Under the pieces are notes generated by a model. It was not told where the DNA came from and did not search any database. It saw only the letters and a list, made by a program, of their open reading frames with translations. A DNA stretch of 64,000 nucleotides from Malacoraja senta (taxonomy: Eukaryota): assembly GCA_038087875.1 (NCBI GenBank), contig CM075998.1, forward strand, positions 930,001 through 994,000. The letters are read 5' to 3'. Numbering within the stretch: the stretch's first letter is position 1; every line of letters starts with the position of its first letter. Below are positions 1 to 64,000 of the stretch, in pieces. The position numbers and the translations under genes are program-made.

Positions 1-20
1 GACATGAATGTGCATATTAC

Positions 21-1365
21 TTGTTTTAAACAATATTGGACAATGTGAGCGGAGGGCTGGCAATTATTTGAGGGTCTCGCAATTGCTTGAAGCCATGTAT
101 TCTGCAGAATTACCTGGTTTGTGAGAAACCCTTGTTCATCCTGCTTGCTGTTCAAAACATGCCAAATAGTGTGTTCACTCAGCTAGAAAGCATAATTGTA
201 AAGTAGCCAAAAGCTGAAGATTTTTGTTTTGTTTTATTTGACTGCATCTATTGAATTTAGAAGGTCTGTGTCTAATACAATAAAAGTAATAATACTTTTA
301 ACTATTGTACACACTTGGTAACGGTGGGTTTAGTTTTCAGTTTTGTTGAGGTTTGGTGATTGCGCCTTCTGAATTGTGTTAACTTCTTGATGTTCTCACA
401 GTCTAATTGACATCCCTATATTAGAAACATAGAAAATAGGAGTAGGCCATTCGGCCCTTCGAGCCAGCACCACCATTCAATGTGATCATGGTTGATCATC
501 CACAATCAGTACCCCGTTCCTGCATCCTCATATCCCTTGATTCCGCTAGCCCTAAGAGCTCTATCTAACTCTTTTGAATGCATCCAATGAATCGGCCTCC
601 ACTGCCTTCTGAGCCAGAGAATTCCACAAATTCACAATTCTCTAGGTGAAAACGTTTTTCCTCATCTCAGTTCTAAATTGCCTACCCCTTATTCTTAAAC
701 TGTGGCCCCTGGTCTGGACTCCCCCAACATCGGGAACATGCTTCCTGAATCTAGCTTGTCCAATCCCTTAATTTTATATGTTTCTGTAAGATCCCCTCTC
801 ATCCTTCTAAATACCAGTGAACACAAGCCCAGTCGCTCCATTATTTCATCATACGTCAGTCAGTCCTGCCATCCCGGGAATTAACCTTGTGAACCTACGC
901 TGCACTGCCTCAATAGCAAGAATGTCCTTCCTCAAATTAGGAGACCAAAACAGCACACAATACTCCAGGTGTGCTCTCACCAGGGCCCTGTACAACTGCA
1001 GAAGGACCTTATTACTCCTATATTCAAATCCTCTCATTATGAAGGCCAACATGCCATTAGTTTTCTTCACTGCTTGCTGAACCTGCATGCTTACTTTCAG
1101 TGACTGATGTACAAGGGCACCCAGGTCTCGTTGCACTTCCCCTTTCCCTATCTGACACTTCACATTTATTGCAATACTAATTACATTCTTTCTGCTATTC
1201 CTTAAACTGGCAATTGTGGAATACAAGATGTGGGGAAGAATGCCCTTTTCAACTTTTGGATATGAAAAATAGAAGAAAAAAAAAATATCTAAATGAAAGA
1301 AAATCGTAACTTTTAAAAATATTTACCTAAGTATTATTGTGTACCTTTGTTCCCGTTGACAGCAT
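21..1365 (-). CDS. Candidate first two coding exons of an unidentified gene running off the left edge (1365-1345 MLSTGTK; 182-21 LSEHTIWHVLNSKQDEQGFLTNQVILQNTWLQAIARPSNNCQPSAHIVQYCLKQ)
   Basis: The minus-strand acceptor ctttctag at 183 and donor gtaata at 20 bound a 162-nt phase 0-0 exon; only that frame is open. An upstream exon 1396-1345 has acceptor tttctttcaatcag, an ATG and donor AAG|gtacac in phase 0. No homolog recognised. Confidence 0.3.
422..1157 (-). mobile_element. CR1 LINE 3' fragment
   Basis: ORF 849..1226 carries CR1 ORF2 C-terminal motifs (QRDLGALVHQSLK, LYRALVRAHLEYCVLFWSP, VQRRFTRLIPG). An (ATAGAAAC)-type tail is at 422-435. Confidence 0.9.
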
Positions 1366-2164
1366 CAAGGCCCATCCATTTTACCCCCAAAAAAGCCTGA
1401 TTGAAAGAAATTTGTTTCTGTGGTATTTGGGTTCTAATTAAAGGTATAAAAGTTTGATTATCTTCATGCTGGACTGATGCAAATCTTTGCCATGATAGAA
1501 GCTTATATCTTCAGCTTTCGGCTACTTTACAAGTATGCTAAAGATTTTATCCATACTTTACAATTATGCCAAAGTTTCTGAGGTATGTTTTTCTCCTGCA
1601 GTACTGTTTGCAGACAGCAAGCGACACTCTTGTACTAATTACCATAGCTTGGCGACACGTTTCTAGCTCGGCGTTAGAGCTGGAGAAATGATAGGGAATG
1701 ATTCACCAGAAGGCACACAAACACCAAGCAAGAACGTGAAAGTAAAAACAGAAAACTCCTCTTGTTCCAGTTCACCATAATCCTCAATTTCATAATCTTT
1801 CAGATATTTATCTATCTCCATTTTAACTATATTTAGTTTTAATCTTATAGATCTTAGGTTGGTTTATTATTGTCACATGTATTGAGGTACAGTGAAAAAC
1901 TTTTAGTTGCATGCTATCCAGTCAACGGAAAGACTATACATGATTACAATCAAGTCATCCACAATGTACAGATAGAGTGTATCATTTAGTGCGAGATAAA
2001 GTCTGATTCAAGATAATTCTAAGCTTTGTTTAAGAAAGAACTGCAGATGCTGGAAAAATCGAAGGTCGACAAAAATGCTGGAGAAACTCAGTGGGTGCAT
2101 GGTGTGTTTTGCCTGGATAGCACCTGAAACAAAGTTATCCCCTGTGTCTTGTCCTATCAAGCAG

Positions 2165-2450
2165 GAGGTCGAGGGGTGATCTTATAGAGGTGTATAACAT
2201 CGTGGAGGGGGGGGTGTTTTACCCCATTTACTCAGAGTCAGGGAATCGAGAACCTGAGGACATGGGTTTAAGGCCAGAGGGAGAAGATTTAATAGGAACC
2301 TGAAGGGCAACTTTTCCACACAGAGGGTTGGGTATATGGAAAGAGCTTTGGAAGGATAGGGCCAAACGTGGGCAGGTGAGACCAGCATACATGCGGCATC
2401 TTGGTCAGCATTGGCCAGTTGGGTTAAAGGGCCTGTTTGACTGTGACTAT
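2165..2450 (+). mobile_element. CR1 LINE 3' end remnant
   Basis: Contains gaggggtgatcttatagaggtgtataa...gggcaacttttccacacagagggt, matching the CR1 RLRGDLIEVYK...NFFTQRVV region seen in other copies in this window. Confidence 0.7.
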
Positions 2451-2454
2451 CATT

Positions 2455-2640
2455 GAAGATCACTCAAAGTAGAGTATGATTGTCCTGGTGGGTCCTTTCT
2501 GTGGGCCTTGATTTGGCTGAAGAGACCGATCCTGGAGCTACAGACTTTTACTGCTTCCCAGCCTTGATCTGAGACGCCGTGCTCAAAAGAGTTGGGGCTC
2601 TGTGCATTCATGCTCTTTTCAGCTGAAATTAAAGCCACAA
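2455..2640 (-). mobile_element. RTE-clade LINE 3' remnant
   Basis: Translation VKVCSSRIGLFSQIKAH resembles the RTE/BovB C-terminal SRIGLxSHxxxH motif. Confidence 0.5.
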
Positions 2641-3239
2641 TGAAAAATGAACCTGTTGCTTATCACCACTGGCAGACCGGGGACCTATCCGTATCTGCCT
2701 AATTAAGCACTTCCTGTCAATTAGAATTATCTTGAATCGGACTTTAAAAAAAAAATCTGATTCTGGAAAATTTGTTGCAATGATGCATAAAAATTGCTGT
2801 TGTCAGCAGTGGCTGCAATTTCAGCACTCGGCTTGAATCTGTAGTCACTTGTCATCATTGCCTGGTTTAAGGGAAATGCCTTGTTTGTGGGCAGGTTGGA
2901 TGCATGTACACGTTGGCTCACGAGCTCTTTGCTGTGTTGTCAGTTTTCTAAGCACATGGAATTCCTGTTATGTGAGTTTTCAACCCATCGTGGCGACAGC
3001 ATCCTTTCACCACAGGCTAGTTGAACCGATCAGCCACTTTCACTCCATCTTGGCCCATTTAGAACACACTCCATGGAGTTGTTGATTTTCTCCACACTGT
3101 AAATGTGCATGACCCAGAGTTTCAGCTACCATCGTCTCCATTCCCCTTTCCCTCTCCTCTTGCACAAATACAACTCAGCATTCATTGTCTATTTCACCTT
3201 GTTCAAATCCCTGCTACTCCTAAATTATTCAACATTAGC

Positions 3240-4140
3240 TGAGTAGGCCAGCGCTGAGGAAGTGTCACACTGTCAGTGGGGTCGTACAGAGGGAGCGCTG
3301 CAGTCAGAGCAGCAGTGGCAAGAGAGAGCAGCACGTTCAGAGGATGGGCTGTGTTGAGGGAAATCCAGATTTCTGAGTACACAACTCTGTAACTTGCCGC
3401 ATTTATATCCCAATCTCTTCCACTTTAACCCCCAGAGCACGACTCAGTTGGGTTTAATGCACCGACGGGACACTGGCCCGGACCAGTAGCAGCCCCAGGC
3501 CCACAGCCAGCACGGAGAAGAAGCGCCAACTCCAGCCCAACCCAGCTTCAACTCCCGAGGAACCAGCTCCCCGACCGGCCGGGGACTGCCAGCTGCACCC
3601 CCTGACCCACCCAGCGGCCGCCGGTCACCCCCCCCCCCCCCTCCGCCAGCGAAAGCCGAGCACCAGCCATCAACGGGGACACCCACAAAACTCTGCAGCA
3701 ACTCAGCGGGACACACAGCATCCCCGGAGAAAAGGGGTGACTTTTCAGGTCGAGACCTTTCTCCAGAGATGTTGCCTGACCCACCGAGCCACCGCAGCAC
3801 CCCGTGTGCATCCCTGCCGATGACCAGCAACCGACAGCCACTGGACAAGGCGAGAGACGCAGCCGACAGTCCCCGGCCTGCTGGGGAATGGGAGCCGGAG
3901 CAGAGCCGGGCCGGATCCAGCGCCGGCTGCAGGTCCGGGGCCACTCCGGACAAGGGCAGGATACCTTGGAGCGGACGGGGCCAGCAGCAAATCAACAGTG
4001 CCGGAGACTCGAGCCTGACACTGACCACGGACGAAATGCAGGTCTGCACACAACACAGCACCAGAGCTGCCGAGAATGTTTATAGTAAGTGACCTATGAC
4101 CTGGGCATGCGCAGTCGGAATACCGAACTCGCTTATGCTG
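3240..4140. promoter_or_regulatory. CpG-rich island of uncertain nature (promoter of a leftward gene or 5' part of a repeat)
   Basis: High GC and CpG content against an AT-rich background, with an NRF1-like GCATGCGCA at ~4104. The overlapping ORFs have no recognisable domains. Confidence 0.35.
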
Positions 4141-6393
4141 TCATGAGGTTTGTAGATGTGGAAAATATACTCCGGGAAGGAACCCTTTAAATTAAAAAAT
4201 CTCAAATGAGTTGATGATCCGTTTACATTCCAATTATATATTGGATCATGATCTATTATTGCCTGGGGCTGCCCGCTTTAATTTAAAAGCTGCACTGTTG
4301 ACTGGCAGAAAGGAGATGTCTAGACAATTCTTCTATCATTGAAGCTTTGTGGCTGCATATGACTCGGATTAAAACCCCCCACAAAACCTTCCTCCTTTCT
4401 TTCTGAAAAAATGTTTTTGTTTTATGTAACCTGATGAACTCGGCAGGTCGAGCAGCATCTGGAGGCAAAGGGATGGGAGGTTTTGCTCCAGATGCCAGCA
4501 TCTGCAGTCTCTTATGTGACTACACAAAATTCACATGCAACTATCCTCCTCTCAGAGCAGTTTTCTGGTCAAATTGTGCTCCCTTTGTGAGTTTCTGCAA
4601 TTTGTCTTCCCAGCTCTTTACAAAAATAAACATTTTCAAAATAAAGTGTCTTTGCTTCACAGTACTGTCATAAACCTTTCCCATCACCTCAGATGATACA
4701 TTTAAAAAGTTCACCAAATACATGAAGAGAAAAAATATTAGATGGATACATTACTCTGTTCAGCACCAAACTTGGGATGGTTCTACACATATTTATCTTT
4801 CATTTGGTTGCTGGATGCTGATGCGTTTTACTAGTGCCAGTGTATGTGGTGCAGGACAAACCATACTGGAGAGTGTGGTTTCCATGAGAACACTGGTGTT
4901 TTCTGTTGCTTAGTTCCAGAGGCTATGGGGAATGGTTTGCTGAAATAGCTCAGAGCCAGTTAGTGACAGTAGTCCCATGATTTATCTGATGGTAAGACAA
5001 AATGCTGGAGTAACTCAGCAGGTCAAGCAGCATCTCTGGAGAACATGGTGTTTTGTTTTGGAACCCTTCTTCAGACTGATAGTGCTTGGGCTCAGTGGAG
5101 GATTACAATTGTTTTTTTACCTTGTTTGTGTTTTAATGATGAAAAAATGTAGTCCATGATAAACTACCATGCCTCATGTCTTAAATACTTTGTTGTGTAA
5201 AGTGATGAAGAGATTGAAGTTTGACAAACGGTTTAATTAAGGATGCTGTAAAATAACAAAAGTGAAAAATAATAATTTGGAAAAGAAAACACAGTTAATG
5301 AAGAAGACAATGTTCACAACAATTTATTTTACAGATTTTCAGAAAAAATTCCCCTCCTAATGAGCCGTGAGCTTTCTGAAGTTGCTCACGTGCCTGTTTG
5401 TCAAGTAGGAACTTCAACAGTAATTTCATAAAAAGCTTTGCATTGATATTGCGCCTTGTCACACTTCTCCCAGAATGCCACAGAGCCGCAGTGAGTGACA
5501 CCAAACTTCAACCCTAACTCAGGTTGCTGAGATTAATTGCAGCGTGGCTGATGATGTCTTGGTTGGTTTGATTCCGTGCAGACCAAGAATTGTTCAAAGA
5601 CTATTTGGTGTGTCGGAGTTCTGCTGCATTGTCAACTGAGCTGTGGGGGAAATCTATAAAGTAGAAAACTATGCATTTCAATAGCGCCATATCACATCGC
5701 CCTTAAAATGTTTTGCATATGATGATGTACGTATTAAAGGTATGAAGGTAAATGCAGTTGCCATTTTTGCACATAAATAGCATCCCATAAATGATAAATG
5801 ATCAGTTAATGTATTTCGATAGTGTTGGTTCAGGACACCAGAATTACCCAAAAAACCTCTTTTGACATTTTTACTAATTCATGAGAATGTCAATGTCCTC
5901 CTCATCAGGCAGATTAGGTTAATCTGTTTAACGAGTCAACCACCATACTTTACCAGGGTCTGCTGAGATTGAGAGTTCAGATACTGGCTGGTACTGAAAC
6001 CAAAACCTTCAAACATCTTGGTGAGAAAACGACCAACACCTGTAATAATCATGAGTTATTGTGAATATAATTTTCTTTCTAAAATAAACTAATCTTCTTT
6101 GGTTTCCTCTTCTGATTTCTACCTTATGTCCTCTTGTTCAAAAATGTTTTAAAAAGACCATGATAAATATTTTGAGGAGTCACATTTTCACCAAAAGAAC
6201 TTGGATGTTCCTGTTGGGTGAACCCTCAAATTATGCTGTGTTTCACTTTTAATATAATTAAAATCATCATATAATACTTTCTAGTGGACAGATGCCTTTA
6301 GAATTTCACGAGACATTGAACAGGAATCGGGAGAAGAAAAAGCCCTGTTTAATTAATTCTCGGTGAAGAACTTTCTCCATTTGATGAACGAAA

Positions 6394-7410
6394 TCATGAA
6401 ATCACCACAATGTGTCTGGTGTCTGAAGAAATGGACACATCGTCATCTTCCTTGGCATATTTCTTGGGCAAAAACTTCACAATGTTGGTTGCAAAATGAT
6501 ACCTGAAATCTTTGTGCATAAAGTTGAAGAGGATGGGATTTATAATGCAGCGAGTACAGGCGAGGCACACAGTAAATTCATAAAAAAAATAAACTGCATA
6601 CTCTATGGTACAGTTTTGTTCATAATCCATCAGCGCAGCGAGTATGAGGAAGTAATAAGGGGAGCAACAGATTAAGAATGTTATGATGTAAGCATATATT
6701 AATTTACAGGTCCTTATGATTTCTTTGTTACCGGAGGCTTTAGCAGCTTTTGCAGTGACGATGTTGCTCACAATGATAATGGGAAAGGGGATAATAAGCC
6801 CAAAAATTAGGGTTAAAGAACCGTGAACATACCAAGACCTCAGGCTATCCAAGAAGCAGTAGTTATAGTCATATCCATACATTTGGTGAAATAAATAGTT
6901 TGGTATGGACAATACCACAGCCAGAGTCCACACGGACACACAAATCAGCCTACGGATGCGTCGATCCCTGGATCCTTGAGCCTGGGCTGGGTACCGCAGT
7001 GAGAAGTATCTGTCCAAACACGAGCTGACCAAGAAAAAGGAGCTGCTGTACAGATTAAGGCAATACAGGAAGCCATTGAGTTTGCACAAAAAGGAGCCCC
7101 AGACCCAACGGTGATGAAAGGAGATCTTTGTCATCCTGAATGGGATCATTAACACAGCAATCATGTCACTGATGGCTAAATTAAAAATATATAAGTTGCT
7201 TTCTTTCTTGGCCTTTTTCATCTGCCAGTTTATCCAAAGAACAAGAATGTTGTCTACCAGACCCACTACAAAGATTAGCAGGTATAAACCAAGCATTATA
7301 TACATCATTGCTTCTCTATCCATGTGGGTAACACATTGGCACCAGGGAGGGCTGCAATCTTTAGTAGTGGTGTTGCTGCTGCTAGGGCTGGTCACAGTTG
7401 AGTCCTCCAT
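6394..7410 (-). CDS. GPR182: GPR182 (ACKR5)-like class A GPCR, paralog A, 338 aa, single coding exon
   Basis: Seven hydrophobic segments; GLVDN (TM1), NLAISD (TM2), WVWGSFLC, NLYSSxFFL..DRY, NPILFNF. Splice acceptor (tgcag) 7 nt upstream of the ATG, Kozak tccATGG. Syntenic with PRIM1/NACA as in human 12q13.3. Confidence 0.85.
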   Translation of the reverse strand: MEDSTVTSPSSSNTTTKDCSPPWCQCVTHMDREAMMYIMLGLYLLIFVVGLVDNILVLWINWQMKKAKKESNLYIFNLAISDMIAVLMIPFRMTKISFHHRWVWGSFLCKLNGFLYCLNLYSSSFFLVSSCLDRYFSLRYPAQAQGSRDRRIRRLICVSVWTLAVVLSIPNYLFHQMYGYDYNYCFLDSLRSWYVHGSLTLIFGLIIPFPIIIVSNIVTAKAAKASGNKEIIRTCKLIYAYIITFLICCSPYYFLILAALMDYEQNCTIEYAVYFFYEFTVCLACTRCIINPILFNFMHKDFRYHFATNIVKFLPKKYAKEDDDVSISSDTRHIVVIS

Positions 7411-7616
7411 GGAGAACCTGCAGATATTAAAACAATTGTAATTTTTAGATTTAATAACATTTCCATTTGCAGCCTTCGAACACAGCTGATCCCCTTGCTC
7501 TGATGTTCTCCTGCACTGTTAGGTATATGTCTAATTCCTCTTTTCAATGTATGATCGACTTGGCTTCAGAGGCCATTTATCTTTTTAATTTGTTACCAAT
7601 TGCCCGCAGATGGCTG

Positions 7617-7713
7617 TTTAAGAAGGAACTGCGCATGCTGGAAAATCGAAGGTACAGAAAAATGCTGGAGAAACTCAGCGGGTGCAGCAGCATCTATGGA
7701 GCGAAGGAAATAG
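7617..7713 (-). mobile_element. Short Penelope terminal-repeat insertion with 15-bp TSD
   Basis: tttaagaaggaactgc...ggaaatag is flanked by gcccgcagatggctg at 7602-7616 and 7714-7728. The empty site is present in the paralog at ~22551-22565. Confidence 0.85.
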
Positions 7714-10700
7714 GCCCGCAGATGGCTGCTGACTTAAAAAAAAAGGCTGTGTGGTCCTTTGGTGAAATGCTCAATTTCCACTGCTTTTTGAGGGGAATTT
7801 TAGGTTTCTATTGCCTTTGCATGAAGGATTGTTAAAGCTGTTTGATCTCCCTTTACAAACTGCCCCAGACCTCAGCAGGGAATGGGGATTGAAGCTTCCA
7901 GCCTAGGGGCTTTATTCCAGCAATTTACAGTCTATTTCCGCGCTGAATGGCTCTATGAATCGCACCTTCACCTGGAAGGACCCCGTTAGGACCCTAGACA
8001 AAAGAAAGGTAGGAGGAATGGTCCTTTCTTTCTGAGATAGTTGAGAGCCCTCAACCATGCCTATTCCATTTCTTCTCTCACCCCCTGTATTAGCCAGAGC
8101 AAGGATAGGGTTCCTCTTATCCTCACCTTCCACCCCATTAACCTCGACATCCAATGGATCATCCTCTTTAATCTCCCACCACCTCCAATGAGATGCTAGC
8201 AAGTGATGCATCTTCCCCTCTGCCTGCATTCTGAAAGGACTTATTGTTGGTATGATCTGCTATAATTACTTTTTAAAAACTCTGCTCAAACAACCACGTA
8301 TTAAATATGATCTTATAAATCAGGTCTGAAATGTTTTAAAAAAAGAACAGAAAATGTTGGAAATGGCGGTTGAGACAACAACTATGGAGTGAAAAACAGT
8401 TATTGTTTCAGATCAATCACGTTTCATGACTGCTCTTTGCAAAGAGCAGTTCTGAAACACAATTGATCTGAAAATCAGGTTATGATATCAAAACTATGCC
8501 TCGACTGTTGCGTTTCTTGGAAACAGTACAATGTAGAGATCACAACTAAAGCACAAAATAATGAAATCAATAGATAATATTTTCCATTACAAGCCCATTG
8601 TTCAGTTTTCAAAGCAATGTCGGAATAAAGTTGCGACTGACCTGAATAAGTGTTTCTTTCACTGCTGTGTGAATTGCTCCACCGGAGAACAAATGTTTGC
8701 AAATGATTGTGAGGTTTAATATTTATGGATGTTTGAAGCGGGAGGAAGGAAAGTGAGGGGAGATTTTACAGTAAACAGGAAACCACGGGAATTATATGTA
8801 CCCAATGCTCATGGGGACAGAAGGTGTTGCAAGATAATGAATATTTTGTCCGGCTTTGGCTTTGAAAAGTCAGCATCTTTACTTTCCCAAACGAGGTAAA
8901 TAACTGGCTAAATGTGCAACGTACAAAGCCAGACTAAATCGGCAGAGGTCATTTTATTGTGTAAAATGTGTATGGAGATGGGTGGGGAGAAGTGTGGGGA
9001 CCACTTTCAAAATTAAGTCTTACATTATGTTGGCTTGTATTTGCTTCCTCTCCTTACCCAAAGCATAAAGGTCCTAAGATTTGTTACTGGGTCACACAAA
9101 TCTTGTTTGATCGCAGCTCGTAGGATACAACTGTGTCAGCTAAAGGGATGCTTCATGTTACTAAAGGACGCCTAAGATGAGAAAAGTGGTACAGCTGTGA
9201 TAACTCTGCAATAGACATCATCAGGGCAATTGTGACCAATGGAATTGTGCCCTGTCTGTGTCGCCATGAGAGTATGAATAAAAACTGAAGGAATAAGCCT
9301 TCTCAGAATGTCAGGTGATTGCTTAGGATCATACCTTTGATCACTTAGGATATGTATAGAGATGTTTATAAATGGACAAGATTAAGCTCGGGCTCATCAA
9401 TTTAAGTCACTGGCAAATTCCATTGGGAATTCAAGATAAAACTTCTTAACCCGAAGAATGGTCTTTTTTGAGCTTTATGATTATTGTCAACTTTGTGGGG
9501 GGAAATAGGAAGGAAGCTAGTAGAATATATCCTCAAATACAATAAAGATAGATTTTTCAAAATATGTCTACTAGAAAAATAAATATATTTTTGGACACTA
9601 ACAATAACGAAAACATATGGAGACCCTTCCTCAGACTGATTCCTCCAGAACTTCCGGAGATCAGCTGGTTAAGCAATAACTCTGGAGGCAAAGAGATGAT
9701 CGTTGTTCAATCAAGACCCTGCATCTCTCTCTTTATCAGTTCTGATGAACAGTCTTTGATTTGAAACGTTAAGTTTCTCTTCCAATAGATGCTGCCTGAA
9801 ATGTTGAGGCTTAGCCAGCATTTTCAGCTTTTATTCTAATAGATAATGGACAATCATATCTGGAAGCTTCATCTTAACATTTCTCATCATATTGTTTAAG
9901 GCTAGTAGGATGAGGATTGCATGTGGCTAAGGAGGATGTTACTTATTATTATGGTGTATTGTAAGTATTTTTATGATTAGTAATCTTAATTAAACGTAAA
10001 TGATTAAATGTCAGATATAAATTGTATAGTAATTGAAATAAATATAGCTGAAAAAATGTATGGAATTGTAAATTGTAATATATTTAATTGTGGTCGGGGT
10101 TGAATAAAGGGTGGAAGTTTAAGTAAATTACCGTTAATTGCACAAAAAATGTATTAAAGTACATTTATATTTGTAAGGATATTTAAAAATATGTGCAAAG
10201 TAAATATATTCACATAGAATGTAGATTTGATTTCACTGCATAAAACATTTTATATAACTGTCTACATTTTGTGAAAAGTTGTGCTGGTTCAGGAAATTTT
10301 CCTTTCACTATTACTTTTCTCAACATTATGTCACATTTGTTTGTATTGAGTTGTGTCAGCTCAGAAGTAGGTGGGAGGTTGCACGAGAAGTGAAGGGGGA
10401 AAGTTGAAATGGATTTCATATAGAAGGGAACTAAAGATTGAGTTAAATCTGAGACAAAACAAATTATGTGGGGATTAGGGCATCGATTAGAAAACTATGA
10501 TTTTCAAAGTAACAGCACAGTGGATTGTGTCCTTTGTTGGCAGTGGCAGTGGATTGTGGGGATTTGAAAAGTGAATTTGCTGAGCTTTACAATTAAAGAC
10601 TGGATACCAGCACCCCCCCCCCCATTACGCCTAACACCTATTGTGCATTTGACTTTTTGTTCCGTATCCTGTCTCCTGTATTTTGCTGCTTTCTGAAAAA

Positions 10701-11329
10701 TACTTCCTGATAGGGTTTTTTGTTAGAGACTCGACAAGAAATGTCAATCAGTGAAGGAGTCCAAAGGAACAGAACATTACTGAGGTTGCACGCAAATCAG
10801 CAAGCAGAAGGAAAATTTTCTTGGAGTAGGCCAGGCCTTCACATTCACAATGGAAGCAGCAGGAAAATGTGATCAAACACAGGACAAAGGGACTCTACTA
10901 GCACTACTGCTCTGAGGCAACTGGCTTGATCCATTGTATGGGTCAAATCCTGAGATCTTCCCGATCTGCCATTAAATGAGATCCTGGTAATTCTGAACTT
11001 TTAAAGTCTATTTATCCATCACTGATTCACATAAAGTCTCTAATTTCAATATACACAACAACAGTATTTGCGGTGATTTTTTTCAACATTATTAGAAGGG
11101 AAGTTGCACGACACAGCAGGGCTTAAAGTAGTAAGAAATATGTTTTAATTTGTCAACATTTCAAGTACATTTTGAGCAGGCTCATAACCACTGGACAGTT
11201 ACTTTACAAAAGGAATGGATACTTCTGCTGACAATGAAAAATAAAACTATTGGATTATTACAGTCGTTCAGATGAAAACTATGTGGGTGTAGGTAGAATG
11301 AAAATCTTGCTTGCAGTAGCATCGCAGGC

Positions 11330-11900
11330 TGAGACAACAGACAGAAACAAAAATTATACGTGAATTGCACAAATTCTACAAGAAAAGACAAAAGGCTTTG
11401 CACAATTGTGCAAAAATGCATAATTGGGAAACGAGTCCATCGTAGTGCAAGAGATGGCCCGAACTGTTCCATTGCCGAGGTAGGAGTAAGATTATCCGGG
11501 TAGTTTCAAGAACTTGATGGTTGTAAGAAAGTAGCTGTTCCTGAACTTGATGGCGTGGGGCTTCAAGCTTCAATACCTCCTACCCGATGGTAGCAGCGAA
11601 GGGAGGGCATGGCTCGGATGTTGGGGATCCTCGATGAGGTATACCGTTTGAGGCAGTGTTTAAGAAGGAACTGCAGATGCTGGAACATTGAAGGTAGACA
11701 AAAATGCTGGAGAAACTCAGCGGGTGCAGCAGCATCTATGGAGCGAAGGAAATAAGCAACGTTTCGGGCCGAAACCCTTCTTCAGTGCCTCGTGTTAATG
11801 CTTTCGATGCTGGGGAAGGCTGTGCACATAATCTGAACTCGGCTGAGTCCAACATTCTTCGTGATTACATCTGAGACCAGGACAGGTCACCCTAGATATT
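11330..11900 (-). mobile_element. Rex1/Babar-like LINE 3' fragment (duplicated at ~25940-26500), interrupted by a Penelope terminal repeat
   Basis: Minus-strand translation around KFRNSYFLTTIKFL resembles the Rex1 C-terminal RFRNSFFPxxIRLL motif. Confidence 0.5.
11659..11785 (-). mobile_element. Penelope terminal repeat with minimal hammerhead motif (identical copy at ~26265-26391)
   Basis: Same repeat as that flanking the GIY-YIG ORFs. Minus strand reads CTGAAGA-A-GGG-TTTCGG-CCC-GAAA-CG-TT; flanked by cagtg on both sides. Confidence 0.8.
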
Positions 11901-12580
11901 AATGCTCAGGAATTTGTACCTATCCATGTTCTCCAGAGATGCTGCCTGACCCACTGAGTTACTCCAGCACTCTGTGTCCTCTTGTGTAAAGCAGCATCTG
12001 CAGTTCCTTGTTTCTATATTTGATTCTTTAATCGTTCCCTGAGGTTTAAGTGAAAGTGTGCGGACGGATTGTCTTCCATGTGGACGCCGCGCTTGGGCGG
12101 GAACTAAGGCGGCTGCTCGTTCCTCCCCGCGAGAGCTTGGGCGAGATCGATGGGCGAGGGCGACACAAAGGCGGGATTGTCCACGTGAGGCAGCCGCGGC
12201 TTTAAATTCAGCTTCAGTTGACGCTGGCCGAGGTGGTGTGTGTGGAGAACCGGGGGTGGCATAATCCCTGTGAAATCACGAATTCTCTATGAAATCGTTG
12301 TTTAAAGAAAGAATATTGAAGCTGATTGTTTATCGATACACCTTTTTAGCTTCCCCCTCCCCCCACACAAGGTGCGCTGACCATTTCAGTCATTACTTTT
12401 TTTTCTAGAATTATCATTTTGTACTTTTCCGTTCCTGAACGGTAAGTTTGCGAGTGCGATTTCATAAAAACAGTGGGATTTTAAATTGGATCTGTCTTGT
12501 CATCCAATAAATTAATTCATGTTGTGTTCTTTCCAGTTTCGGAACTTCGCTGGAGTTGGTAAGTTTGATGACTTGTGAAG

Positions 12581-13685
12581 CATAGAAACATAGACAATAG
12601 GTGCAGGAGTAGGCCATTCGGCCCTTCGAGCCTGCACCGCCATTCAATGTGATCATGGCTGATCATCCAACTCAGTATCCTGTACCTGCCTTCTCTCCAT
12701 ACCCCCTGATCCCTTTAGCCACAAGGGCCACATCTAACTCCCTCTTAAATATAGCCAATGAACTGGCCTCAACTACCTTCTGTGGCAGAGAGTTCCAGAG
12801 ATTCACCACTCTCTGTGTGAAAAATGTTCTCATCTCAGTCCTAAAAGACTTCCCTCTTATCCTTAAACTGTGACCCCCTTGTTCTGGACTTCCCCAACAT
12901 CGGGAACAATCTTCCTGCATCTAGCCTATCCAACCCCTTAAGAATTCTGTACGTTTCTATAAGATCCCCCCTCAATCTTCTAAATTCCAGCGAGTACAAG
13001 CCGGGTCTATCCATTCTTCATATGAAAGTCCTGACATCCCAGAAATCAGTCTGGTGAACCTTCTCTGCACTCCCTCTATGGCAAGAATGCCTTTCCTCAG
13101 ATTAGGAGACCAAAACTGTACACAATACTCCAGGTGTGGCCTCACCACGACCCTGTACAACTGCAGTAGAATCTCCCTGCTCCTATACTCACATCCTTTT
13201 GCTATGAATGTTAACATACCATTCGCTTTCTTCACTGCTTGCTGCACCTGCATGCCTACTTTCAATGACTGGTGTACCATGACACCCAGGTCTCGTTGCA
13301 TCTCCCCTTTTCCTAATCTTCCACCATTCAGATAATAGTCTTTCCTGTTTTTGCCACCAAAATGGATAACCTCACATTTATCCACATTATACTGCATCTG
13401 CCATGCATTTGCCCACTCACCCAACCTATCCAAGTCACCTTGCAGCCTCCTAGCATCCTCCTCACAGCTAACACTGCCCCCCAGCTTCGTGTCATCCGCA
13501 AACTTGGAGATGTTGCATTCAATTCCCTCGTCCAGATCATTAATATATATTGTAAATAGCTGGGGTCCCAGCACTGAGCCTTGCGGTACCCCACTAGTCA
13601 CTACCTGCCATTCTGAAAAGGACCCGTTTACTCCTACTCTTTGCTTCCTGTCTGCCAGCCAGTTCTCTATCCACATCAATACTGA
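12581..13685 (-). mobile_element. 5'-truncated CR1 LINE (RT C-terminal half and 3' tail)
   Basis: SGVPQGSVLGP, YINDLD, SKFADDTKL and HLEYCVQFWSP in ORF 12972..13880. Tail catagaaacataga at 12581. Confidence 0.95.
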
Positions 13686-15465
13686 AAGATTGTAATTCCC
13701 TTGTGTGTAGATGAAAGGCAGAAACTTGGGAGGGGTGGGTTGGTGAGAGAGGTGACAAGGTGAGAGAGTGTTGATGGGAACATGCAGAGAATAGGTTACA
13801 GGGACAATCAGTGGGGGAACAGGGAACAGGGAGACTAGACTTAATATGCCAAAATAGCCTCCTTCTCTGTCTTCATACATTTTTTTATGCTGTATGAATA
13901 TGTGTCCAGCAGTTACTGATTCTGCTTGTTCCTTTCCGAATATGTGTCTCCATGAGGACTCTCATTGTGACCAGGAATAGCTGGATAAAGTCACCATTTT
14001 TCTTCTGTAGAGGAAGCATACGGTAGTTTTCTCTGTGATCATGTCGAAAATTAGTAATGAGAAGGAAAAGTTTGATTGAGTTTGAACTCGTCAGCCAGAA
14101 TTTTCCTCCCCTTATCCATCGGGAACGTTGCTCTTCGTCCTCCCCCTGTCTCCTGTGTGCACATAATAATGCTTCTGACTCTAAGGCTCTTTGGCATAAC
14201 CTTGTGGTGCTTCAGGAAATTGGTTGGGTTGAGGTGAATCCAGTGGGGTGAACAGAGCATATTCTGCTATCTCTGTGCAAAAGAGAAAACATTGGTATGT
14301 AGTTTCTTAACTGAGAAGGAAAACACCCAAGTTCAGGCCATCCCTGCGTAAACAACGGGTTTTGTTTTTATATGTGTCCATCAATTGATTTTGTCCATGT
14401 TGGAAATTACACAATAATCACTTGATATAGCAACCATGCCTCCACAGAAATGTAATAAATGGCATCAAAAGGACATAAGATTGATAAGAAAGAACAATTA
14501 CTGGAAGTGGAGAGAGCGGAAACTACTTCTGCCGTTCGTAGGAACGAACGTATGCACACACGTCAGATGTTTGAATGTATTAATATTATGGGCGCTCATT
14601 AATATATAGGGGTGTCCATAAATTGGGCATTTGTAATCCAGGGATGGTCTGAAATGAAAGGAAATGTTAAATGCTGGAACTAATTGTGTTGGCCTTAAAT
14701 TTCAAACTTGGCTGGTTAGCCTATCTTGAGCTCTTTAACTTCTAGGTCTACAAGATTCCTTTTAAATTTTAGCAAATAGAACACATCCTATCTCCATTGG
14801 TGATCCCAAAAATGTTCATTACTTGGATATTTTTTTGTGTATAAAATATTTGTCAAGAAGGGTAATGTAAATTTTTATAAAGCTGTTGTGTAATAGTGAC
14901 AGTGGGCTGGCATCTATAAAGTACATATGCTGCTGTAGAGGTGGCTGATGCTGGAGTACTGCGGTACATTAGAAGAATACTTGTAACTGCATAGTATATT
15001 TTGGGAGAGATTAGGATCAATTAAATCATGCTGGGATTATGTTAAATCCACTTGATTCTTGGATTATGCATTTTATTAGATGTGCCTAGTTGTAACACAG
15101 AAAATTAAAGATGTGAACATATTTATGAAGATGTGATTCTGTATTTGTAGATGTTTATGTTATTAACGATAATTCTGATTCCTCTATTTTTGGCCTTGGT
15201 ATTCAGGAAAAGGAAAGGACACATCTCAAAACAAAGACAAAATTTCCTGAAGGTAGATAGATTTATCAATACATTTGTCACCATCAAAAGAAGGCAAAGA
15301 CATATATAACATATAGCATATAACCATAACAGCACGGAAACAGGCCATCTCGGCCCTTCAAGTCCGTGCCGAACATTTTTTAAATTATTATTATTTTTTT
15401 TTTTAATTAAAAATAAATACTTCCCCCTAGTCCCATCTACCTGCACTCAGACCATAACCCTCCAT

Positions 15466-18372
15466 TCATTTCCCGTCCATATACCCATCCAATCTATTTT
15501 TAAAGGATAAAATCGAACATGTCTCCACCACTTCCACTGGAAGCTCATTCCACACAGCTACCACTCTCTGAGTAAAGAAGTTCCCCGTAATGTTACCCCT
15601 AAACTTCTGTCCCTTAATTCTCAAGTCATGTCCCCTTGTTTGAATCTTCCCTACTCTCAATGGAAAAAGCTTATCCACGTCCACCCTGTCTAACCCGCTC
15701 ACAATTTTAAAGACCTCTATCACGTCCCCTCTTAACCTTCTGCGCTCCAAAGAATAAAGACCTAACTTGTTCAACCTTTCTCTGTAACTTGGTTGCTGAA
15801 ACCCAGGCAACATTCTAGTAAATCTCCTCTGTACTCTCTCTATTTTGTTGACATCCTTCCTATAATTAGGCGACCAAAATTGTACTCCATACTCCAGAAT
15901 TGGCCTCACCAATGCCTTGTACAATTTTAACATTACATCCCAACTTCTATATTCAATGCTCTGATTTATAAAGGCCAGCACACCAAAAGCTTTCTTTACC
16001 ACCCTATCTACATGAGATTCCACCTTCAGGGAACTATGCACAGTTATTCCTAGATCCCTCTGTTCAACTGCATTCCTCAATTCGCTACCATTTACCGTGT
16101 ACGTCCTATTTTGATTTGTCCTGCCGAGATGTAGCACCTCACATTTGTCAGCATTAAACTCCATCTGCCATCTTTCAGCCCACTCTTCCAAATGGCCTAA
16201 ATCTCTCTGTAGACTTTGAAAATCTACTTCATTATCCACAACACCACCTATCATAGTATCATCTGCATACTTACTAATCCAATTTTCCACACCATCATCC
16301 AGATCATTGATGTACATGACAAACAACAGTGGACCCAACACAGACCCCTGAGGCACCCCACTAGTCACCGGCCTCCAACCTGACAAACAGCCATCCACCA
16401 TTACTCTCTGGCATCTCCCATTCAGCCACTGTTGAATCCATCTTGCTACTCCACCATTAATACCCAACAATTGAATCTTCTTAACCAACCTTCCATGAGG
16501 AACCTTGTCAAAGGCCTTACTGAAGTCCATATAGACAACATCCACTGCTTTACCCTCATCAATTTCCCTAGTAACCTCTTCGAAAAATTCAAGAAGATTA
16601 GTCAAGCATGACCTTCCAGGCACAAATCCATGTTGACTGTTCCTAATCAGACCCTGCTTATCCAGATGCTTATATATATTATCTTTAAGTATCCTTTCCA
16701 TTAATTTGCCCACCACTGACGTCAAACTAACAGGTCTATAATTGCTAGGTTTACTCTTCGAACCCTTTTTAAACAACGGAACAACATGCGCAGTACGCCA
16801 ATCCTCCGGCACTATTCCCGTTTCTAATGACATTTGAAATATTTCTGTCATAGCCCCTGCTATTTCTACACTAACTTCCCTCAATGTCCTAGGGAATATC
16901 CTGTCAGGACCTGGAGACTTATCCGTTTTCATATTTTTCAAAAGTGTCCGCACCTCCTCTTCTTTGAATCTCACAGTTTCCATTGCTACTCTGCTTATTT
17001 CCCTTACCTCACATAATTCCATATCCTTCTCCTTCGTGAATACCGAAGAAAAGAAATTGTTCAATATCTCCCCCATCTCTTTTGGCTCTGCAGATAGCTG
17101 TCCACTCTGACTCTCTAAAGGACCAATTTTATTCCTTGTTATCCTTTTGCTATTAATATAGCTGTAGAAACCCTTTGGATTTACTTTCACCTTACTTGCC
17201 AAAGCAACCTCATATCTTCTTTTAGCTTTTCTAATTTCTTTCTTAATATTCTTTTTACATTCTTTATACTCCTCAAGCACCTCATTTACTCCATGCTGCC
17301 TATAATTATTGTAGATCTCTCTCTTTTTCCGAACCAAGTGTCCAATTTCCCTTGAAAACCATGGCTCTTTCCATTTTTTACTATTTCCTTTCAACCGAAC
17401 AGGGACATAAAGATTCTGTACTCTTAGAATTTCACCCTTAAATGTCCTCCATTTTTCTTCTACATCCTTCCCATAAAACAACATGTCCCAATTCACTCCT
17501 TTTAAATCCTTTCGCATCTCCTCAAAGTTAGCCTTTCTCCAAACAAAAATCTCAACCCTAGGTCCAGTTCTGACCCTCTCCATAATTATATTGAAACTAA
17601 TGGTATTGTGATCACTGGACCCGAAGTGCTCCCCGACGCATACCTCCGCCACCTGCCCTGTCTCATTTCCTAACAGGAGGTCCAGCACTGCCCCTTCTCT
17701 AGTAGGTACCTCTATGTATTGCTGCAAAAAACTATCTTGCACACATTTTACAAACTCCAAACCATCCAGCCCTTTTACAGAATGTGTTTCCCAGTCTATG
17801 TGTGGAAAATTGAAATCTCCCACAATCACTACCTTTTGCTTACTACTAATATCTGCTATCTCCTTACATATTTGCTCTTCCAATTCTCGCTCCCCATTTG
17901 GCGGTCTATAATACACCCCTATAAGTGTTGCTACACCTTTCCCATTTCTCAGTTCCACCCAAATAGCCTCCCTAGACGAGCCCTCTAATCTATCCTGCCA
18001 AAGCACTGCTGTAATATCTTCCTTGACAAGCAATGCACCACCCCCACCTCTTGCCCCTCCAATTCTATCACCCCTGAAGCAACGAAATCCTGGAATATTT
18101 ATTTGCCAATCACAGCCCTCCTGCAACCATGTTTCACTGATCGCCACAACATCATACTTCCAGGTGTCAATCCAGGCTCTAAGCTCATCCACCTTTCTGA
18201 CAATGCTCCTAGCATTAAAATATACACATTTAAGAAACCCACCACCACTTATTCTCTGTTTATTATCTTTTTCCTCTTTCTCCCCTACATTTTGGGTCCG
18301 GGTGCTTCCCTTCTCTGCCTCCTGCCTCCCACATTTTCCACTAGCTTTCTCTATTTGAGTCCCTCCCCCCAA
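15466..18372 (-). CDS. CR1 ORF2: APE endonuclease + reverse transcriptase, 968 aa uninterrupted
   Basis: EN motifs NARS, ISETWL, YRPP, GDFN, SDH. RT motifs KSPGPD, NYRPVSL, DFSKAFDKV, PQGSVLGP, YADD. The ORF begins at TTG, with no ATG at its start. Confidence 0.93.
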   Translation of the reverse strand: MGGGTQIEKASGKCGRQEAEKGSTRTQNVGEKEEKDNKQRISGGGFLKCVYFNARSIVRKVDELRAWIDTWKYDVVAISETWLQEGCDWQINIPGFRCFRGDRIGGARGGGGALLVKEDITAVLWQDRLEGSSREAIWVELRNGKGVATLIGVYYRPPNGERELEEQICKEIADISSKQKVVIVGDFNFPHIDWETHSVKGLDGLEFVKCVQDSFLQQYIEVPTREGAVLDLLLGNETGQVAEVCVGEHFGSSDHNTISFNIIMERVRTGPRVEIFVWRKANFEEMRKDLKGVNWDMLFYGKDVEEKWRTFKGEILRVQNLYVPVRLKGNSKKWKEPWFSREIGHLVRKKREIYNNYRQHGVNEVLEEYKECKKNIKKEIRKAKRRYEVALASKVKVNPKGFYSYINSKRITRNKIGPLESQSGQLSAEPKEMGEILNNFFSSVFTKEKDMELCEVREISRVAMETVRFKEEEVRTLLKNMKTDKSPGPDRIFPRTLREVSVEIAGAMTEIFQMSLETGIVPEDWRTAHVVPLFKKGSKSKPSNYRPVSLTSVVGKLMERILKDNIYKHLDKQGLIRNSQHGFVPGRSCLTNLLEFFEEVTREIDEGKAVDVVYMDFSKAFDKVPHGRLVKKIQLLGINGGVARWIQQWLNGRCQRVMVDGCLSGWRPVTSGVPQGSVLGPLLFVMYINDLDDGVENWISKYADDTMIGGVVDNEVDFQSLQRDLGHLEEWAERWQMEFNADKCEVLHLGRTNQNRTYTVNGSELRNAVEQRDLGITVHSSLKVESHVDRVVKKAFGVLAFINQSIEYRSWDVMLKLYKALVRPILEYGVQFWSPNYRKDVNKIERVQRRFTRMLPGFQQPSYRERLNKLGLYSLERRRLRGDVIEVFKIVSGLDRVDVDKLFPLRVGKIQTRGHDLRIKGQKFRGNITGNFFTQRVVAVWNELPVEVVETCSILSFKNRLDGYMDGK

Positions 18373-18382
18373 CTGTTCTAGT

Positions 18383-18957
18383 TTAAAGTCTCCCCAGTAG
18401 CCTTTGCAAATCTCCCCGCCAGGATATTGGTCCCCTCGGGTTCAAGTGCAACCCGTCCTTTCTGTACAGGTCACACCTTCCCCAAAAGAGGTCCCAATGA
18501 TCCAGAAATTTGAATCCCTGCCCGCTGCACCAGTTCCTCAGCCACGCATTTATCCTCCACCTCACTCCATTCCTACTCTCACCGTCGCGTGGCACAGGTA
18601 GTAATCCTGAGATTGTTACCTTTGTAGTCCTTCTCCTTAACTCTCCTCCCAACTCCCTAAATTCTCCTTTCAAGACCTCTTCTCTTTTTCTACCTATGTC
18701 ATTGGTACCTATATGTACCACAACCTCAGGCTCCTCTCCCTCCGATTTCAGGATATCTTGGACGCGTTCAGACACATCCCTGACCCTGGCACCAGGGAGG
18801 CAAACTACCATCCGGGTCTCCTGACTGCATCCACAGAATCGCCTATCCGACCCCCTAACCATAGAGTCCCCTATTACTATTGCCCTCCTCTTCTTTTCCC
18901 TACCCTTCTGAGCAATAGGGCTGGTCTCTGTGCCGGAGGCCCGGCCGCTGTTGCTAC
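18383..18957 (-). CDS. CR1 ORF1 C-terminal SGNH/GDSL esterase domain (5' truncated, apparent 1-nt frameshift near the end)
   Basis: IGDSMVRG, CLPGARV, HIGTNDIG, DGLHLN. One G is missing in a G-run near 18432 relative to the frame that would read TNILAGRFAK. Confidence 0.8.
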
Positions 18958-21336
18958 CCATCTTTCTATTTTGTTCTTTGGAAAAAGGACAGACAAACTT
19001 AATATTTCCAATACATAGAGCCCATGAGTTTCTGGTCTGTGGGATTATTGGACAAAAATGAAGCATTATAAATGTTACAAGGTAAGTCATCTAAGGCAAT
19101 TATAGTGCAGCACCAGGAGGTGCAATTACTTGTGATTTAGGAACAGGTCGCATATTGGTCCTTTTCTTCTTGGAATGATAACTGTTTGAGATTTGAGGAG
19201 GTTGATCAAAAATCTCAAATGAGTTGATTTTAAATGATACGTTTACATTCCAATTATATATTGGATCATGATCTATTATTGCCTGGGGCTGCCCGCTTTA
19301 ATTAAAAAGCTGCACTGTTGGCTGACAGAGAGGAGATGTCTAGACAATTCTTTTATCATTGAAGCTTAGTGGCTGCACTGCTGTATATGACTCGGATTAA
19401 AAAAAACACAAAACCTTCCTCCTTTCTTTCTAAAAAAATGTTTTGTTTTATGTATCCTGATGAACTCGGCAGGTCGAGCAGCATCTGTGGAGGCAAAGGG
19501 ATGGGAGGTCAAATTGTGCTCCCTTCTTTGTGAGTTTCTGCAATTTGTCTTCCCAGCTCTTTATAAAAATAAACATTTTCAAAATAAAGTGTCTTTGTTT
19601 CACAGTACTGAGTCATAAACCTTTCCCATCACCTCAGATGATACATTTAAAAAGTTTACCAAATACATGAAGAGAAAAAATATTAGATGGATACATTACT
19701 CTGTTCAGCACCAAACTTGGGATGGTTCTACACATATTTATCTTTCATTTGGTTGCTGGATGCTGATGCGTTTTACTAGTGCCAGTGTATGTGGTGCAGG
19801 ACAAACCATACTGGAGAGTGTGGTTTCCATGAGAACACTGGTGTTTTCTGTTGCTTAGTTCCAGAGGCTATGGGGAATGGTTTGCTGAAATAGCTCAGAG
19901 CCAGTTAGTGACAGTAGTCCCATGATTTATCTGATGGTAAGACAAAATGCTGGAGTAACTCAGCAGGTCAAGCAGCATCTCTGGAGAACATGGTGTTTTG
20001 TTTTGGAACCCTTCTTCAGACTGATAGTGCTTGGGCTCAGTGGAGGATTACAATTGTTTTTTTACCTTGTTTGTGTTTTAATGATGAAAAAATGTAGTCC
20101 ATGATAAACTACCATGCCTCATGTCTTAAATACTTTGTTGTGTAAAGTGATGAAGAGATTGAAGTTTGACAAACGGTTTAATTAAGGATGCTGTAAAATA
20201 ACAAAAGTGAAAAATAATAATTTGGAAAAGAAAACACAGTTAATGAAGAAGACAATGTTCACAACAATTTATTTTACAGATTTTCAGACAAATTCCCCTC
20301 CTAATGAGCCGTGAGCTTTCTGAAGTTGCTCACGTGCCTGTTTGTCAAGTAGGAACTTCAACAGTGATTTCATAAAAAGCTTTGCATTGATATTGCGCCT
20401 TGTCACACTTCTCCCAGAATGCCACAGAGCCGCAGTGAGTGACACCAAACTTCAACCCTAACTCAGGTTGCTGAGATTAATTGCAGCGTGGCTGATGATG
20501 TCTTGGTTGGTTGATTCCATGCAGACCAAGAATTGTTCAAAGACTATTTGGTGTGTCGGAGTTCTGCTGCATTGTCAACTGAGCTGTGGGGGAAATCTAT
20601 AAAGTAGAAAACTATGCATTTCAATAGCGCCATATCACATCGCCCTTAAAATGTTTTGCATATGTTGATGTACGTATTAAAGGTATGAAGGTAAATGCAG
20701 TTGCCATTTTTGCGCATAAATAGCATCCCATAAATGATAAATGATCAGTTAATGTATTTCGATAGTGTTGGTTCAGGACACCAGAATTACCCAAAAAACC
20801 TCTTTTGACATTTTTACTAATTCATGAGAATGTCAATGTCCTCCTCATCAGGCAGATTAGGTTAATCTGTTTAACGAGTCAACCACCATACTTTACCAGG
20901 GTCTGCTGAGATTGAGAGTTCAGATACTGGCTGGTACTGAAACCAAAACCTTCAAACATCTTGGTGAGAAAACGACCAACACCTGTAATAATCATGAGTT
21001 ATTGTGAATATAATTTTCTTTCTAAAATAAACTAATCTTCTTTGGTTTCCTCTTCTGATTTCTACCTTATGTCCTCTTGTTCAAAAATGTTTTAAAAAGA
21101 CCATGATAAATATTTTGAGGAGTCACATTTTCACCAAAAGAACTTGGATGTTCCTGTTGGGTGAACCCTCAAATTATGCTGTGTTTCACTTTTAATATAA
21201 TTAAAATCATCATATAATACTTTCTAGTGGACAGATGCCTTTAGAATTTCACGAGACATTGAACAGGAATCGGGAGAAGAAAAAGCCCTGTTTAATTAAT
21301 TCTCGGTGAAGAACTTTCTCCATTTGATGAACGAAA

Positions 21337-22350
21337 TCATGAAATCACCACAATGTGTCTGGTGTCTGAAGAAATGGACACATCGTCATCTTCCTTGGCA
21401 TATTTCTTGGGCAAAAACTTCACAATGTTGGTTGCAAAATGATACCTGAAATCTTTGTGCATAAAGTTGAAGAGGATGGGATTTAAAATGCAGTGGGTAC
21501 AGGTGAGGCACACAGTGAAGTCATAAAAAAAATAAAGTGCATACAGAATGAAACAGTTTTGTTCAGAATCGATCAGCTCAGCGAGTATGAGGAAGTAATA
21601 AGGGGACCAACAGATTAAGAATGTTATGATGTAAGCATATATTAATTTACAGGTCCTTATGATTTCTTTGTTACCGGAGGCTTTAGCAGCTTTTGCAGTG
21701 ACGATGTTGCTCACAATGATAATGGGAAAGGGGATAATAAGCCCAAAAATTAGGGTTAAAGAACCGTGAACATACCAAGACCTCAGGCTATCCAAGAAGC
21801 AGTAGTTATAGTCATATCCATACATTTGGTGAAATAAATAGTTTGGTATGGACAATACCACAGCCAGAGTCCACACGGACACACAAATCAGCCTACGGAT
21901 GCGTCGATCCCTGGATCCTTGAGCCTGGGCTGGGTACCGCAGTGAGTAGTATCTGTCCACACTTGAGCTGAGCAAGAAAAATGCGCTGCTGTACAGATTA
22001 AGGCTATACAGGAAGCCATCGAGTTTGCACAAAAAGGAGCCCCAGACCCAACGGTAATCTAAGGAGATTTCTGCCATCCTGAATGGTATTATTAACACAG
22101 CGCTCATGTCACTGATGGCTAAATTAAAAATATATAAGTTGCTTTCTTTCTTGGCCTTTTTCATCTGCCAGTTTATCCAAAGAACAAGAATGTTCTCCAC
22201 CAGACCCACTACAAAGATTAGCAGGTATAAACAAAGCGTTATATACATAATTGCTTCTCCATCCATGTGGGGAAGACATTCGCATTCGGGAGCGCTGCAA
22301 TCTTTAGTGGTGTTGCTGCTGCTAGGGCTGGTCACAGTTGAGTCCTCCAT
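21337..22350 (-). CDS. GPR182: GPR182 (ACKR5)-like class A GPCR, paralog B, 337 aa, single coding exon
   Basis: GLVENILV, SVDRY, CWSPY and HCILNPIL match GPR182-type motifs. About 89% identical to paralog A, with the same acceptor/ATG arrangement. Confidence 0.87.
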   Translation of the reverse strand: MEDSTVTSPSSSNTTKDCSAPECECLPHMDGEAIMYITLCLYLLIFVVGLVENILVLWINWQMKKAKKESNLYIFNLAISDMSAVLIIPFRMAEISLDYRWVWGSFLCKLDGFLYSLNLYSSAFFLLSSSVDRYYSLRYPAQAQGSRDRRIRRLICVSVWTLAVVLSIPNYLFHQMYGYDYNYCFLDSLRSWYVHGSLTLIFGLIIPFPIIIVSNIVTAKAAKASGNKEIIRTCKLIYAYIITFLICWSPYYFLILAELIDSEQNCFILYALYFFYDFTVCLTCTHCILNPILFNFMHKDFRYHFATNIVKFLPKKYAKEDDDVSISSDTRHIVVIS

Positions 22351-25300
22351 GGAGAACCTGCAGATATTAAAACAATTGTAATTTTTAGATTTAATAACAT
22401 TTCCATTTGCAGCCTTGGAAGACAGCTGATCCCCTTGCTCTGATGTTCTCCTGTACTGTTAGGTTTATGTCTAATTCCTGTTTTCAATGTATGATCGACT
22501 TGGCTTCAGAGGCCATTTATCTTTTAATGAAACTCTGCCTGTTACCAATTGCCCGCAGATGGCTGCCGACTTCAAAAAAAGGCTGTGTGGTCCTTTGGTG
22601 AAATGCTCAATTTCCACTACTTTTTTAGGAGAATTTTCGGTTGAAGGATTGTTAAAGCTGTTTGATTTCCCTTTACAAACTGCCCCAGACCTCAGCAGGG
22701 AATGGGGATTGAAGCTTCCAGCCTAGGGGCTTTATTCCAGCAATTTACAGTCTATTTCCGCGCTGAATGGCTCTATGAATCGCACCTTCACCTGGAAGGA
22801 CCCCGTTAGGACCTAGACAAAAGAAAGGTAGGAGGAATGGTCCTTTCTTTCTGAGATAGGTTCCTTTTTCCTTAACTCTGGTTTCCCCTCCACCTTAGTT
22901 GAGAGCCCTCAACCATGCCTATTCCATTTCTTCTCTCACCCCCTGTATTAGCCGGAGCAAGGATAGGGTTCCTCTTATCCTCACCTTCCACCCCATTAAC
23001 CTCGACATCCAATGGATCATCCTCTTTAATCTCCCACCACCTCCAATGAGATGCTAGCAAGTGATGCATCTTCCCCTCTGCCTGCATTCTGAAAGGACTT
23101 ATTGTTGGTATGATCAGCTATAATAACTTTTTCAAAACTCTGCTCAAACAACCACGTATTAAAAATCAGGTCTGAAATGTTTTAAAAATATCAGGTCTAA
23201 AAAAAGAACAGAAAATGTTGGAAATGGCGGTTGAGACAACAACTATGGAGTGAAAAACAGTTATTGTTTCAGATCAATCACGTTTCATGACTGCTCTTTG
23301 CAAAGAGCAGTTCTGAAACGCAATTGATCTGAAAATCAGGTTATGATATCAAAACTATGCCTCGACTGTTGCGTTTCTTGGAAGCAGTACAATGTAGAGA
23401 TCACAACTAAAACAAAAAATAATGAAATCAATAGATAATATTTTTCATTACAAGCCCATTGTTCAGTTAACAAAGCAATGTCGGAATAAAGTTGCGACTG
23501 ACCTGAATAAGTGTTTCTTTCACTGCTGTGTGAATTGCTCCACCGGAGAACAAATGTTTGCAAATGATTGTGAGGTTTTTATATTTATGGATGTTTGAAG
23601 CGGGAGGAAGGAAAGTGAGGAGAGATTTTACAGTAAACAGGAAACCACTGAGGTTATACTGTGTGTACCCAATGCTCATGGGGACAGAAGGTGTTGCAAG
23701 ATAATGAATATTTTGTCCGGCTTTGGGTTTGAAAAGTCAGCATCTTTACTTTCCCAAACGAGTCAAATAACTGGCTAAATGTGCAACGTACAAAGCCACA
23801 GACTAAATCGGCAGAGGTCATTTTATTGTGTAAAATCTGTATGGAGAAGTGTGGGGACCACTTTCAAATTTAAGTCTTACATTATGTTGGCTTGTATTTG
23901 CTTCCTCTCCTTACCCAAAGCATAAAGGTCCTAAGGTGTGTTACTGGGTCACACAAATCTTGTTTGATCGCAGCTCGTAGTTGAGCTCGTAGGATACAAC
24001 TGTGTCAGCTAAAGAGATGCTTCATGTTACTAATGGACGCCTAAGATGAGAAAAGTGGTGCAGCTGTGATAACTCTGCAATAAACATCAGGGCTATTGTG
24101 ACCAATGGAATTGTGCCCTGTCTGTGTCGCCATGAGAGTATGAATAAAAACTGAAGGAAGAAATAAGCCTTCTCAGAATGTCAGGTGATTTAGGTTCATA
24201 GCTTTGATCACTTTTTCGGTCACTTAGGATAGGTATAGAGATGTTTATAAATGTGGACAAGATTAAGCTCGGGCCCATCAATTTAAGTCACTGGCAAATT
24301 CCATTGAGAATTCAAGATAAAACTTCATAACCCGAAGAATGGTCTTTTTTGAGCTGTATGATTATTGTCAACTTTGTGGGGGGAAATAGGAAGGAAGCTT
24401 GTAGAATATCTCCTCAAATACAATAAAGATAGATTTTTCAAAAAATATCTATCTACTAGAAAAATTTAAATATATTTTTGGACACTAACAATAATAAAAA
24501 CATATGGAGACCCTTCCTCAGACTGATTCCTCTAGGATTTCCAGAGATCAGCAGGTTAAGCAATAACTGGAGGAAAAGAGATGATCGTTGTTCAATTGAG
24601 ACCCTGCATCTCTCTCTTTATCAGTCCTGATGAAAAGTCTTTGATTTGAAACGTTAAGTGTCTCTTCCAATAGATGCTGCCTGAAATGTTGAGGTTTAGC
24701 CAGCATTTTCAGCTTTTATTCTAACAGATAATGGACAATCATATCTGGAAGCTTAATCTTAACATTTCTCATCATATTGTTTAAGGCTAGTATGATGAGG
24801 GAGGCTATGGAGGATGTTACTTATTATGGTGTATTGTAAGTATTTTTATGATTAGTAATCTTGATTAAATGTAAATGATTAAATGTCAGATATAAATTGT
24901 ATACTAATTGAAATTTTCCTTTCACTATTATTTTTCTCAACATTATGTCACATTTGTTTGTATTGAGTTGTATCAGCTCAGAAGTAGGTGGGAGGTTGCA
25001 CGAGAAGTGAAGGGGGAAAGTTGAAATGGATTTCACATAGAAGGGAACTAAAGATTGAGTTAAATCTGAGACACAAAACAAATAATGTGGGGATTATGGC
25101 ATTGATTAGAAAACTATGATTTTCAAAGTAACTGCACAGTGGTATGTGTCCTTTGTTGGCAGTGGCAGTGGATTGTGGGGATTTGAAAAGTGAATTTGCT
25201 GAGCTTTACAATTAAAGACTGGATACCCCCCCCCCCCCCCCCATTACACCTAACAACTATTGTGCATTTGACTTTTTGTCTCGTATCCTGTCTCCTGTAT

Positions 25301-26659
25301 TTTGCTGCTTTCTGAAAAATACTTCCTGATAGGGTTTTTTTGTTACAGACTCGACAAGAAATGTCAATCAGTGAAGGAGTCCAAAGGAACAGAACATTAC
25401 TGAGGTTGCACTGCAAATCAGCAAGCAGAAGGAAAATTCTCTTGGAGTAGGCCAGGCCGTCACATTCACAATGGAAGCAGCAGGAAAATGTGATCAAACA
25501 CAGGACAAAGGGACTCTACTAGCACTACTGCTCTGAGGCAACTGGCTTGATCCATTGTATGGGTCAAATCCTGAGATCTTCCCGATCTGCCATTAAATGA
25601 GATCCTGGTAATACTGAACTTTTAAAGTCTACTTATCCATCACTGATTCACATAAAGTATCTCATTTCAATATACACAACAACAGTATTTGGTGATATTT
25701 TTCAACATTAAGGGAAGTTGCAGGGCTTAAAGTAGTAAGAAATATATGTTTTAATTTGTCAACATTTCAAGTACATTTTGAGCAGGCTCATAACCACTGG
25801 ACGGTTACTTTACAAAAGGAATGGATACTTCTGCTGACAATGAAAAATAAAAAATTTGGATTATTACAGTCGTTCAGATGAAAACTATGTGGGTGTAGGT
25901 AGAATGAAAATCTTGCTTGCAGTAGCATCGCAGGCTGAGACAACACACAGAAACAAAAATTATACGTGAATTGCACAAATTCTACAAGAAAAGACAAAAG
26001 GCTTTGCACAATTGTGCAAAAATGCATAATTGGGAAACGAGTCCATCGTAGTGCAAGAGATGGCCCGAACTGTTCCATTGCCGAGGTAGGAGTAAGATTA
26101 TCCGGGTAGTTTCAAGAACTTGATGGTTGTAAGAAAGTAGCTGTTCCTGAACTTGATGGCGTGGGGCTTCAAGCTTCAATACCTCCTACCCGATGGTAGC
26201 AGCGAAGGGAGGGCATGGCTCGGATGTTGGGGATCCTCGATGAGGTATACCGTTTGAGGCAGTGTTTAAGAAGGAACTGCAGATGCTGGAACATTGAAGG
26301 TAGACAAAAATGCTGGAGAAACTCAGCGGGTGCAGCAGCATCTATGGAGCGAAGGAAATAAGCAACGTTTCGGGCCGAAACCCTTCTTCAGTGCCTCGTG
26401 TTAATGCTTTCGATGCTGGGGAAGGCTGTGCACATAATCTGAACTCGGCTGAGTCCAACATTCTTCGTGATTACATCTGAGACCAGGACAGGTCACCCTA
26501 GATATTAATGCTCAGGAATTTGTACCTATCCATGTTCTCCAGAGATGCTGCCTGACCCACTGAGTTACTCCAGCACTCTGTGTCCTCTTGTGTAAAGCAG
26601 CATCTGCAGTTCCTTGTTTCTATATTTGATTCTTTAATCGTTCCCTGAGGTTTAAGTGA

Positions 26660-27164
26660 AAGTGTGCGGACGGATTGTCTTCCATGTGGACGCCGCGCTT
26701 GGGCGGGAACTAAGGCGGCTGCTCGTTCCTCCCCGCGAGAGCTTGGGCGAGATCGATGGGCGAGGGCGACACAAAGGCGGGATTGTCCACGTGAGGCAGC
26801 CGCGGCTTTAAATTCAGCTTCAGTTGACGCTGGCCGAGGTGGTGTGTGTGGAGAACCGGGGGTGGCATAATCCCTGTGAAATCACGAATTCTCTATGAAA
26901 TCGTTGTTTAAAGAAAGAATATTGAAGCTGATTGTTTATCGATACACCTTTTTAGCTTCCCCCTCCCCCCACACAAGGTGCGCTGACCATTTCAGTCATT
27001 ACTTTTTTTTCTAGAATTATCATTTTGTACTTTTCCGTTCCTGAACGGTAAGTTTGCGAGTGCGATTTCATAAAAACAGTGGGATTTTAAATTGGATCTG
27101 TCTTGTCATCCAATAAATTAATTCATGTTGTGTTCTTTCCAGTTTCGGAACTTCGCTGGAGTTG
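26660..27164 (+). promoter_or_regulatory. CpG promoter and non-coding 5' exons of the orphan coiled-coil gene
   Basis: GGCGGGA at 26702 and 26776, CACGTG at 26788. Donor gtaagt at 27048. A 22-nt exon at 27143-27164 (ttctttccag...gtaagt). Confidence 0.6.
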
Positions 27165-28006
27165 GTAAGTTTGATGACTTGTGAAGGGAGCCTTTGTTTT
27201 AATAGGGCAGGACATCATAATAATTCAGGATGAGATAACTGTCATTATGGAATATAATCTGATGAATGAAAAATCTGATACAATTACCAGAAGATGTGGT
27301 GTACCCGTGTGTTGCTTGGATTCATTGTTACATCATGGTGATGCACTTGGTCTAAGCAAGCCATCAGGCCAGGTTTTAATTTAGCCAGCCATAGTTCAGC
27401 CTGACCTTTCAAGCATTGAAGTGTTGATGGTGATTGGTAGCTAATAAGAACAAGGTTGACATTTGCCATCCAAAATTAATAATAAAGTCAAAGTTGGAGG
27501 ATCTCAGCGGGCCGGGTAGCATCTGTGCAGGGAAATAGACGGATGATGAGACGTGAAGGGAAGGGAGAACGCTGGAAAAGAGGGGTGAGGGTGGAGGCGA
27601 AGTTTGACAAGTGGTAGGTCGAGACAAAAACAACTGCAGATGCTGGAATATTGAATAAAACAACGTGCTGGAGGAACTGTCAGGGAGCATCTGTGGAGGA
27701 AAAAGGACAAATGAGTTGGGACCCTTCAGACTGACTCGCAAGGAACTGCAGATGCTGGAATCTTCAGGGAAAAATAGCACACTGCTGGATGACCTCAATG
27801 GGTCAGACAATCTGTGAGCAATGGATCAGCCCTGACCAAGATCGTTGTCTGTCCATTTCTGTCTGTCCCTCCACATTTGCTGCTTGACCTGAATTCCTTC
27901 AGCACTTTTTTTGCTCAAGATTCCAGCATCTGCAGTTCCTTGTGCCTCTGTCTTAATGATAAAATCAACTCGCTGCCCTGATATTAACAGCATGGATGCT
28001 TTGACA

Positions 28007-28009
<3 letters not shown>

Positions 28010-28040
<31 letters not shown>
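28010..28040 (+). repeat. (TG)n microsatellite
   Basis: About 15 perfect TG units. Confidence 0.95.
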
Positions 28041-28042
<2 letters not shown>

Positions 28043-28099
28043 GAGAGGAGAGGATGGGAAGACTAGTTGCCAATGAATTATTTTTTATTAATGTAGCAA

Positions 28100-29000
28100 A
28101 TAAATGTACCTGGGAGTTTCACAAGGTGATAAGGGAAGATTGCCAAAAGTTTGGCCAGAGGATTATGTTTATTTAGGCGATGTATTAAGGAAGAAAAAAG
28201 TATTGTGAGTGAATTCTAGAGCTGAGGTCCAGACAGCCCATAGGAGCAATTAAATTAGGACTGATTTTGTTTCAGGCAAGAATTTGAAGAGATTTGAGAA
28301 TGTTAAAAATTGAGTTGAACCAGGTTGAATATGGTAGTATGAGTTGAGACAGTGGCAGTAGACATTTTGAATGTTGTTTAGGTAGGGAATCCAGATGGGA
28401 GTGTGTTGGCAGAGGTGACAAATGTGTGTGATTGTGCATTTCATTAGTTAGGTGGGGTGAATCTGGGGCAGACCTGGATGGCATTACTGCAGTAGAAATA
28501 GGTGGCCTTCTGTAACCTTCTGTTCAGACATTCTTGATGGAGAGAGATAGTGTCAATGGGTAACAAACCAAGTTTGTGACTGAGACTAAAGATGATGGGG
28601 TTGATATTCCCACTGCTTGCCACTGCCTATTTATCATTGAATGTAAGATAGATTCATTGACATTTTGGAGACAATGGTGGGATCAAGAGATGTGAGTTGG
28701 TTGTTGTCAATATGCAGAAGAAAATTGATGCTGTGTTCTTGGATGACTTTGCAGAGAGGTGTTGGAGGGTGGATGTGATCAACTGCATCAGTGGACATGG
28801 AGGAATAGATTGCCAATAGTTACAATGCGTGCAATTGTAACAATGAACTTCGATCAGAGCCATTTCAGGACTGTGCTGGAAATGGAAACCTGACTGCAGG
28901 GATTCAAACCAGGAGTTCTGGTGAAGGTGAGCGTGAAGTTGAGAAGCTCTGGCACATTCAATGACTTGGGAGGACAAAGGGAGGTTGGAAGTGGGGGCAG
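28100..29000 (-). mobile_element. Old L2 LINE RT remnant
   Basis: LQSGFHFQHSPEMALIEV resembles the L2 RT motif QSGFRxxHSTETAL. Confidence 0.6.
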
Positions 29001-30639
29001 TAACATGAAAGGACTTGATTTTTTTTGGTTAGGTGATAGTGGCAGATTGAAATAAAGAGGGAGGGAGGGTGGAGAATATTCTTTGAAGGCAACTATTTAA
29101 TATTATTTCAGTTATTCTAGAGTCCAGGAATAAAACATGGGTGGTCAGAATCTAGATGAAGGAGCGAACGGTATCTTGTGGACTTCATTAATTTGGAGAA
29201 AGATCAAAGAGAGAAATTAGGAAAAGCTACAATTTGGGGTGAGGCTTGGGATAAAGGAGGCCATATGAGCTTTTTGGCCTGGTGTATTGTGTAAGAATGG
29301 GAATGGGTAGAGACTGGTTTCAATCTTAATGTCAAAGTTCTTTGCGCTTATTATTGGAGAGACCCCCTCCATTGATTACTGTGGAAAGAGCATTGACGTT
29401 AAATGATTCTCGGCTGGACGATTCCCCTCATCAATCCTTGGAATGGCATGAACATAGGAATGTGATGGACGTGTGTTAGGAGGAGGACAGCTTAGACTTC
29501 CCACAACACAGAAGTATTCAAACAAATCAATGTGTGTTTTACCAGTCATTTGATATTTTGTGTGGAAAGCTGTGCAAAGACTTAAATATACAGTACTCTG
29601 CTTACATTTGATGCACTAGAAAATTGGTAAGAAGTAATTGGGTGATACAAAGCCTGAAATTTGTGGAAGGAAGGCAATGGGGATTGATTAGTTCCATGTT
29701 TGAACCCTCAGGAATAGATGAACTTGGTATGATGAGGCTTGGTTTCAATGCTGGGAAGTCATGGAATGTGAATGTCTCTCCCAAGTTCCAAATACAGTTC
29801 AAAAGAGCAAAGTGAAGGTGGGCAGAGAAATCTCCTCAATTTTCGACAGTATTTGAGCTAAAAGAAGATAACTACTTTGGGAGGGCTCATCATCTTTTGT
29901 TTTGTGCAGGAGCCAAACCTCCAGGCCAATTTTTTTTAAAAGTCTGCATTTGGACAGAACTCTAAAGCTGAGAATGAGATTTTGAAACACAGGCATCCCC
30001 ATTTGTTTGCATTGATAGCTGTTCCATAACACTCATTAGTTAATAGCCTGGGAGTAACTTGTGTGGCAAGTTTTAAAAGAAAAATTCTACTGATCATTAA
30101 TTACTCTAATTTTTGAGCCAGCATTTGAGGGCATAGCTCTGAATGACACAGGGACATTTTAACTGCTCTTTTAAAAAAAAAAAAAATCTCAATTGAATCC
30201 ATAGAAGAAAGTACTTTTCCTACCAAACTGAACTTGAGACTACTAATTGTTCAGTCGTCAGAACCCAAACTGGGGAAAATATACACATATGGGAAACCAT
30301 TTGTAGTATATCTCTTTTCAACTTGAGACGAGCTTCATTGCATGATCACGATGATGCAATATCACAATAGGCGTTGAATATCTTGCATGAAACTGGTACT
30401 TAAAACTGGGGTATTTTTACACAATCATTTTTACTCTATTCCAAATCATCATTAATAGAACTCTTACAACTTTGTTCATTAGTAGCATGGTGATGTTTGG
30501 ATTCAACGTGGAGCAGTATTTAACCTAACTTGTCCAGTTAAGGCCACTACGTACATCTTGTATGGAAATGCTCAAAATAGGCACATATCAAGATTAGTAG
30601 TAGTTTCAGTAATTTGCCAGGTGACAAAAAAGTTAGCTA

Positions 30640-31368
30640 AGGTAGACAAAAATGCTGGAGAAACTCAGCGGGTGCAGCAGCATCTATGGAGCGAAGGAAA
30701 TAGGCAACGTTTCATGGCCGAAACCCTTCTTCAGACTGATGTGAGGGTGGGGGTGGCAGGAAGAAGAAAGGATGAGGAGGAGCCAGAGGGCTGAGGGAGA
30801 GCTGAGAAGGGGAGGAGACAGTGAGGACTACCTGAAATTAGAAAAGTCAATGTTCATACCACTGGGGTACAAACTGCCCAAGCGAAATATGAGGTGCTGC
30901 TCCTCCAATTTACGGTGGTCCTCACTCTGGCCGTGGAGGAGGCCCAGGACAGAAAGGTCGGATTCGGAATGGGAGGGGGAGTTGAAGTGCTGAGCCACCG
31001 AGAGATCAGGTTGGTTATTGCGAACCGAGCGGAGGTGTTCGGCGAAGCGACCGTCAAGCCTACGCTTGGTCTTACGGATGTAGATCAGCTGACATCTAGA
31101 GCAGCGGATGCAATAGATGAGGTTGGAGGAGGTGCAGGTGAACCTCTGTCGCACCTGGAACGACTGCTTGGGTCCTTGAATGGAGTCAAGGGGGGAGGTA
31201 AAGCGACAAGTGTAGCATTTCTTGCGGTTGAGGTAAAGCGACAAGTATAGCATTTGTTGCCAATTTCCTTCGCTCCATAGATGCTGCTGCACCCGCTGAG
31301 TTTCTGCAGCATTTTTGCTGCAGAAACTCAGCTTCAATTTTCCAGCATCTGCAGTTCCTTCTTAAACA
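30640..31368 (-). mobile_element. Penelope-like element fragment (GIY-YIG) with inverted terminal repeats and 14-bp TSD
   Basis: NLIYCIRCSRCQLIYIRKTKRRL..RFAEH (GIY-YIG). Terminal repeat is in opposite orientations at the two ends. aaaaaagttagcta occurs at 30626-30639 and 31369-31382. Confidence 0.9.
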
Positions 31369-31562
31369 AAAAAAGTTAGCTAGTTTGCTAGTTGGACAAA
31401 AAAAGGTTAATTATGTAATATGCCTTTAAAATGTTTAAGTTGTCTAAATAATGAGTCAGAAAGACAGTAGATCTGATTGTATTTTTTTAAATCCAAGTTA
31501 GGAAAGATTTAAGCTACTTACAGTTTGAGTGCAATTTAACACAATTTGTCTTGCAGATTATC

Positions 31563-34500
31563 ATGGAACAGCCTGCAGTGAAAGGTGAGTGCCAAAATCT
31601 GGCTGTTTTTAAATTTCGGATAAATCCAAATGTAGCAGTCAAGCATTGGGTGTATGTTACTAGCACAGTGTCAAAAGTGAGAAGAGAAAATCAAATCAAA
31701 TTTTCTGCTAGGTTTTCCTGACCTTTAACTCCAATAGGATCTAATGATTTACAAGCATCTGAAAATATACAGAAACTTAACTGTTATTAAATTCTAGTTG
31801 ATAAAATGTAACTATTTGGAACATTTTCTTATGGGGGTGTCAAAGCTGTGGCTTTAAAAGATTAAATTGTGTTTGAACAGCTCCACCTTGGCAGCTAGCT
31901 TGCACAACTAGTTGCAACTACTTGCAAGGAATGCCATGACAGATGAACTAGAAATATTAAATAACTAGTCTTTTAAATGAAGTGTATTAACCTTGGGTAA
32001 GTCCAGGGAAATGTGGGTGGATCATATGGTTTTGTGTGGCTTGGGGAGTAATGTCTTTGGTTACGAGCACTAAACACAGGCAAGCATATGGACTCTTGGT
32101 TGTATTCCTCTCTGCTAATTTGGTTCCATTGTGGAACTGAATCTGTAGAGGTAGATACAACAAGTGGCCAATATTCATTCATATATGCATTTGGCGTTGC
32201 TAACTAAGGACCAATTTCTTGCTGTATAATTCAACATAATTCAAATAATATTACTTTGACATGCAAGTAGCTTTTCTACTGTATTATTGATCAACTAAAC
32301 ACCTAAATTGGTGGACAGTTTAAGCATTTTAAAAGTTCTATGTGACTTGGCATTTCTCTTTTTCTATTTTCAGATCTATTTCTCTCTAACTGTTCTTCCA
32401 TCCTCCTACCCTGCTGTGTAAATTAACCTATCTTTTCAAATTTTTACTAATTCTTGGCTCTTAACTGAATTGTTAAAAGAAAGCTCCAAAGGTTACGACA
32501 ATTGACATAGACAAATAAAATGTCTGGATGATTAAATTATTCCTTGGCATGGTAAGAGTAAATAGAATAATTTGTGATATTGCATTGTTTCAAGGACTTG
32601 TTTCAATGTAATAGTTGTGAGTGTGTTTGTGTATCATTGAGGTAAGCTTGAATAGCAGCCTGGGATTTGAGCTTGTGTTGTCAGAATGGAGTCCAGCACT
32701 CTATCACTGCAATCACTTAAAAATATATATTGTCTAGTCAATTCTGACACACTCCTGGTGCTATATTTTCAGAAAGTTCCAAAAATCTGTATCTGGAAAG
32801 GGTTTGAGTTTCTCATTGCTTTACTGTTTCATTTCCAGGCATCTTTTCTTTCTTATAGACTGTATTCCAAAGAAGAGCTGGGGTGAGATTATGGATGAAT
32901 TGGATGAATTGGGTGAACTGGATTGTGGTGAGTGACAGGGAAAATGGATTAGTTCCATTTTCACAGTGGGTGGTTCACCAACACACAAGCCAATCCCTTT
33001 CGCCTTCCACCACTGCCCCCCCCCTCCTCCCCAATGTGCCTACACTTCAGGAGAGTGTGAGAGTGGATGAAAGGATGCCTTTGGATTGTGTGTATATAAA
33101 CACCTGTTCATACAAAGTGAGAGTTAATACGGGACGTTTCCTGTTTAAAGGTCCAAGATACTCTGATGCATTATTTAAATTACTTTTAGAATTCCTTTAG
33201 TCAGTAGTAAGTAAATGATGACTTTGGAGGCATTGTTGTCACCAACAAAGTACTTTCCTGAACATTGACAAGCACTCTTCCTAGCTTAAACCTGCTTCGT
33301 AGCATAAGCACCCATACATTTCATCCCTCAACAATATAGTAAGTGAATTGGAGCAATTGGTGAAGACTACCAACTACAAGTGGAAAATGCAAAGTAGCTA
33401 TGGCAAGAAGGAACAGAACTTACTAATGAGGCTGTGACCCAGAACATCTTGGTTTCATTATGATCTTATCTTCAAAAGGAAAGTTTAGAAGAAATTTTGA
33501 GCACTTAGTCCGTTTACAATTGCTGTTAAGAGGCAAATGAATATGACGGGACACTTGGAGCATCATTACAGATGTGTGGGAAGGACTTGATGTAGAAAAC
33601 AATGGAATGATTGGCATCTCTATGGTGCTCTGTAACTGAGCTATAGAACTGGGAGACTATAGCAGAGAGTTCTACACTGGGGCTATCAAGACCGCGTGCA
33701 CCTGTTTACAACGGCCTGTTATTGCTGGATAAGATGCTGGGAATCGTCAGGGAAGAACAGTGGCAACATCCTGCCTCTTTCTCAGAAGGTTGATATACAA
33801 AGTTGTCATGTATGTCAGGCAAGGTTTTGCAGATAGTATTGTGATCAATTGTTCAATGCTGTTGCTGAGCAGAAGTTAATGACCTGAAATTGAAATCTGG
33901 CAAACGGCTGAAGAGAATATGCAACTTCATGCAGCAGAAAGTTACCAAGCCCTCTTATCTCTTGTTGCCATGTTCTCTGAAGCTTGATCTCATTAACTTG
34001 GATAATGTAGGTTAGCTGGCTTCTGACCAACGTGAGTTCTCTTCTGGTACATCTGAGTAGTCCTCTTTACCATCAAATGGACGAATCGCTCTTTTCTGTA
34101 GCCGTGCCAGCAATTTCCATTCATCTAGCATTTTAACATGGAGAAATAACACAACACCTTGGAGGCTTAATCAAAAAATGTTTACATGGCCAAAGAGGAA
34201 AGTAAGAAGGGTGACGCAAAGCTTAATCACAGGGATGGGTTTAAAGGAGAGACAGATAATTTGGATTGAAAGAGTACAGGCTTTGGGCAACTAAAACCAC
34301 AGAATGCTGAAGGTGTGATGTGATTTATTGAAGGGAGATAGTTCACCAAGGTCAGAGTCTGAGTTTGTGTGTGTACAGTGGTGATAGAATTGGAGATGGT
34401 TATAAAGATGAGGCAGTCCATGGATTTGGAATTGGTTACAAAGATGAGGAGATCCATGGATTTGGAATAGTTGTTCCATTACTATTGTTTGGCATGAAAG

Positions 34501-37500
34501 TAGTTTGAAATACTATAGGTGTGTCAGCCAAAGCTTTGTGTTGGATACTTCAAAATAACCACTTTTGCTCCTGTTCAGGGCTCTCACTTAACTTTTTTTC
34601 CCTGTTGCCAGCCGGGCAACCTTGGCAGCTTTTTAAGTTGCCAAATGACAGTTTAGATGGTCATTTAAGACGGTTTGCATGACGTGTGCAATAATGTGCT
34701 CGGACGAAGTGCGTAGTTACCAGTCGGAATTATGCTCAATGAAGCATTCACATATTATTTCTGCTTCAAATAAAGTCACAAACTAAACATATTCACAATC
34801 AAGACATGATATATACCACAATGACATGCAGCAAAATTATATTACAGTATCTCAACTCTTTTTACACATTGCAATTAATGCAATTTGTATTAGTTCTTTC
34901 CACTTCCAAACAAAAATGTGGTTGGATTATTCAGCGTATGATCAACCTGTGTCAATAAATCCTGGACCATGGTAACATATATGCTTAACCATGCACACTA
35001 CAGATTGATGCAAGCATGTCTTCTGTGAACGACCGAAAATTACCATGACATGGCCATAGCATGGGTCGTTATTGCTATTGGTACAGAAACACTCTCGCTT
35101 CCCACATAATTTATCCATAACAAAATATACAGGTTGCAAGGAAATTTCTAAAGGCATTTTATGATAATAGCTGTTGAAACCAACTATACCCATCTGACAG
35201 GTTAAACATTACATTAACTGACAAGAGATGGCCAAAGGACATGACTGCAGCAAATGTTCTTTAGGTAATATGTTTAAAGATGTCAAAACGCCACATTACC
35301 AGACATTCAGATTAGATGTACGTGTTGTGAACAGTAATGAAGATACCCAGTTTGTACGCACCAGATTTAAAAAAAATTATTGATAAACGCTGTTTCTATC
35401 ATTCCCACTTCAGAATTAACGTTAACATTTCAAAGGACATATCTCCTGACCAAATTTGTGATGTATATGACCGACTAGAAGTAAAACCTGGATAAATCCA
35501 ACGTATAGTTGTGAATGTTGCTCATTAAATAACTACATTACTGATACTCCATATTAAGAGCATTGATTTGCCATTAAAATGAATTCTGTAATAATGTGTC
35601 AACGGTAGCAGTGACAATCGAACACTGCGGTTTTAATGTTTCATGTGTTCACAATTTAATTAATCCATCTTTATGGACTAAAACAAATAATAACATTGGT
35701 AATTAAAACACATTTGATTGCATTCCGTTATCAAACATAGTCAATGTTCGCTCTGAAGACATTTCCAGCACAATAGGGTCAGGGAGGGGGGGGGGGGGGT
35801 GAATCAGTGCGGGATGGGTAGATGTTGGGGGGGGGGGGGGGCTTGAGAAGGCAATTGGTGCGGAATGGATGGATTGAGGCAGGTGAATTAGTACGGGTTG
35901 GTTGGAGTATGTAAAATTGTGGGGGGAGAGCACGGGGGATGTCAGTACGGGATGGATGGGAGGGATCAGTACAGGATGAATGGGGGGATCAGTACAGGAT
36001 GAATGGGGGGGGATCAGCGTAGGATGAATGGGGGGATCAGTACAGGATGAATGGGGGGGGTCAGTACAGGATGAATGGGGGATCAGTAGAGGATGAATGG
36101 GAGGTTCAGTACAGGATGAATGGATGTAGACAAAAGTGCTGGAGAAACTCAGCGGGTGAGGCAGCATCAATGGAACGAAGGAAATAGGCAACGTTTCGGG
36201 TCGAGACCCTTCTTCAGACTAAAAAAAGGATGGGTGACGTTTCTTCAGTCGAAAGAAGGGTCCCGACCCGAAACGTCACCCATCCTTTTTCTCCAGAGTT
36301 GCTGCCTGTCCTGCTGAGTTACGCCAGAACTTTGTGTCTATCCCTGGGATGTACCGCCTTTCAGTTGCATGAGTTTTCTCCAACACATTTAAAAAATACT
36401 GATTTCCTTGAGCACGTTCAGTCTAAATCTGTAGTTCACCATTTGTGGAAGGTTTATATGCTTAGTTCTTGTGAAGACAGAATATTTAATTTCATATTTT
36501 CTTATTATATGTAATTATATATTTTCTTACACATAATTTCTGCCTACATCTTGGGAGCCCATTAACTTCATATAATCCATCCATTTTTACCGATCTATTG
36601 AATCTATTTTGTTTCTTGCTAGCCTCTTGTATTCTACTTAATCAGTATCTTAGTTTTCCATTGCTGACTTCTGATTTCCCCAACTCTCAGGCTTGCAGCT
36701 TTTATTTTGTGGTTTGCCAATATCTTCATCCATTATTTTTAATGCTGAAGTTAGTTTCTTGAAATGCTGTTTTTCTAGACAATTGAGTACTGCCTTGTGA
36801 GTTAAAATAATTGAACTTATTTCCCTCTCTTTTTATGCAATAAGGAACTGCAGATGCTGGTTTATACCAAAGATTGACACAACATGCTGTGTAATTCAGC
36901 AGGTCAGGCAGCATCTCTGGAGAAAATTAATAGGTGACGTTTGGGTTGGGACCCTTCTTCTTTTGCCTTGCCACACAAGCAGAAAAAAGAGGTTGCCAAC
37001 TACGTAGAGTTCATGGAGGAGACAAAGCTTTTCCCGTCCTCCAGTGGCATTGACATTGGAGGGGCATGAAGACATCCAGGAAAATAAATATAAAACCACG
37101 AAACTGGTGCGAGGAGGGAATGAGCAGGGTCAGGAAACGTTCGTCCTGTCATTCAATACAATCAAAAACAAACTAATAATTCTCATTTCTGGATGCGAGG
37201 GCTCTGCAAGTCAAATTCACTATTTCTTCTAAGTGACAGTTATGCATTACCCACAAAAATAATCGTTGTAGGTGAACTGATTTTGGCATTCCTGAGAAAT
37301 ACAGTAACCTGTTATGTAACATCTCAGAACTTTCCTAATTGACCTCAAGGATGTAGCTATTTACAATACTTGGGCTTTAAGAAAATGAGATTATGTGCAT
37401 CTTTAACTTGCCAGAATATTAAACCTCATTACAAGTACAATTTATCTATTGTTGTAAAACTAATGTCTCTCTAGCTTGGCTTTAAGAATACAAAAGATCT

Positions 37501-40500
37501 GAACTTTTTACAAAAATCATTGCAGATAAAAATCTAATTGAAAAATGTGACCATGATCAATGATTCAAGAAGAATGTCAATCTAGTGATGGGCAGCAAAT
37601 ACTGACCTTGCCAATCATCATCAGAACTAATTTTTAAATATTGCATTTTCAATATAATAATAAGTTTATTATATTGAAGTTCCCCAACAAGGCATGAGCG
37701 CCAGAGCCCTTTTAAAAAGTAATCAAATCTAATTAGATTGATCTTTTATTGATTAATATTTTATCTTCATTCTATAATTATAGATGGTGCTGAAAGTTTA
37801 CAGTCAGTCAATCAGTGAGTATTTTCTTCCTTCCTTATAATTTAGTACAGCTGCCTGACACACCAAGAGGCTGTGTGACCTGCAAATGATGCTTCCTAGT
37901 TACAGAGATGTGCCACTCTGGGTATGATGATGGGCGGCACAGAGGTGCAGCTGGTAGGGCTGTTGCCTCACCACAGTGGCCTGGCTTCAATCCTGACTTC
38001 TGGTGCTGTCTGTGGAATTTGCATGTTCTCCCTGTTACTGCGTAGGTTTCTCATAGGCACTCCACATTCCTCCCGTGATCTAAAGTCATTTGGGTTGGTA
38101 GGCAAATAGGCTGTTGTAATTCCCTTGTGTGTAGATGAAAGGCAGAAACTTGGGAGGGGTGGGATGGTGAGAGAGGTGGCAAGGTGAGAGAATGTTGATG
38201 GGAACATGGAGAGAATAGGTTACAGGGACAATCAATGGGGGAACAGGATTGCTCTAAGTAAAATAGACTTAATATGCCAAAATAGCCTCCTTCTCTGTCT
38301 TCATACATTTTTTAATGCTGTATGAATATGTGTCCAGCAGTTACTGATTCTGCTTGTTCCTTCCCGAATGTGTGTCTCCATGAGGACTCTCATTGTGACC
38401 AGGAATAGCTGGATAAAGTCAGCATTTTTCTTCTGTAGAGGAAGCATACGGAAGGGTTTTCTCTATGATCATGCCGAAAATTAGTAATGAGAAGGAAAAG
38501 TTTGGGTTTGAACCCATCAACCAGAATTTCCCTCCCCTTATCCATCGGGAACGTTGCTCTTCTTCCTCCCCTGTCTCCTGTGTGCACATAATAATGCTTC
38601 TGACTCTCTAAGGCTCTTTGGCATAACCTTGTGGTGCTTCAGGAAATTGGTTGGGTTGAGGTGAATCCAGAGGGGTGAACAGAGCATATTCTGCTATCTC
38701 TGTGCAAAAGAGAAAACATTGGTATGTAGTTTCTTAACTGAGAAGGAAAACACCCAAGTTCAGGCCATCCCTGTGTAAACAACGGGTTTTGTTTTTATAT
38801 GTGTCCATCAATTGATTTTGTCCAAAAGTTGGAAATTACACAATAATCACTTGATATAGCAACCATGCCTCCACAGAAATGTAATAAATGGCATCAAAAG
38901 GACATAAGACTGATAAGAAAGAACAATTACTGGAAGTGGAGAGAGAGGGGGTGGAAGATTGCAACCTTCACGTGGTCCGCCCTGTTTCGACGAATGCAAT
39001 CAACCTGGCGTGCACAATCAAGTAAGATCAAATAGAACAAGTTGTCCTACAACTTTAGGCTGTGCACGCCATACGCAAGATGAAGAAGAGAGAGAGGAAA
39101 CTACTTTTGCCGTTCGTAGGAACGAACGTATGCACACACGTCAGATGTTTGAATTTATTAATATGGGAGCTCATTAATATATAGGGATGTCCATAAATTG
39201 GGCATTTGTAATCCAGGGATGGTCTGAAATGAAAGGAAATGTTAAATGCTAGAACTAATTGTGTTGGCCTTAAATTTCAAACTTGGCTGGTTAGCCTATC
39301 CTGAGTTCTTTAACTTCCAGGTCTACAAGATTCCTTTTAAATTTCAGCAAATAGAACACATCCTATCTCCATTGGTGACCTCAAAAATGCTCATTACTTC
39401 GATATTTTTTTGTGTATAAAATATTTGTCTTGCAGATCTCTCATAAGTGAAGAAATTAGAGATCTGCTCCTTGAGTATGAGAAACGTTATGAAGCTATGG
39501 TATGTCATTCATATCCTTGCATCTACAGATGAGACATCTGTGTCATTCAGGTGTTATTTCTACCTCTGAGATACATAAAACTCTGTTAATCCTGAATGCC
39601 TGGATCTTTGGTGCCAGACTTGCAGATTTTCCAGACTGTTGAATGTTATTCCAATCAATACTGTCACACATCATTAATTCACTTATTTTGGATGTTATAC
39701 ATTAGTATAATAATTTTTCTAGCAAATCCAGAAAGTTTAAAAGAAGCATGGGAACAAGAGCCCCAATGCATTTAAAGGGAACAGGGGAACAGAGGGCCCA
39801 GTGTGTTAAAGGGAACACGTGTATTGGCATCTGGTAAGCCAGATGCAGAACCGCGGGGATTTCTGAATAATGGGATTGAGTTATTGTTCCAATTGGTTTT
39901 ATTTTGAGATATACTGAATCATCTGCCAAATATCATCGCTTCAAATTTGGCATCACCAAAAAGAAAAATAATAGAACTGCAGTAACGTGTTTGTGCCCTA
40001 ATGGTTTATGTTCCAAAATGTTCACTAGGTAGATAAATGTCACAGTACAGTCAAGAAGGGTAATGTAAATGTTTATAAAGCTGTTTAGTGGGCTGGCATC
40101 TATAAAGTACCTATGATGCTTAGAGGTGGCTGATGCTGGAGTACTGCGGTACATTAGAAGGATACTTGTAACTGCATAGTATATTTTGGGAGGGATTAGG
40201 ATCAATTAAATCATGCTAGGATTATGTTAAATCCACTTGATTCTTGGATTATGCATTGTATTAGATGTGCCTAGTTGTAACACAGAAAAATAAAGATGTG
40301 AACATATTTATGAAGATGTAATTATGTGATTCTGTATTTGTAGATGTTTATGTTATTATTAACGATAATTCTGATTCCTCTATTTTTGGCCTTGGTATTC
40401 AGGAAAAGGAAAGGAAACATCTCAAAACAAAGGCAAAATTCCTGAAGGTAGATAGATTTATCAATACATTTGTCACCATCAAAAGAAGTCAAGGCCATCT

Positions 40501-43500
40501 TTCTATTTTGTTCTTTGGAAAAAGGACAGACAAACTGGTATTTCCAATACATAGAGCCCATGAGTTTCTGGCCTGTGGGATTATTGGACAAAAATGAAGC
40601 ATTATAAATGTTACAAGGTAAGTCATCTAAGGCAATTATAGTGCAGCACCAGGAGGTGCAATTACTTGTGATTTAGGAACAGGTCGCATATTGGTCCTTT
40701 TCTTCTTGGAATTATATATGTTTGAGATCTGAGGAGGTTGATCAAAAAGAGAAAATGTAAGTCAATTCTCACTGTTGTGATTCCCATTTTGGCAAAAAAA
40801 ACATACGTACCAATGACTTGCAAGTTGTCCCTGAGGTACGTAGATATAGGGATGGTGGTCTTGGCTATGGCGATTAGATCTTGGCTGATCTGGACCTTTG
40901 CCCCTTGTACCCTTGCGCATTCCATGATGGCTGGAAATACCAAGTTTTCAACCTAACGTATTAATTTTCCATCTTTCAAAGTGTGTTTTGTGTGTGTTGA
41001 TGAGGAAAGGCAAAATTAATTTGAAATGTTTAGGTTGAACAGGTTCTAGGAGACCTAAGATAGACACAAAATGCTGGAGTAACTCAGTGGGACAGGCAGC
41101 ATCTCGAGACACCATCTAGGAGACCTGAGTTTGGTCTTGGCTCCTCAAATCTTGCCTGGAGCTGAGTCATTTGCCTGATCTTCGTTCTTCCAACTAGAAT
41201 TCAGCCGTACCTGATTTCTCCAAGTGCGGAATTGAATCAAGTTAGGAAACGGATGATTTATTTAAACTAGCACACAAGACAAAGCAACAAAATAAGAAGC
41301 AAAAATATCAAATTAGTTTAACAACAGGTTGCAGACATTTTTAATTACTGTTCTAATGGTAATTTACTTTCAGAGATTAATTTGTTTTGTCTTTTTCAGT
41401 CGTTCTGTGCTTTTTAACTGTTTTATAGCAGCAAATACTTCGTAATTTAGTTATTGTTAGGCTTTTAGCTTCTTACTTTTTTGTAACAGTTTTAACTTAG
41501 GCAAATGATTTGAGTCTGCTTCAACGTTCCATTGGGCGTGCCAAGATCTGAAGAGTATTGTTGTCCATGAACACTCTTCTTTTCCATCCTTATAGCTCAC
41601 CAAATTAGAAGTGACTGAGCAACTGGAAAGTAGGTAAGTGAATGTTCCTGAAATGTTAAGCCATGTATCTAATAGCTGGATGTGGATGCCCTAACACCCA
41701 TTGTATTGGGTCTTGTATTTTGTGTCTATCTTCGGTTTAAACCCGCATCTGCAGTTCCTTCCTACACATTTGTATTGGGATTAGCTTTGCCATTGGGATT
41801 CAGCTTCGCATATTTTAGTGGTGTAAAAATGTTGCATATTGCACATGTGCCTATAAATTCAATTGTATCAAGCCTAAATGGCAGTGTTAGGCAAACATTT
41901 TTTTCCCCCAGTGAAACATGATTGTGGGGTTATTTTGTGCCACCACATAAATTTGGCAGGAAACTTCCTAATGTCAGTCACCCTTGCATTTATAATATGA
42001 TTTCATCGTCAGGAGTGCAAAAGATGATGCCATTCCCTGTGCAATATTCCTTTTGGAACCTGCAAGAAAAAATGGACTGCATTGTCCTGGTGATCTTTGT
42101 TGTTGGGCAGTCCCAGAATAACAGTTTTGCTATCCCTGGTCTAGAATGCCTGCAAAGTAAGTAAATGACTTAATTTTGTCCTTGGTTTCACTGTTCACCA
42201 TTCCCCAACTCCCCCCCCACTGATCTGCACCACACCACTTGATCCACCTGCTGTATGTTTTCTTTCTCACATGTTAGGCAAATGCCTATGTTGGCACTTA
42301 GACGAGCAAAGCCACCCACTGAAATGTTAAATCTTTATGTAACTTTGAGGATTCGAGTTCATGAAAATGTAGCACAAAAATAGCTCATGTTGGTATTATG
42401 ATGGTAGAAATTTGAAGGATTTAAGAGTGACATTAGAAGTATATTGTGTTCTCAGAGTACATGTACCTACAAATATATTTACCAGCAGCATCAAAGTAAC
42501 ACTGAACTCTTTTTGATAGTTCATCATAATACAATATATTAAAAGCAAGCAATGCTTCGGTACTGTTACCATGGCAGTCCTTAAGTCCATAGCTTTTTCC
42601 TCCTTCATAAGCTCCCATAATTTATGAACTGGGGAGTGGTTCAGTTATTCAGTCAATTTCAGGTATTTCCAATACTTCTAATTAGAGGATACTACGTAGC
42701 TCATAAAGCTCTATAGTTGCTTTCACTTTTAGCTGCAAGCATGAAGCTTTTTTCACTGTACAGCCTCTTTTACTGTGAGGAGCTGTTCTTCACTGAACTA
42801 CCTGATGTTCTGCTGACATGATCCTGGTACATCAGCAAATCTACCCAACAACTATGTAATAATTCCTAATATGACCTGATCTTGCAAAGCCATGCATGGA
42901 CAACCTGTGCTTCTTCCAAACATTAATTTCTTCTGGTCTTGTCAGCGCTTAGACACGGGACTTCATAATTATTCTTGTGGAGAGATAGAAAATAAATCAA
43001 AATAAAGTTATTGACTGTTGGTGGAAAGGAAAATGGAAAGGAGGCGTTCCACAGCAAGTTAATGGGAGCAAACAAGATGGAGTAGGAGCTGATGCTAAAC
43101 CAGATGAGAGCTTATGGTATTAGAGGGAAGATATTAGCATGGACAGAAGATTGGCTGAATAGCAGAAGGCAATGAATGGGAATAAAGGAGGCCTTTTCTG
43201 GTTGGCTGCTTGTGATTAGTGGTGTTCCGCAAGGGTTGGTTTTCCGCTACTTTTCACATTGTATATTAATGATATGGATGATGGAATTGATGGCTCTGCG
43301 GCCAGATATACAGATGATACGAAGATAGGTGGAGGGGGGCAGGGAGTCTTCAGAAGGACTTGGACAGGTTTGGAGAGTGGGCGAAGAATGGAATATAGTG
43401 CAGCAAAGTGGATGATTATGCACTTTGGTAGTAGGAATAAAGGCACAGACTAATTTGTGAATGGGGAGAGGATTTGGAAATCTGAGCTGCAAAGGAACTT

Positions 43501-46500
43501 GGATGTGCTGTTGCAGGATTCCCAAAAGGTTCATTTGCAAGTTGAATCAGTAGTAAGGAGGGCAAATGCAATGTTAGCATTCATTTCGAGAGGACCAGAA
43601 TATAAAAGCAGGGACGTAATGCTGAGGCTTTATAAGAGACTGATCAGACTGCATTTGGTGTATTGTGAGCAGTTTGGGTCTCATACCTGGGGAGGGATGT
43701 GCTGGCATTGGAGAGGGTCCGGAGGAGGTTTACGAGAAAACCCCGTGGATGATTGAGTTAATGTATGATGAGCATTTGACGGCTCTGGGCCTGTACACGT
43801 TGGAGATTAGAAGGGTAAGGGAGGACCTCATTGAAACTTACCGAATAATGAAAGGCCTGGATAAAGTGGATGTGGAGAGGATGTTTCCACGAATGGGAGA
43901 GTCTTGGACCAAAGGGCACAGCCTCAGAATCTCAGAATTAAAGGACGTACCTTGAAAAAGGAGATGAGAAGGAATTTCTTCAGACAGTGGGTGGTGAATT
44001 ATCCCATCACAAGCAGTTTAATAAATCAAATTTATATTCTTTGGTGATTAGAAGAATAAAAGGGGATGTTTCCACTTGTGGGAGAATCTCAAATGTGGGA
44101 ATATAGTTACAAAATTAGACAGTAGTCATTTAAAATTGAGGTCCATGGGAATTTCTGACAGAGGGCGATGAATATGGAATTCTCTCCCCCAGAGGGTTGT
44201 CAAGGCTAGATCACTGGAAGTATTTAAAGAGGAAGTAGATACATTTAGCAAAGATCAGGGAATTGAGAGCTTTGGGGAACTGGCATAGTAGAGCAGATCT
44301 GCCATGATCATATTGAACAGTGGGGCAGGCTTGAGAATATAAATTGCTTTCATCTGCTCCAATTTTATGATGTTCTTACATTCTTATTACCTTTTCCTTA
44401 GGCTGAGGGAGAAAGATGCACAAATTTCAACAATGGAACAAGAAATTATGCAACTGAATGAAATGTTTGAAATGCACAAAAGCAAAAATAATGTGAGTGA
44501 TTGATGTATCATGTTTAAACATCAGCAATTCTGTTGCATTCAAGTAGTGGGATGGTTCAATATATTTGTTTAACAGTAGCTCATGCTCTTTTTGAAGCAT
44601 TGTCCAGTGAAATGGTACAGTTTCAAAGTTTAATTAAATAATGCTGTGTAAGTTTGGGGAAGTAATTTTTCCACTTTTGGTCTCCAGAGCTAGAGGTTGA
44701 TATGCATTGTGTTCAGTGGGTACCTAAAGGTCAAGGCTTGACACCTTCAGCATATAAATGCAAGGCCTGATGTCTGCTGAAAACCCATCATACATAAATG
44801 GAGAGGCAACAAGCTTACCGAACTGCACATCTATTACTTTTGTTGTTATGAGTGAAAGTAAAATATCAATTGGGGCAGAACAACAGAACAAAACTTCCCC
44901 TACAATCCAAAGCTAATTTCTAGGCACTCGGATCTACATCAAACATTTGGTTGGGTACAGCATACTTGTCTATATTCAGCCAAAACCTCGCAAGCGCTCA
45001 CTAAACCAGTGTAAACTTTCTCCATTGCCTTTGCCAATTATCATTATGGCCTGAATTCGGAACAATTTTCTATTATGTGCCCTTGGATACTAGGAGCTGA
45101 GCTGACATTTTCAAATCAATTTTGTTACAGAAATCTTAAAGCAGAGAGTGCAGGTTATTGCCCTGAAGCAAGGATGGTTCAAGTCACTTGTCCTAACCTA
45201 TTGCGCCACCTAGTGCCCAGACCTATTGAGAGATCCTCCTTCTCTGTATGTAAATGTCAAATTTTGCCAGCAGTTTAGGAGGGAACATGGAACAAATAAT
45301 ATAGGAGTAGGTCTTCTCCACCATTCACCGATATTACGTTTGATCTGCCACCTCAGTACCAGTTTTAATCAAGTGAAAATTGATTTGTCAAGTTTTTGTC
45401 CACCCACTCAACCCAATAAATTGTATAATCACAACTGATATGAATCTCCAAAAATTGAGAGGAGGCACTGGTGGTCTCAGGTTTAACCTTGCGGCTCAGC
45501 TTTGGGCTTGAAGATGTGGCACTAACAGTCCCTGGATTATCCTGGTGACTCAGTCTTTGCCTCTCTGTGTGTGAATGCAGTCGCACGTTTTTTGTGGACA
45601 GAAAGAGGCACTGGCGTTTCAGGCTTACCACGGCCACTCAGTCTTGGCCTCAGTAGAGGAGCTGGCTGTCTAGGGCATCTTCCAGGCAGTTCAGTCTTGA
45701 CCACGCAGTGGCTTCGGTGGTCTCCCTGTCTCCCTTGCACATTGGTCTTCAGTGACCTGTGTATAAGAGGGACAGGATTTGTGTGGTTTGCTAATCTTCC
45801 ATTGACGAAGTGTAGATGCTCTTTTCCTTATGTTGGTTTTGAGACATGCCCACAATCATACAGTGCCTTATCTTTAATTTTCTCCGACCCCCCACCCCAC
45901 CCCATCTTTATTTCTTTAACCTGTTGATGCTCTGATGTGGTTTTTCTCACACTACTGTCTTTGAGGACTGGTTCTTGAAACAGGTGGTCATTTGAGAGGT
46001 CAGCTTTGTTCTATTATGTAAATCTGTGTGCTTTTGGATCTAGGTGACATTTCAAAATGGAGGCAGCATATTCCCAGAATGGGAATTGGTATTACTAATG
46101 TCTTGATTAATGGATAGATCATCATTGGCAAGGAAGCTACCACAGTCTCTTTCCACATGAACAATCCGGCTGCAAGTGCCACACTTGATGTATCAGTTTG
46201 TAGTAGCCCAGTGAGCTGCAGACTCACTCCCAGTTTCCCAGAGGTTAATATGTGCAGGAGTCAGATCTTCACGTCCCACAGATTTCCAAAAAGACCAAAT
46301 CGAGAGGTGCTTTGATACAAGAACTTGCAGGAATGACCTGATTGCATCATGAACTGCCACCCTATCATTGGTCACTGTGGTGCTTTATTTAATGGCAGAA
46401 TAGTGTACTGTTACCTGGTCTGGGTCACACACAAAACTGTTTGATGCACAACTGAATAATGTACATCATAACAGGACTGCTGAAACTAACACCAATAGCT

Positions 46501-49500
46501 CGGATCCCTGTTCTCGCAAACAGTTTTAGATGTTTCCTTGCAAACAACTCACCCATCAACCTTAGGAGATAAAGGCCTTGGAAAATCCTTTGAGTAAAAC
46601 AATATTATTGGGAAGCCAATTGCTGTACGTGATGAGTTTTATTTTAAGGTGTCAATCACAAAGTTTGTAAAATTGCTTTTGCACTTTCTGTGCATATGGA
46701 CATGCACAATGAACATCATATCTAAGAAGTTCAACCGTGCATGCAAAAGCTAACTTTCACAATGAATTTGAGGCCTGCTTCGAAACTTAGATGGGTGATG
46801 TATGAGCAAATTCCAACCAATAGGTGTCCAGTGCTATTGGAAGTGGCTGAAGGTAGGTGACCGTTAAGAATCTATGGATAAGGTGCAGAGATTCATCTCG
46901 GTAAGCTTCACTAGTCTTATCAGTACCACTAGGTACACTTTCCCAAAAAAGTCCAAATTGGGCACTTTGATGTGTTGCCTCGCCAGGTAGCATGAATGAT
47001 ACCCCTTCCATATCTACAGAGGCATATTCCTTCAATATAGTGATGACTTTAACTGCAATAGACAGAACTTTCATGCTGTGGGGTGCTGTCTGAAGGTCAT
47101 GCTGGAGTACATAGCACATCCTAAATTGCAGGTAATCTCTTCCACTGCATAAATCCCTGATCATATGATGCAATTCCTGGGCCATGTGTAGCATTTATCA
47201 GTTTCCAACTTTGCAGTGTCTCCTGTCCTCCCAGGAGTTTCTTCCGTACAAAATCTAACACCCATTACCAGACTCTCTGCAATGTCCATGATTGGTGCTG
47301 CTTACAGTTGAACTGGTGTGCACCAAATGAATGCTGAACTGCATAAAGGCAGCAAGCAGTCGGATGAAAGTGGAACCATCTGATGCACAGGTTGAGTACC
47401 TGTTTTATGCAGGTGCTCAGCAAACCAAGAACTGAACTGAAAAACTGCATGAGAACAGAAATTTGGGGTGGACCCAATTCATATTAATAAATATGATCTT
47501 GTTATAAAGAATGAGGCCAGCCCATGCACAAAGTGCACCTCAGAAACTAAATTTATTTTTCTCCCACAGAATCGGGAATACAATGCTGAATGGGCTGCAG
47601 CCGATTTTCCCAATTCCACGGGCCAGACATGCCACTGCCAAGAGGCTGCACGCCAAGTGCACAACTGCAGAGTCAGTCCTATGGTACAAGACGATACTGA
47701 ATGAATATTTTCCAATACTATCAATGAGCATTGAAAATAACACCACAATATGGTGTAAGGACATCCTCTGCAGTGGACCTGTAGAATGCATTTTCATTCC
47801 CATGATTTTTCACTGTTCTTGAGTTTAACCATGTTGCATGGGGAAGTGGGGGAGGGGGTGGGGGGGTCGTGTATCAAATAAGCCCAAGCTTCCCCCACAA
47901 GGAACAGAGGAAAGAGAGATGTCAAGTAGGCACCTTTGGGGAAATTTATTTTTGGATATTTTCAGAGTAATAGCTCAGAAATAATAACCTTCATTGTTCC
48001 TGATATGTAAAAGTAACAAACAGCCTTTTCTTGCTGAACACAGTGCTATATGTATGAATAGTAAAGATTTCAGAACTAGTTAATTAACTTCATATACTGA
48101 AGAGTGGAAGGTGTCAGCACTATGTTTCTATAAGAAATAGGTGACAAATGTTCATGTCAGGTACAAAGAGAGGAACTGAGTTACAGCAAACTGAATAGGG
48201 TGAATGGCATTTTTTCTTATTCCAAAATTCTGTTTTCCCCCCATCCCCCCCCCCCCCCCCACCATTATAGCTCACCAAATTAGTAGCAGTAGAACAACTG
48301 GAAAACAGGTAAAGTACTTTATCATCACTGTCAATGTCATGTAATGTAAATGTCTGATTGCATATTTGTCATGCCATCCTGTTCTATTGCCCAAATCAAA
48401 TGGGCAATATATATATATACTAGACTAGACTGGGACCCGTTGGGTCCCAGCATCACATGGGAGAGCTAGTCCTCCAAAGACAACACAGCTTTAGCATTTC
48501 CAAACCATATTTTCAAACCACATTAAGAGCACTGACAGGTCAGTAAAACCACTCACAGTTTAGTAGACATGTGTTCAGTGTTATTCACAGCTCAGACTGA
48601 GTAACGTGACCCTCTTGCTCCCCCATCTTGCAGAGACTGACTGAGGCACTCAACACTTCCGGGTTTTATGGTCCCCCCGGAAGGGGTGTCGCCTTCAGGA
48701 GAGAGAATCTCAACATTTTTAAAACACTAATAACTCTTTTATTTTTCATCAATGGGAAAAATCCTCTTGTCCTGCGCAGCAGAGGGGGACTCTGAGTAAG
48801 ATGGCCAAAAATCACAGCCATAAGTGGCACCGTTTTTTCTAAAATCAATATACAGAACAACAGGAACTGGTCAAGATCAGACTTTTAGTAATATAGATAT
48901 ATTCTATTGCCCACATCAAATGGTTCATTCATATATATATAAATTACCAAAATCATCATGAACAGAGGGGAGAGTTTCTTCACTAGAGTTAAGTTATCTG
49001 GCTGAGGTGACAAGTGAAACAGAGTCTCTCATTGGCATGGAAAAGATCCATTAGAGAATGCTACTGGGAGATCTGGGGAGAAAAAAGTTTTCCACCTATC
49101 CTGTCAGCTGGTATGATGCACATATGTTTTAAGAATAAAAATGGATTGGAAAAATGCTGACATTTAATTTTGTTTTAATTTCTCTTGCACTCATGAGCAT
49201 CAAGCTATATACTTTTTTATTGGTGATTTGACTTGATAAATACTGTTTCTTTAATTGATATGATTTTTTGGTAATTGTATAGTCATATTCAATTATGTTA
49301 GTTGTCTTGTACCAGCTATGGAGCTTCTGTTTCACCTTTTCTATTCTACATATTGTCTTTTGTTCCTTTATTAGGACTTCTCTCATATTTCACCCTCCAA
49401 GAACATAGCATTCATGTTTTTCCCCCCCTATCCTTCTGAATCAGTCCAGCGACTGGTGGTGATTTGGAACCCACTGCCTAAAAAGGTGTTGGAGGCACTA

Positions 49501-50996
49501 ACATTTCATCGTTGTTGAAGTGTACTTGGATGAGCACTTGAACTTCTTCAAATTGCAGAGCTCTGGACACTGCAATGTGAAATTAGTTTTGGTCAGCACA
49601 GATACAACAAGCAGGATGGTAGATTTCTCTGATCCTTTGAGATCTGGTTTATCAGACCTTAGAATGAGCCTGGAAACTACCCACTCAACCATATTGGGTT
49701 TAATACCTTCTCTTGACATTATAAGAAATGATAGTCCAGTAAAAAAAATTCTCTGCATACAAGCACTTATTTGTGAATGAATTGTTTGCATTTGAACTCA
49801 TTTTGATGTACAAGAACAAGAAGCGCAAGGTGAAAACTACTAGGATTACTGTACATCCCATTCTCTGCCTTTAGCCTGAAAGAGAAAGATGCAGAAATTG
49901 CAACACTTGAACATGAAATTGTAGAACTCAGTGAAATCGCTGGAACACAAAGAATCAAAACCAAAAGTAAGTGATAACATTTACTGTCCACTAAAGAAAC
50001 TTGATTTGAGAACCTTGAGTAAGTTCTTACAAAAATCTTCTTTAAGATTTTTGTTTAAGTACTTACTCGGGTTCTCCAATCAAGTTTGTTAGTTTCATCA
50101 ATCAGGTTTTGTGGTAAGATAGCAGATCTTTAATGTGTTCACATACAACCTCAATGGTGTGGTTCCTTCCTCGAGTGTTTATTTGTTATATGCATTGGAT
50201 ATGAACTGGAACAATGAAATCTAGCTTCAAAGGCACGCTAAATGCAACAACAATAAATATACAATAAATTATCAATTATTCTAAGTAAACCAGACCATAA
50301 CAATGCAAAAACGAAAGTACGTATAGTAAAGTCAAAGTCAAATTTATTTGACTTTGTAACCATAGTAGTGCAAAGTTAGTAGTGGCTTGGTGTTAAGGTA
50401 GGGTACTCTTGAAACTTGAGTTTCTTCACTGAGTATGAGTGAGAAGACTAAATGCTAAACCTTCTCGTAACATGAAAAGGAAAGATCAACCCTCATTACG
50501 GCTCTCTGGACATGCCACCAACAGTTGGAGAGTGGTACTGGAAGAGTTCTGGAGACCAGTTTCTCTCCCTCTCAGCTGGATATGGGAGTTTGTAGGGAAT
50601 AAAATAGACAGGAGCAGCTAATAACATTTATTTTTGTTTTTACCACTCTGGCTTCATGAACATCGAATTATTTGTAGGCAGAAGGAACTGTAGATGCTTG
50701 TTTATATTGTTCAAATAAAACAAAAAACTATGAATGCTGAAAATCTGGAATAAAAACAGTGTTGGAAATTCTCAGCAGGTGGGGCATAATCTGGAGAGAG
50801 AAGCAGAGTTCATGTTTCAGGTCACTATTCATTCATCATGAACATTTCCCTGTGAACAGATGTAACCTTGCCTGATGAATATTTCTAGCATTTTTCCACA
50901 ATTGCATAAATTGATTCCTTTCCCTTTTTCATTTGTTTTTGACTGTTAAATATTTGTTCTCTGGTTAATTTTCCTTTCTGTTCTTTTGTAGATTGA
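31563..50996 (+). CDS. Unannotated-looking 126-aa coiled-coil protein, 8 coding exons: 31563-31584, 37784-37814, 39436-39499, 41596-41633, 44402-44492, 48271-48308, 49875-49966, 50992-50996
   Basis: All introns are GT-AG with pyrimidine tracts and compatible phases (1,2,0,2,0,2,1). Protein: MEQPAVKDGAESLQSVNQSLISEEIRDLLLEYEKRYEAMLTKLEVTEQLESRLREKDAQISTMEQEIMQLNEMFEMHKSKNNLTKLVAVEQLENSLKEKDAEIATLEHEIVELSEIAGTQRIKTKN*. The exon pair is internally duplicated. AATAAA at ~51046, ~51610 and ~51711. Confidence 0.7.
34576..35770 (+). mobile_element. Possible hAT-type non-autonomous DNA transposon fragment
   Basis: Begins CAGGGCTCTCACTTAAC (hAT-like CAGGG terminus) with a subterminal inverted repeat gttgcc/ggcaac. 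No matching right terminus found. Confidence 0.3.
35940..36125 (+). repeat. G-rich minisatellite, ~22-24-nt unit TCAGTACAGGATGAATGGGGG(G)n, about 8 copies
   Basis: Direct inspection; the length of the G-run varies between units. Confidence 0.9.
36126..36340. mobile_element. Two Penelope terminal repeats in inverted (head-to-head) arrangement
   Basis: Minus-strand hammerhead core at 36190-36217 and plus-strand degenerate core at 36250-36277. Perfect 21-bp inverted repeat 36223-36243 / 36270-36290. Confidence 0.75.
37933..38230 (+). mobile_element. tRNA-derived V-SINE (HE1-like)
   Basis: tRNA-like head (ggcacagaggtgcagctggtag...gcttcaatcc) followed by the V-domain gtctgtggaatttgcatgttctcc. 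Its 3' half is also present at 13690 onward. Confidence 0.7.
38948..39087 (+). mobile_element. 140-bp retroposon 3' end with (AAG)n tail and 9-bp TSD
   Basis: Absent from the paralog at ~14510. gagagagag occurs at 38939-38947 and 39088-39096. Ends cgccatacgcaagatgaagaa. Confidence 0.8.
43075..44380 (+). mobile_element. Degenerate CR1 LINE fragments
   Basis: Frame-shifted RT pieces: YINDMDDG, YTDDTKIGG, RANAMLAFISRG, EDLIETYRIMKGLD. Confidence 0.85.
48420..48897 (-). mobile_element. Non-autonomous Helitron (complete ends)
   Basis: On the minus strand the 5' end is A^TCTATATTACTAAAAG and the 3' end is hairpin GGGACCC-AAC-GGGTCCC followed by CTAG^T. Inserted between A and T. Confidence 0.85.
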
Positions 50997-52169
50997 AGAC
51001 TGTGACAACAATTTGCTAATATGGATTTATCCTGTATAAAGATCATAATAAAATATATAAGAAATCCCAGCTGAGTTTTTTTTTCCATTATATACGGTCC
51101 CATGTGGAATCAGCCACAACCCAGAGAATTAAATGTCATGTTAGTGTTGTCACTATGACAGGAATATACAGTGAGAAAGTATATAACAGCACCAAGCCTT
51201 TATACAGTACACTGACTGTGTAAAGTTAAAGAAAAATGATTTGACAAAACTGATTTATTTACAAATACAGTTTAACGAAAGGATGTTTTAATGCTACGTA
51301 CAAACAAATATAGGAGGTGAAATTGGCCTTGGATTAATTGGCCTTGATGAATCGGCAGCCCCCTGCAAACACTGTTTATTCTCAGTGAAATCAATGGAAA
51401 AGAAAATTAGGCAGCTCACAAAACAGGCTACCATTTTGCTATCACTCGTTTTACACTGACATCCTGTGTCATTTTCTTCTCCATATGCTCTTAATTGCCT
51501 GCTGTAATCTGTTCCATTATACATTGCAGAAGCGTACCTGGAACCTGTTGAATGTTATGTTTATCAACACGCATACCTGATTGATTAGCAGATATTCATT
51601 ATAGTTGCAAATAAAATTTCATATCCTGCAAGCCCCTAGTACGATATCTGTTTATCCAATGGGCATAAGTTAGAATAGTAATATATTTTTGAAATAATAA
51701 TTAAATAAGCAATAAATGGTTTAAAACCAATACAGACTTGCAGACTGCTTTCATGGAAATTGCCTGGGTAGAAAAGTTGTTTGTTACATTGAGATGCTTC
51801 AGTAAAATTAATGGAGATGTGTATAGTGCTATATTACTACACATCTATTTGAACTCTTCTATTAAAGTGAAAAGTTTTCACATGGTCTTATCAAATTTAA
51901 TGTGGCTTCAGCAACTTTACAATGATCTCTGATAAGCATATTTCATTTTGCAAAAACTGACTCCCAAGATATCGGGGCACTCAACTGTTCTGTTAAATAA
52001 CTGCTTAGTTATTATTAACAACACTCAATTATTGCTAAATGTACACAACACTCTGATCTTGAACACCCTAGCAACTAGGTTCATTATTTTGAGTGCTTCT
52101 AAACCAACAGGCATGAGGCCATCCAAAACTGGACATAATTACTATCATGATTACTATATTACATAATTA

Positions 52170-52450
52170 CTATTACTATCATCAGTGGGTGCTGGTGTCT
52201 TCCAGAGGTAGTTCACCCATGGCTTGAGTCAATTTGAGTTGATTCTTCTTTTTCTGATCGAGTCCACACACAAGATTAGAAGTTGTTCAGCCAGAGCTGA
52301 ATACACTTCTCGGCATCTGCATACAATGGTGTCTGTCTTGTCGCTTCTTGTGCGTGGTGTTGGAAAGATTGGTGGAAAGGGGGCCACAACGTGAACGCTC
52401 TTTATTTGAGTTGCTTGCCAAATTTTCAGAAGCCCTCTGACCATGTGGGT
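52170..52450 (-). mobile_element. RTE-like LINE 3' remnant
   Basis: Short TAA/TAG-type tandem tail at 52135-52180 and a Cys-containing C-terminal-like translation (TIVCRCR). Confidence 0.35.
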
Positions 52451-52919
52451 TTGATGTATATTGGGGGGGGGGGGGGGGTGTTATGTGGAAATACATTTTT
52501 AAAGGAACCATCCTAGTCCCTTTGGTTTGAGGATGATGTGCTTCCACTCTGCTTCTGTGGACTTTGAATACGTGTGATCCATAGACCCTTCCACAAATGG
52601 TTCCTGATGACAGGCGATGGAATCATTTCTACCCGTTATGCTGGACTTTTGTGACTTATGCTCCCCTGTGCTCATTCTCCACTTTAAACAGCCATGGGTA
52701 TGGGAAGTTGTCCATATCTTCCAGGGTCACACTGTAAATCTTTATTGTCAGAGGGCAGTATAAAGTATTTCTGATGGCAATTTTCAGGGAGCCTTTCTGG
52801 AACCATTGGATATGCTGTTTGTAGAACTGGTAAACAAAGTGGGTTAGGTCTGGCATCTAATCTACACAGAATCTTATAGATAGGTTCTGAAACTTTTTAA
52901 ATCAAACATAAATATAATC

Positions 52920-54820
52920 AGAAGTGGGCCAATTTGGTCTATAATGCGTGCTCTGCTATTCCATAAAATTGTGGTTGATCTTTCACCTCCATACCACTTT
53001 TCTGCATTAACTCCATATCCCTTGATTTCCTTAATATCTAAAACAAATATTGATCTCTGTCTTTAATGTATTAAGTGTCTAAGCTTTTCAATTCCTCCTG
53101 GGGAGAGAATTCCATAGATTCACACTATTTTGTGGGTGAATATCCTGAATGACCGGCTTCTTATATGGAGATTGTGATCCCTGGTTCCAGAACCTAAACA
53201 TCAAATCTGCATCTAACCTGTTAGGTACTGTAAGAATTTTGTGCATTTGAAGGAGATCACTTCTCATTCTAAACTCGAGAGCACTGACGTCTGTAATCTT
53301 TTCTCTGGAATAAACTCAACACCTAAGAATCAATCTGTTGAATCTTTGTCTACTTCTGACATGAGCATATACCCTGGGTAGGGAGACCAGACATAATATT
53401 TCACATGGTATCTCACTAGAATACTTAATAATGGGAGCAAGACATCTCTATTCTTACAAATCCTCTTACAATAAAGGACAATGTACTATGTGCCTTCCAA
53501 ATTGCTTGTTGAACTTATATCATGCCAAAACGGTACACAATAGCGCTGCAATATTTGGACCACCTTACTCACAATTGCCCTGTGATGTGGTGTATCAAGT
53601 TTCGTTCAGATTGATGGTATATTTTACAAGTTATTCACATTTTAAACGACCAAATGTAGTTTGAGACAAATCTCTTGAACTTGCATAGGCAGTTAGCAAG
53701 GTATGATGTCACAATGGGATCTCATTTACATAAACTGCCTGTCAGCAGTGCTCCACCCCACAATTATATCACAATGGGATCTCATTTCCATTTTAAAAAA
53801 CAGCAGCTTCCACCTCACAATGACTTCAAGGGGGGTAGGGAGGGGAGAGGGTTTATAGAGGGACGGAGTGACTGAGGGTAGGGAGTGACTGAGGGTAGGG
53901 GAAAGGAGAGGGAGGGAGTGGAGAGAGGAGAAGAGGAGGGAGGGGGAGTGTTGGGGGATCAGGGGTAATGAGCCGCGCCTGTGCAGTTGGGGGTTATGGG
54001 TGAATGGTGGAATATTGCGTTGGAATGGGTTGCGTTGGGGGAACGGGTGAGTGGTGGAAACGGGTTGCGTTGGGGGAACGGGTGAGTGGCTCAATATTGT
54101 GTTGGAACGGGGCCCAACGGGTTCCACTTGGTCTACATTTTTAACTTAAAAAATGTAACTTCTCACTTTAAAAAATCCAATTCCAACTTGCTGCCTCTGC
54201 CTGTTACAATGTTACAAAGACAGGACACTGAGTCCTGTCATTTGAAACATTGTAAGGGGCAGGGCAAGGGAATTGGATTTGTTTTTTAAGTTTAAAAAGA
54301 GGGAGGGGGGGAGTGCTGGGGGATGAGGGGAAATGCGCCGCGCCTGTGCAGTTGGCTATGGGTGAGTGGCGCAATATTGCGTTGGGGGAACGGGTTGCGT
54401 TGGAACGGGTTGCTTTGGGGGAATGGGTGAGTAGTGGAATATTGCGTTAGGGAATGTGTTGCGTTGGGAGACCAGGCCTCCCATGGGGGCTATGGGTTAG
54501 TGGTGGAAAATTGCATTGGGGGAACGGGTTGCGTTGGGGACCAGTCCTGTGTGACAGGGACCCAACAGGTCCCACTTGGTCTAGTATTACAATAAATCTT
54601 GTACAAAGACATCCAGATCCCTGAGTATTACCACTTTTCAATCTCACGAGTTAAGATATCTTCTACCTTTTTTTTAAACCAAAATAGATGATATTACATT
54701 ATCCCACTTTATCCGCCATCCTCATGCCTATTCATTTACATTTCCTACATCTCCTTGGTCTTGCTGCATCCTCCACTAGGTGGCTCAAACTGCCATCTAG
54801 CTTTGTATCATGTGCAACAT
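52920..54820 (-). mobile_element. Degenerate CR1 interrupted by Helitron-derived sequence
   Basis: 52920-53520 resembles the CR1 3' region at 422-1080. CR1 similarity resumes at 54586 (tgtacaaagacatccagatccc). Confidence 0.65.
53521..54584 (+). mobile_element. Helitron-derived composite with two 3' termini and G-rich subterminal repeats
   Basis: Hairpin plus CTAG^T at 54557-54585, and a degenerate second end at ~54105-54136. Repeated gggttgcgttgggggaac units. Same terminal sequence as the Helitron at 48420. Confidence 0.7.
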
Positions 54821-55349
54821 TAAATGGTTGCAAGAACTATAGATAACATTTGAAATCGTACGGAGAACCTTGTTTTCAGATTATTACAAAAATCTGATAT
54901 TAAACCATTTCTCAAAATAGTAAATAAATGAAATGTAGATTGCATTGTGATCTGGATTCTTGGGGGGGGGGAATATTGTATTGGCAGGCACTCTCACAAT
55001 AACTTTGGGACACAAACATTGTATGGAAAAGTGCTCTTAGTGAGATTATATTGCAAAATAATATAGTTAATTTTTAAGTCAAAATGGCAGTTGTATCCAC
55101 TGACAGATTTCAGTGATTCAGGAGGTGTTACTGAGTAGTAGTGGTGTGGTGGTGGGCGGTCTTCTACCCCCTTAGATGATTAAGTCTACCCTTAGAGATG
55201 TTGAGACAAGGATTATGCAGTGCCAACTCTTATGTGAAGTGCACCCATTGGAAGTAGAACTTAAGAAATGTAACATAGTGCCACATTTGGGTGTAACAAA
55301 AATCACTGGACAGCGTTTGGGAAAGGGATAAGAAAGAAAAGGTCGGTAA

Positions 55350-55520
55350 ACATTCTTTGAAATGACCGTATTCTTTGAAATGACCTTATTTGGAGTTTTT
55401 ACAAAGGGTGAAGATCTGACCCAATTGCCTACAACTCCCGGCAAGCTTGGCAAGTCGTTTCCGGGAAACGGAGAGCAGTTCCGGTTGAGCGCATTTGGCG
55501 GGTTTATTTTCCAATCCGAA
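55350..55520 (+). promoter_or_regulatory. PRIM1 promoter
   Basis: E2F site TTTGGCGGG 55494-55502, CCAAT 55511, ZNF143/SBS-like ctacaactcccggcaagc 55429-55446, and a duplicated attctttgaaatgacc containing a CHR-like TTTGAA (55352, 55370). Confidence 0.6.
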
Positions 55521-55635
55521 ATGGCGTTGACCGAGAGCCGGTATGATGCATCCGAGTTACCAGACTTACTCCCCGTTTATTACAGGCGCCTCTTCCCGTA
55601 TCCTCAGTACTTCAGGTGGCTGAGTTATGGCGGTG
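55521..55635 (+). CDS. PRIM1: DNA primase small subunit, exon 1 only
   Basis: MALTESRYDASELPDLLPVYYRRLFPYPQYFRWLSYGG matches the PRIM1 N-terminus (ELPELL..YYRRLFPY..Y.RWL.YGG). Donor G|gtaagg, phase 1. Confidence 0.92.
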
Positions 55636-55849
55636 GTAAGGCGAAAATATTGAAATGAATCATTTGTTTTCTTCTGCAGGTAAAGTTTGCTGATCTGTGA
55701 AAATATTTCGACACTGACTTATTCTTACGTCCACTTTCCAATTAAATATACCTTTCCATGTTCCTGTGAACAATTGTGGAAAGTGTGGTGAGCTGGGTAG
55801 CGTTTATGTGGAGCTGGTGTGCAGTCAATTGGTGCATGATTGGCTGCCT

Positions 55850-57000
55850 CTGATAACGATAATGGAAGCGAGGGAGGAAGATGCTGAGGTCCTGGCGGAG
55901 ATCTTTACATCTTTTTTCACCACGGATGAGGTATCAGGAGACTGGAAGACACCTTGTTCATAGAGGGACAAGCCTGGAAACTCCAGGTCGGTGAGTGGTA
56001 GGGAAGTTGCTGAAGAAGATTCTGAGGGACGGATTTATGTTCACTTGAAGGGCAGGGACTGATCAGGCGGAGTCATCTTGGTTTTGTGTAGGGCGAACAT
56101 CTTAAAAATCTGTTTCGGTTTGAGGAGACAACTGAGAAAAATGATGAAAGTAGCACGATAGACTTAGTTCACGTGGACTTTGACAAAGTCACATCCAGTC
56201 AGCTGGTCCAGAAGGTTAAGTCACGGGGGATTCAAAATTTGTTGAGTGCTGGAAGGGAGAGGGTAGTGGTGGAAAAGGGATTTCTGACTGGAAATTTTTA
56301 ACTAACAGTGTACAGTGGGGACAAGTTTGTAAATAGAAATGGCTTGGATGCGAATATAGGTGGTGTGATCAGTAAGTTTGCAGACAAGTTGTAGAATGTA
56401 GATGATGAAGAAGGTTGTCTAAACATACAGACATGGTCAGCTGGAAAGATGGGTGGAGTGGTGGAAGATGGAATTTAATCCAGACAAGTGTGAGCGAGTG
56501 CACTTTTGGGAAGTCAAATTCTGTTAGGACATACAGAGTATGGCAAGGATCTTAGGAACATTGATGTACAGAGAGACCTTGAGGTGCAAAGCTGTGGCTC
56601 GCTGAAAATTGGAGTACAGATGGATAAAAGACAATAGACAATAAAGTACTGAAAAGGCTTTTGGTATGTTAACCTTCACGGACAGGCATTGGATATAAGA
56701 GTTGGGACCACAGTTGATACACAAAACATTGGTTAGACTGCATTTGGAGTACAGGGTGCATGTCTGGTTGCCACATTACAGGAAGGACGTGGTAGTAATA
56801 TACAGAGTGCATTAGAAAGCACCAGGATGTTGTCTGGAATGGAGGGCTGTAGTTGTAAGGAGAGATTGGATAGGCTGCATTTATTCTCATTGGAATATCG
56901 GAGGTTGAAGGGTGGCCTTCTGGAGGTCTATAAAATTATGGAGGCTGTAAGTGGAGTAGTTGGCCAAATCTTTTTCCTATGGCAGGGGAAGCTGTCGGAA
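55850..57000 (+). mobile_element. Degenerate CR1 in PRIM1 intron 1
   Basis: Remnants aagtttgcagac and ggaatttaatccagacaagtgtgag; translation ERLDRLHLFSLEYRRLKGGLLEVYKIM. Confidence 0.85.
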
Positions 57001-57058
57001 TGCAGCACTGGTTGGTTTGGCAAAAGGACACAATGTGCTGGAGTAACTCCAGGTCAGG

Positions 57059-57258
57059 NNNNNNNNNNNNNNNNNNNNNNNNNNNNNNNNNNNNNNNNNN
57101 NNNNNNNNNNNNNNNNNNNNNNNNNNNNNNNNNNNNNNNNNNNNNNNNNNNNNNNNNNNNNNNNNNNNNNNNNNNNNNNNNNNNNNNNNNNNNNNNNNNN
57201 NNNNNNNNNNNNNNNNNNNNNNNNNNNNNNNNNNNNNNNNNNNNNNNNNNNNNNNNNN
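57059..57258. other. Assembly gap (200 N)
   Basis: Run of exactly 200 N, probably a placeholder length. Confidence 0.99.
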
Positions 57259-57436
57259 GTGGGGGGGAGGAAGGTGGTGTCGGCGGTCACCCGGAGACAG
57301 GCGTCACCCCTGCAAGGAAAATTATGGAATTTATGGAGGCTTTAAGGGAAATTACACTTCACAAAATCTCCCTGCTAGTCTTCCCTCGCATACTTTGAAG
57401 TGTGGTTGCAATGTTAGCTGATCTTGTGGAAAGCAT

Positions 57437-59126
57437 TTAAGAAGGAACTGCAGATGCTGGAAAATCGAAGGTAGTGTAGCGGCGCCTGCTAGCGCACGCA
57501 GATATCGAACCCGGCGTTTGGAAGCCGCGGTCACGTGACTCGGGAGGGGCTGCTTGTTTCGTGCGTTTTTTCACTTGCGCGCGTTAGTTCAGCGCTGACC
57601 ACTTGTGGGCAGACGTGTCTGGAGAACCTGTATACTGGATATCGAACTTTTGAATAAAGATCTGTTGAAAACTCCAGTAGTCGTTTCTCAGACCACTAAT
57701 GTAGACAAAAGTGCTGGAGAAACTCAGCGGGTGCAGCAGCATCTATGGAGCGAGGGAAATAGGCAACATTTTGGCCCGGACCGCTCCATAGATGCTGCTG
57801 CACCCGCTGAGTTTCTCCAGGGTACACAAAAATGCTGGAGAAACTCAGCGGGTGCAGCAGCATCTATGGAGCGAATGAAATAGGTAACGTTTTGGGCCGA
57901 AACCCTTCTTCAGACTGATAGGGGGTGGGGAGAAGAAAGGAAAAAAGGCGGAGGAGGAGCCCGAGGGCTGGGGGAGGGGAGGAGACAACCAGATGGCTGA
58001 TGAAGGGGAGGGGACAGCAAGGGCTAGCAGAATTGGGAGAATTCAATGTTCAAGCCCCCAGGATGTAGACTGCCCAAGCGGAATATGAGGTGCATTTCCT
58101 CCAATTTACGGTGTTGCTCGCTGTGGCCATGGAGGAGACCCAGGACAGAGAGGTCAGATACGCAATGGGAGGGGGAGTTGAAGTGCTGAGCCACCGGGAG
58201 GTCAGGTTGGTTATTGCGGACCGACCGGAGGTGTTCGGCGAAATGATCGCCAAGCCTCCGCTTGGTCTCACCGATGTAGATCAGCTGGCATCTAGAGCAG
58301 CGGATGCAATAGATGAGGTTGTAGGAGATGCAGGTGAACCTCTGTCGCACCTGGAACGACTGCTTAGGTCCTTGAATGGAGTAGAGGGGGAAGGTGAAGG
58401 GACAAGTGTTGCATCTCTTGCGGTTGCAAGGGAAAGTACCAGGGGAGGGGGTGGTATGGGAGGGAAGGGAAGAATTGACAAGGGAGTTATGGAGGGAGCG
58501 GTCTTTGCGGAAGGCAGACATAGGGGGAGATGGGAAGATGTGGCGAGTGGTGGGGTCACGTTGGAGGTGGCCAAACTGACGGAGGATCACTTGTATGTGA
58601 CGGCTGGTGGGGTGAAAGGTGAGGACTAGGGGGACTCTGCCCTTGTTGTGAGTGGGGGGATGGGGAGAGAGAGCAGTGTTGCGGGGTATGGCAGAGACCC
58701 TGGTGCGAGCCTCATCTATGGTGGAGGAGGGGAACCCCCGTTCCCTGAAGAATGAGGACATTTCAGATGCCCTGGTGTGGAACGCCTCATCCTGGGAGCA
58801 GATGCGGCGTAGACGGAGGAATTGGGAGTGGGGGATGGAGTCCTTACAGGAAGCAGGGTGGGAAGAAGTGTAGTCCAGATAGCCATGGGAGTCGGTAGGT
58901 TTGTAGTGGATGTCGGTAAGAAGTCTATCACCTGCGATGGAGATAGTGAGGTCAAGGAATGGTAGGGAAGTGTTGGAAATGGTCCAGGTGTATTTGAGTG
59001 CCGGATGGAAGTTGGTGGTGAAGCGGATGAAGTCAGTCAGTTGTGTGTGAGTGCAGGAGGTGGCACCAAAACAGTCATCGATGTAGCGGAGGTAGAGTTT
59101 CTCCAGCACTTGTCTACCTTGTGGTG
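57437..59126 (-). mobile_element. Penelope-like retroelement (5'-truncated) with 11-bp TSD
   Basis: ORF 58024..~59095 has RT YLRYIDD, LPFLD, thumb and GIY-YIG (NLIYCI...YIGET...EH). Terminal repeats occur in direct and inverted orientation. gtggaaagcat at 57426-57436 and 59127-59137. Confidence 0.92.
57475..57700 (+). mobile_element. Solo LTR (Gypsy-like) nested in the Penelope terminal repeat
   Basis: Starts TGTAGCGG and ends CCACTAAT (imperfect inverted termini), with an internal AATAAA. A 4-bp TSD GTAG (57471-57474 / 57701-57704) splits the repeat sequence gaaggtag|acaaaa. Confidence 0.75.
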
Positions 59127-59129
59127 GTG

Positions 59130-59346
59130 GAAAGCATCGCCGCGCGCTGTGGGCGTGGGCTCCCGAGCAGCGACAGGGAGCACCACCGGGCGCTGTCAAT
59201 CAGCAGACTGATCACCAATCCGCCGCCGAGGGGGGGGCGGGACATGCAGCCCGCCGGGTGACTCGGAAGTGGACGCGCGACCTTTTATCGGCCGTGGGAG
59301 AGCGAGCTGCCTTTCCAGCCATCTTGGGTTTTGAGTAACTGAGGCA
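59130..59346 (+). promoter_or_regulatory. NACA: NACA CpG promoter and non-coding exon 1 (TCT/5'TOP start)
   Basis: CCAAT ~59215, GC box 59234-59241, ETS CGGAAGTG 59264-59271, pyrimidine initiator CCTTTCC ~59310 followed by YY1 GCCATCTT, and donor gtaagt at 59347. Confidence 0.75.
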
Positions 59347-61064
59347 GTAAGTGTTCCGGGGGGAGAATCTGCCTCCATCTGCCGGTTAATCGGTGTGCAC
59401 TGGTCGTAAACTTCGCGTTGGGAGGGAAAGGGGGACGCGATGAACGCGGCGGTGTGAACATTTCCTGGGGAAAGTGGCTGAATGACAGAAGCGATTGAGG
59501 GGGAAATGTGTGGGGCTGAGGGGAGGGGAGGGGAGTGATCTCGTGGTGGCCCGGCGGCGCCGGCAGCGGTTTAACGGGGGCAGGGGGCTGGAGAGGAGCC
59601 TCCTATTCGTAAGGCTTTTGCTTGAATTTGCTGTTTGATTACTTGTTTGTGTTTAATGGTTTCTTTACATGTAAATGGTTTTGCAGCTTTGAATGTGGGG
59701 AGGTAGGCCGCGAAAAGTTGTCTCGGTCGTCTCTCAGTGTTGGAATCCGCGCTTGTAACATTATTTTTTTTACGCTTTTGATGAATAATTCCTTTCCTCG
59801 TATAAAACGGTGCCCTCGACTGTCCTTTCAGACTGTTAAGTTTAAGGGGTGGGTGAGAATCGCATTTCATATTTTGTTAATCCCCTTTCTGACTTTTAGG
59901 CTGTTCTGCGTTATCTTCTAAAATAATTGTGTCTTTATGCTAACTCTGGCAGTTAAATAGTAACACTAGAGAATGTACCACATCTTTGCACATGGTAAAC
60001 CCCTGTTAAAATAATATGTTTTTTTACAAATACCCAAAAGCTATGGTATGTTTTATAAGGCTAAATGAGTTCGCTCTTCAAGTATAACATAAAGTAATTG
60101 ATTATAGTGAAGTTTGACATTACTAGGTTAAGCTTCCATGCTGGAATGTTGCACTAATTTACTGGCCATGTTTGGCTCATTAAGTTGAATCTATTCGTAT
60201 GAGTAAGAACAATAATCTTGGAATTTGTGTGTATCCAACCACGGAGCTGCCAAGGCAAATTCCTGCAGCCAGAAGTGGAATGATGTGAGGAATTGCTGTT
60301 CTCTTGGTATCCTTCCCACTTGTAGTGCTGCTTCACTTGCACGTGAACTTTTAAGTTGAAAATAAAAACAAGAAACCCCCTGATGGGCTGGGCAGCATTT
60401 ATAAGAAATATGATTTCAAATGAAATCCTCCTTTGTCTGAAGGGTCTCGACCCTAAAAGTCACCCATTCCTTCTCTCCAGAGATGCTGCCCGTCCTGCTG
60501 AGTTACTCCAGCTTCTTGTCTCTATTCTCCTTTGTAAGAATGTTTTGTCTTGAGGTTGTTGACCTAAACTGTTTCCCTGTCACACGCCATACTGAGAATT
60601 TCAGCATGTTCTGTGTATATTTCTGAACCGTCAACATATGTACGCTCTCTTTTTTTAACAATCAACTTTTAATTTGGAATGAACCTTACTACTCGTGATT
60701 TAATTGAACCAGGATGAAGGTCTCATGATTTGAAGCACTTTGCTGAGTTTAGGGATGAGATAGCAATTTTGGACTCGGGCACTAGTCTAAATTTGGCTAG
60801 CCTTAGCTGTAAATTTCGCAATAGACTTTAAAGGATATTAATGAACTAAAATGACACATTCCCCTGAATTCAATGTTTTTTCCTTGCGAAGCTGCTGCCT
60901 TCCTTTACACTATGAATAATACAACAAACTCATCGCTTCTATATCAATTCTTCCCCACCACCAGCTGAGGTAAATTTGTTTCCAATGCTGCCTTTTCTGC
61001 CCAGCCTGACAGTGCTGCTCCATGGGTGCTCATGATTAATAGCAAATGCTTTAGATCTAACTGA

Positions 61065-61175
<111 letters not shown>

Positions 61176-63020
61176 TGACATGGATCCTCATTTCTGGGTA
61201 TTGTGAATGCCAGTTCATTTTTGGGTCACTCATTTGGGTTCCCTTTGAGCAGTGATCAAGGCTTGATATCTTGTCAATTTCTAAGTCAAACTTTATTAGT
61301 TTAATCCAGAAAGTTTGGTGACCCTGGTCAAATCATTTTTATTATCTTGTTCATTCATTGCTGCATCTAATTTTGCATTCTGTTTCCTCCTTTCTCCTTG
61401 CACAGCCATATAAAAGACTGGTGGTATACCCATCATTTTATCTGTAGTTTATTTGCCATCTTATATGTGGAGTAAGAGCAAATAATATGTTGACAATCCA
61501 TGGTTTCAAGATATTTGAGCTCATTATCTTTTAAGTGACTGTAATGGTAAGTATTGTAACTTGGTCCAATTCCTGAGGGAAGTGGTTTGAAGTTCTTTGT
61601 ATTCCAGCAGTGTGGTTTGGAATTGAATGGCAGGAGCCGTCTATTAATCCTTTGGGAGCTTTTGTATTGCTGTGCAGGAACTGCCTGACTTTGCACCCCA
61701 TCATGTCCTCCTCTATTTGTCGCATCCCTCTGAGGATGGAATGGTGTTGAGCCATTATATAGCAAGGTCACTTGTTCATTCCTCCACTAATCCCAAAATA
61801 ATGTTGGTGCACACACCAACTACTTTTTACATAGATATTTTCAGTTGGTTGTAAAGGAGCCATTTAAAAAAAAAAGTTTAATAAAAATTCCCCCCCCCCC
61901 CCCCCCCCAGTTTTCTAAACCAAGTTCTCTCTGCCCAAATGTATTCCCATTGTGATGAGGCGCACATTGGTGGCTGCTGGCTTTTTAGATTTGTTGTCCA
62001 GCATAGATTTGAGTTATACCGCTTGAAGCTTTGGCGCAACAAAAAAGAGCATTCACTTCTGTAAATCACCATCCATTACTTGCTCATTGCTGTTGAGTAT
62101 CTTGTTTGCACATAGCCGTGGAGCTGCAACACACATTTTGGCTACAAAATGGAAGCAATTGCATTCTGTTCAAGCCTTGAACACTGGTGCATGAAACATG
62201 CTTCATGGTTGGGATTAGGTTGGGTGAGTGATGAGTGCAGTCTACTCTATTCTGGACTCAAATATAAACAAAAGATTTTAACCAGGATTACTAATACGTA
62301 AAACGTTGTATTTTTATTCAAGAGTGAACTTGTGAGTTAGTTGCGATTCATATTTGTGCTTGTTTTTTAAAGAAATCAATTCTGGTACATTGTTTGTAAA
62401 CTAAAGTTTCAATAAGGTGAAGGAATGAAATGTTCCTCATGGATCACTTGAATCTTACAGTAAGAAAATAAGTTGGCTTCAAGATGCACTTTCTAAAATT
62501 GAAATGCCTGTGGGTGTCTTCTTGGTTTGAAATTTTAGATCAATTTGGAAGCTAGCACAATCTTAATCAGTTGGCCGTCAGGCCTCAAGTTTATAAATAT
62601 GCATTTTAAGATCGATTTCCAATTCACATAAATGACACTACAGCCGTGGGCTTTATTGCAGCACGCTCTCTCAAATGAACGTGATGCGCGGAAAGAGTAC
62701 AAGTAAATCTTTCCCTGTATATATTGATGCATGCCTATCTCTTGAGATTTTTCACACTTGGCATAGTAACTTAACGGGTAACTGAGTTCTGGATAGTTTA
62801 CTCAACTTCCATCGTGAAACCATCTTGCTGTTTGTCACCTTGTAGCAGGCACACTTTATTAATGCAATGATGATCAGGTGTTGGGATTTCAACCCCCCCC
62901 CCCCCCCCCCCAAAATCTCGTTGGTGGGTGAAATGGGTCACTCAAACTGTAAGGACCTGCACACCTGAACAGTTTTGGCGCTTTATTGGCTGCTTGTAGT
63001 ACTGTACAAATCCTTTACAG

Positions 63021-63182
63021 CTGAAGATCACAGTGATGTCAACACTTCCCCTGCCCTTGGGGGAGAAAGCACTGTTCTGAGCGGAATTACTCCAGCTACC
63101 GACGCAACCGTTACTGAGCTGGCAAGTGAAGCTTCCAAGATGGAGGCCACCACTGAGAATGCAGTGTCTCGCGAGCCGTCAG
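63021..63182 (+). CDS. NACA: Candidate NACA alternative (skNAC-position) cassette exon, 54 aa Ser/Thr/Ala/Glu-rich
   Basis: Acceptor tcctttacag, donor AG|gtgcgt. 162 nt, phase 1-1, in frame with exon 2: AEDHSDVNTSPALGGESTVLSGITPATDATVTELASEASKMEATTENAVSREPS. Confidence 0.65.
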
Positions 63183-64000
63183 GTGCGTTCTCACCATAAC
63201 TTGTGGGGTACTGACTAGAGAAAAGATGCATCTGCTTGCTAAAAAGTACTGTTATACAATCTTTTTAACAAGTTTTTTTCTTTATCGAAGATATGACAGC
63301 AGTAAGTGTATTGATGCCTCTGACGTGTGCTAGGTTGGGAAGTGAAGTTACATTCGTTTTTAGGACATGGATGCACTTAAAGTTTGCTTTAAGCATGTGC
63401 TATACGTTTTGTGTCATTGATAACTGTCCACACCATGTGGTGTGATTGGCTTAAACTACAAATTTGCGATAGAGATGCACTTGTATTTAAAGTACATTCT
63501 CCTGTCAGGAAGTCAAAAAGCGTTCCATATATTCTGAATCCAATGGAATTATAATGAGTTTGGTATTCCGATAAACACAAGGAATCCTAGGATTTGTCAA
63601 AGGTCATTCGGAAACAAAAGCGAACGCAGTGCTGTACAAACTGTGTATAAACTGTTAACTATTCTACCAATGAATTAATCTAGAATTCTGTCAACTCAAT
63701 AGCTTCCTTTCTTGTTCTGCTGTTCACACACGACTCACACAGTCCCAGTTCTAGTTCAGTTCATTAATCTGCAATTATGAGATATTCAAGAAGTTAAAGA
63801 ATTTTTTATTTTCATTTAATCCTTAGTGTGTTTGCTACTGGAATAAGAAAATATTACTTGTGTTTGAATTTTTTAATCTTTATTCATAATTTATGTGTAA
63901 AAATATATTTAATCTGAGGCATACAGTGACTGTATCAGTGTGATGTGGGCTGATGCTTTATCTACCGGCAGTGTGAATGTACCATTAAGGCAGGGGTCGG

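What the first reader, a model, noticed from the sequence alone, without database searches (positions are those of the whole stretch)
6394..22350. Duplicated GPR182-like receptors diverge in clusters at ligand-facing segments while flanking DNA is near-identical
Seen: about 35 substitutions plus 1 indel separate the two proteins. All fall in N-terminus to TM3 (24) and TM6-ECL3-TM7 (11), including charge changes (TKISFHH vs AEISLDY; WCQ vs ECE; R vs G). TM4-ECL2-TM5 and the C-tail are identical, and ~1.8 kb of 3' non-coding sequence is almost identical. Known: GPR182 is a single-copy atypical chemokine scavenger receptor in mammals, and N-terminus/ECL charge governs chemokine binding. Inference: diversifying selection on ligand specificity that resists homogenising gene conversion, suggesting a lineage-specific receptor pair.
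Basis: partly seen in the sequence, partly recalled or inferred. Interest (0 to 1): 0.7.

Follow-up and report, generated by a model that had tools for sequence, protein, structure and literature searches.

The report
Skate GPR182 tandem duplicates, partly homogenised
A skate genome carries two tandem copies of the chemokine-scavenger receptor gene GPR182 that gene conversion keeps partly identical; one copy stays conservative, the other has changed residues fixed from sharks to birds, and adaptive divergence is possible but unproven.

Summary
They lie in a real ~8.4 kb tandem duplication with different outer flanks.

The mosaic is at the DNA level. All 10 synonymous differences fall in the same blocks as the replacements. 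Codons 137-248, and codon 291 through about 2.1 kb of 3' sequence, are gene-conversion tracts (permutation P 0.02 to below 1e-4).

The divergent islands are also the fastest-changing parts between orthologous skate genes. Pairwise dN/dS is 0.9-1.0.

The split is old. Unconverted non-coding DNA differs by 3.4%, against 4.2% to Amblyraja radiata, whose locus shows a similar layout. The pair is therefore probably not specific to this species.

Divergence is asymmetric. Copy B keeps every deeply conserved residue (omega about 0.4). Copy A alone changes seven residues conserved in at least 25 of 28 orthologues, including E95K, W249C and H287R. Omega above 1 for A is nominal (p 0.01-0.055) and rests on one synonymous change.

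I read A as released from constraint, more likely decaying than adaptively retuned. This is a new member of a known kind: partial concerted evolution of chemokine-receptor duplicates.

The parts
6394..7410 (-). Copy A coding exon (338 aa, GPR182-like 7TM receptor). This is the derived copy: E53D, E95K, Y100H, D112N, S131C, W249C, D278E, H287R.
21337..22350 (-). Copy B coding exon (337 aa). It retains all deeply conserved residues, has a B-derived loss of one Thr codon in the N-terminus, and has a more acidic N-terminus.
8642..8710 (-). Copy A non-coding exon 1. A TATA-like box lies just upstream (with an A-specific 1-nt change) and the GT donor is intact. The intron runs to the AG acceptor; exon 2 starts at 7420.
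   Evidence: Spliced Leucoraja RNA contigs mapped to L002; alignments A2 and A3; coordinates
23503..23571 (-). Copy B non-coding exon 1, with promoter-proximal sequence, GT donor and AG acceptor intact (exon 2 starts at 22360). A B-derived 112-bp deletion lies inside the intron.
4195..12580 (-). Duplicated unit A. Its downstream flank continues into the ancestral downstream DNA, which is collinear with Leucoraja and Rhinoraja.
19208..27186 (-). Duplicated unit B. Its upstream flank continues into the ancestral upstream DNA (block S, to about 40856).
11341..12580 (.). Very recent conversion tract (B counterpart 25947-27186): 0 differences in 1240 bp, with 16 A+B shared derived sites and no private ones.
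6665..7003 (.). Conversion tract in the middle of the CDS (codons 137-248, TM4-ECL2-TM5-ICL3; B counterpart 21608-21946): 0 differences, against 18 to Amblyraja.
4430..6542 (.). Conversion tract covering codon 291 to the stop, the 3'UTR and the 3' flank (B counterpart about 19456-21485): 8 mismatches in 2.1 kb, 27 A+B shared derived sites.
6543..6664 (.). Unconverted island 3 (TM6 top, ECL3, TM7; B counterpart 21486-21607): 16 differences in 122 bp.
7004..7847 (.). Unconverted 5' block: the last part of the intron plus codons 1-136. The CDS differences sit in two islands, nt 61-159 (13) and nt 251-407 (19).
12581..19207 (.). Spacer between the copies. It holds a truncated LINE RT fragment (12581-13686). 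It also holds S', a partial second copy of the distal part of block S (13690-15297 and 18958-19212, matching 38114-40748), which is split by a 3.66-kb LINE (15298-18957).
28521..40856 (.). Block S, the ancestral upstream region of the gene. Its distal 2.6 kb recurs downstream of copy B. In Amblyraja the whole block recurs downstream of the gene.

Best explanation
The finding is a genuine, old tandem duplication of the skate orthologue of GPR182 (ACKR5). GPR182 is a two-exon gene for an atypical chemokine-scavenger receptor. Both copies keep a promoter-proximal region, a non-coding exon 1, splice sites and an open coding exon.

The two copies evolve by partial concerted evolution. Interlocus gene conversion has recently overwritten three stretches: 1.24 kb far upstream, codons 137-248, and codon 291 through the 3'UTR. 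The rest keeps a divergence (3.4% in non-coding DNA) almost as deep as the split from Amblyraja/Leucoraja (4.2-5%).

Inside the unconverted coding sequence, the differences pile up in three islands: the N-terminus, TM2-ECL1-TM3, and TM6-ECL3-TM7. These are the intrinsically fast-changing parts of this receptor in every skate lineage (omega about 1 between orthologues). High divergence itself also hinders conversion.

Divergence is asymmetric. Copy B behaves as the working ancestral-type receptor (omega about 0.4, no hit at any deeply conserved residue). Copy A has been released from the ancestral constraint. It has 13 unambiguous replacements against 1 synonymous change. Seven of those replacements are at residues conserved from sharks to birds, including E2.63K, W6.48C and H7.45R in the pocket core.

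Shown: the duplication, the conversion tracts, the age, the asymmetry. Inferred: A is more likely drifting toward loss of function, with its ORF partly refreshed by conversion (my odds about 55%), than adaptively retuned to a new ligand (about 30%).
For: Duplication and its distinct outer flanks.

Family: Pfam 7tm_1 at E 1e-43 and 4e-46. Best hits are annotated GPR182 from skates (87%, 80% identity), sharks (54-60%) and tetrapods (about 40%, E 1e-70), against CCR8/CCR4 at E 1e-28. The closest solved structure is ACKR3.

Conversion: all 10 synonymous differences lie in the divergent blocks and none elsewhere. Converted regions show 27 and 16 A+B shared derived sites with 0-3 private ones; unconverted regions show 6 shared against 34 and 36 private. 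Permutation P<1e-4, 2e-4 and 0.02.

Islands are hot spots between orthologues, and omega is 0.8-1.1 between orthologues in codons 1-136.

Age and sharing. The Amblyraja locus has block S on both sides of the gene, and its junction lies within 108 bp and 720 bp of the window's.

Asymmetry: polarised changes. Branch codon model gives omega_A 4.6-8, omega_B 0.41-0.46, and A differs from B at p 0.002-0.006. Seven of seven conserved-site deviations are in A.

Intact gene structure in both copies.
Against: An intact 338-codon ORF and intact splice and promoter elements in A argue mildly for retained function. There are no frameshifts in 534 bp of unconverted CDS, where about 3.3 were expected for both copies together (P about 0.04). 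For A alone this is only P about 0.19.

Omega_A above 1 is nominally significant, and the charge shifts are directional in both copies; both could mean adaptation.

The phylogenetic signal in the coding islands is conflicting: 4 sites group B with Amblyraja+Leucoraja, 1 groups A with them, 1 groups A with B, and AU p is 0.2.

No expression or read-depth data exist for the window species. The second Amblyraja copy was not seen, because it would lie beyond the fetched flank.
Confidence: 0.6

Rival explanations
1. Both copies are functional, and diversifying selection on ligand specificity keeps the ligand-facing segments distinct against ongoing gene conversion. Copy A is a neofunctionalised scavenger or decoy with a remodelled, less acidic pocket.
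For: Omega_A is 4.6-8, against 1 at p 0.01 (tree T1) and p 0.037-0.055 (tree T2). A 122-bp island with 13% divergence survives between two converted tracts. There is a 7-unit difference in extracellular net charge, built from changes in both copies: B gains E23, E25 and D99; A has E95K, D112N and H287R. The ORF, splice sites and TATA-like box of A are intact. The CDS blocks carry more differences (48 in 534 nt) than the non-coding rate predicts. In CCR2/CCR5, conversion likewise never includes the N-terminus (PMC8877049).
Against: Pairwise omega is 0.89-1.0. The same islands have omega about 1 and are hot spots between orthologues, so nothing is specific to the pair. Omega_A above 1 rests on 1 synonymous change in A against 7 in B, which a clock does not allow; with equal synonymous rates omega_A is about 0.8. 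A hits conserved residues at or above the rate expected with no constraint at all (7 observed, 3.2 expected), including the universally kept W6.48. Divergence-limited conversion explains the island without selection.
Confidence: 0.27
2. Assembly artefact: two haplotypes of one gene falsely placed in tandem, or the identical tracts produced by collapse or mis-polishing.
For: The tracts with 0 differences (1240 bp and 339 bp) and the near-identical 2.1 kb are what mis-polishing could give. No read data are available here.
Against: The copies have different outer flanks: A runs into the ancestral downstream DNA and B into the ancestral upstream DNA. The junction has the layout of a true tandem duplication. 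There is no N gap between them; the only N run is 57059-57258. The spacer is 6.6 kb with its own LINE insertion. The copies differ by 3.4% mismatches plus 29 indels, including 258-bp and 112-bp ones. An independent assembly of another genus (Amblyraja) shows the same upstream block on both sides of its gene.
Confidence: 0.05
3. A young, species-specific duplication in which both copies then evolved unusually fast in the coding islands, with no ancient origin. The similar layout in Amblyraja would be an independent event.
For: A-B (3.4%) and S-S' (about 3.2% mismatches) are slightly below the window-Amblyraja divergence of 4.2%. Six A+B shared derived sites exist in unconverted DNA. The two S ends in Amblyraja are 99.4% identical. 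A 2.4-kb piece is shared by S and S' but absent from the Amblyraja downstream copy.
Against: Independent non-homologous breakpoints within about 100 bp on one side are unlikely. No shared repeat sits at the junctions. Nine sites group B with Amblyraja+Leucoraja against two for A. Even on this reading the split is at least 80% as deep as the genus-level split, so it is not young.
Confidence: 0.25

Closest known systems
GPR182 / ACKR5 (atypical chemokine scavenger receptor; sister of ACKR3)
   Same: 7TM rhodopsin-family fold. All best hits are annotated GPR182 from skates to birds. ACKR3 is the closest solved structure. The orthologous Leucoraja locus has a BTB/zinc-finger gene downstream, as ZBTB39 lies next to GPR182 in human (from memory). 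The Ser-rich C-tail is highly conserved (omega 0.03).
   Different: The gene is present as a tandem pair, whereas the ACKR3/GPR182 complement is reported constant through vertebrate evolution (PMC10792014). Copy A lacks E2.63, W6.48 and H7.45, which are invariant in all 28 orthologues compared. Ligand binding was not tested.
CCR2/CCR5 (and similar chemokine-receptor pairs) evolving by interlocus gene conversion
   Same: Adjacent paralogous chemokine-receptor genes with long homogenised tracts. The N-terminus is left out of conversion (PMC8877049). Extracellular domains evolve fast (PMC2880985, seen only as a listed title and abstract start and as a citation; not read).
   Different: This is a different receptor clade (atypical scavenger) and a cartilaginous fish. 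Divergence is strongly asymmetric, with one copy losing core conserved residues. Conversion also covers the 3'UTR and a far-upstream tract.
Young duplicate on the way to pseudogenisation, with its ORF refreshed by conversion from the functional paralogue
   Same: Omega about 1 or higher on one copy only. Replacements fall on conserved sites at the unconstrained rate. The converted tracts carry no private defects.
   Different: There is no stop or frameshift, the regulatory and splice elements are intact, and the copy has persisted for a period comparable to a genus-level split.

Membership tests
GPR182 / ACKR5 | Class A 7TM receptor domain | tested here: met
   PF00001 at E 1.2e-43 (A) and 4.4e-46 (B), covering profile positions 1-259 of 260
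GPR182 / ACKR5 | Sequence closest to GPR182 orthologues, clearly separated from other chemokine receptors | tested here: met
   Skate, shark and tetrapod GPR182 at E 1e-194 to 1e-58; the next family (CCR8/CCR4) at E 1e-28. ACKR3 is the top solved structure at 2e-53, against CCR1 at 5e-35.
GPR182 / ACKR5 | Conserved genomic neighbourhood (ZBTB39-like neighbour) | tested here: inconclusive
   A 704-aa BTB/C2H2 gene lies 9.8 kb downstream in Leucoraja. The window's downstream DNA is collinear with that locus, but the window ends before the gene. The human adjacency is from memory.
GPR182 / ACKR5 | Family-invariant residues (E2.63, W6.48, H7.45, and others conserved in at least 25 of 28 orthologues) | tested here: met
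   Met for copy B (0 deviations among the A/B-differing sites). Not met for copy A (E95K, W249C, H287R plus 4 more).
GPR182 / ACKR5 | Binds and internalises chemokines without G-protein signalling | not testable with these tools
   Needs cell-based uptake and arrestin assays
Interlocus gene conversion (concerted evolution) | Tracts where paralogues share derived states and lack private differences, next to tracts that are as diverged as orthologues | tested here: met
   27 and 16 shared derived sites with 0-3 private in the tracts; 6 shared against 34 and 36 private outside them
Interlocus gene conversion (concerted evolution) | Runs of concordant polymorphic sites longer than chance (Sawyer-type test) | tested here: met
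   Runs of 103, 92 and 57 sites; P<1e-4, 2e-4 and 0.02 in 10,000 permutations
Interlocus gene conversion (concerted evolution) | Synonymous as well as replacement differences erased in the tracts | tested here: met
   0 synonymous differences in codons 137-248 and 291-338, against 10 in the other blocks
Positive (diversifying) selection between paralogues | dN/dS significantly above 1 in the divergent segments | tested here: not met
   Pairwise omega is 0.89 in the divergent blocks and 1.00 for the whole CDS
Positive (diversifying) selection between paralogues | Branch-specific omega above 1, robust to tree and clock | tested here: inconclusive
   Omega_A is 4.6-8, p 0.01 (T1) and 0.037-0.055 (T2). 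It rests on 1 synonymous change in A against 7 in B.

The most novel reading that the evidence does not exclude
GPR182 was duplicated before the radiation of rajid skates and both copies have been kept since. Ligand-contact islands would be held apart by selection while conversion homogenises the rest. Copy A would be a neofunctionalised atypical receptor whose charge-shifted, W6.48-less pocket binds a different ligand class. The clustered variants among Leucoraja transcripts in the same islands would be the same pair in another genus.
Probability: 0.18. Interest if true: 0.6.

Novelty: new member of a known kind. Interest (0 to 1): 0.4.

Why it matters
GPR182/ACKR5 was only recently recognised as a chemokine scavenger. 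A recent survey reports the ACKR3/GPR182 complement as constant through vertebrate evolution (PMC10792014). A retained tandem pair in skates would be an exception.

It would also be a natural experiment. One copy keeps the ancestral pocket. The other carries E2.63K, W6.48C and H7.45R. Everything from TM4 to TM5, and the tail, is identical. That is a ready-made chimera pair for asking which residues set ligand capture in this receptor.

It is also a clean worked example that 'differences cluster in ligand-facing loops' can arise from conversion-tract boundaries plus rate heterogeneity, without paralogue-specific selection.

Tried and rejected
(1) Haplotype or assembly artefact. I rejected this as the main reading because of the distinct flanks, the spacer with its own LINE, the many indels and the similar layout in Amblyraja. 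It is not testable without reads.

(2) A third GPR182-like donor inside the window. tblastn found only the two copies.

(3) NAHR between repeats as a recurrent duplication mechanism. Only a 39-nt, 82% identical short repeat lies near, not at, the breakpoints.

(4) Resolving whether the duplication predates the Amblyraja split, using tree tests on the coding islands. The ML tree groups B with Amblyraja+Leucoraja (78% bootstrap), but the AU test does not reject the alternatives (p 0.2).

(5) Looking for a second annotated copy in Amblyraja, Leucoraja or Rhinoraja. There is one protein each in the homologue search and cluster listing. The 10-kb flanks are too short to reach a second copy.

(6) Earlier scan notes. 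Nothing relevant.

(7) Structure prediction was not run. The tools return no coordinates, so pocket mapping was done by alignment to ACKR3. The Ballesteros-Weinstein numbers are anchored on N54, D82, R134, P251 and P292, partly from my own knowledge.

(8) Using intact-ORF survival as proof that A is functional. For A alone, P is about 0.19 for frameshifts and about 0.5 for stops, so it is not decisive.


Full report
**1. What is there**

The window holds two intact minus-strand ORFs. Copy A is at 6394..7410 (338 aa) and copy B at 21337..22350 (337 aa). Both are rhodopsin-family 7TM receptors (PF00001, E 1e-43 and 4e-46).

BLASTP gives 302/338 identities and one gap. That is 35 substitutions (24 at residues 21-136 and 11 at residues 249-290) plus one codon indel. 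Residues 137-248 and 291-338 are identical.

**2. Family and source**

- The best database hits are annotated GPR182: Amblyraja radiata 87% identity, Leucoraja erinacea in the same 90% cluster, and Rhinoraja longicauda 80%.
- Sharks and rays follow at 54-60%, then tetrapod GPR182 at about 40% (E 1e-70).
- The next family (CCR8/CCR4) appears only at E 1e-28.
- The closest solved structure is ACKR3 (2e-53, against CCR1 at 5e-35). This fits the published ACKR3/GPR182 clade (PMC10792014).
- Neither protein is in the collection by exact sequence.
- Non-coding divergence is about 4.2% to Amblyraja, about 5% to Leucoraja and about 14% to Rhinoraja.

The source is therefore another rajid skate. The species is unknown.

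**3. Gene structure**

Spliced Leucoraja RNA contigs join a 71-nt non-coding exon (L002 5550-5620) to an acceptor 10 nt before the ATG. One contig carries what looks to me like a template-switch adaptor at its 5' end, which would make that end a true transcript start.

In the window the equivalent exon 1 is at 8642-8710 for copy A and 23503-23571 for copy B. The TATA-like box, GT donor and AG acceptor are conserved in both copies. A has a 1-nt change in the TATA-like box. Both copies therefore look structurally complete.

**4. The duplication**

- Self-BLAST shows a unit of about 8.4 kb present twice: 4195-12580 and 19208-27186.
- The outer flanks differ as a true tandem duplication predicts. 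Upstream of B, the sequence continues into a block I call S (to about 40856), which is the ancestral upstream region in Amblyraja and Rhinoraja. Downstream of A, it continues into DNA collinear with the Leucoraja and Rhinoraja downstream region.
- Between the copies lie a truncated LINE RT fragment (12581-13686) and S'. S' is a second copy of the distal 2.6 kb of S, split by a 3.66-kb LINE with open ORF1 (GDSL-esterase type) and ORF2 (endonuclease plus RT).
- No N run separates the copies.

**5. A mosaic at the DNA level**

Along the unit, the mismatches fall into strata:

| Segment (A coordinates) | Differences |
|---|---|
| 12580-11341 | 0 in 1240 bp |
| 11340-8258 | about 3%, with 25 indels |
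| 7847-7004 (intron end plus codons 1-136) | 49 in 844 bp |
| 7003-6665 (codons 137-248) | 0 in 339 bp |
| 6664-6543 (TM6-ECL3-TM7) | 16 in 122 bp |
| 6542-4430 | 8 in 2113 bp |

Nei-Gojobori counts give Sd=10 and Nd=38 for the CDS (omega 1.00). In the divergent blocks pS is 0.092 and pN 0.082 (omega 0.89). All ten synonymous differences lie in the same blocks as the replacements. The clustering is therefore not a protein-level pattern.

**6. Evidence for gene conversion**

I used Rhinoraja as outgroup.

- The 3' flank has 27 derived sites shared by A and B, and 3 plus 3 private sites.
- The far-upstream tract has 16 shared derived sites and none private.
- The unconverted 5' regions have only 6 shared sites, against 34 A-private and 36 B-private.
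- In the coding sequence, nt 408-746 shows 0 A-B differences but 18 to Amblyraja and 27 to Leucoraja.
- A Sawyer-type permutation over 528 polymorphic sites gives concordant runs of 103 (A 6538-5772, P<1e-4), 92 (5338-4713, P=2e-4) and 57 sites (6999-6673, mid-CDS, P=0.02).

**7. Why the remaining differences sit where they do**

The A-B coding differences form three islands: nt 61-159 (13), nt 251-407 (19) and nt 747-868 (16). The same islands are hot spots between orthologues. Amblyraja and Leucoraja differ there by 10, 10 and 7 sites, although their neutral divergence is only 2-3%.

By contrast, nt 1-60, nt 160-250 and nt 869-1017 are nearly invariant even to Rhinoraja. Their identity between A and B therefore says nothing about conversion.

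Omega between orthologues is 0.8-1.1 in codons 1-136, 0.4-0.6 in codons 249-290, and 0.03 in the tail in comparisons with Rhinoraja.

The ratio of island differences to neutral divergence is about the same for A-B as for orthologue pairs. So the pattern 'divergence in N-terminus to TM3 and TM6 to TM7' has two causes. One is the receptor's intrinsic rate heterogeneity. The other is a recent conversion tract that erased the otherwise moderately variable TM4-TM5 segment. High divergence itself also limits conversion (established knowledge), so the 122-bp island needs no selection to persist. Selection is not excluded either.

**8. Age, and whether the pair is lineage-specific**

A-B non-coding divergence in unconverted DNA is 3.4%, and S against S' has about 3.2% mismatches. 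The divergence to Amblyraja is 4.2%. The stem shared by A and B is very short: 6 sites, of which roughly 2 are expected from homoplasy by my estimate, against about 35 private sites on each branch. In the coding islands only 1 site groups A with B, 4 group B with Amblyraja+Leucoraja and 1 groups A with them. The ML tree puts B with Amblyraja+Leucoraja (78% bootstrap), but the AU test does not reject the alternatives.

Structurally, the Amblyraja gene is followed by block S (L001 13713-20967, matching window 40856 down to 28521). L001 1-312 repeats at 20656-20967 with 99.4% identity. So S flanks that gene on both sides, as it does for copy B here.

The junctions lie 108 bp apart on the S side and about 720 bp apart on the gene side. 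A single deletion would account for both offsets. No repeat sits at the breakpoints.

I therefore favour one duplication predating the split from Amblyraja (about 65%). An independent, slightly later event is not excluded. A second Amblyraja gene copy was not seen, because it would lie beyond the fetched flank.

**9. Asymmetry between the copies**

I polarised the 48 coding nucleotide differences with the three outgroups.

| | Copy A | Copy B |
|---|---|---|
| Unambiguous derived changes | 14 | 14 |
| Replacement : synonymous | 13 : 1 | about 7 : 7 |
| Omega in my branch codon model | 4.6-8 | 0.41-0.46 |

The other 20 sites could not be polarised. The branch model was GY94-type with F3x4 frequencies, five taxa and the 177 gap-free codons of the divergent blocks. 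Background omega in it is about 1.0. A differs from B at p 0.002-0.006. Omega_A against 1 gives p 0.01 on tree T1 and 0.037-0.055 on tree T2.

This result depends on the near absence of synonymous change in A. Two paralogues in one genome should have equal synonymous branch lengths. With equal synonymous rates, omega_A is about 0.8. So omega_A above 1 is not robust.

Across 28 GPR182 orthologues from sharks to birds, seven of the A/B-differing sites are conserved in at least 25 of 28. At all seven, A is the deviant:

- E53D
- E95K
- Y100H
- S131C
- W249C
- D278E
- H287R

E95, W249 and H287 are invariant in all 28. B keeps the consensus at every one.

A's replacements hit conserved codons at or above the rate expected with no constraint (7 observed, 3.2 expected). 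That enrichment is inflated by how 'A-derived' is ascertained, so I use only the 7:0 asymmetry.

By alignment to ACKR3, E95 is position 2.63, W249 is 6.48, E259 (Ala in A) is 6.58 and H287 is 7.45. These are pocket-core or toggle positions in chemokine receptors (established knowledge). Net charge of the extracellular segments is -4 in A and -11 in B; other skates are at -4 to -5. B has become more acidic in the N-terminus, and A more basic at ECL1 and the TM3 top.

**10. Is copy A alive?**

- Unconverted non-coding DNA carries 29 indel events in 3064 bp, 19 of them not a multiple of three.
- The 534 bp of unconverted CDS carries one, in frame and B-derived.
- That argues for selection against frameshifts over both copies together (P about 0.04). 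For A alone it is only P about 0.19.
- The converted tracts carry no private defects.

The data fit two readings. Either A is drifting toward loss while conversion refreshes two thirds of its ORF, or A has been remodelled for a new role. I put about 55% on the first and about 30% on the second.

**11. Comparison with what is known**

Partial concerted evolution of adjacent chemokine-receptor genes is well documented for CCR2/CCR5, where the N-terminus is never part of a conversion (PMC8877049). A GPR182 duplication is not reported in the chemokine-system survey I read, which describes the ACKR3/GPR182 complement as constant through vertebrates (PMC10792014).

This is a new member of a known kind. 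It is of moderate interest to comparative immunology. It is also a caution that loop-clustered divergence can come from tract boundaries and rate heterogeneity.

**12. Limits**

- There are no reads, no expression data and no population data for the source species.
- Only five full coding sequences were available for polarisation, and only 10-kb flanks in the relatives.
- The codon model is my own implementation, not codeml.
- The Ballesteros-Weinstein numbers and the human ZBTB39 adjacency rest partly on my own knowledge.

Noticed in passing
window 15298-18957 (-): A 3.66-kb LINE with both reading frames open: ORF2 at 15466-18372 (endonuclease plus RT) and an ORF1 with a GDSL-esterase/OSK-like domain (within 18383-19090). 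It is inserted into the S' spacer between the two receptor copies. It is absent from the matching site at 40492/40495, so it is a fairly recent and possibly still active element.
   Followed up: partly
L002, L004-L010 (Leucoraja erinacea genome and RNA contigs): Leucoraja transcripts give at least 6 protein variants. L004 and L005 differ at 25 coding sites, clustered in codons 93-124, 168-176 and 256-264, while their 3'UTRs are nearly the same. The genome copy is a mosaic of both types. This is the same pattern as A against B here. It suggests a second, unannotated paralogue or a long-lived polymorphism in Leucoraja.
   Followed up: partly
L001 1-312 and 20656-20967 (Amblyraja radiata CM021411.1): A 312-bp stretch is repeated at 99.4% identity, 20.65 kb apart, flanking the GPR182 gene. 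The similarity stops abruptly at 312/20967. Whether a second gene copy follows could not be seen.
   Followed up: partly
window 12581-13686; L001 5979-7093; L002 6050-7141; L003 5176-6267: A 1.1-kb LINE RT fragment, 91-94% identical between species, sits at different positions of the GPR182 upstream region or intron in each genus. It is inverted and lies at the duplication boundary in the window. A more distant copy is at window 422-1153. This is either repeated insertion of one family or local rearrangement.
   Followed up: no
window 3684-3762, 36254-36344, 41065-41103, 60439-60519: A short interspersed repeat (about 40-90 nt, 75-82% identical between copies) is scattered through the window. 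Two copies lie near, but not at, the duplication breakpoints.
   Followed up: partly
window 57059-57258: A 200-N run, the only gap or masked stretch in the window. The flanking 56-60 kb region is G-rich and GC-rich (GC 0.54 at 58-60 kb). I did not look further.
   Followed up: no
window 22566 (B), matching A 7728-7617: Copy B has a B-derived 112-bp deletion inside the 5'UTR intron. Copy A and both Amblyrajini orthologues keep the sequence.
   Followed up: partly
skate GPR182 orthologues (L001-L003 CDS): The gene evolves fast in skates generally: whole-gene omega is 0.45-0.65 between orthologues and about 1 in codons 1-136. The Ser-rich C-tail is almost frozen (omega 0.03).
   Followed up: partly

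What the first reader, a model, noticed from the sequence alone, without database searches (positions are those of the whole stretch)
26660..51720. Hidden multi-exon orphan gene encoding a 126-aa coiled-coil protein, invisible to the ORF track
Seen: eight tiny coding exons (22, 31, 64, 38, 91, 38, 92 and 5 nt) with canonical splice sites chain together in compatible phases into an uninterrupted, E/K/Q/L-rich heptad protein (e.g. L-x6-I-xx-M-xxx-I-xx-L). There is an upstream CpG promoter, non-coding exons and downstream AATAAA signals. Known: in human the GPR182-PRIM1 interval holds SDR genes (RDH16/SDR9C7/HSD17B6), and no SDR motif is seen here. Inference: this is a lineage-restricted or fast-evolving gene that I cannot assign to a family.
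Basis: partly seen in the sequence, partly recalled or inferred. Interest (0 to 1): 0.8.

Follow-up and report, generated by a model that had tools for sequence, protein, structure and literature searches.

The report
Real, conserved small coiled-coil gene

Summary
All eight predicted exons are real. A 949-nt transcript contig (L001) splices them exactly as drawn, from a CpG-rich first exon (26807-27047) to a terminal exon ending 14 nt after an AATAAA (51066).

The gene is not an orphan. Orthologs are annotated in Scyliorhinus canicula (LOC119958254), Heptranchias perlo and Chiloscyllium punctatum, under unrelated coiled-coil names. In S. canicula and H. perlo it lies directly upstream of PRIM1, as here.

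It is not fast-evolving either. It is 94% identical in protein to H. perlo, with dN/dS 0.16. Synonymous divergence is about a quarter of that in the first exon of neighbouring PRIM1. The 69-nt exon sits in a 151-nt stretch identical between the two species.

No relative was found outside elasmobranchs and no Pfam family fits.

The 114-nt exon is conserved in sharks with its splice sites but carries stop codons there. It is open only in this genome.

Function is unknown. It is most likely a rod-forming adaptor whose cassette exons switch an acidic Trp motif in and out.

The scan noted the duplicated exon pair before (s1-210412), on this same stretch.

The parts
25751..27250 (+). CpG-rich promoter region around the first exon
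   Evidence: CpG observed/expected 0.66-0.89 and GC about 0.5, against 0.1-0.3 in the flanks. Window 26721-27432 aligns to H. perlo at 73%.
26807..27047 (+). Exon 1, 5' untranslated (the start is the contig's end, so the true start may lie further upstream); donor gtaagt
   Evidence: L001 bases 1-242 match at 97.9%; the donor is seen.
27143..27164 (+). 22-nt non-coding micro-exon, bounded by ag| and |gtaagt
   Evidence: L001 bases 243-264 match with 2 mismatches; 0 matches expected by chance.
31556..31584 (+). Exon carrying the start codon (ATG at 31563, A at -3 and G at +4, in-frame stop upstream in the transcript)
32859..32927 (+). It is skipped in H. perlo isoform X4.
   Evidence: L001. It is 69/69 nt identical to H. 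perlo and differs at 2 bases in C. punctatum.
32791..32941 (+). 151-nt stretch perfectly identical to Heptranchias perlo: 68 nt of intron, the 69-nt exon and 14 nt of intron
   Evidence: three-species alignment.
37784..37814 (+). 31-nt coding exon
39436..39499 (+). 64-nt coding exon
40403..40447 (+).
   Evidence: L001. It is 45/45 nt identical to H. perlo and present in the S. canicula and C. punctatum proteins.
41596..41633 (+). 38-nt exon, first copy of the repeat module
44402..44492 (+). 91-nt exon, first copy of the repeat module
   Evidence: All five sampled words are held by small runs of several related organisms.
47570..47683 (+). Its shark counterparts carry stop codons.
   Evidence: L001. 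Joint 44492>47570 (GT..AG) appears in contigs of runs X10, X12 and X13. The shark counterparts are compared.
48271..48308 (+). 38-nt exon, second copy of the repeat module
49875..49966 (+). 92-nt exon, second copy of the repeat module
50992..51066 (+). Terminal exon: stop TGA at 50994-50996, short 3' UTR, AATAAA at 51047-51052
   Evidence: L001 bases 875-949 match at 100% and the contig ends 14 nt after the signal.
12201..15244 (+). Truncated upstream copy of the gene's 5' half, made by a segmental duplication. It has copies of exon 1 (12201-12441), the micro-exon (12537-12558) and the 45-nt exon (15206-15244). It lacks any counterpart of window 27187-38113, which holds the ATG, 69-nt and 31-nt exons; the 64-nt exon is also missing.
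55521..55637 (+). First coding exon of the downstream neighbour PRIM1 (synteny anchor and divergence baseline)
   Evidence: tblastx against the H. perlo PRIM1 start.

Best explanation
This is the ortholog, in this genome, of an elasmobranch-restricted protein-coding gene. The gene is annotated but uncharacterised in sharks as S. canicula LOC119958254 and as H. perlo 'CCDC68-like' / 'paramyosin-like'. It spans about 24.3 kb (26807-51066, + strand), directly upstream of PRIM1. It has at least 13 exons, 11 of them coding, each contributing 5-114 coding nt.

Shown:
- It is transcribed and spliced.
- Its protein sequence is under purifying selection.
- Every coding exon is conserved in three shark orders.

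The product is a short acidic Trp-containing helix (SWGEIMDELDE) followed by one long helix of about 130 residues. That helix contains two 43-residue heptad modules, each encoded by a 38 + 91/92-nt exon pair.

Inferred (about 40%): the long helix pairs into a coiled-coil rod, and the N-terminal acidic Trp peptide is a docking motif for a partner. Frame-preserving cassette exons then tune the protein. The 69-nt exon adds or removes the docking motif, the 45-nt basic exon changes rod length, and the 114-nt exon adds a linker.

Also inferred: the unusual conservation of synonymous sites and flanking introns reflects RNA-level control of this splicing.
For: - **Transcript:** contig L001 joins all the exons and carries a 202-codon ORF with an in-frame upstream stop and a poly(A) signal.
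- **Independent splice evidence:** joint 44492>47570 is seen in three further runs of related organisms.
- **Orthologs:** found in H. perlo, S. canicula and C. punctatum, with a fragment in S. torazame.
- **Synteny:** PRIM1 lies downstream in H. perlo and S. canicula, and also here.
- **Collinearity:** exon-for-exon, with identical exon lengths.
- **Selection:** 10 non-synonymous against 14 synonymous differences over 163 codons, dN/dS 0.16.
- **Synonymous constraint:** pS 0.15 against 0.58 in PRIM1 exon 1, Fisher p = 3e-5.
- **Identical exons:** the 69-nt and 45-nt exons are 100% identical in DNA to H. perlo, and one perfect run is 151 nt long.
- **Structure:** the AlphaFold2 model has helices at 15-24 and 30-163, mean pLDDT 88.
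- **Heptads:** two segments have 88% hydrophobic occupancy at the a/d positions.
- **Alternative use of cassettes:** shark isoforms X2 and X4 skip the 45-nt and 69-nt exons respectively.
Against: - No tissue, protein-level or interaction data exist.
- A homodimer prediction gave no verdict (not evidence either way).
- Only one full-length transcript of this species was found, and it may be a minor or aberrant isoform.
- The synonymous baseline rests on 39 codons of one neighbouring exon.
- 'Elasmobranch-restricted' rests on protein databases only. No chimaera or bony-fish genome could be searched at the DNA level. Apart from one 31-residue search of all lengths, protein searches reached only relatives of about 82-287 residues.
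- The docking-motif reading of SWGEIMDELDE is pattern-based only.
Confidence: 0.85

Rival explanations
1. The transcript is a non-coding RNA, and the open frame through the exons is incidental.
For: The exons are tiny and expression looks low (contig depths of 3-6). Synonymous sites and intron flanks are conserved, which shows constraint at the RNA or DNA level.
Against: The frame is open in five species. dN/dS is 0.16, and differences are concentrated at synonymous sites (14 in 94 synonymous sites against 10 in 395 non-synonymous sites). Exon lengths and phases are kept. The heptad pattern is kept in both repeat modules.
Confidence: 0.03
2. It is a diverged member of a named coiled-coil family (CCDC192, CCDC68, or paramyosin/myosin tail), as the database names suggest.
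For: Source names. A 'faint' precomputed PF27954 (CCDC192) hit lies on the C. punctatum and H. perlo proteins.
Against: The names disagree between isoforms of the same gene: NETWORKED 1A-like, CLIP1-like, CCDC68-like, paramyosin-like. No Pfam model reaches its cut-off; the best scores are 16-21 bits against cut-offs of 27-35 bits. Profile searches of the protein collection and of the PDB return only the family itself or generic coiled coils.
Confidence: 0.07
3. The extreme DNA conservation in and around the exons belongs to overlapping cis-regulatory elements for neighbouring genes (PRIM1, NACA, GPR182), not to splicing control of this gene.
For: About 5.7 kb of the 24.8-kb locus aligns between this genome and H. 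perlo, including blocks well away from any exon.
Against: The strongest blocks are centred on exons and their splice sites. The two exons that are 100% identical are exactly the ones alternatively spliced in sharks. The 114-nt exon keeps its splice sites in sharks while losing its frame.
Confidence: 0.15

Closest known systems
Scyliorhinus canicula LOC119958254 (XP_038642597 and seven other isoforms) and Heptranchias perlo XP_067832602-XP_067832610; Chiloscyllium punctatum GCC38619 + GCC38620
   Same: About 90-95% protein identity. The order, lengths and phases of the exons match, and so does the duplicated 38 + 91/92-nt module. The position directly upstream of PRIM1 matches in H. perlo and S. 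canicula.
   Different: This genome lacks a detectable second copy of the 45/51-nt exon, which sharks keep between the two modules. Its 114-nt exon is an open, frame-preserving insert, whereas it carries stops in the two sharks examined. No protein of this species is in the collection apart from the one read from the transcript contig.
Highly conserved cassette and 'poison' exons of splicing-factor genes (SR and hnRNP genes; from general knowledge, Lareau et al. 2007 and Ni et al. 2007; not checked here)
   Same: Alternative exons and their intron flanks are conserved far beyond what the protein requires. One conserved exon (114/115 nt) introduces premature stops in sharks.
   Different: The protein has no RNA-binding domain, and autoregulation has not been shown. 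In this genome the exon does not stop the frame. Nonsense-mediated decay was not tested.
Small dimeric coiled-coil adaptors with an N-terminal short linear motif (a generic class)
   Same: A single long amphipathic helix with heptad segments follows a short acidic Trp-containing peptide.
   Different: No sequence relationship to any such family was found. Oligomeric state and partner are unknown.

Membership tests
Elasmobranch LOC119958254 gene family (unnamed) | High protein identity over the full length | tested here: met
   94% identity to H. perlo over 163 codons. E-values of 1e-48 to 1e-99.
Elasmobranch LOC119958254 gene family (unnamed) | Same exon structure (lengths 22, 69, 31, 64, 45, 38, 91, 38, 92 nt) and phases | tested here: met
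   The H. perlo exons have identical lengths and splice signals. All of them were also found in C. punctatum.
Elasmobranch LOC119958254 gene family (unnamed) | Position directly upstream of PRIM1 on the same strand | tested here: met
   (PF01896 gene downstream). Window PRIM1 exon 1 is at 55521-55637.
CCDC192 (PF27954) | Pfam model match above the gathering score | tested here: not met
   There is only a 'faint' precomputed hit. The model is not listed at E <= 0.1 in direct scans.
Paramyosin / myosin tail | Match to a myosin-tail model, long 28-residue-repeat rod | tested here: not met
   No myosin-tail family appears, and the protein has only 126-236 residues.
CCDC68 | Sequence similarity beyond generic heptads | tested here: inconclusive
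   No CCDC68 protein appeared in the searches, but those searches were limited by candidate length. No direct comparison was run, because no tool supplied a CCDC68 sequence.
NETWORKED (plant NAB/KIP1 domain) | KIP1/NAB domain match | tested here: not met
   No such Pfam hit. The name is given to some S. canicula isoforms only.
Short-chain dehydrogenases (RDH16/SDR9C7/HSD17B6, which occupy this interval in human) | SDR domain | tested here: not met
   No SDR family appears among the Pfam hits of the product.

The most novel reading that the evidence does not exclude
An elasmobranch-only gene has kept its alternative exons nearly frozen at the DNA level since sharks and batoids split. One run of 151 nt is identical, and two cassette exons are 100% identical. 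The cause would be a conserved splicing switch that controls its dose or form. That switch includes a stop-carrying 'poison' exon in sharks, which became an open, protein-coding insert in the skate lineage.
Probability: 0.3. Interest if true: 0.6.

Novelty: new member of a known kind. Interest (0 to 1): 0.4.

Why it matters
This adds a gene that appears to be missing from the protein set of this species. In the collection searched, the protein is known only from a transcript contig.

It also corrects the gene's structure and shows the gene is old and slowly evolving, not a fast-evolving orphan.

The wider interest is modest but real. A gene found only in sharks and rays is under strong constraint on both its protein and its RNA. 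It has frame-preserving cassette exons, and one conserved exon stops the frame in sharks but not here. That makes it a compact case for studying how tiny exons and their regulation are preserved, and for asking what a lineage-restricted coiled-coil adaptor does.

Tried and rejected
- It was not sent to any other outside tool afterwards. The exon-5 piece, given by window reference, was used instead.
- **No RNA run on record.** The look-up of sequencing runs listed no run recorded as RNA. The small runs that hold exon 5 were laid, and they behave like RNA assemblies: coverage only on exons and repeats, plus a spliced joint.
It is not among the 15 joints listed, but 11 more were not shown, so its absence is not established.
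- **Homodimer prediction of the 202-aa product.** No verdict: score 0.01 and pLDDT about 50. This is not evidence either way.
- **Family searches at or below chance.** These were Pfam, the PDB profile, Atlas features and structure and Rfam across 24000-56000.
- **Literature.** A search for the accession numbers found no paper.
- **dN/dS between the two internal repeat modules.** The value was 0.64 on 36 codons, too few sites to interpret.
- **DNA look-ups that failed.** P0002 is not on record as a gene product, and the S. canicula locus is too long to fetch.
- **Second copy of the 45/51-nt exon.** A search between 44492 and 47570 found nothing.
Full report
**1. The observation**

Each is bounded by AG and GT, and together they give an uninterrupted 381-nt frame of 126 codons. 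Five of the seven donors are GTRAGT; only 17 such sites occur on the + strand between 31000 and 51500.

Exons 41596-41633 + 44402-44492 and 48271-48308 + 49875-49966 are a diverged tandem duplicate (80% and 76% identity). The similarity ends at the splice sites, and the introns do not align.

**2. Direct evidence of transcription**

It found three related proteins.

One of them, P0001 (202 aa), comes from a 949-nt Logan contig of run SRR24105879 (L001). Laid on the window, the contig matches the following, in order:

| Window coordinates | Feature |
|---|---|
| 26807-27047 | exon 1, non-coding |
| 27143-27164 | 22-nt micro-exon, non-coding (2 mismatches) |
| 31556-31584 | exon with the ATG at 31563 |
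| 32859-32927 | 69-nt exon |
| 37784-37814 | 31-nt exon |
| 39436-39499 | 64-nt exon |
| 40403-40447 | 45-nt exon |
| 41596-41633 | 38-nt exon |
| 44402-44492 | 91-nt exon |
| 47570-47683 | 114-nt exon |
| 48271-48308 | 38-nt exon |
| 49875-49966 | 92-nt exon |
| 50992-51066 | terminal exon |

- The first exon lies in a CpG-rich stretch, with observed/expected CpG of 0.66-0.89.
- The contig ends 14 nt after the AATAAA at 51047.
- The ATG follows an in-frame stop in the transcript.

So all eight exons, the promoter, the non-coding exons and the poly(A) signal are confirmed. This includes the odd-looking 5-nt coding end, which is the start of a 75-nt terminal exon. Three in-frame exons (69, 45 and 114 nt) were missed.

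Contigs of three further runs from related organisms show the joint 44492>47570 with GT..AG ends. Those runs cover only exons and repeats, so they behave as RNA assemblies, although their records do not say so.

**3. Relatives**

The other hits are annotated shark proteins:

| Species | Proteins | Names given by the sources |
|---|---|---|
| H. perlo | XP_067832602 to XP_067832610 | 'CCDC68-like', 'paramyosin-like' |
| S. canicula | LOC119958254, eight isoforms | 'NETWORKED 1A-like', 'CLIP1-like', 'uncharacterized' |
| C. punctatum | GCC38619 + GCC38620 (one gene split in two) | 'hypothetical protein'; 'Myosin tail domain-containing protein' |
| S. torazame | one fragment | 'hypothetical protein' |

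The conflicting names, and the lack of any Pfam hit above its cut-off, show these are generic coiled-coil labels, not family assignments.

- H. perlo isoform X2 skips the 45-nt exon and X4 skips the 69-nt exon.
- P0001's 90%-identity cluster in the protein collection holds no other member. No protein of this species or a close relative is deposited there except the one read from the contig.

**4. Orthology and selection**

In H. perlo and S. canicula the next gene downstream, on the same strand, is PRIM1. In the window, PRIM1 exon 1 is at 55521-55637.

The window and the H. perlo locus are collinear, with about 5.7 kb of aligned blocks centred mostly on exons. Exon lengths and splice signals are the same, and C. 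punctatum keeps every exon too.

Selection against H. perlo, over 163 codons:
- 10 non-synonymous and 14 synonymous differences
- dN/dS of 0.16

The gene is therefore protein-coding and slowly evolving, not fast-evolving.

Synonymous sites are also unusually conserved. pS is 0.15, against 0.58 in the 39 codons of PRIM1 exon 1 (Fisher p = 3e-5). That baseline is small.

The 69-nt and 45-nt cassette exons are 100% identical in DNA between the two species. The 69-nt exon lies in a 151-nt perfect run, 32791-32941. No Rfam family explains this conservation.

Earlier notes of this scan call this genome a skate. My own data fit a lineage outside the sharks. The three shark orders are closer to each other than any is to the window, and PRIM1 synonymous sites are far diverged.

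**5. The 114-nt exon**

Sharks keep this exon with its acceptor, donor and flanks. The window-H. perlo alignment of the exon and its flanks shows 87% column identity, and the three-species alignment 82%.

- In H. perlo it has an in-frame stop.
- In C. punctatum it is 115 nt long, with stops.
- Only in this genome is it an open 38-codon insert.

Conservation without a kept frame suggests a regulatory, stop-introducing alternative exon in sharks. In this lineage the exon reads through. This is an inference; decay of such transcripts was not tested.

**6. The product**

AlphaFold2, run on the ortholog alignment, gives a short helix at residues 15-24 (the WGEIMDELDE stretch) and one continuous helix at 30-163, with mean pLDDT 88.

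Two segments have 88% hydrophobic occupancy at the a/d positions. The protein is acidic: 39 Asp/Glu against 24 Lys/Arg in the 164-aa form.

The repeat module was originally three exons (45/51 + 38 + 91/92 nt). Sharks keep the second 51-nt exon, and I could not find it here.

The most likely working model is a coiled-coil rod with a switchable N-terminal docking peptide. It is inferred from these features only. The homodimer prediction gave no verdict.

**7. Range**

Nothing related appeared outside elasmobranchs in any of these searches:
- the single-sequence search of representatives
- the sequence and profile searches of the protein collection
- the PDB profile search
- the Atlas searches

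These are protein-level searches, and most have length limits. Genomes of chimaeras and bony vertebrates could not be searched.

**8. Verdict**

It is not an orphan in the strict sense, not fast-evolving, and not 126 aa in the one transcript available.

It is a new member of an already predicted but uncharacterised shark gene family. The extra points of interest are its near-frozen alternative exons and the stop-carrying exon that is open in this lineage.

Noticed in passing
window 4195-19212 versus 19208-40748: A tandem segmental duplication. One unit holds a GPR182-like receptor gene (6394-7410 and 21337-22350, minus strand), the coiled-coil gene's promoter and first exons, and part of its introns. 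The upstream unit lacks any counterpart of window 27187-38113 and 39430-40049, and carries a LINE insertion (15303-18958). It therefore holds only a truncated copy of the coiled-coil gene.
   Followed up: partly
window 48431-48900: A very high-copy repeat inside the intron. It has contig depths of thousands in all four runs laid, with many variant letters and rearranged joints.
   Followed up: no
window 38368-38505, 39880-40080, 41115-41247, 42236-42445, 47988-48086: Intronic blocks 70-76% identical to H. perlo and well away from any exon seen in the transcript. They may be further alternative exons (S. canicula has extra 36-nt cassettes) or regulatory elements.
   Followed up: no
S. canicula P0015 and C. 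punctatum P0009, N-termini; window 31556-31584: The shark models with long N-termini read the start-codon exon in another frame ('YHGTACSAR') from an upstream ATG, and rejoin the main frame before DCIPKK. In this species that frame has an upstream stop and no ATG. The shark extensions may be annotation artefacts or alternative starts.
   Followed up: partly
window 30828-31337 (-) and 58024-59199 (-): Two copies of a retroelement ORF sharing the motif '...SIQGPKQSFQVRQRFTC...IYCIRCSRCQLIYIG'. One lies just upstream of the start-codon exon. The other lies downstream of PRIM1 exon 1, near the N gap at 57059-57258.
   Followed up: no
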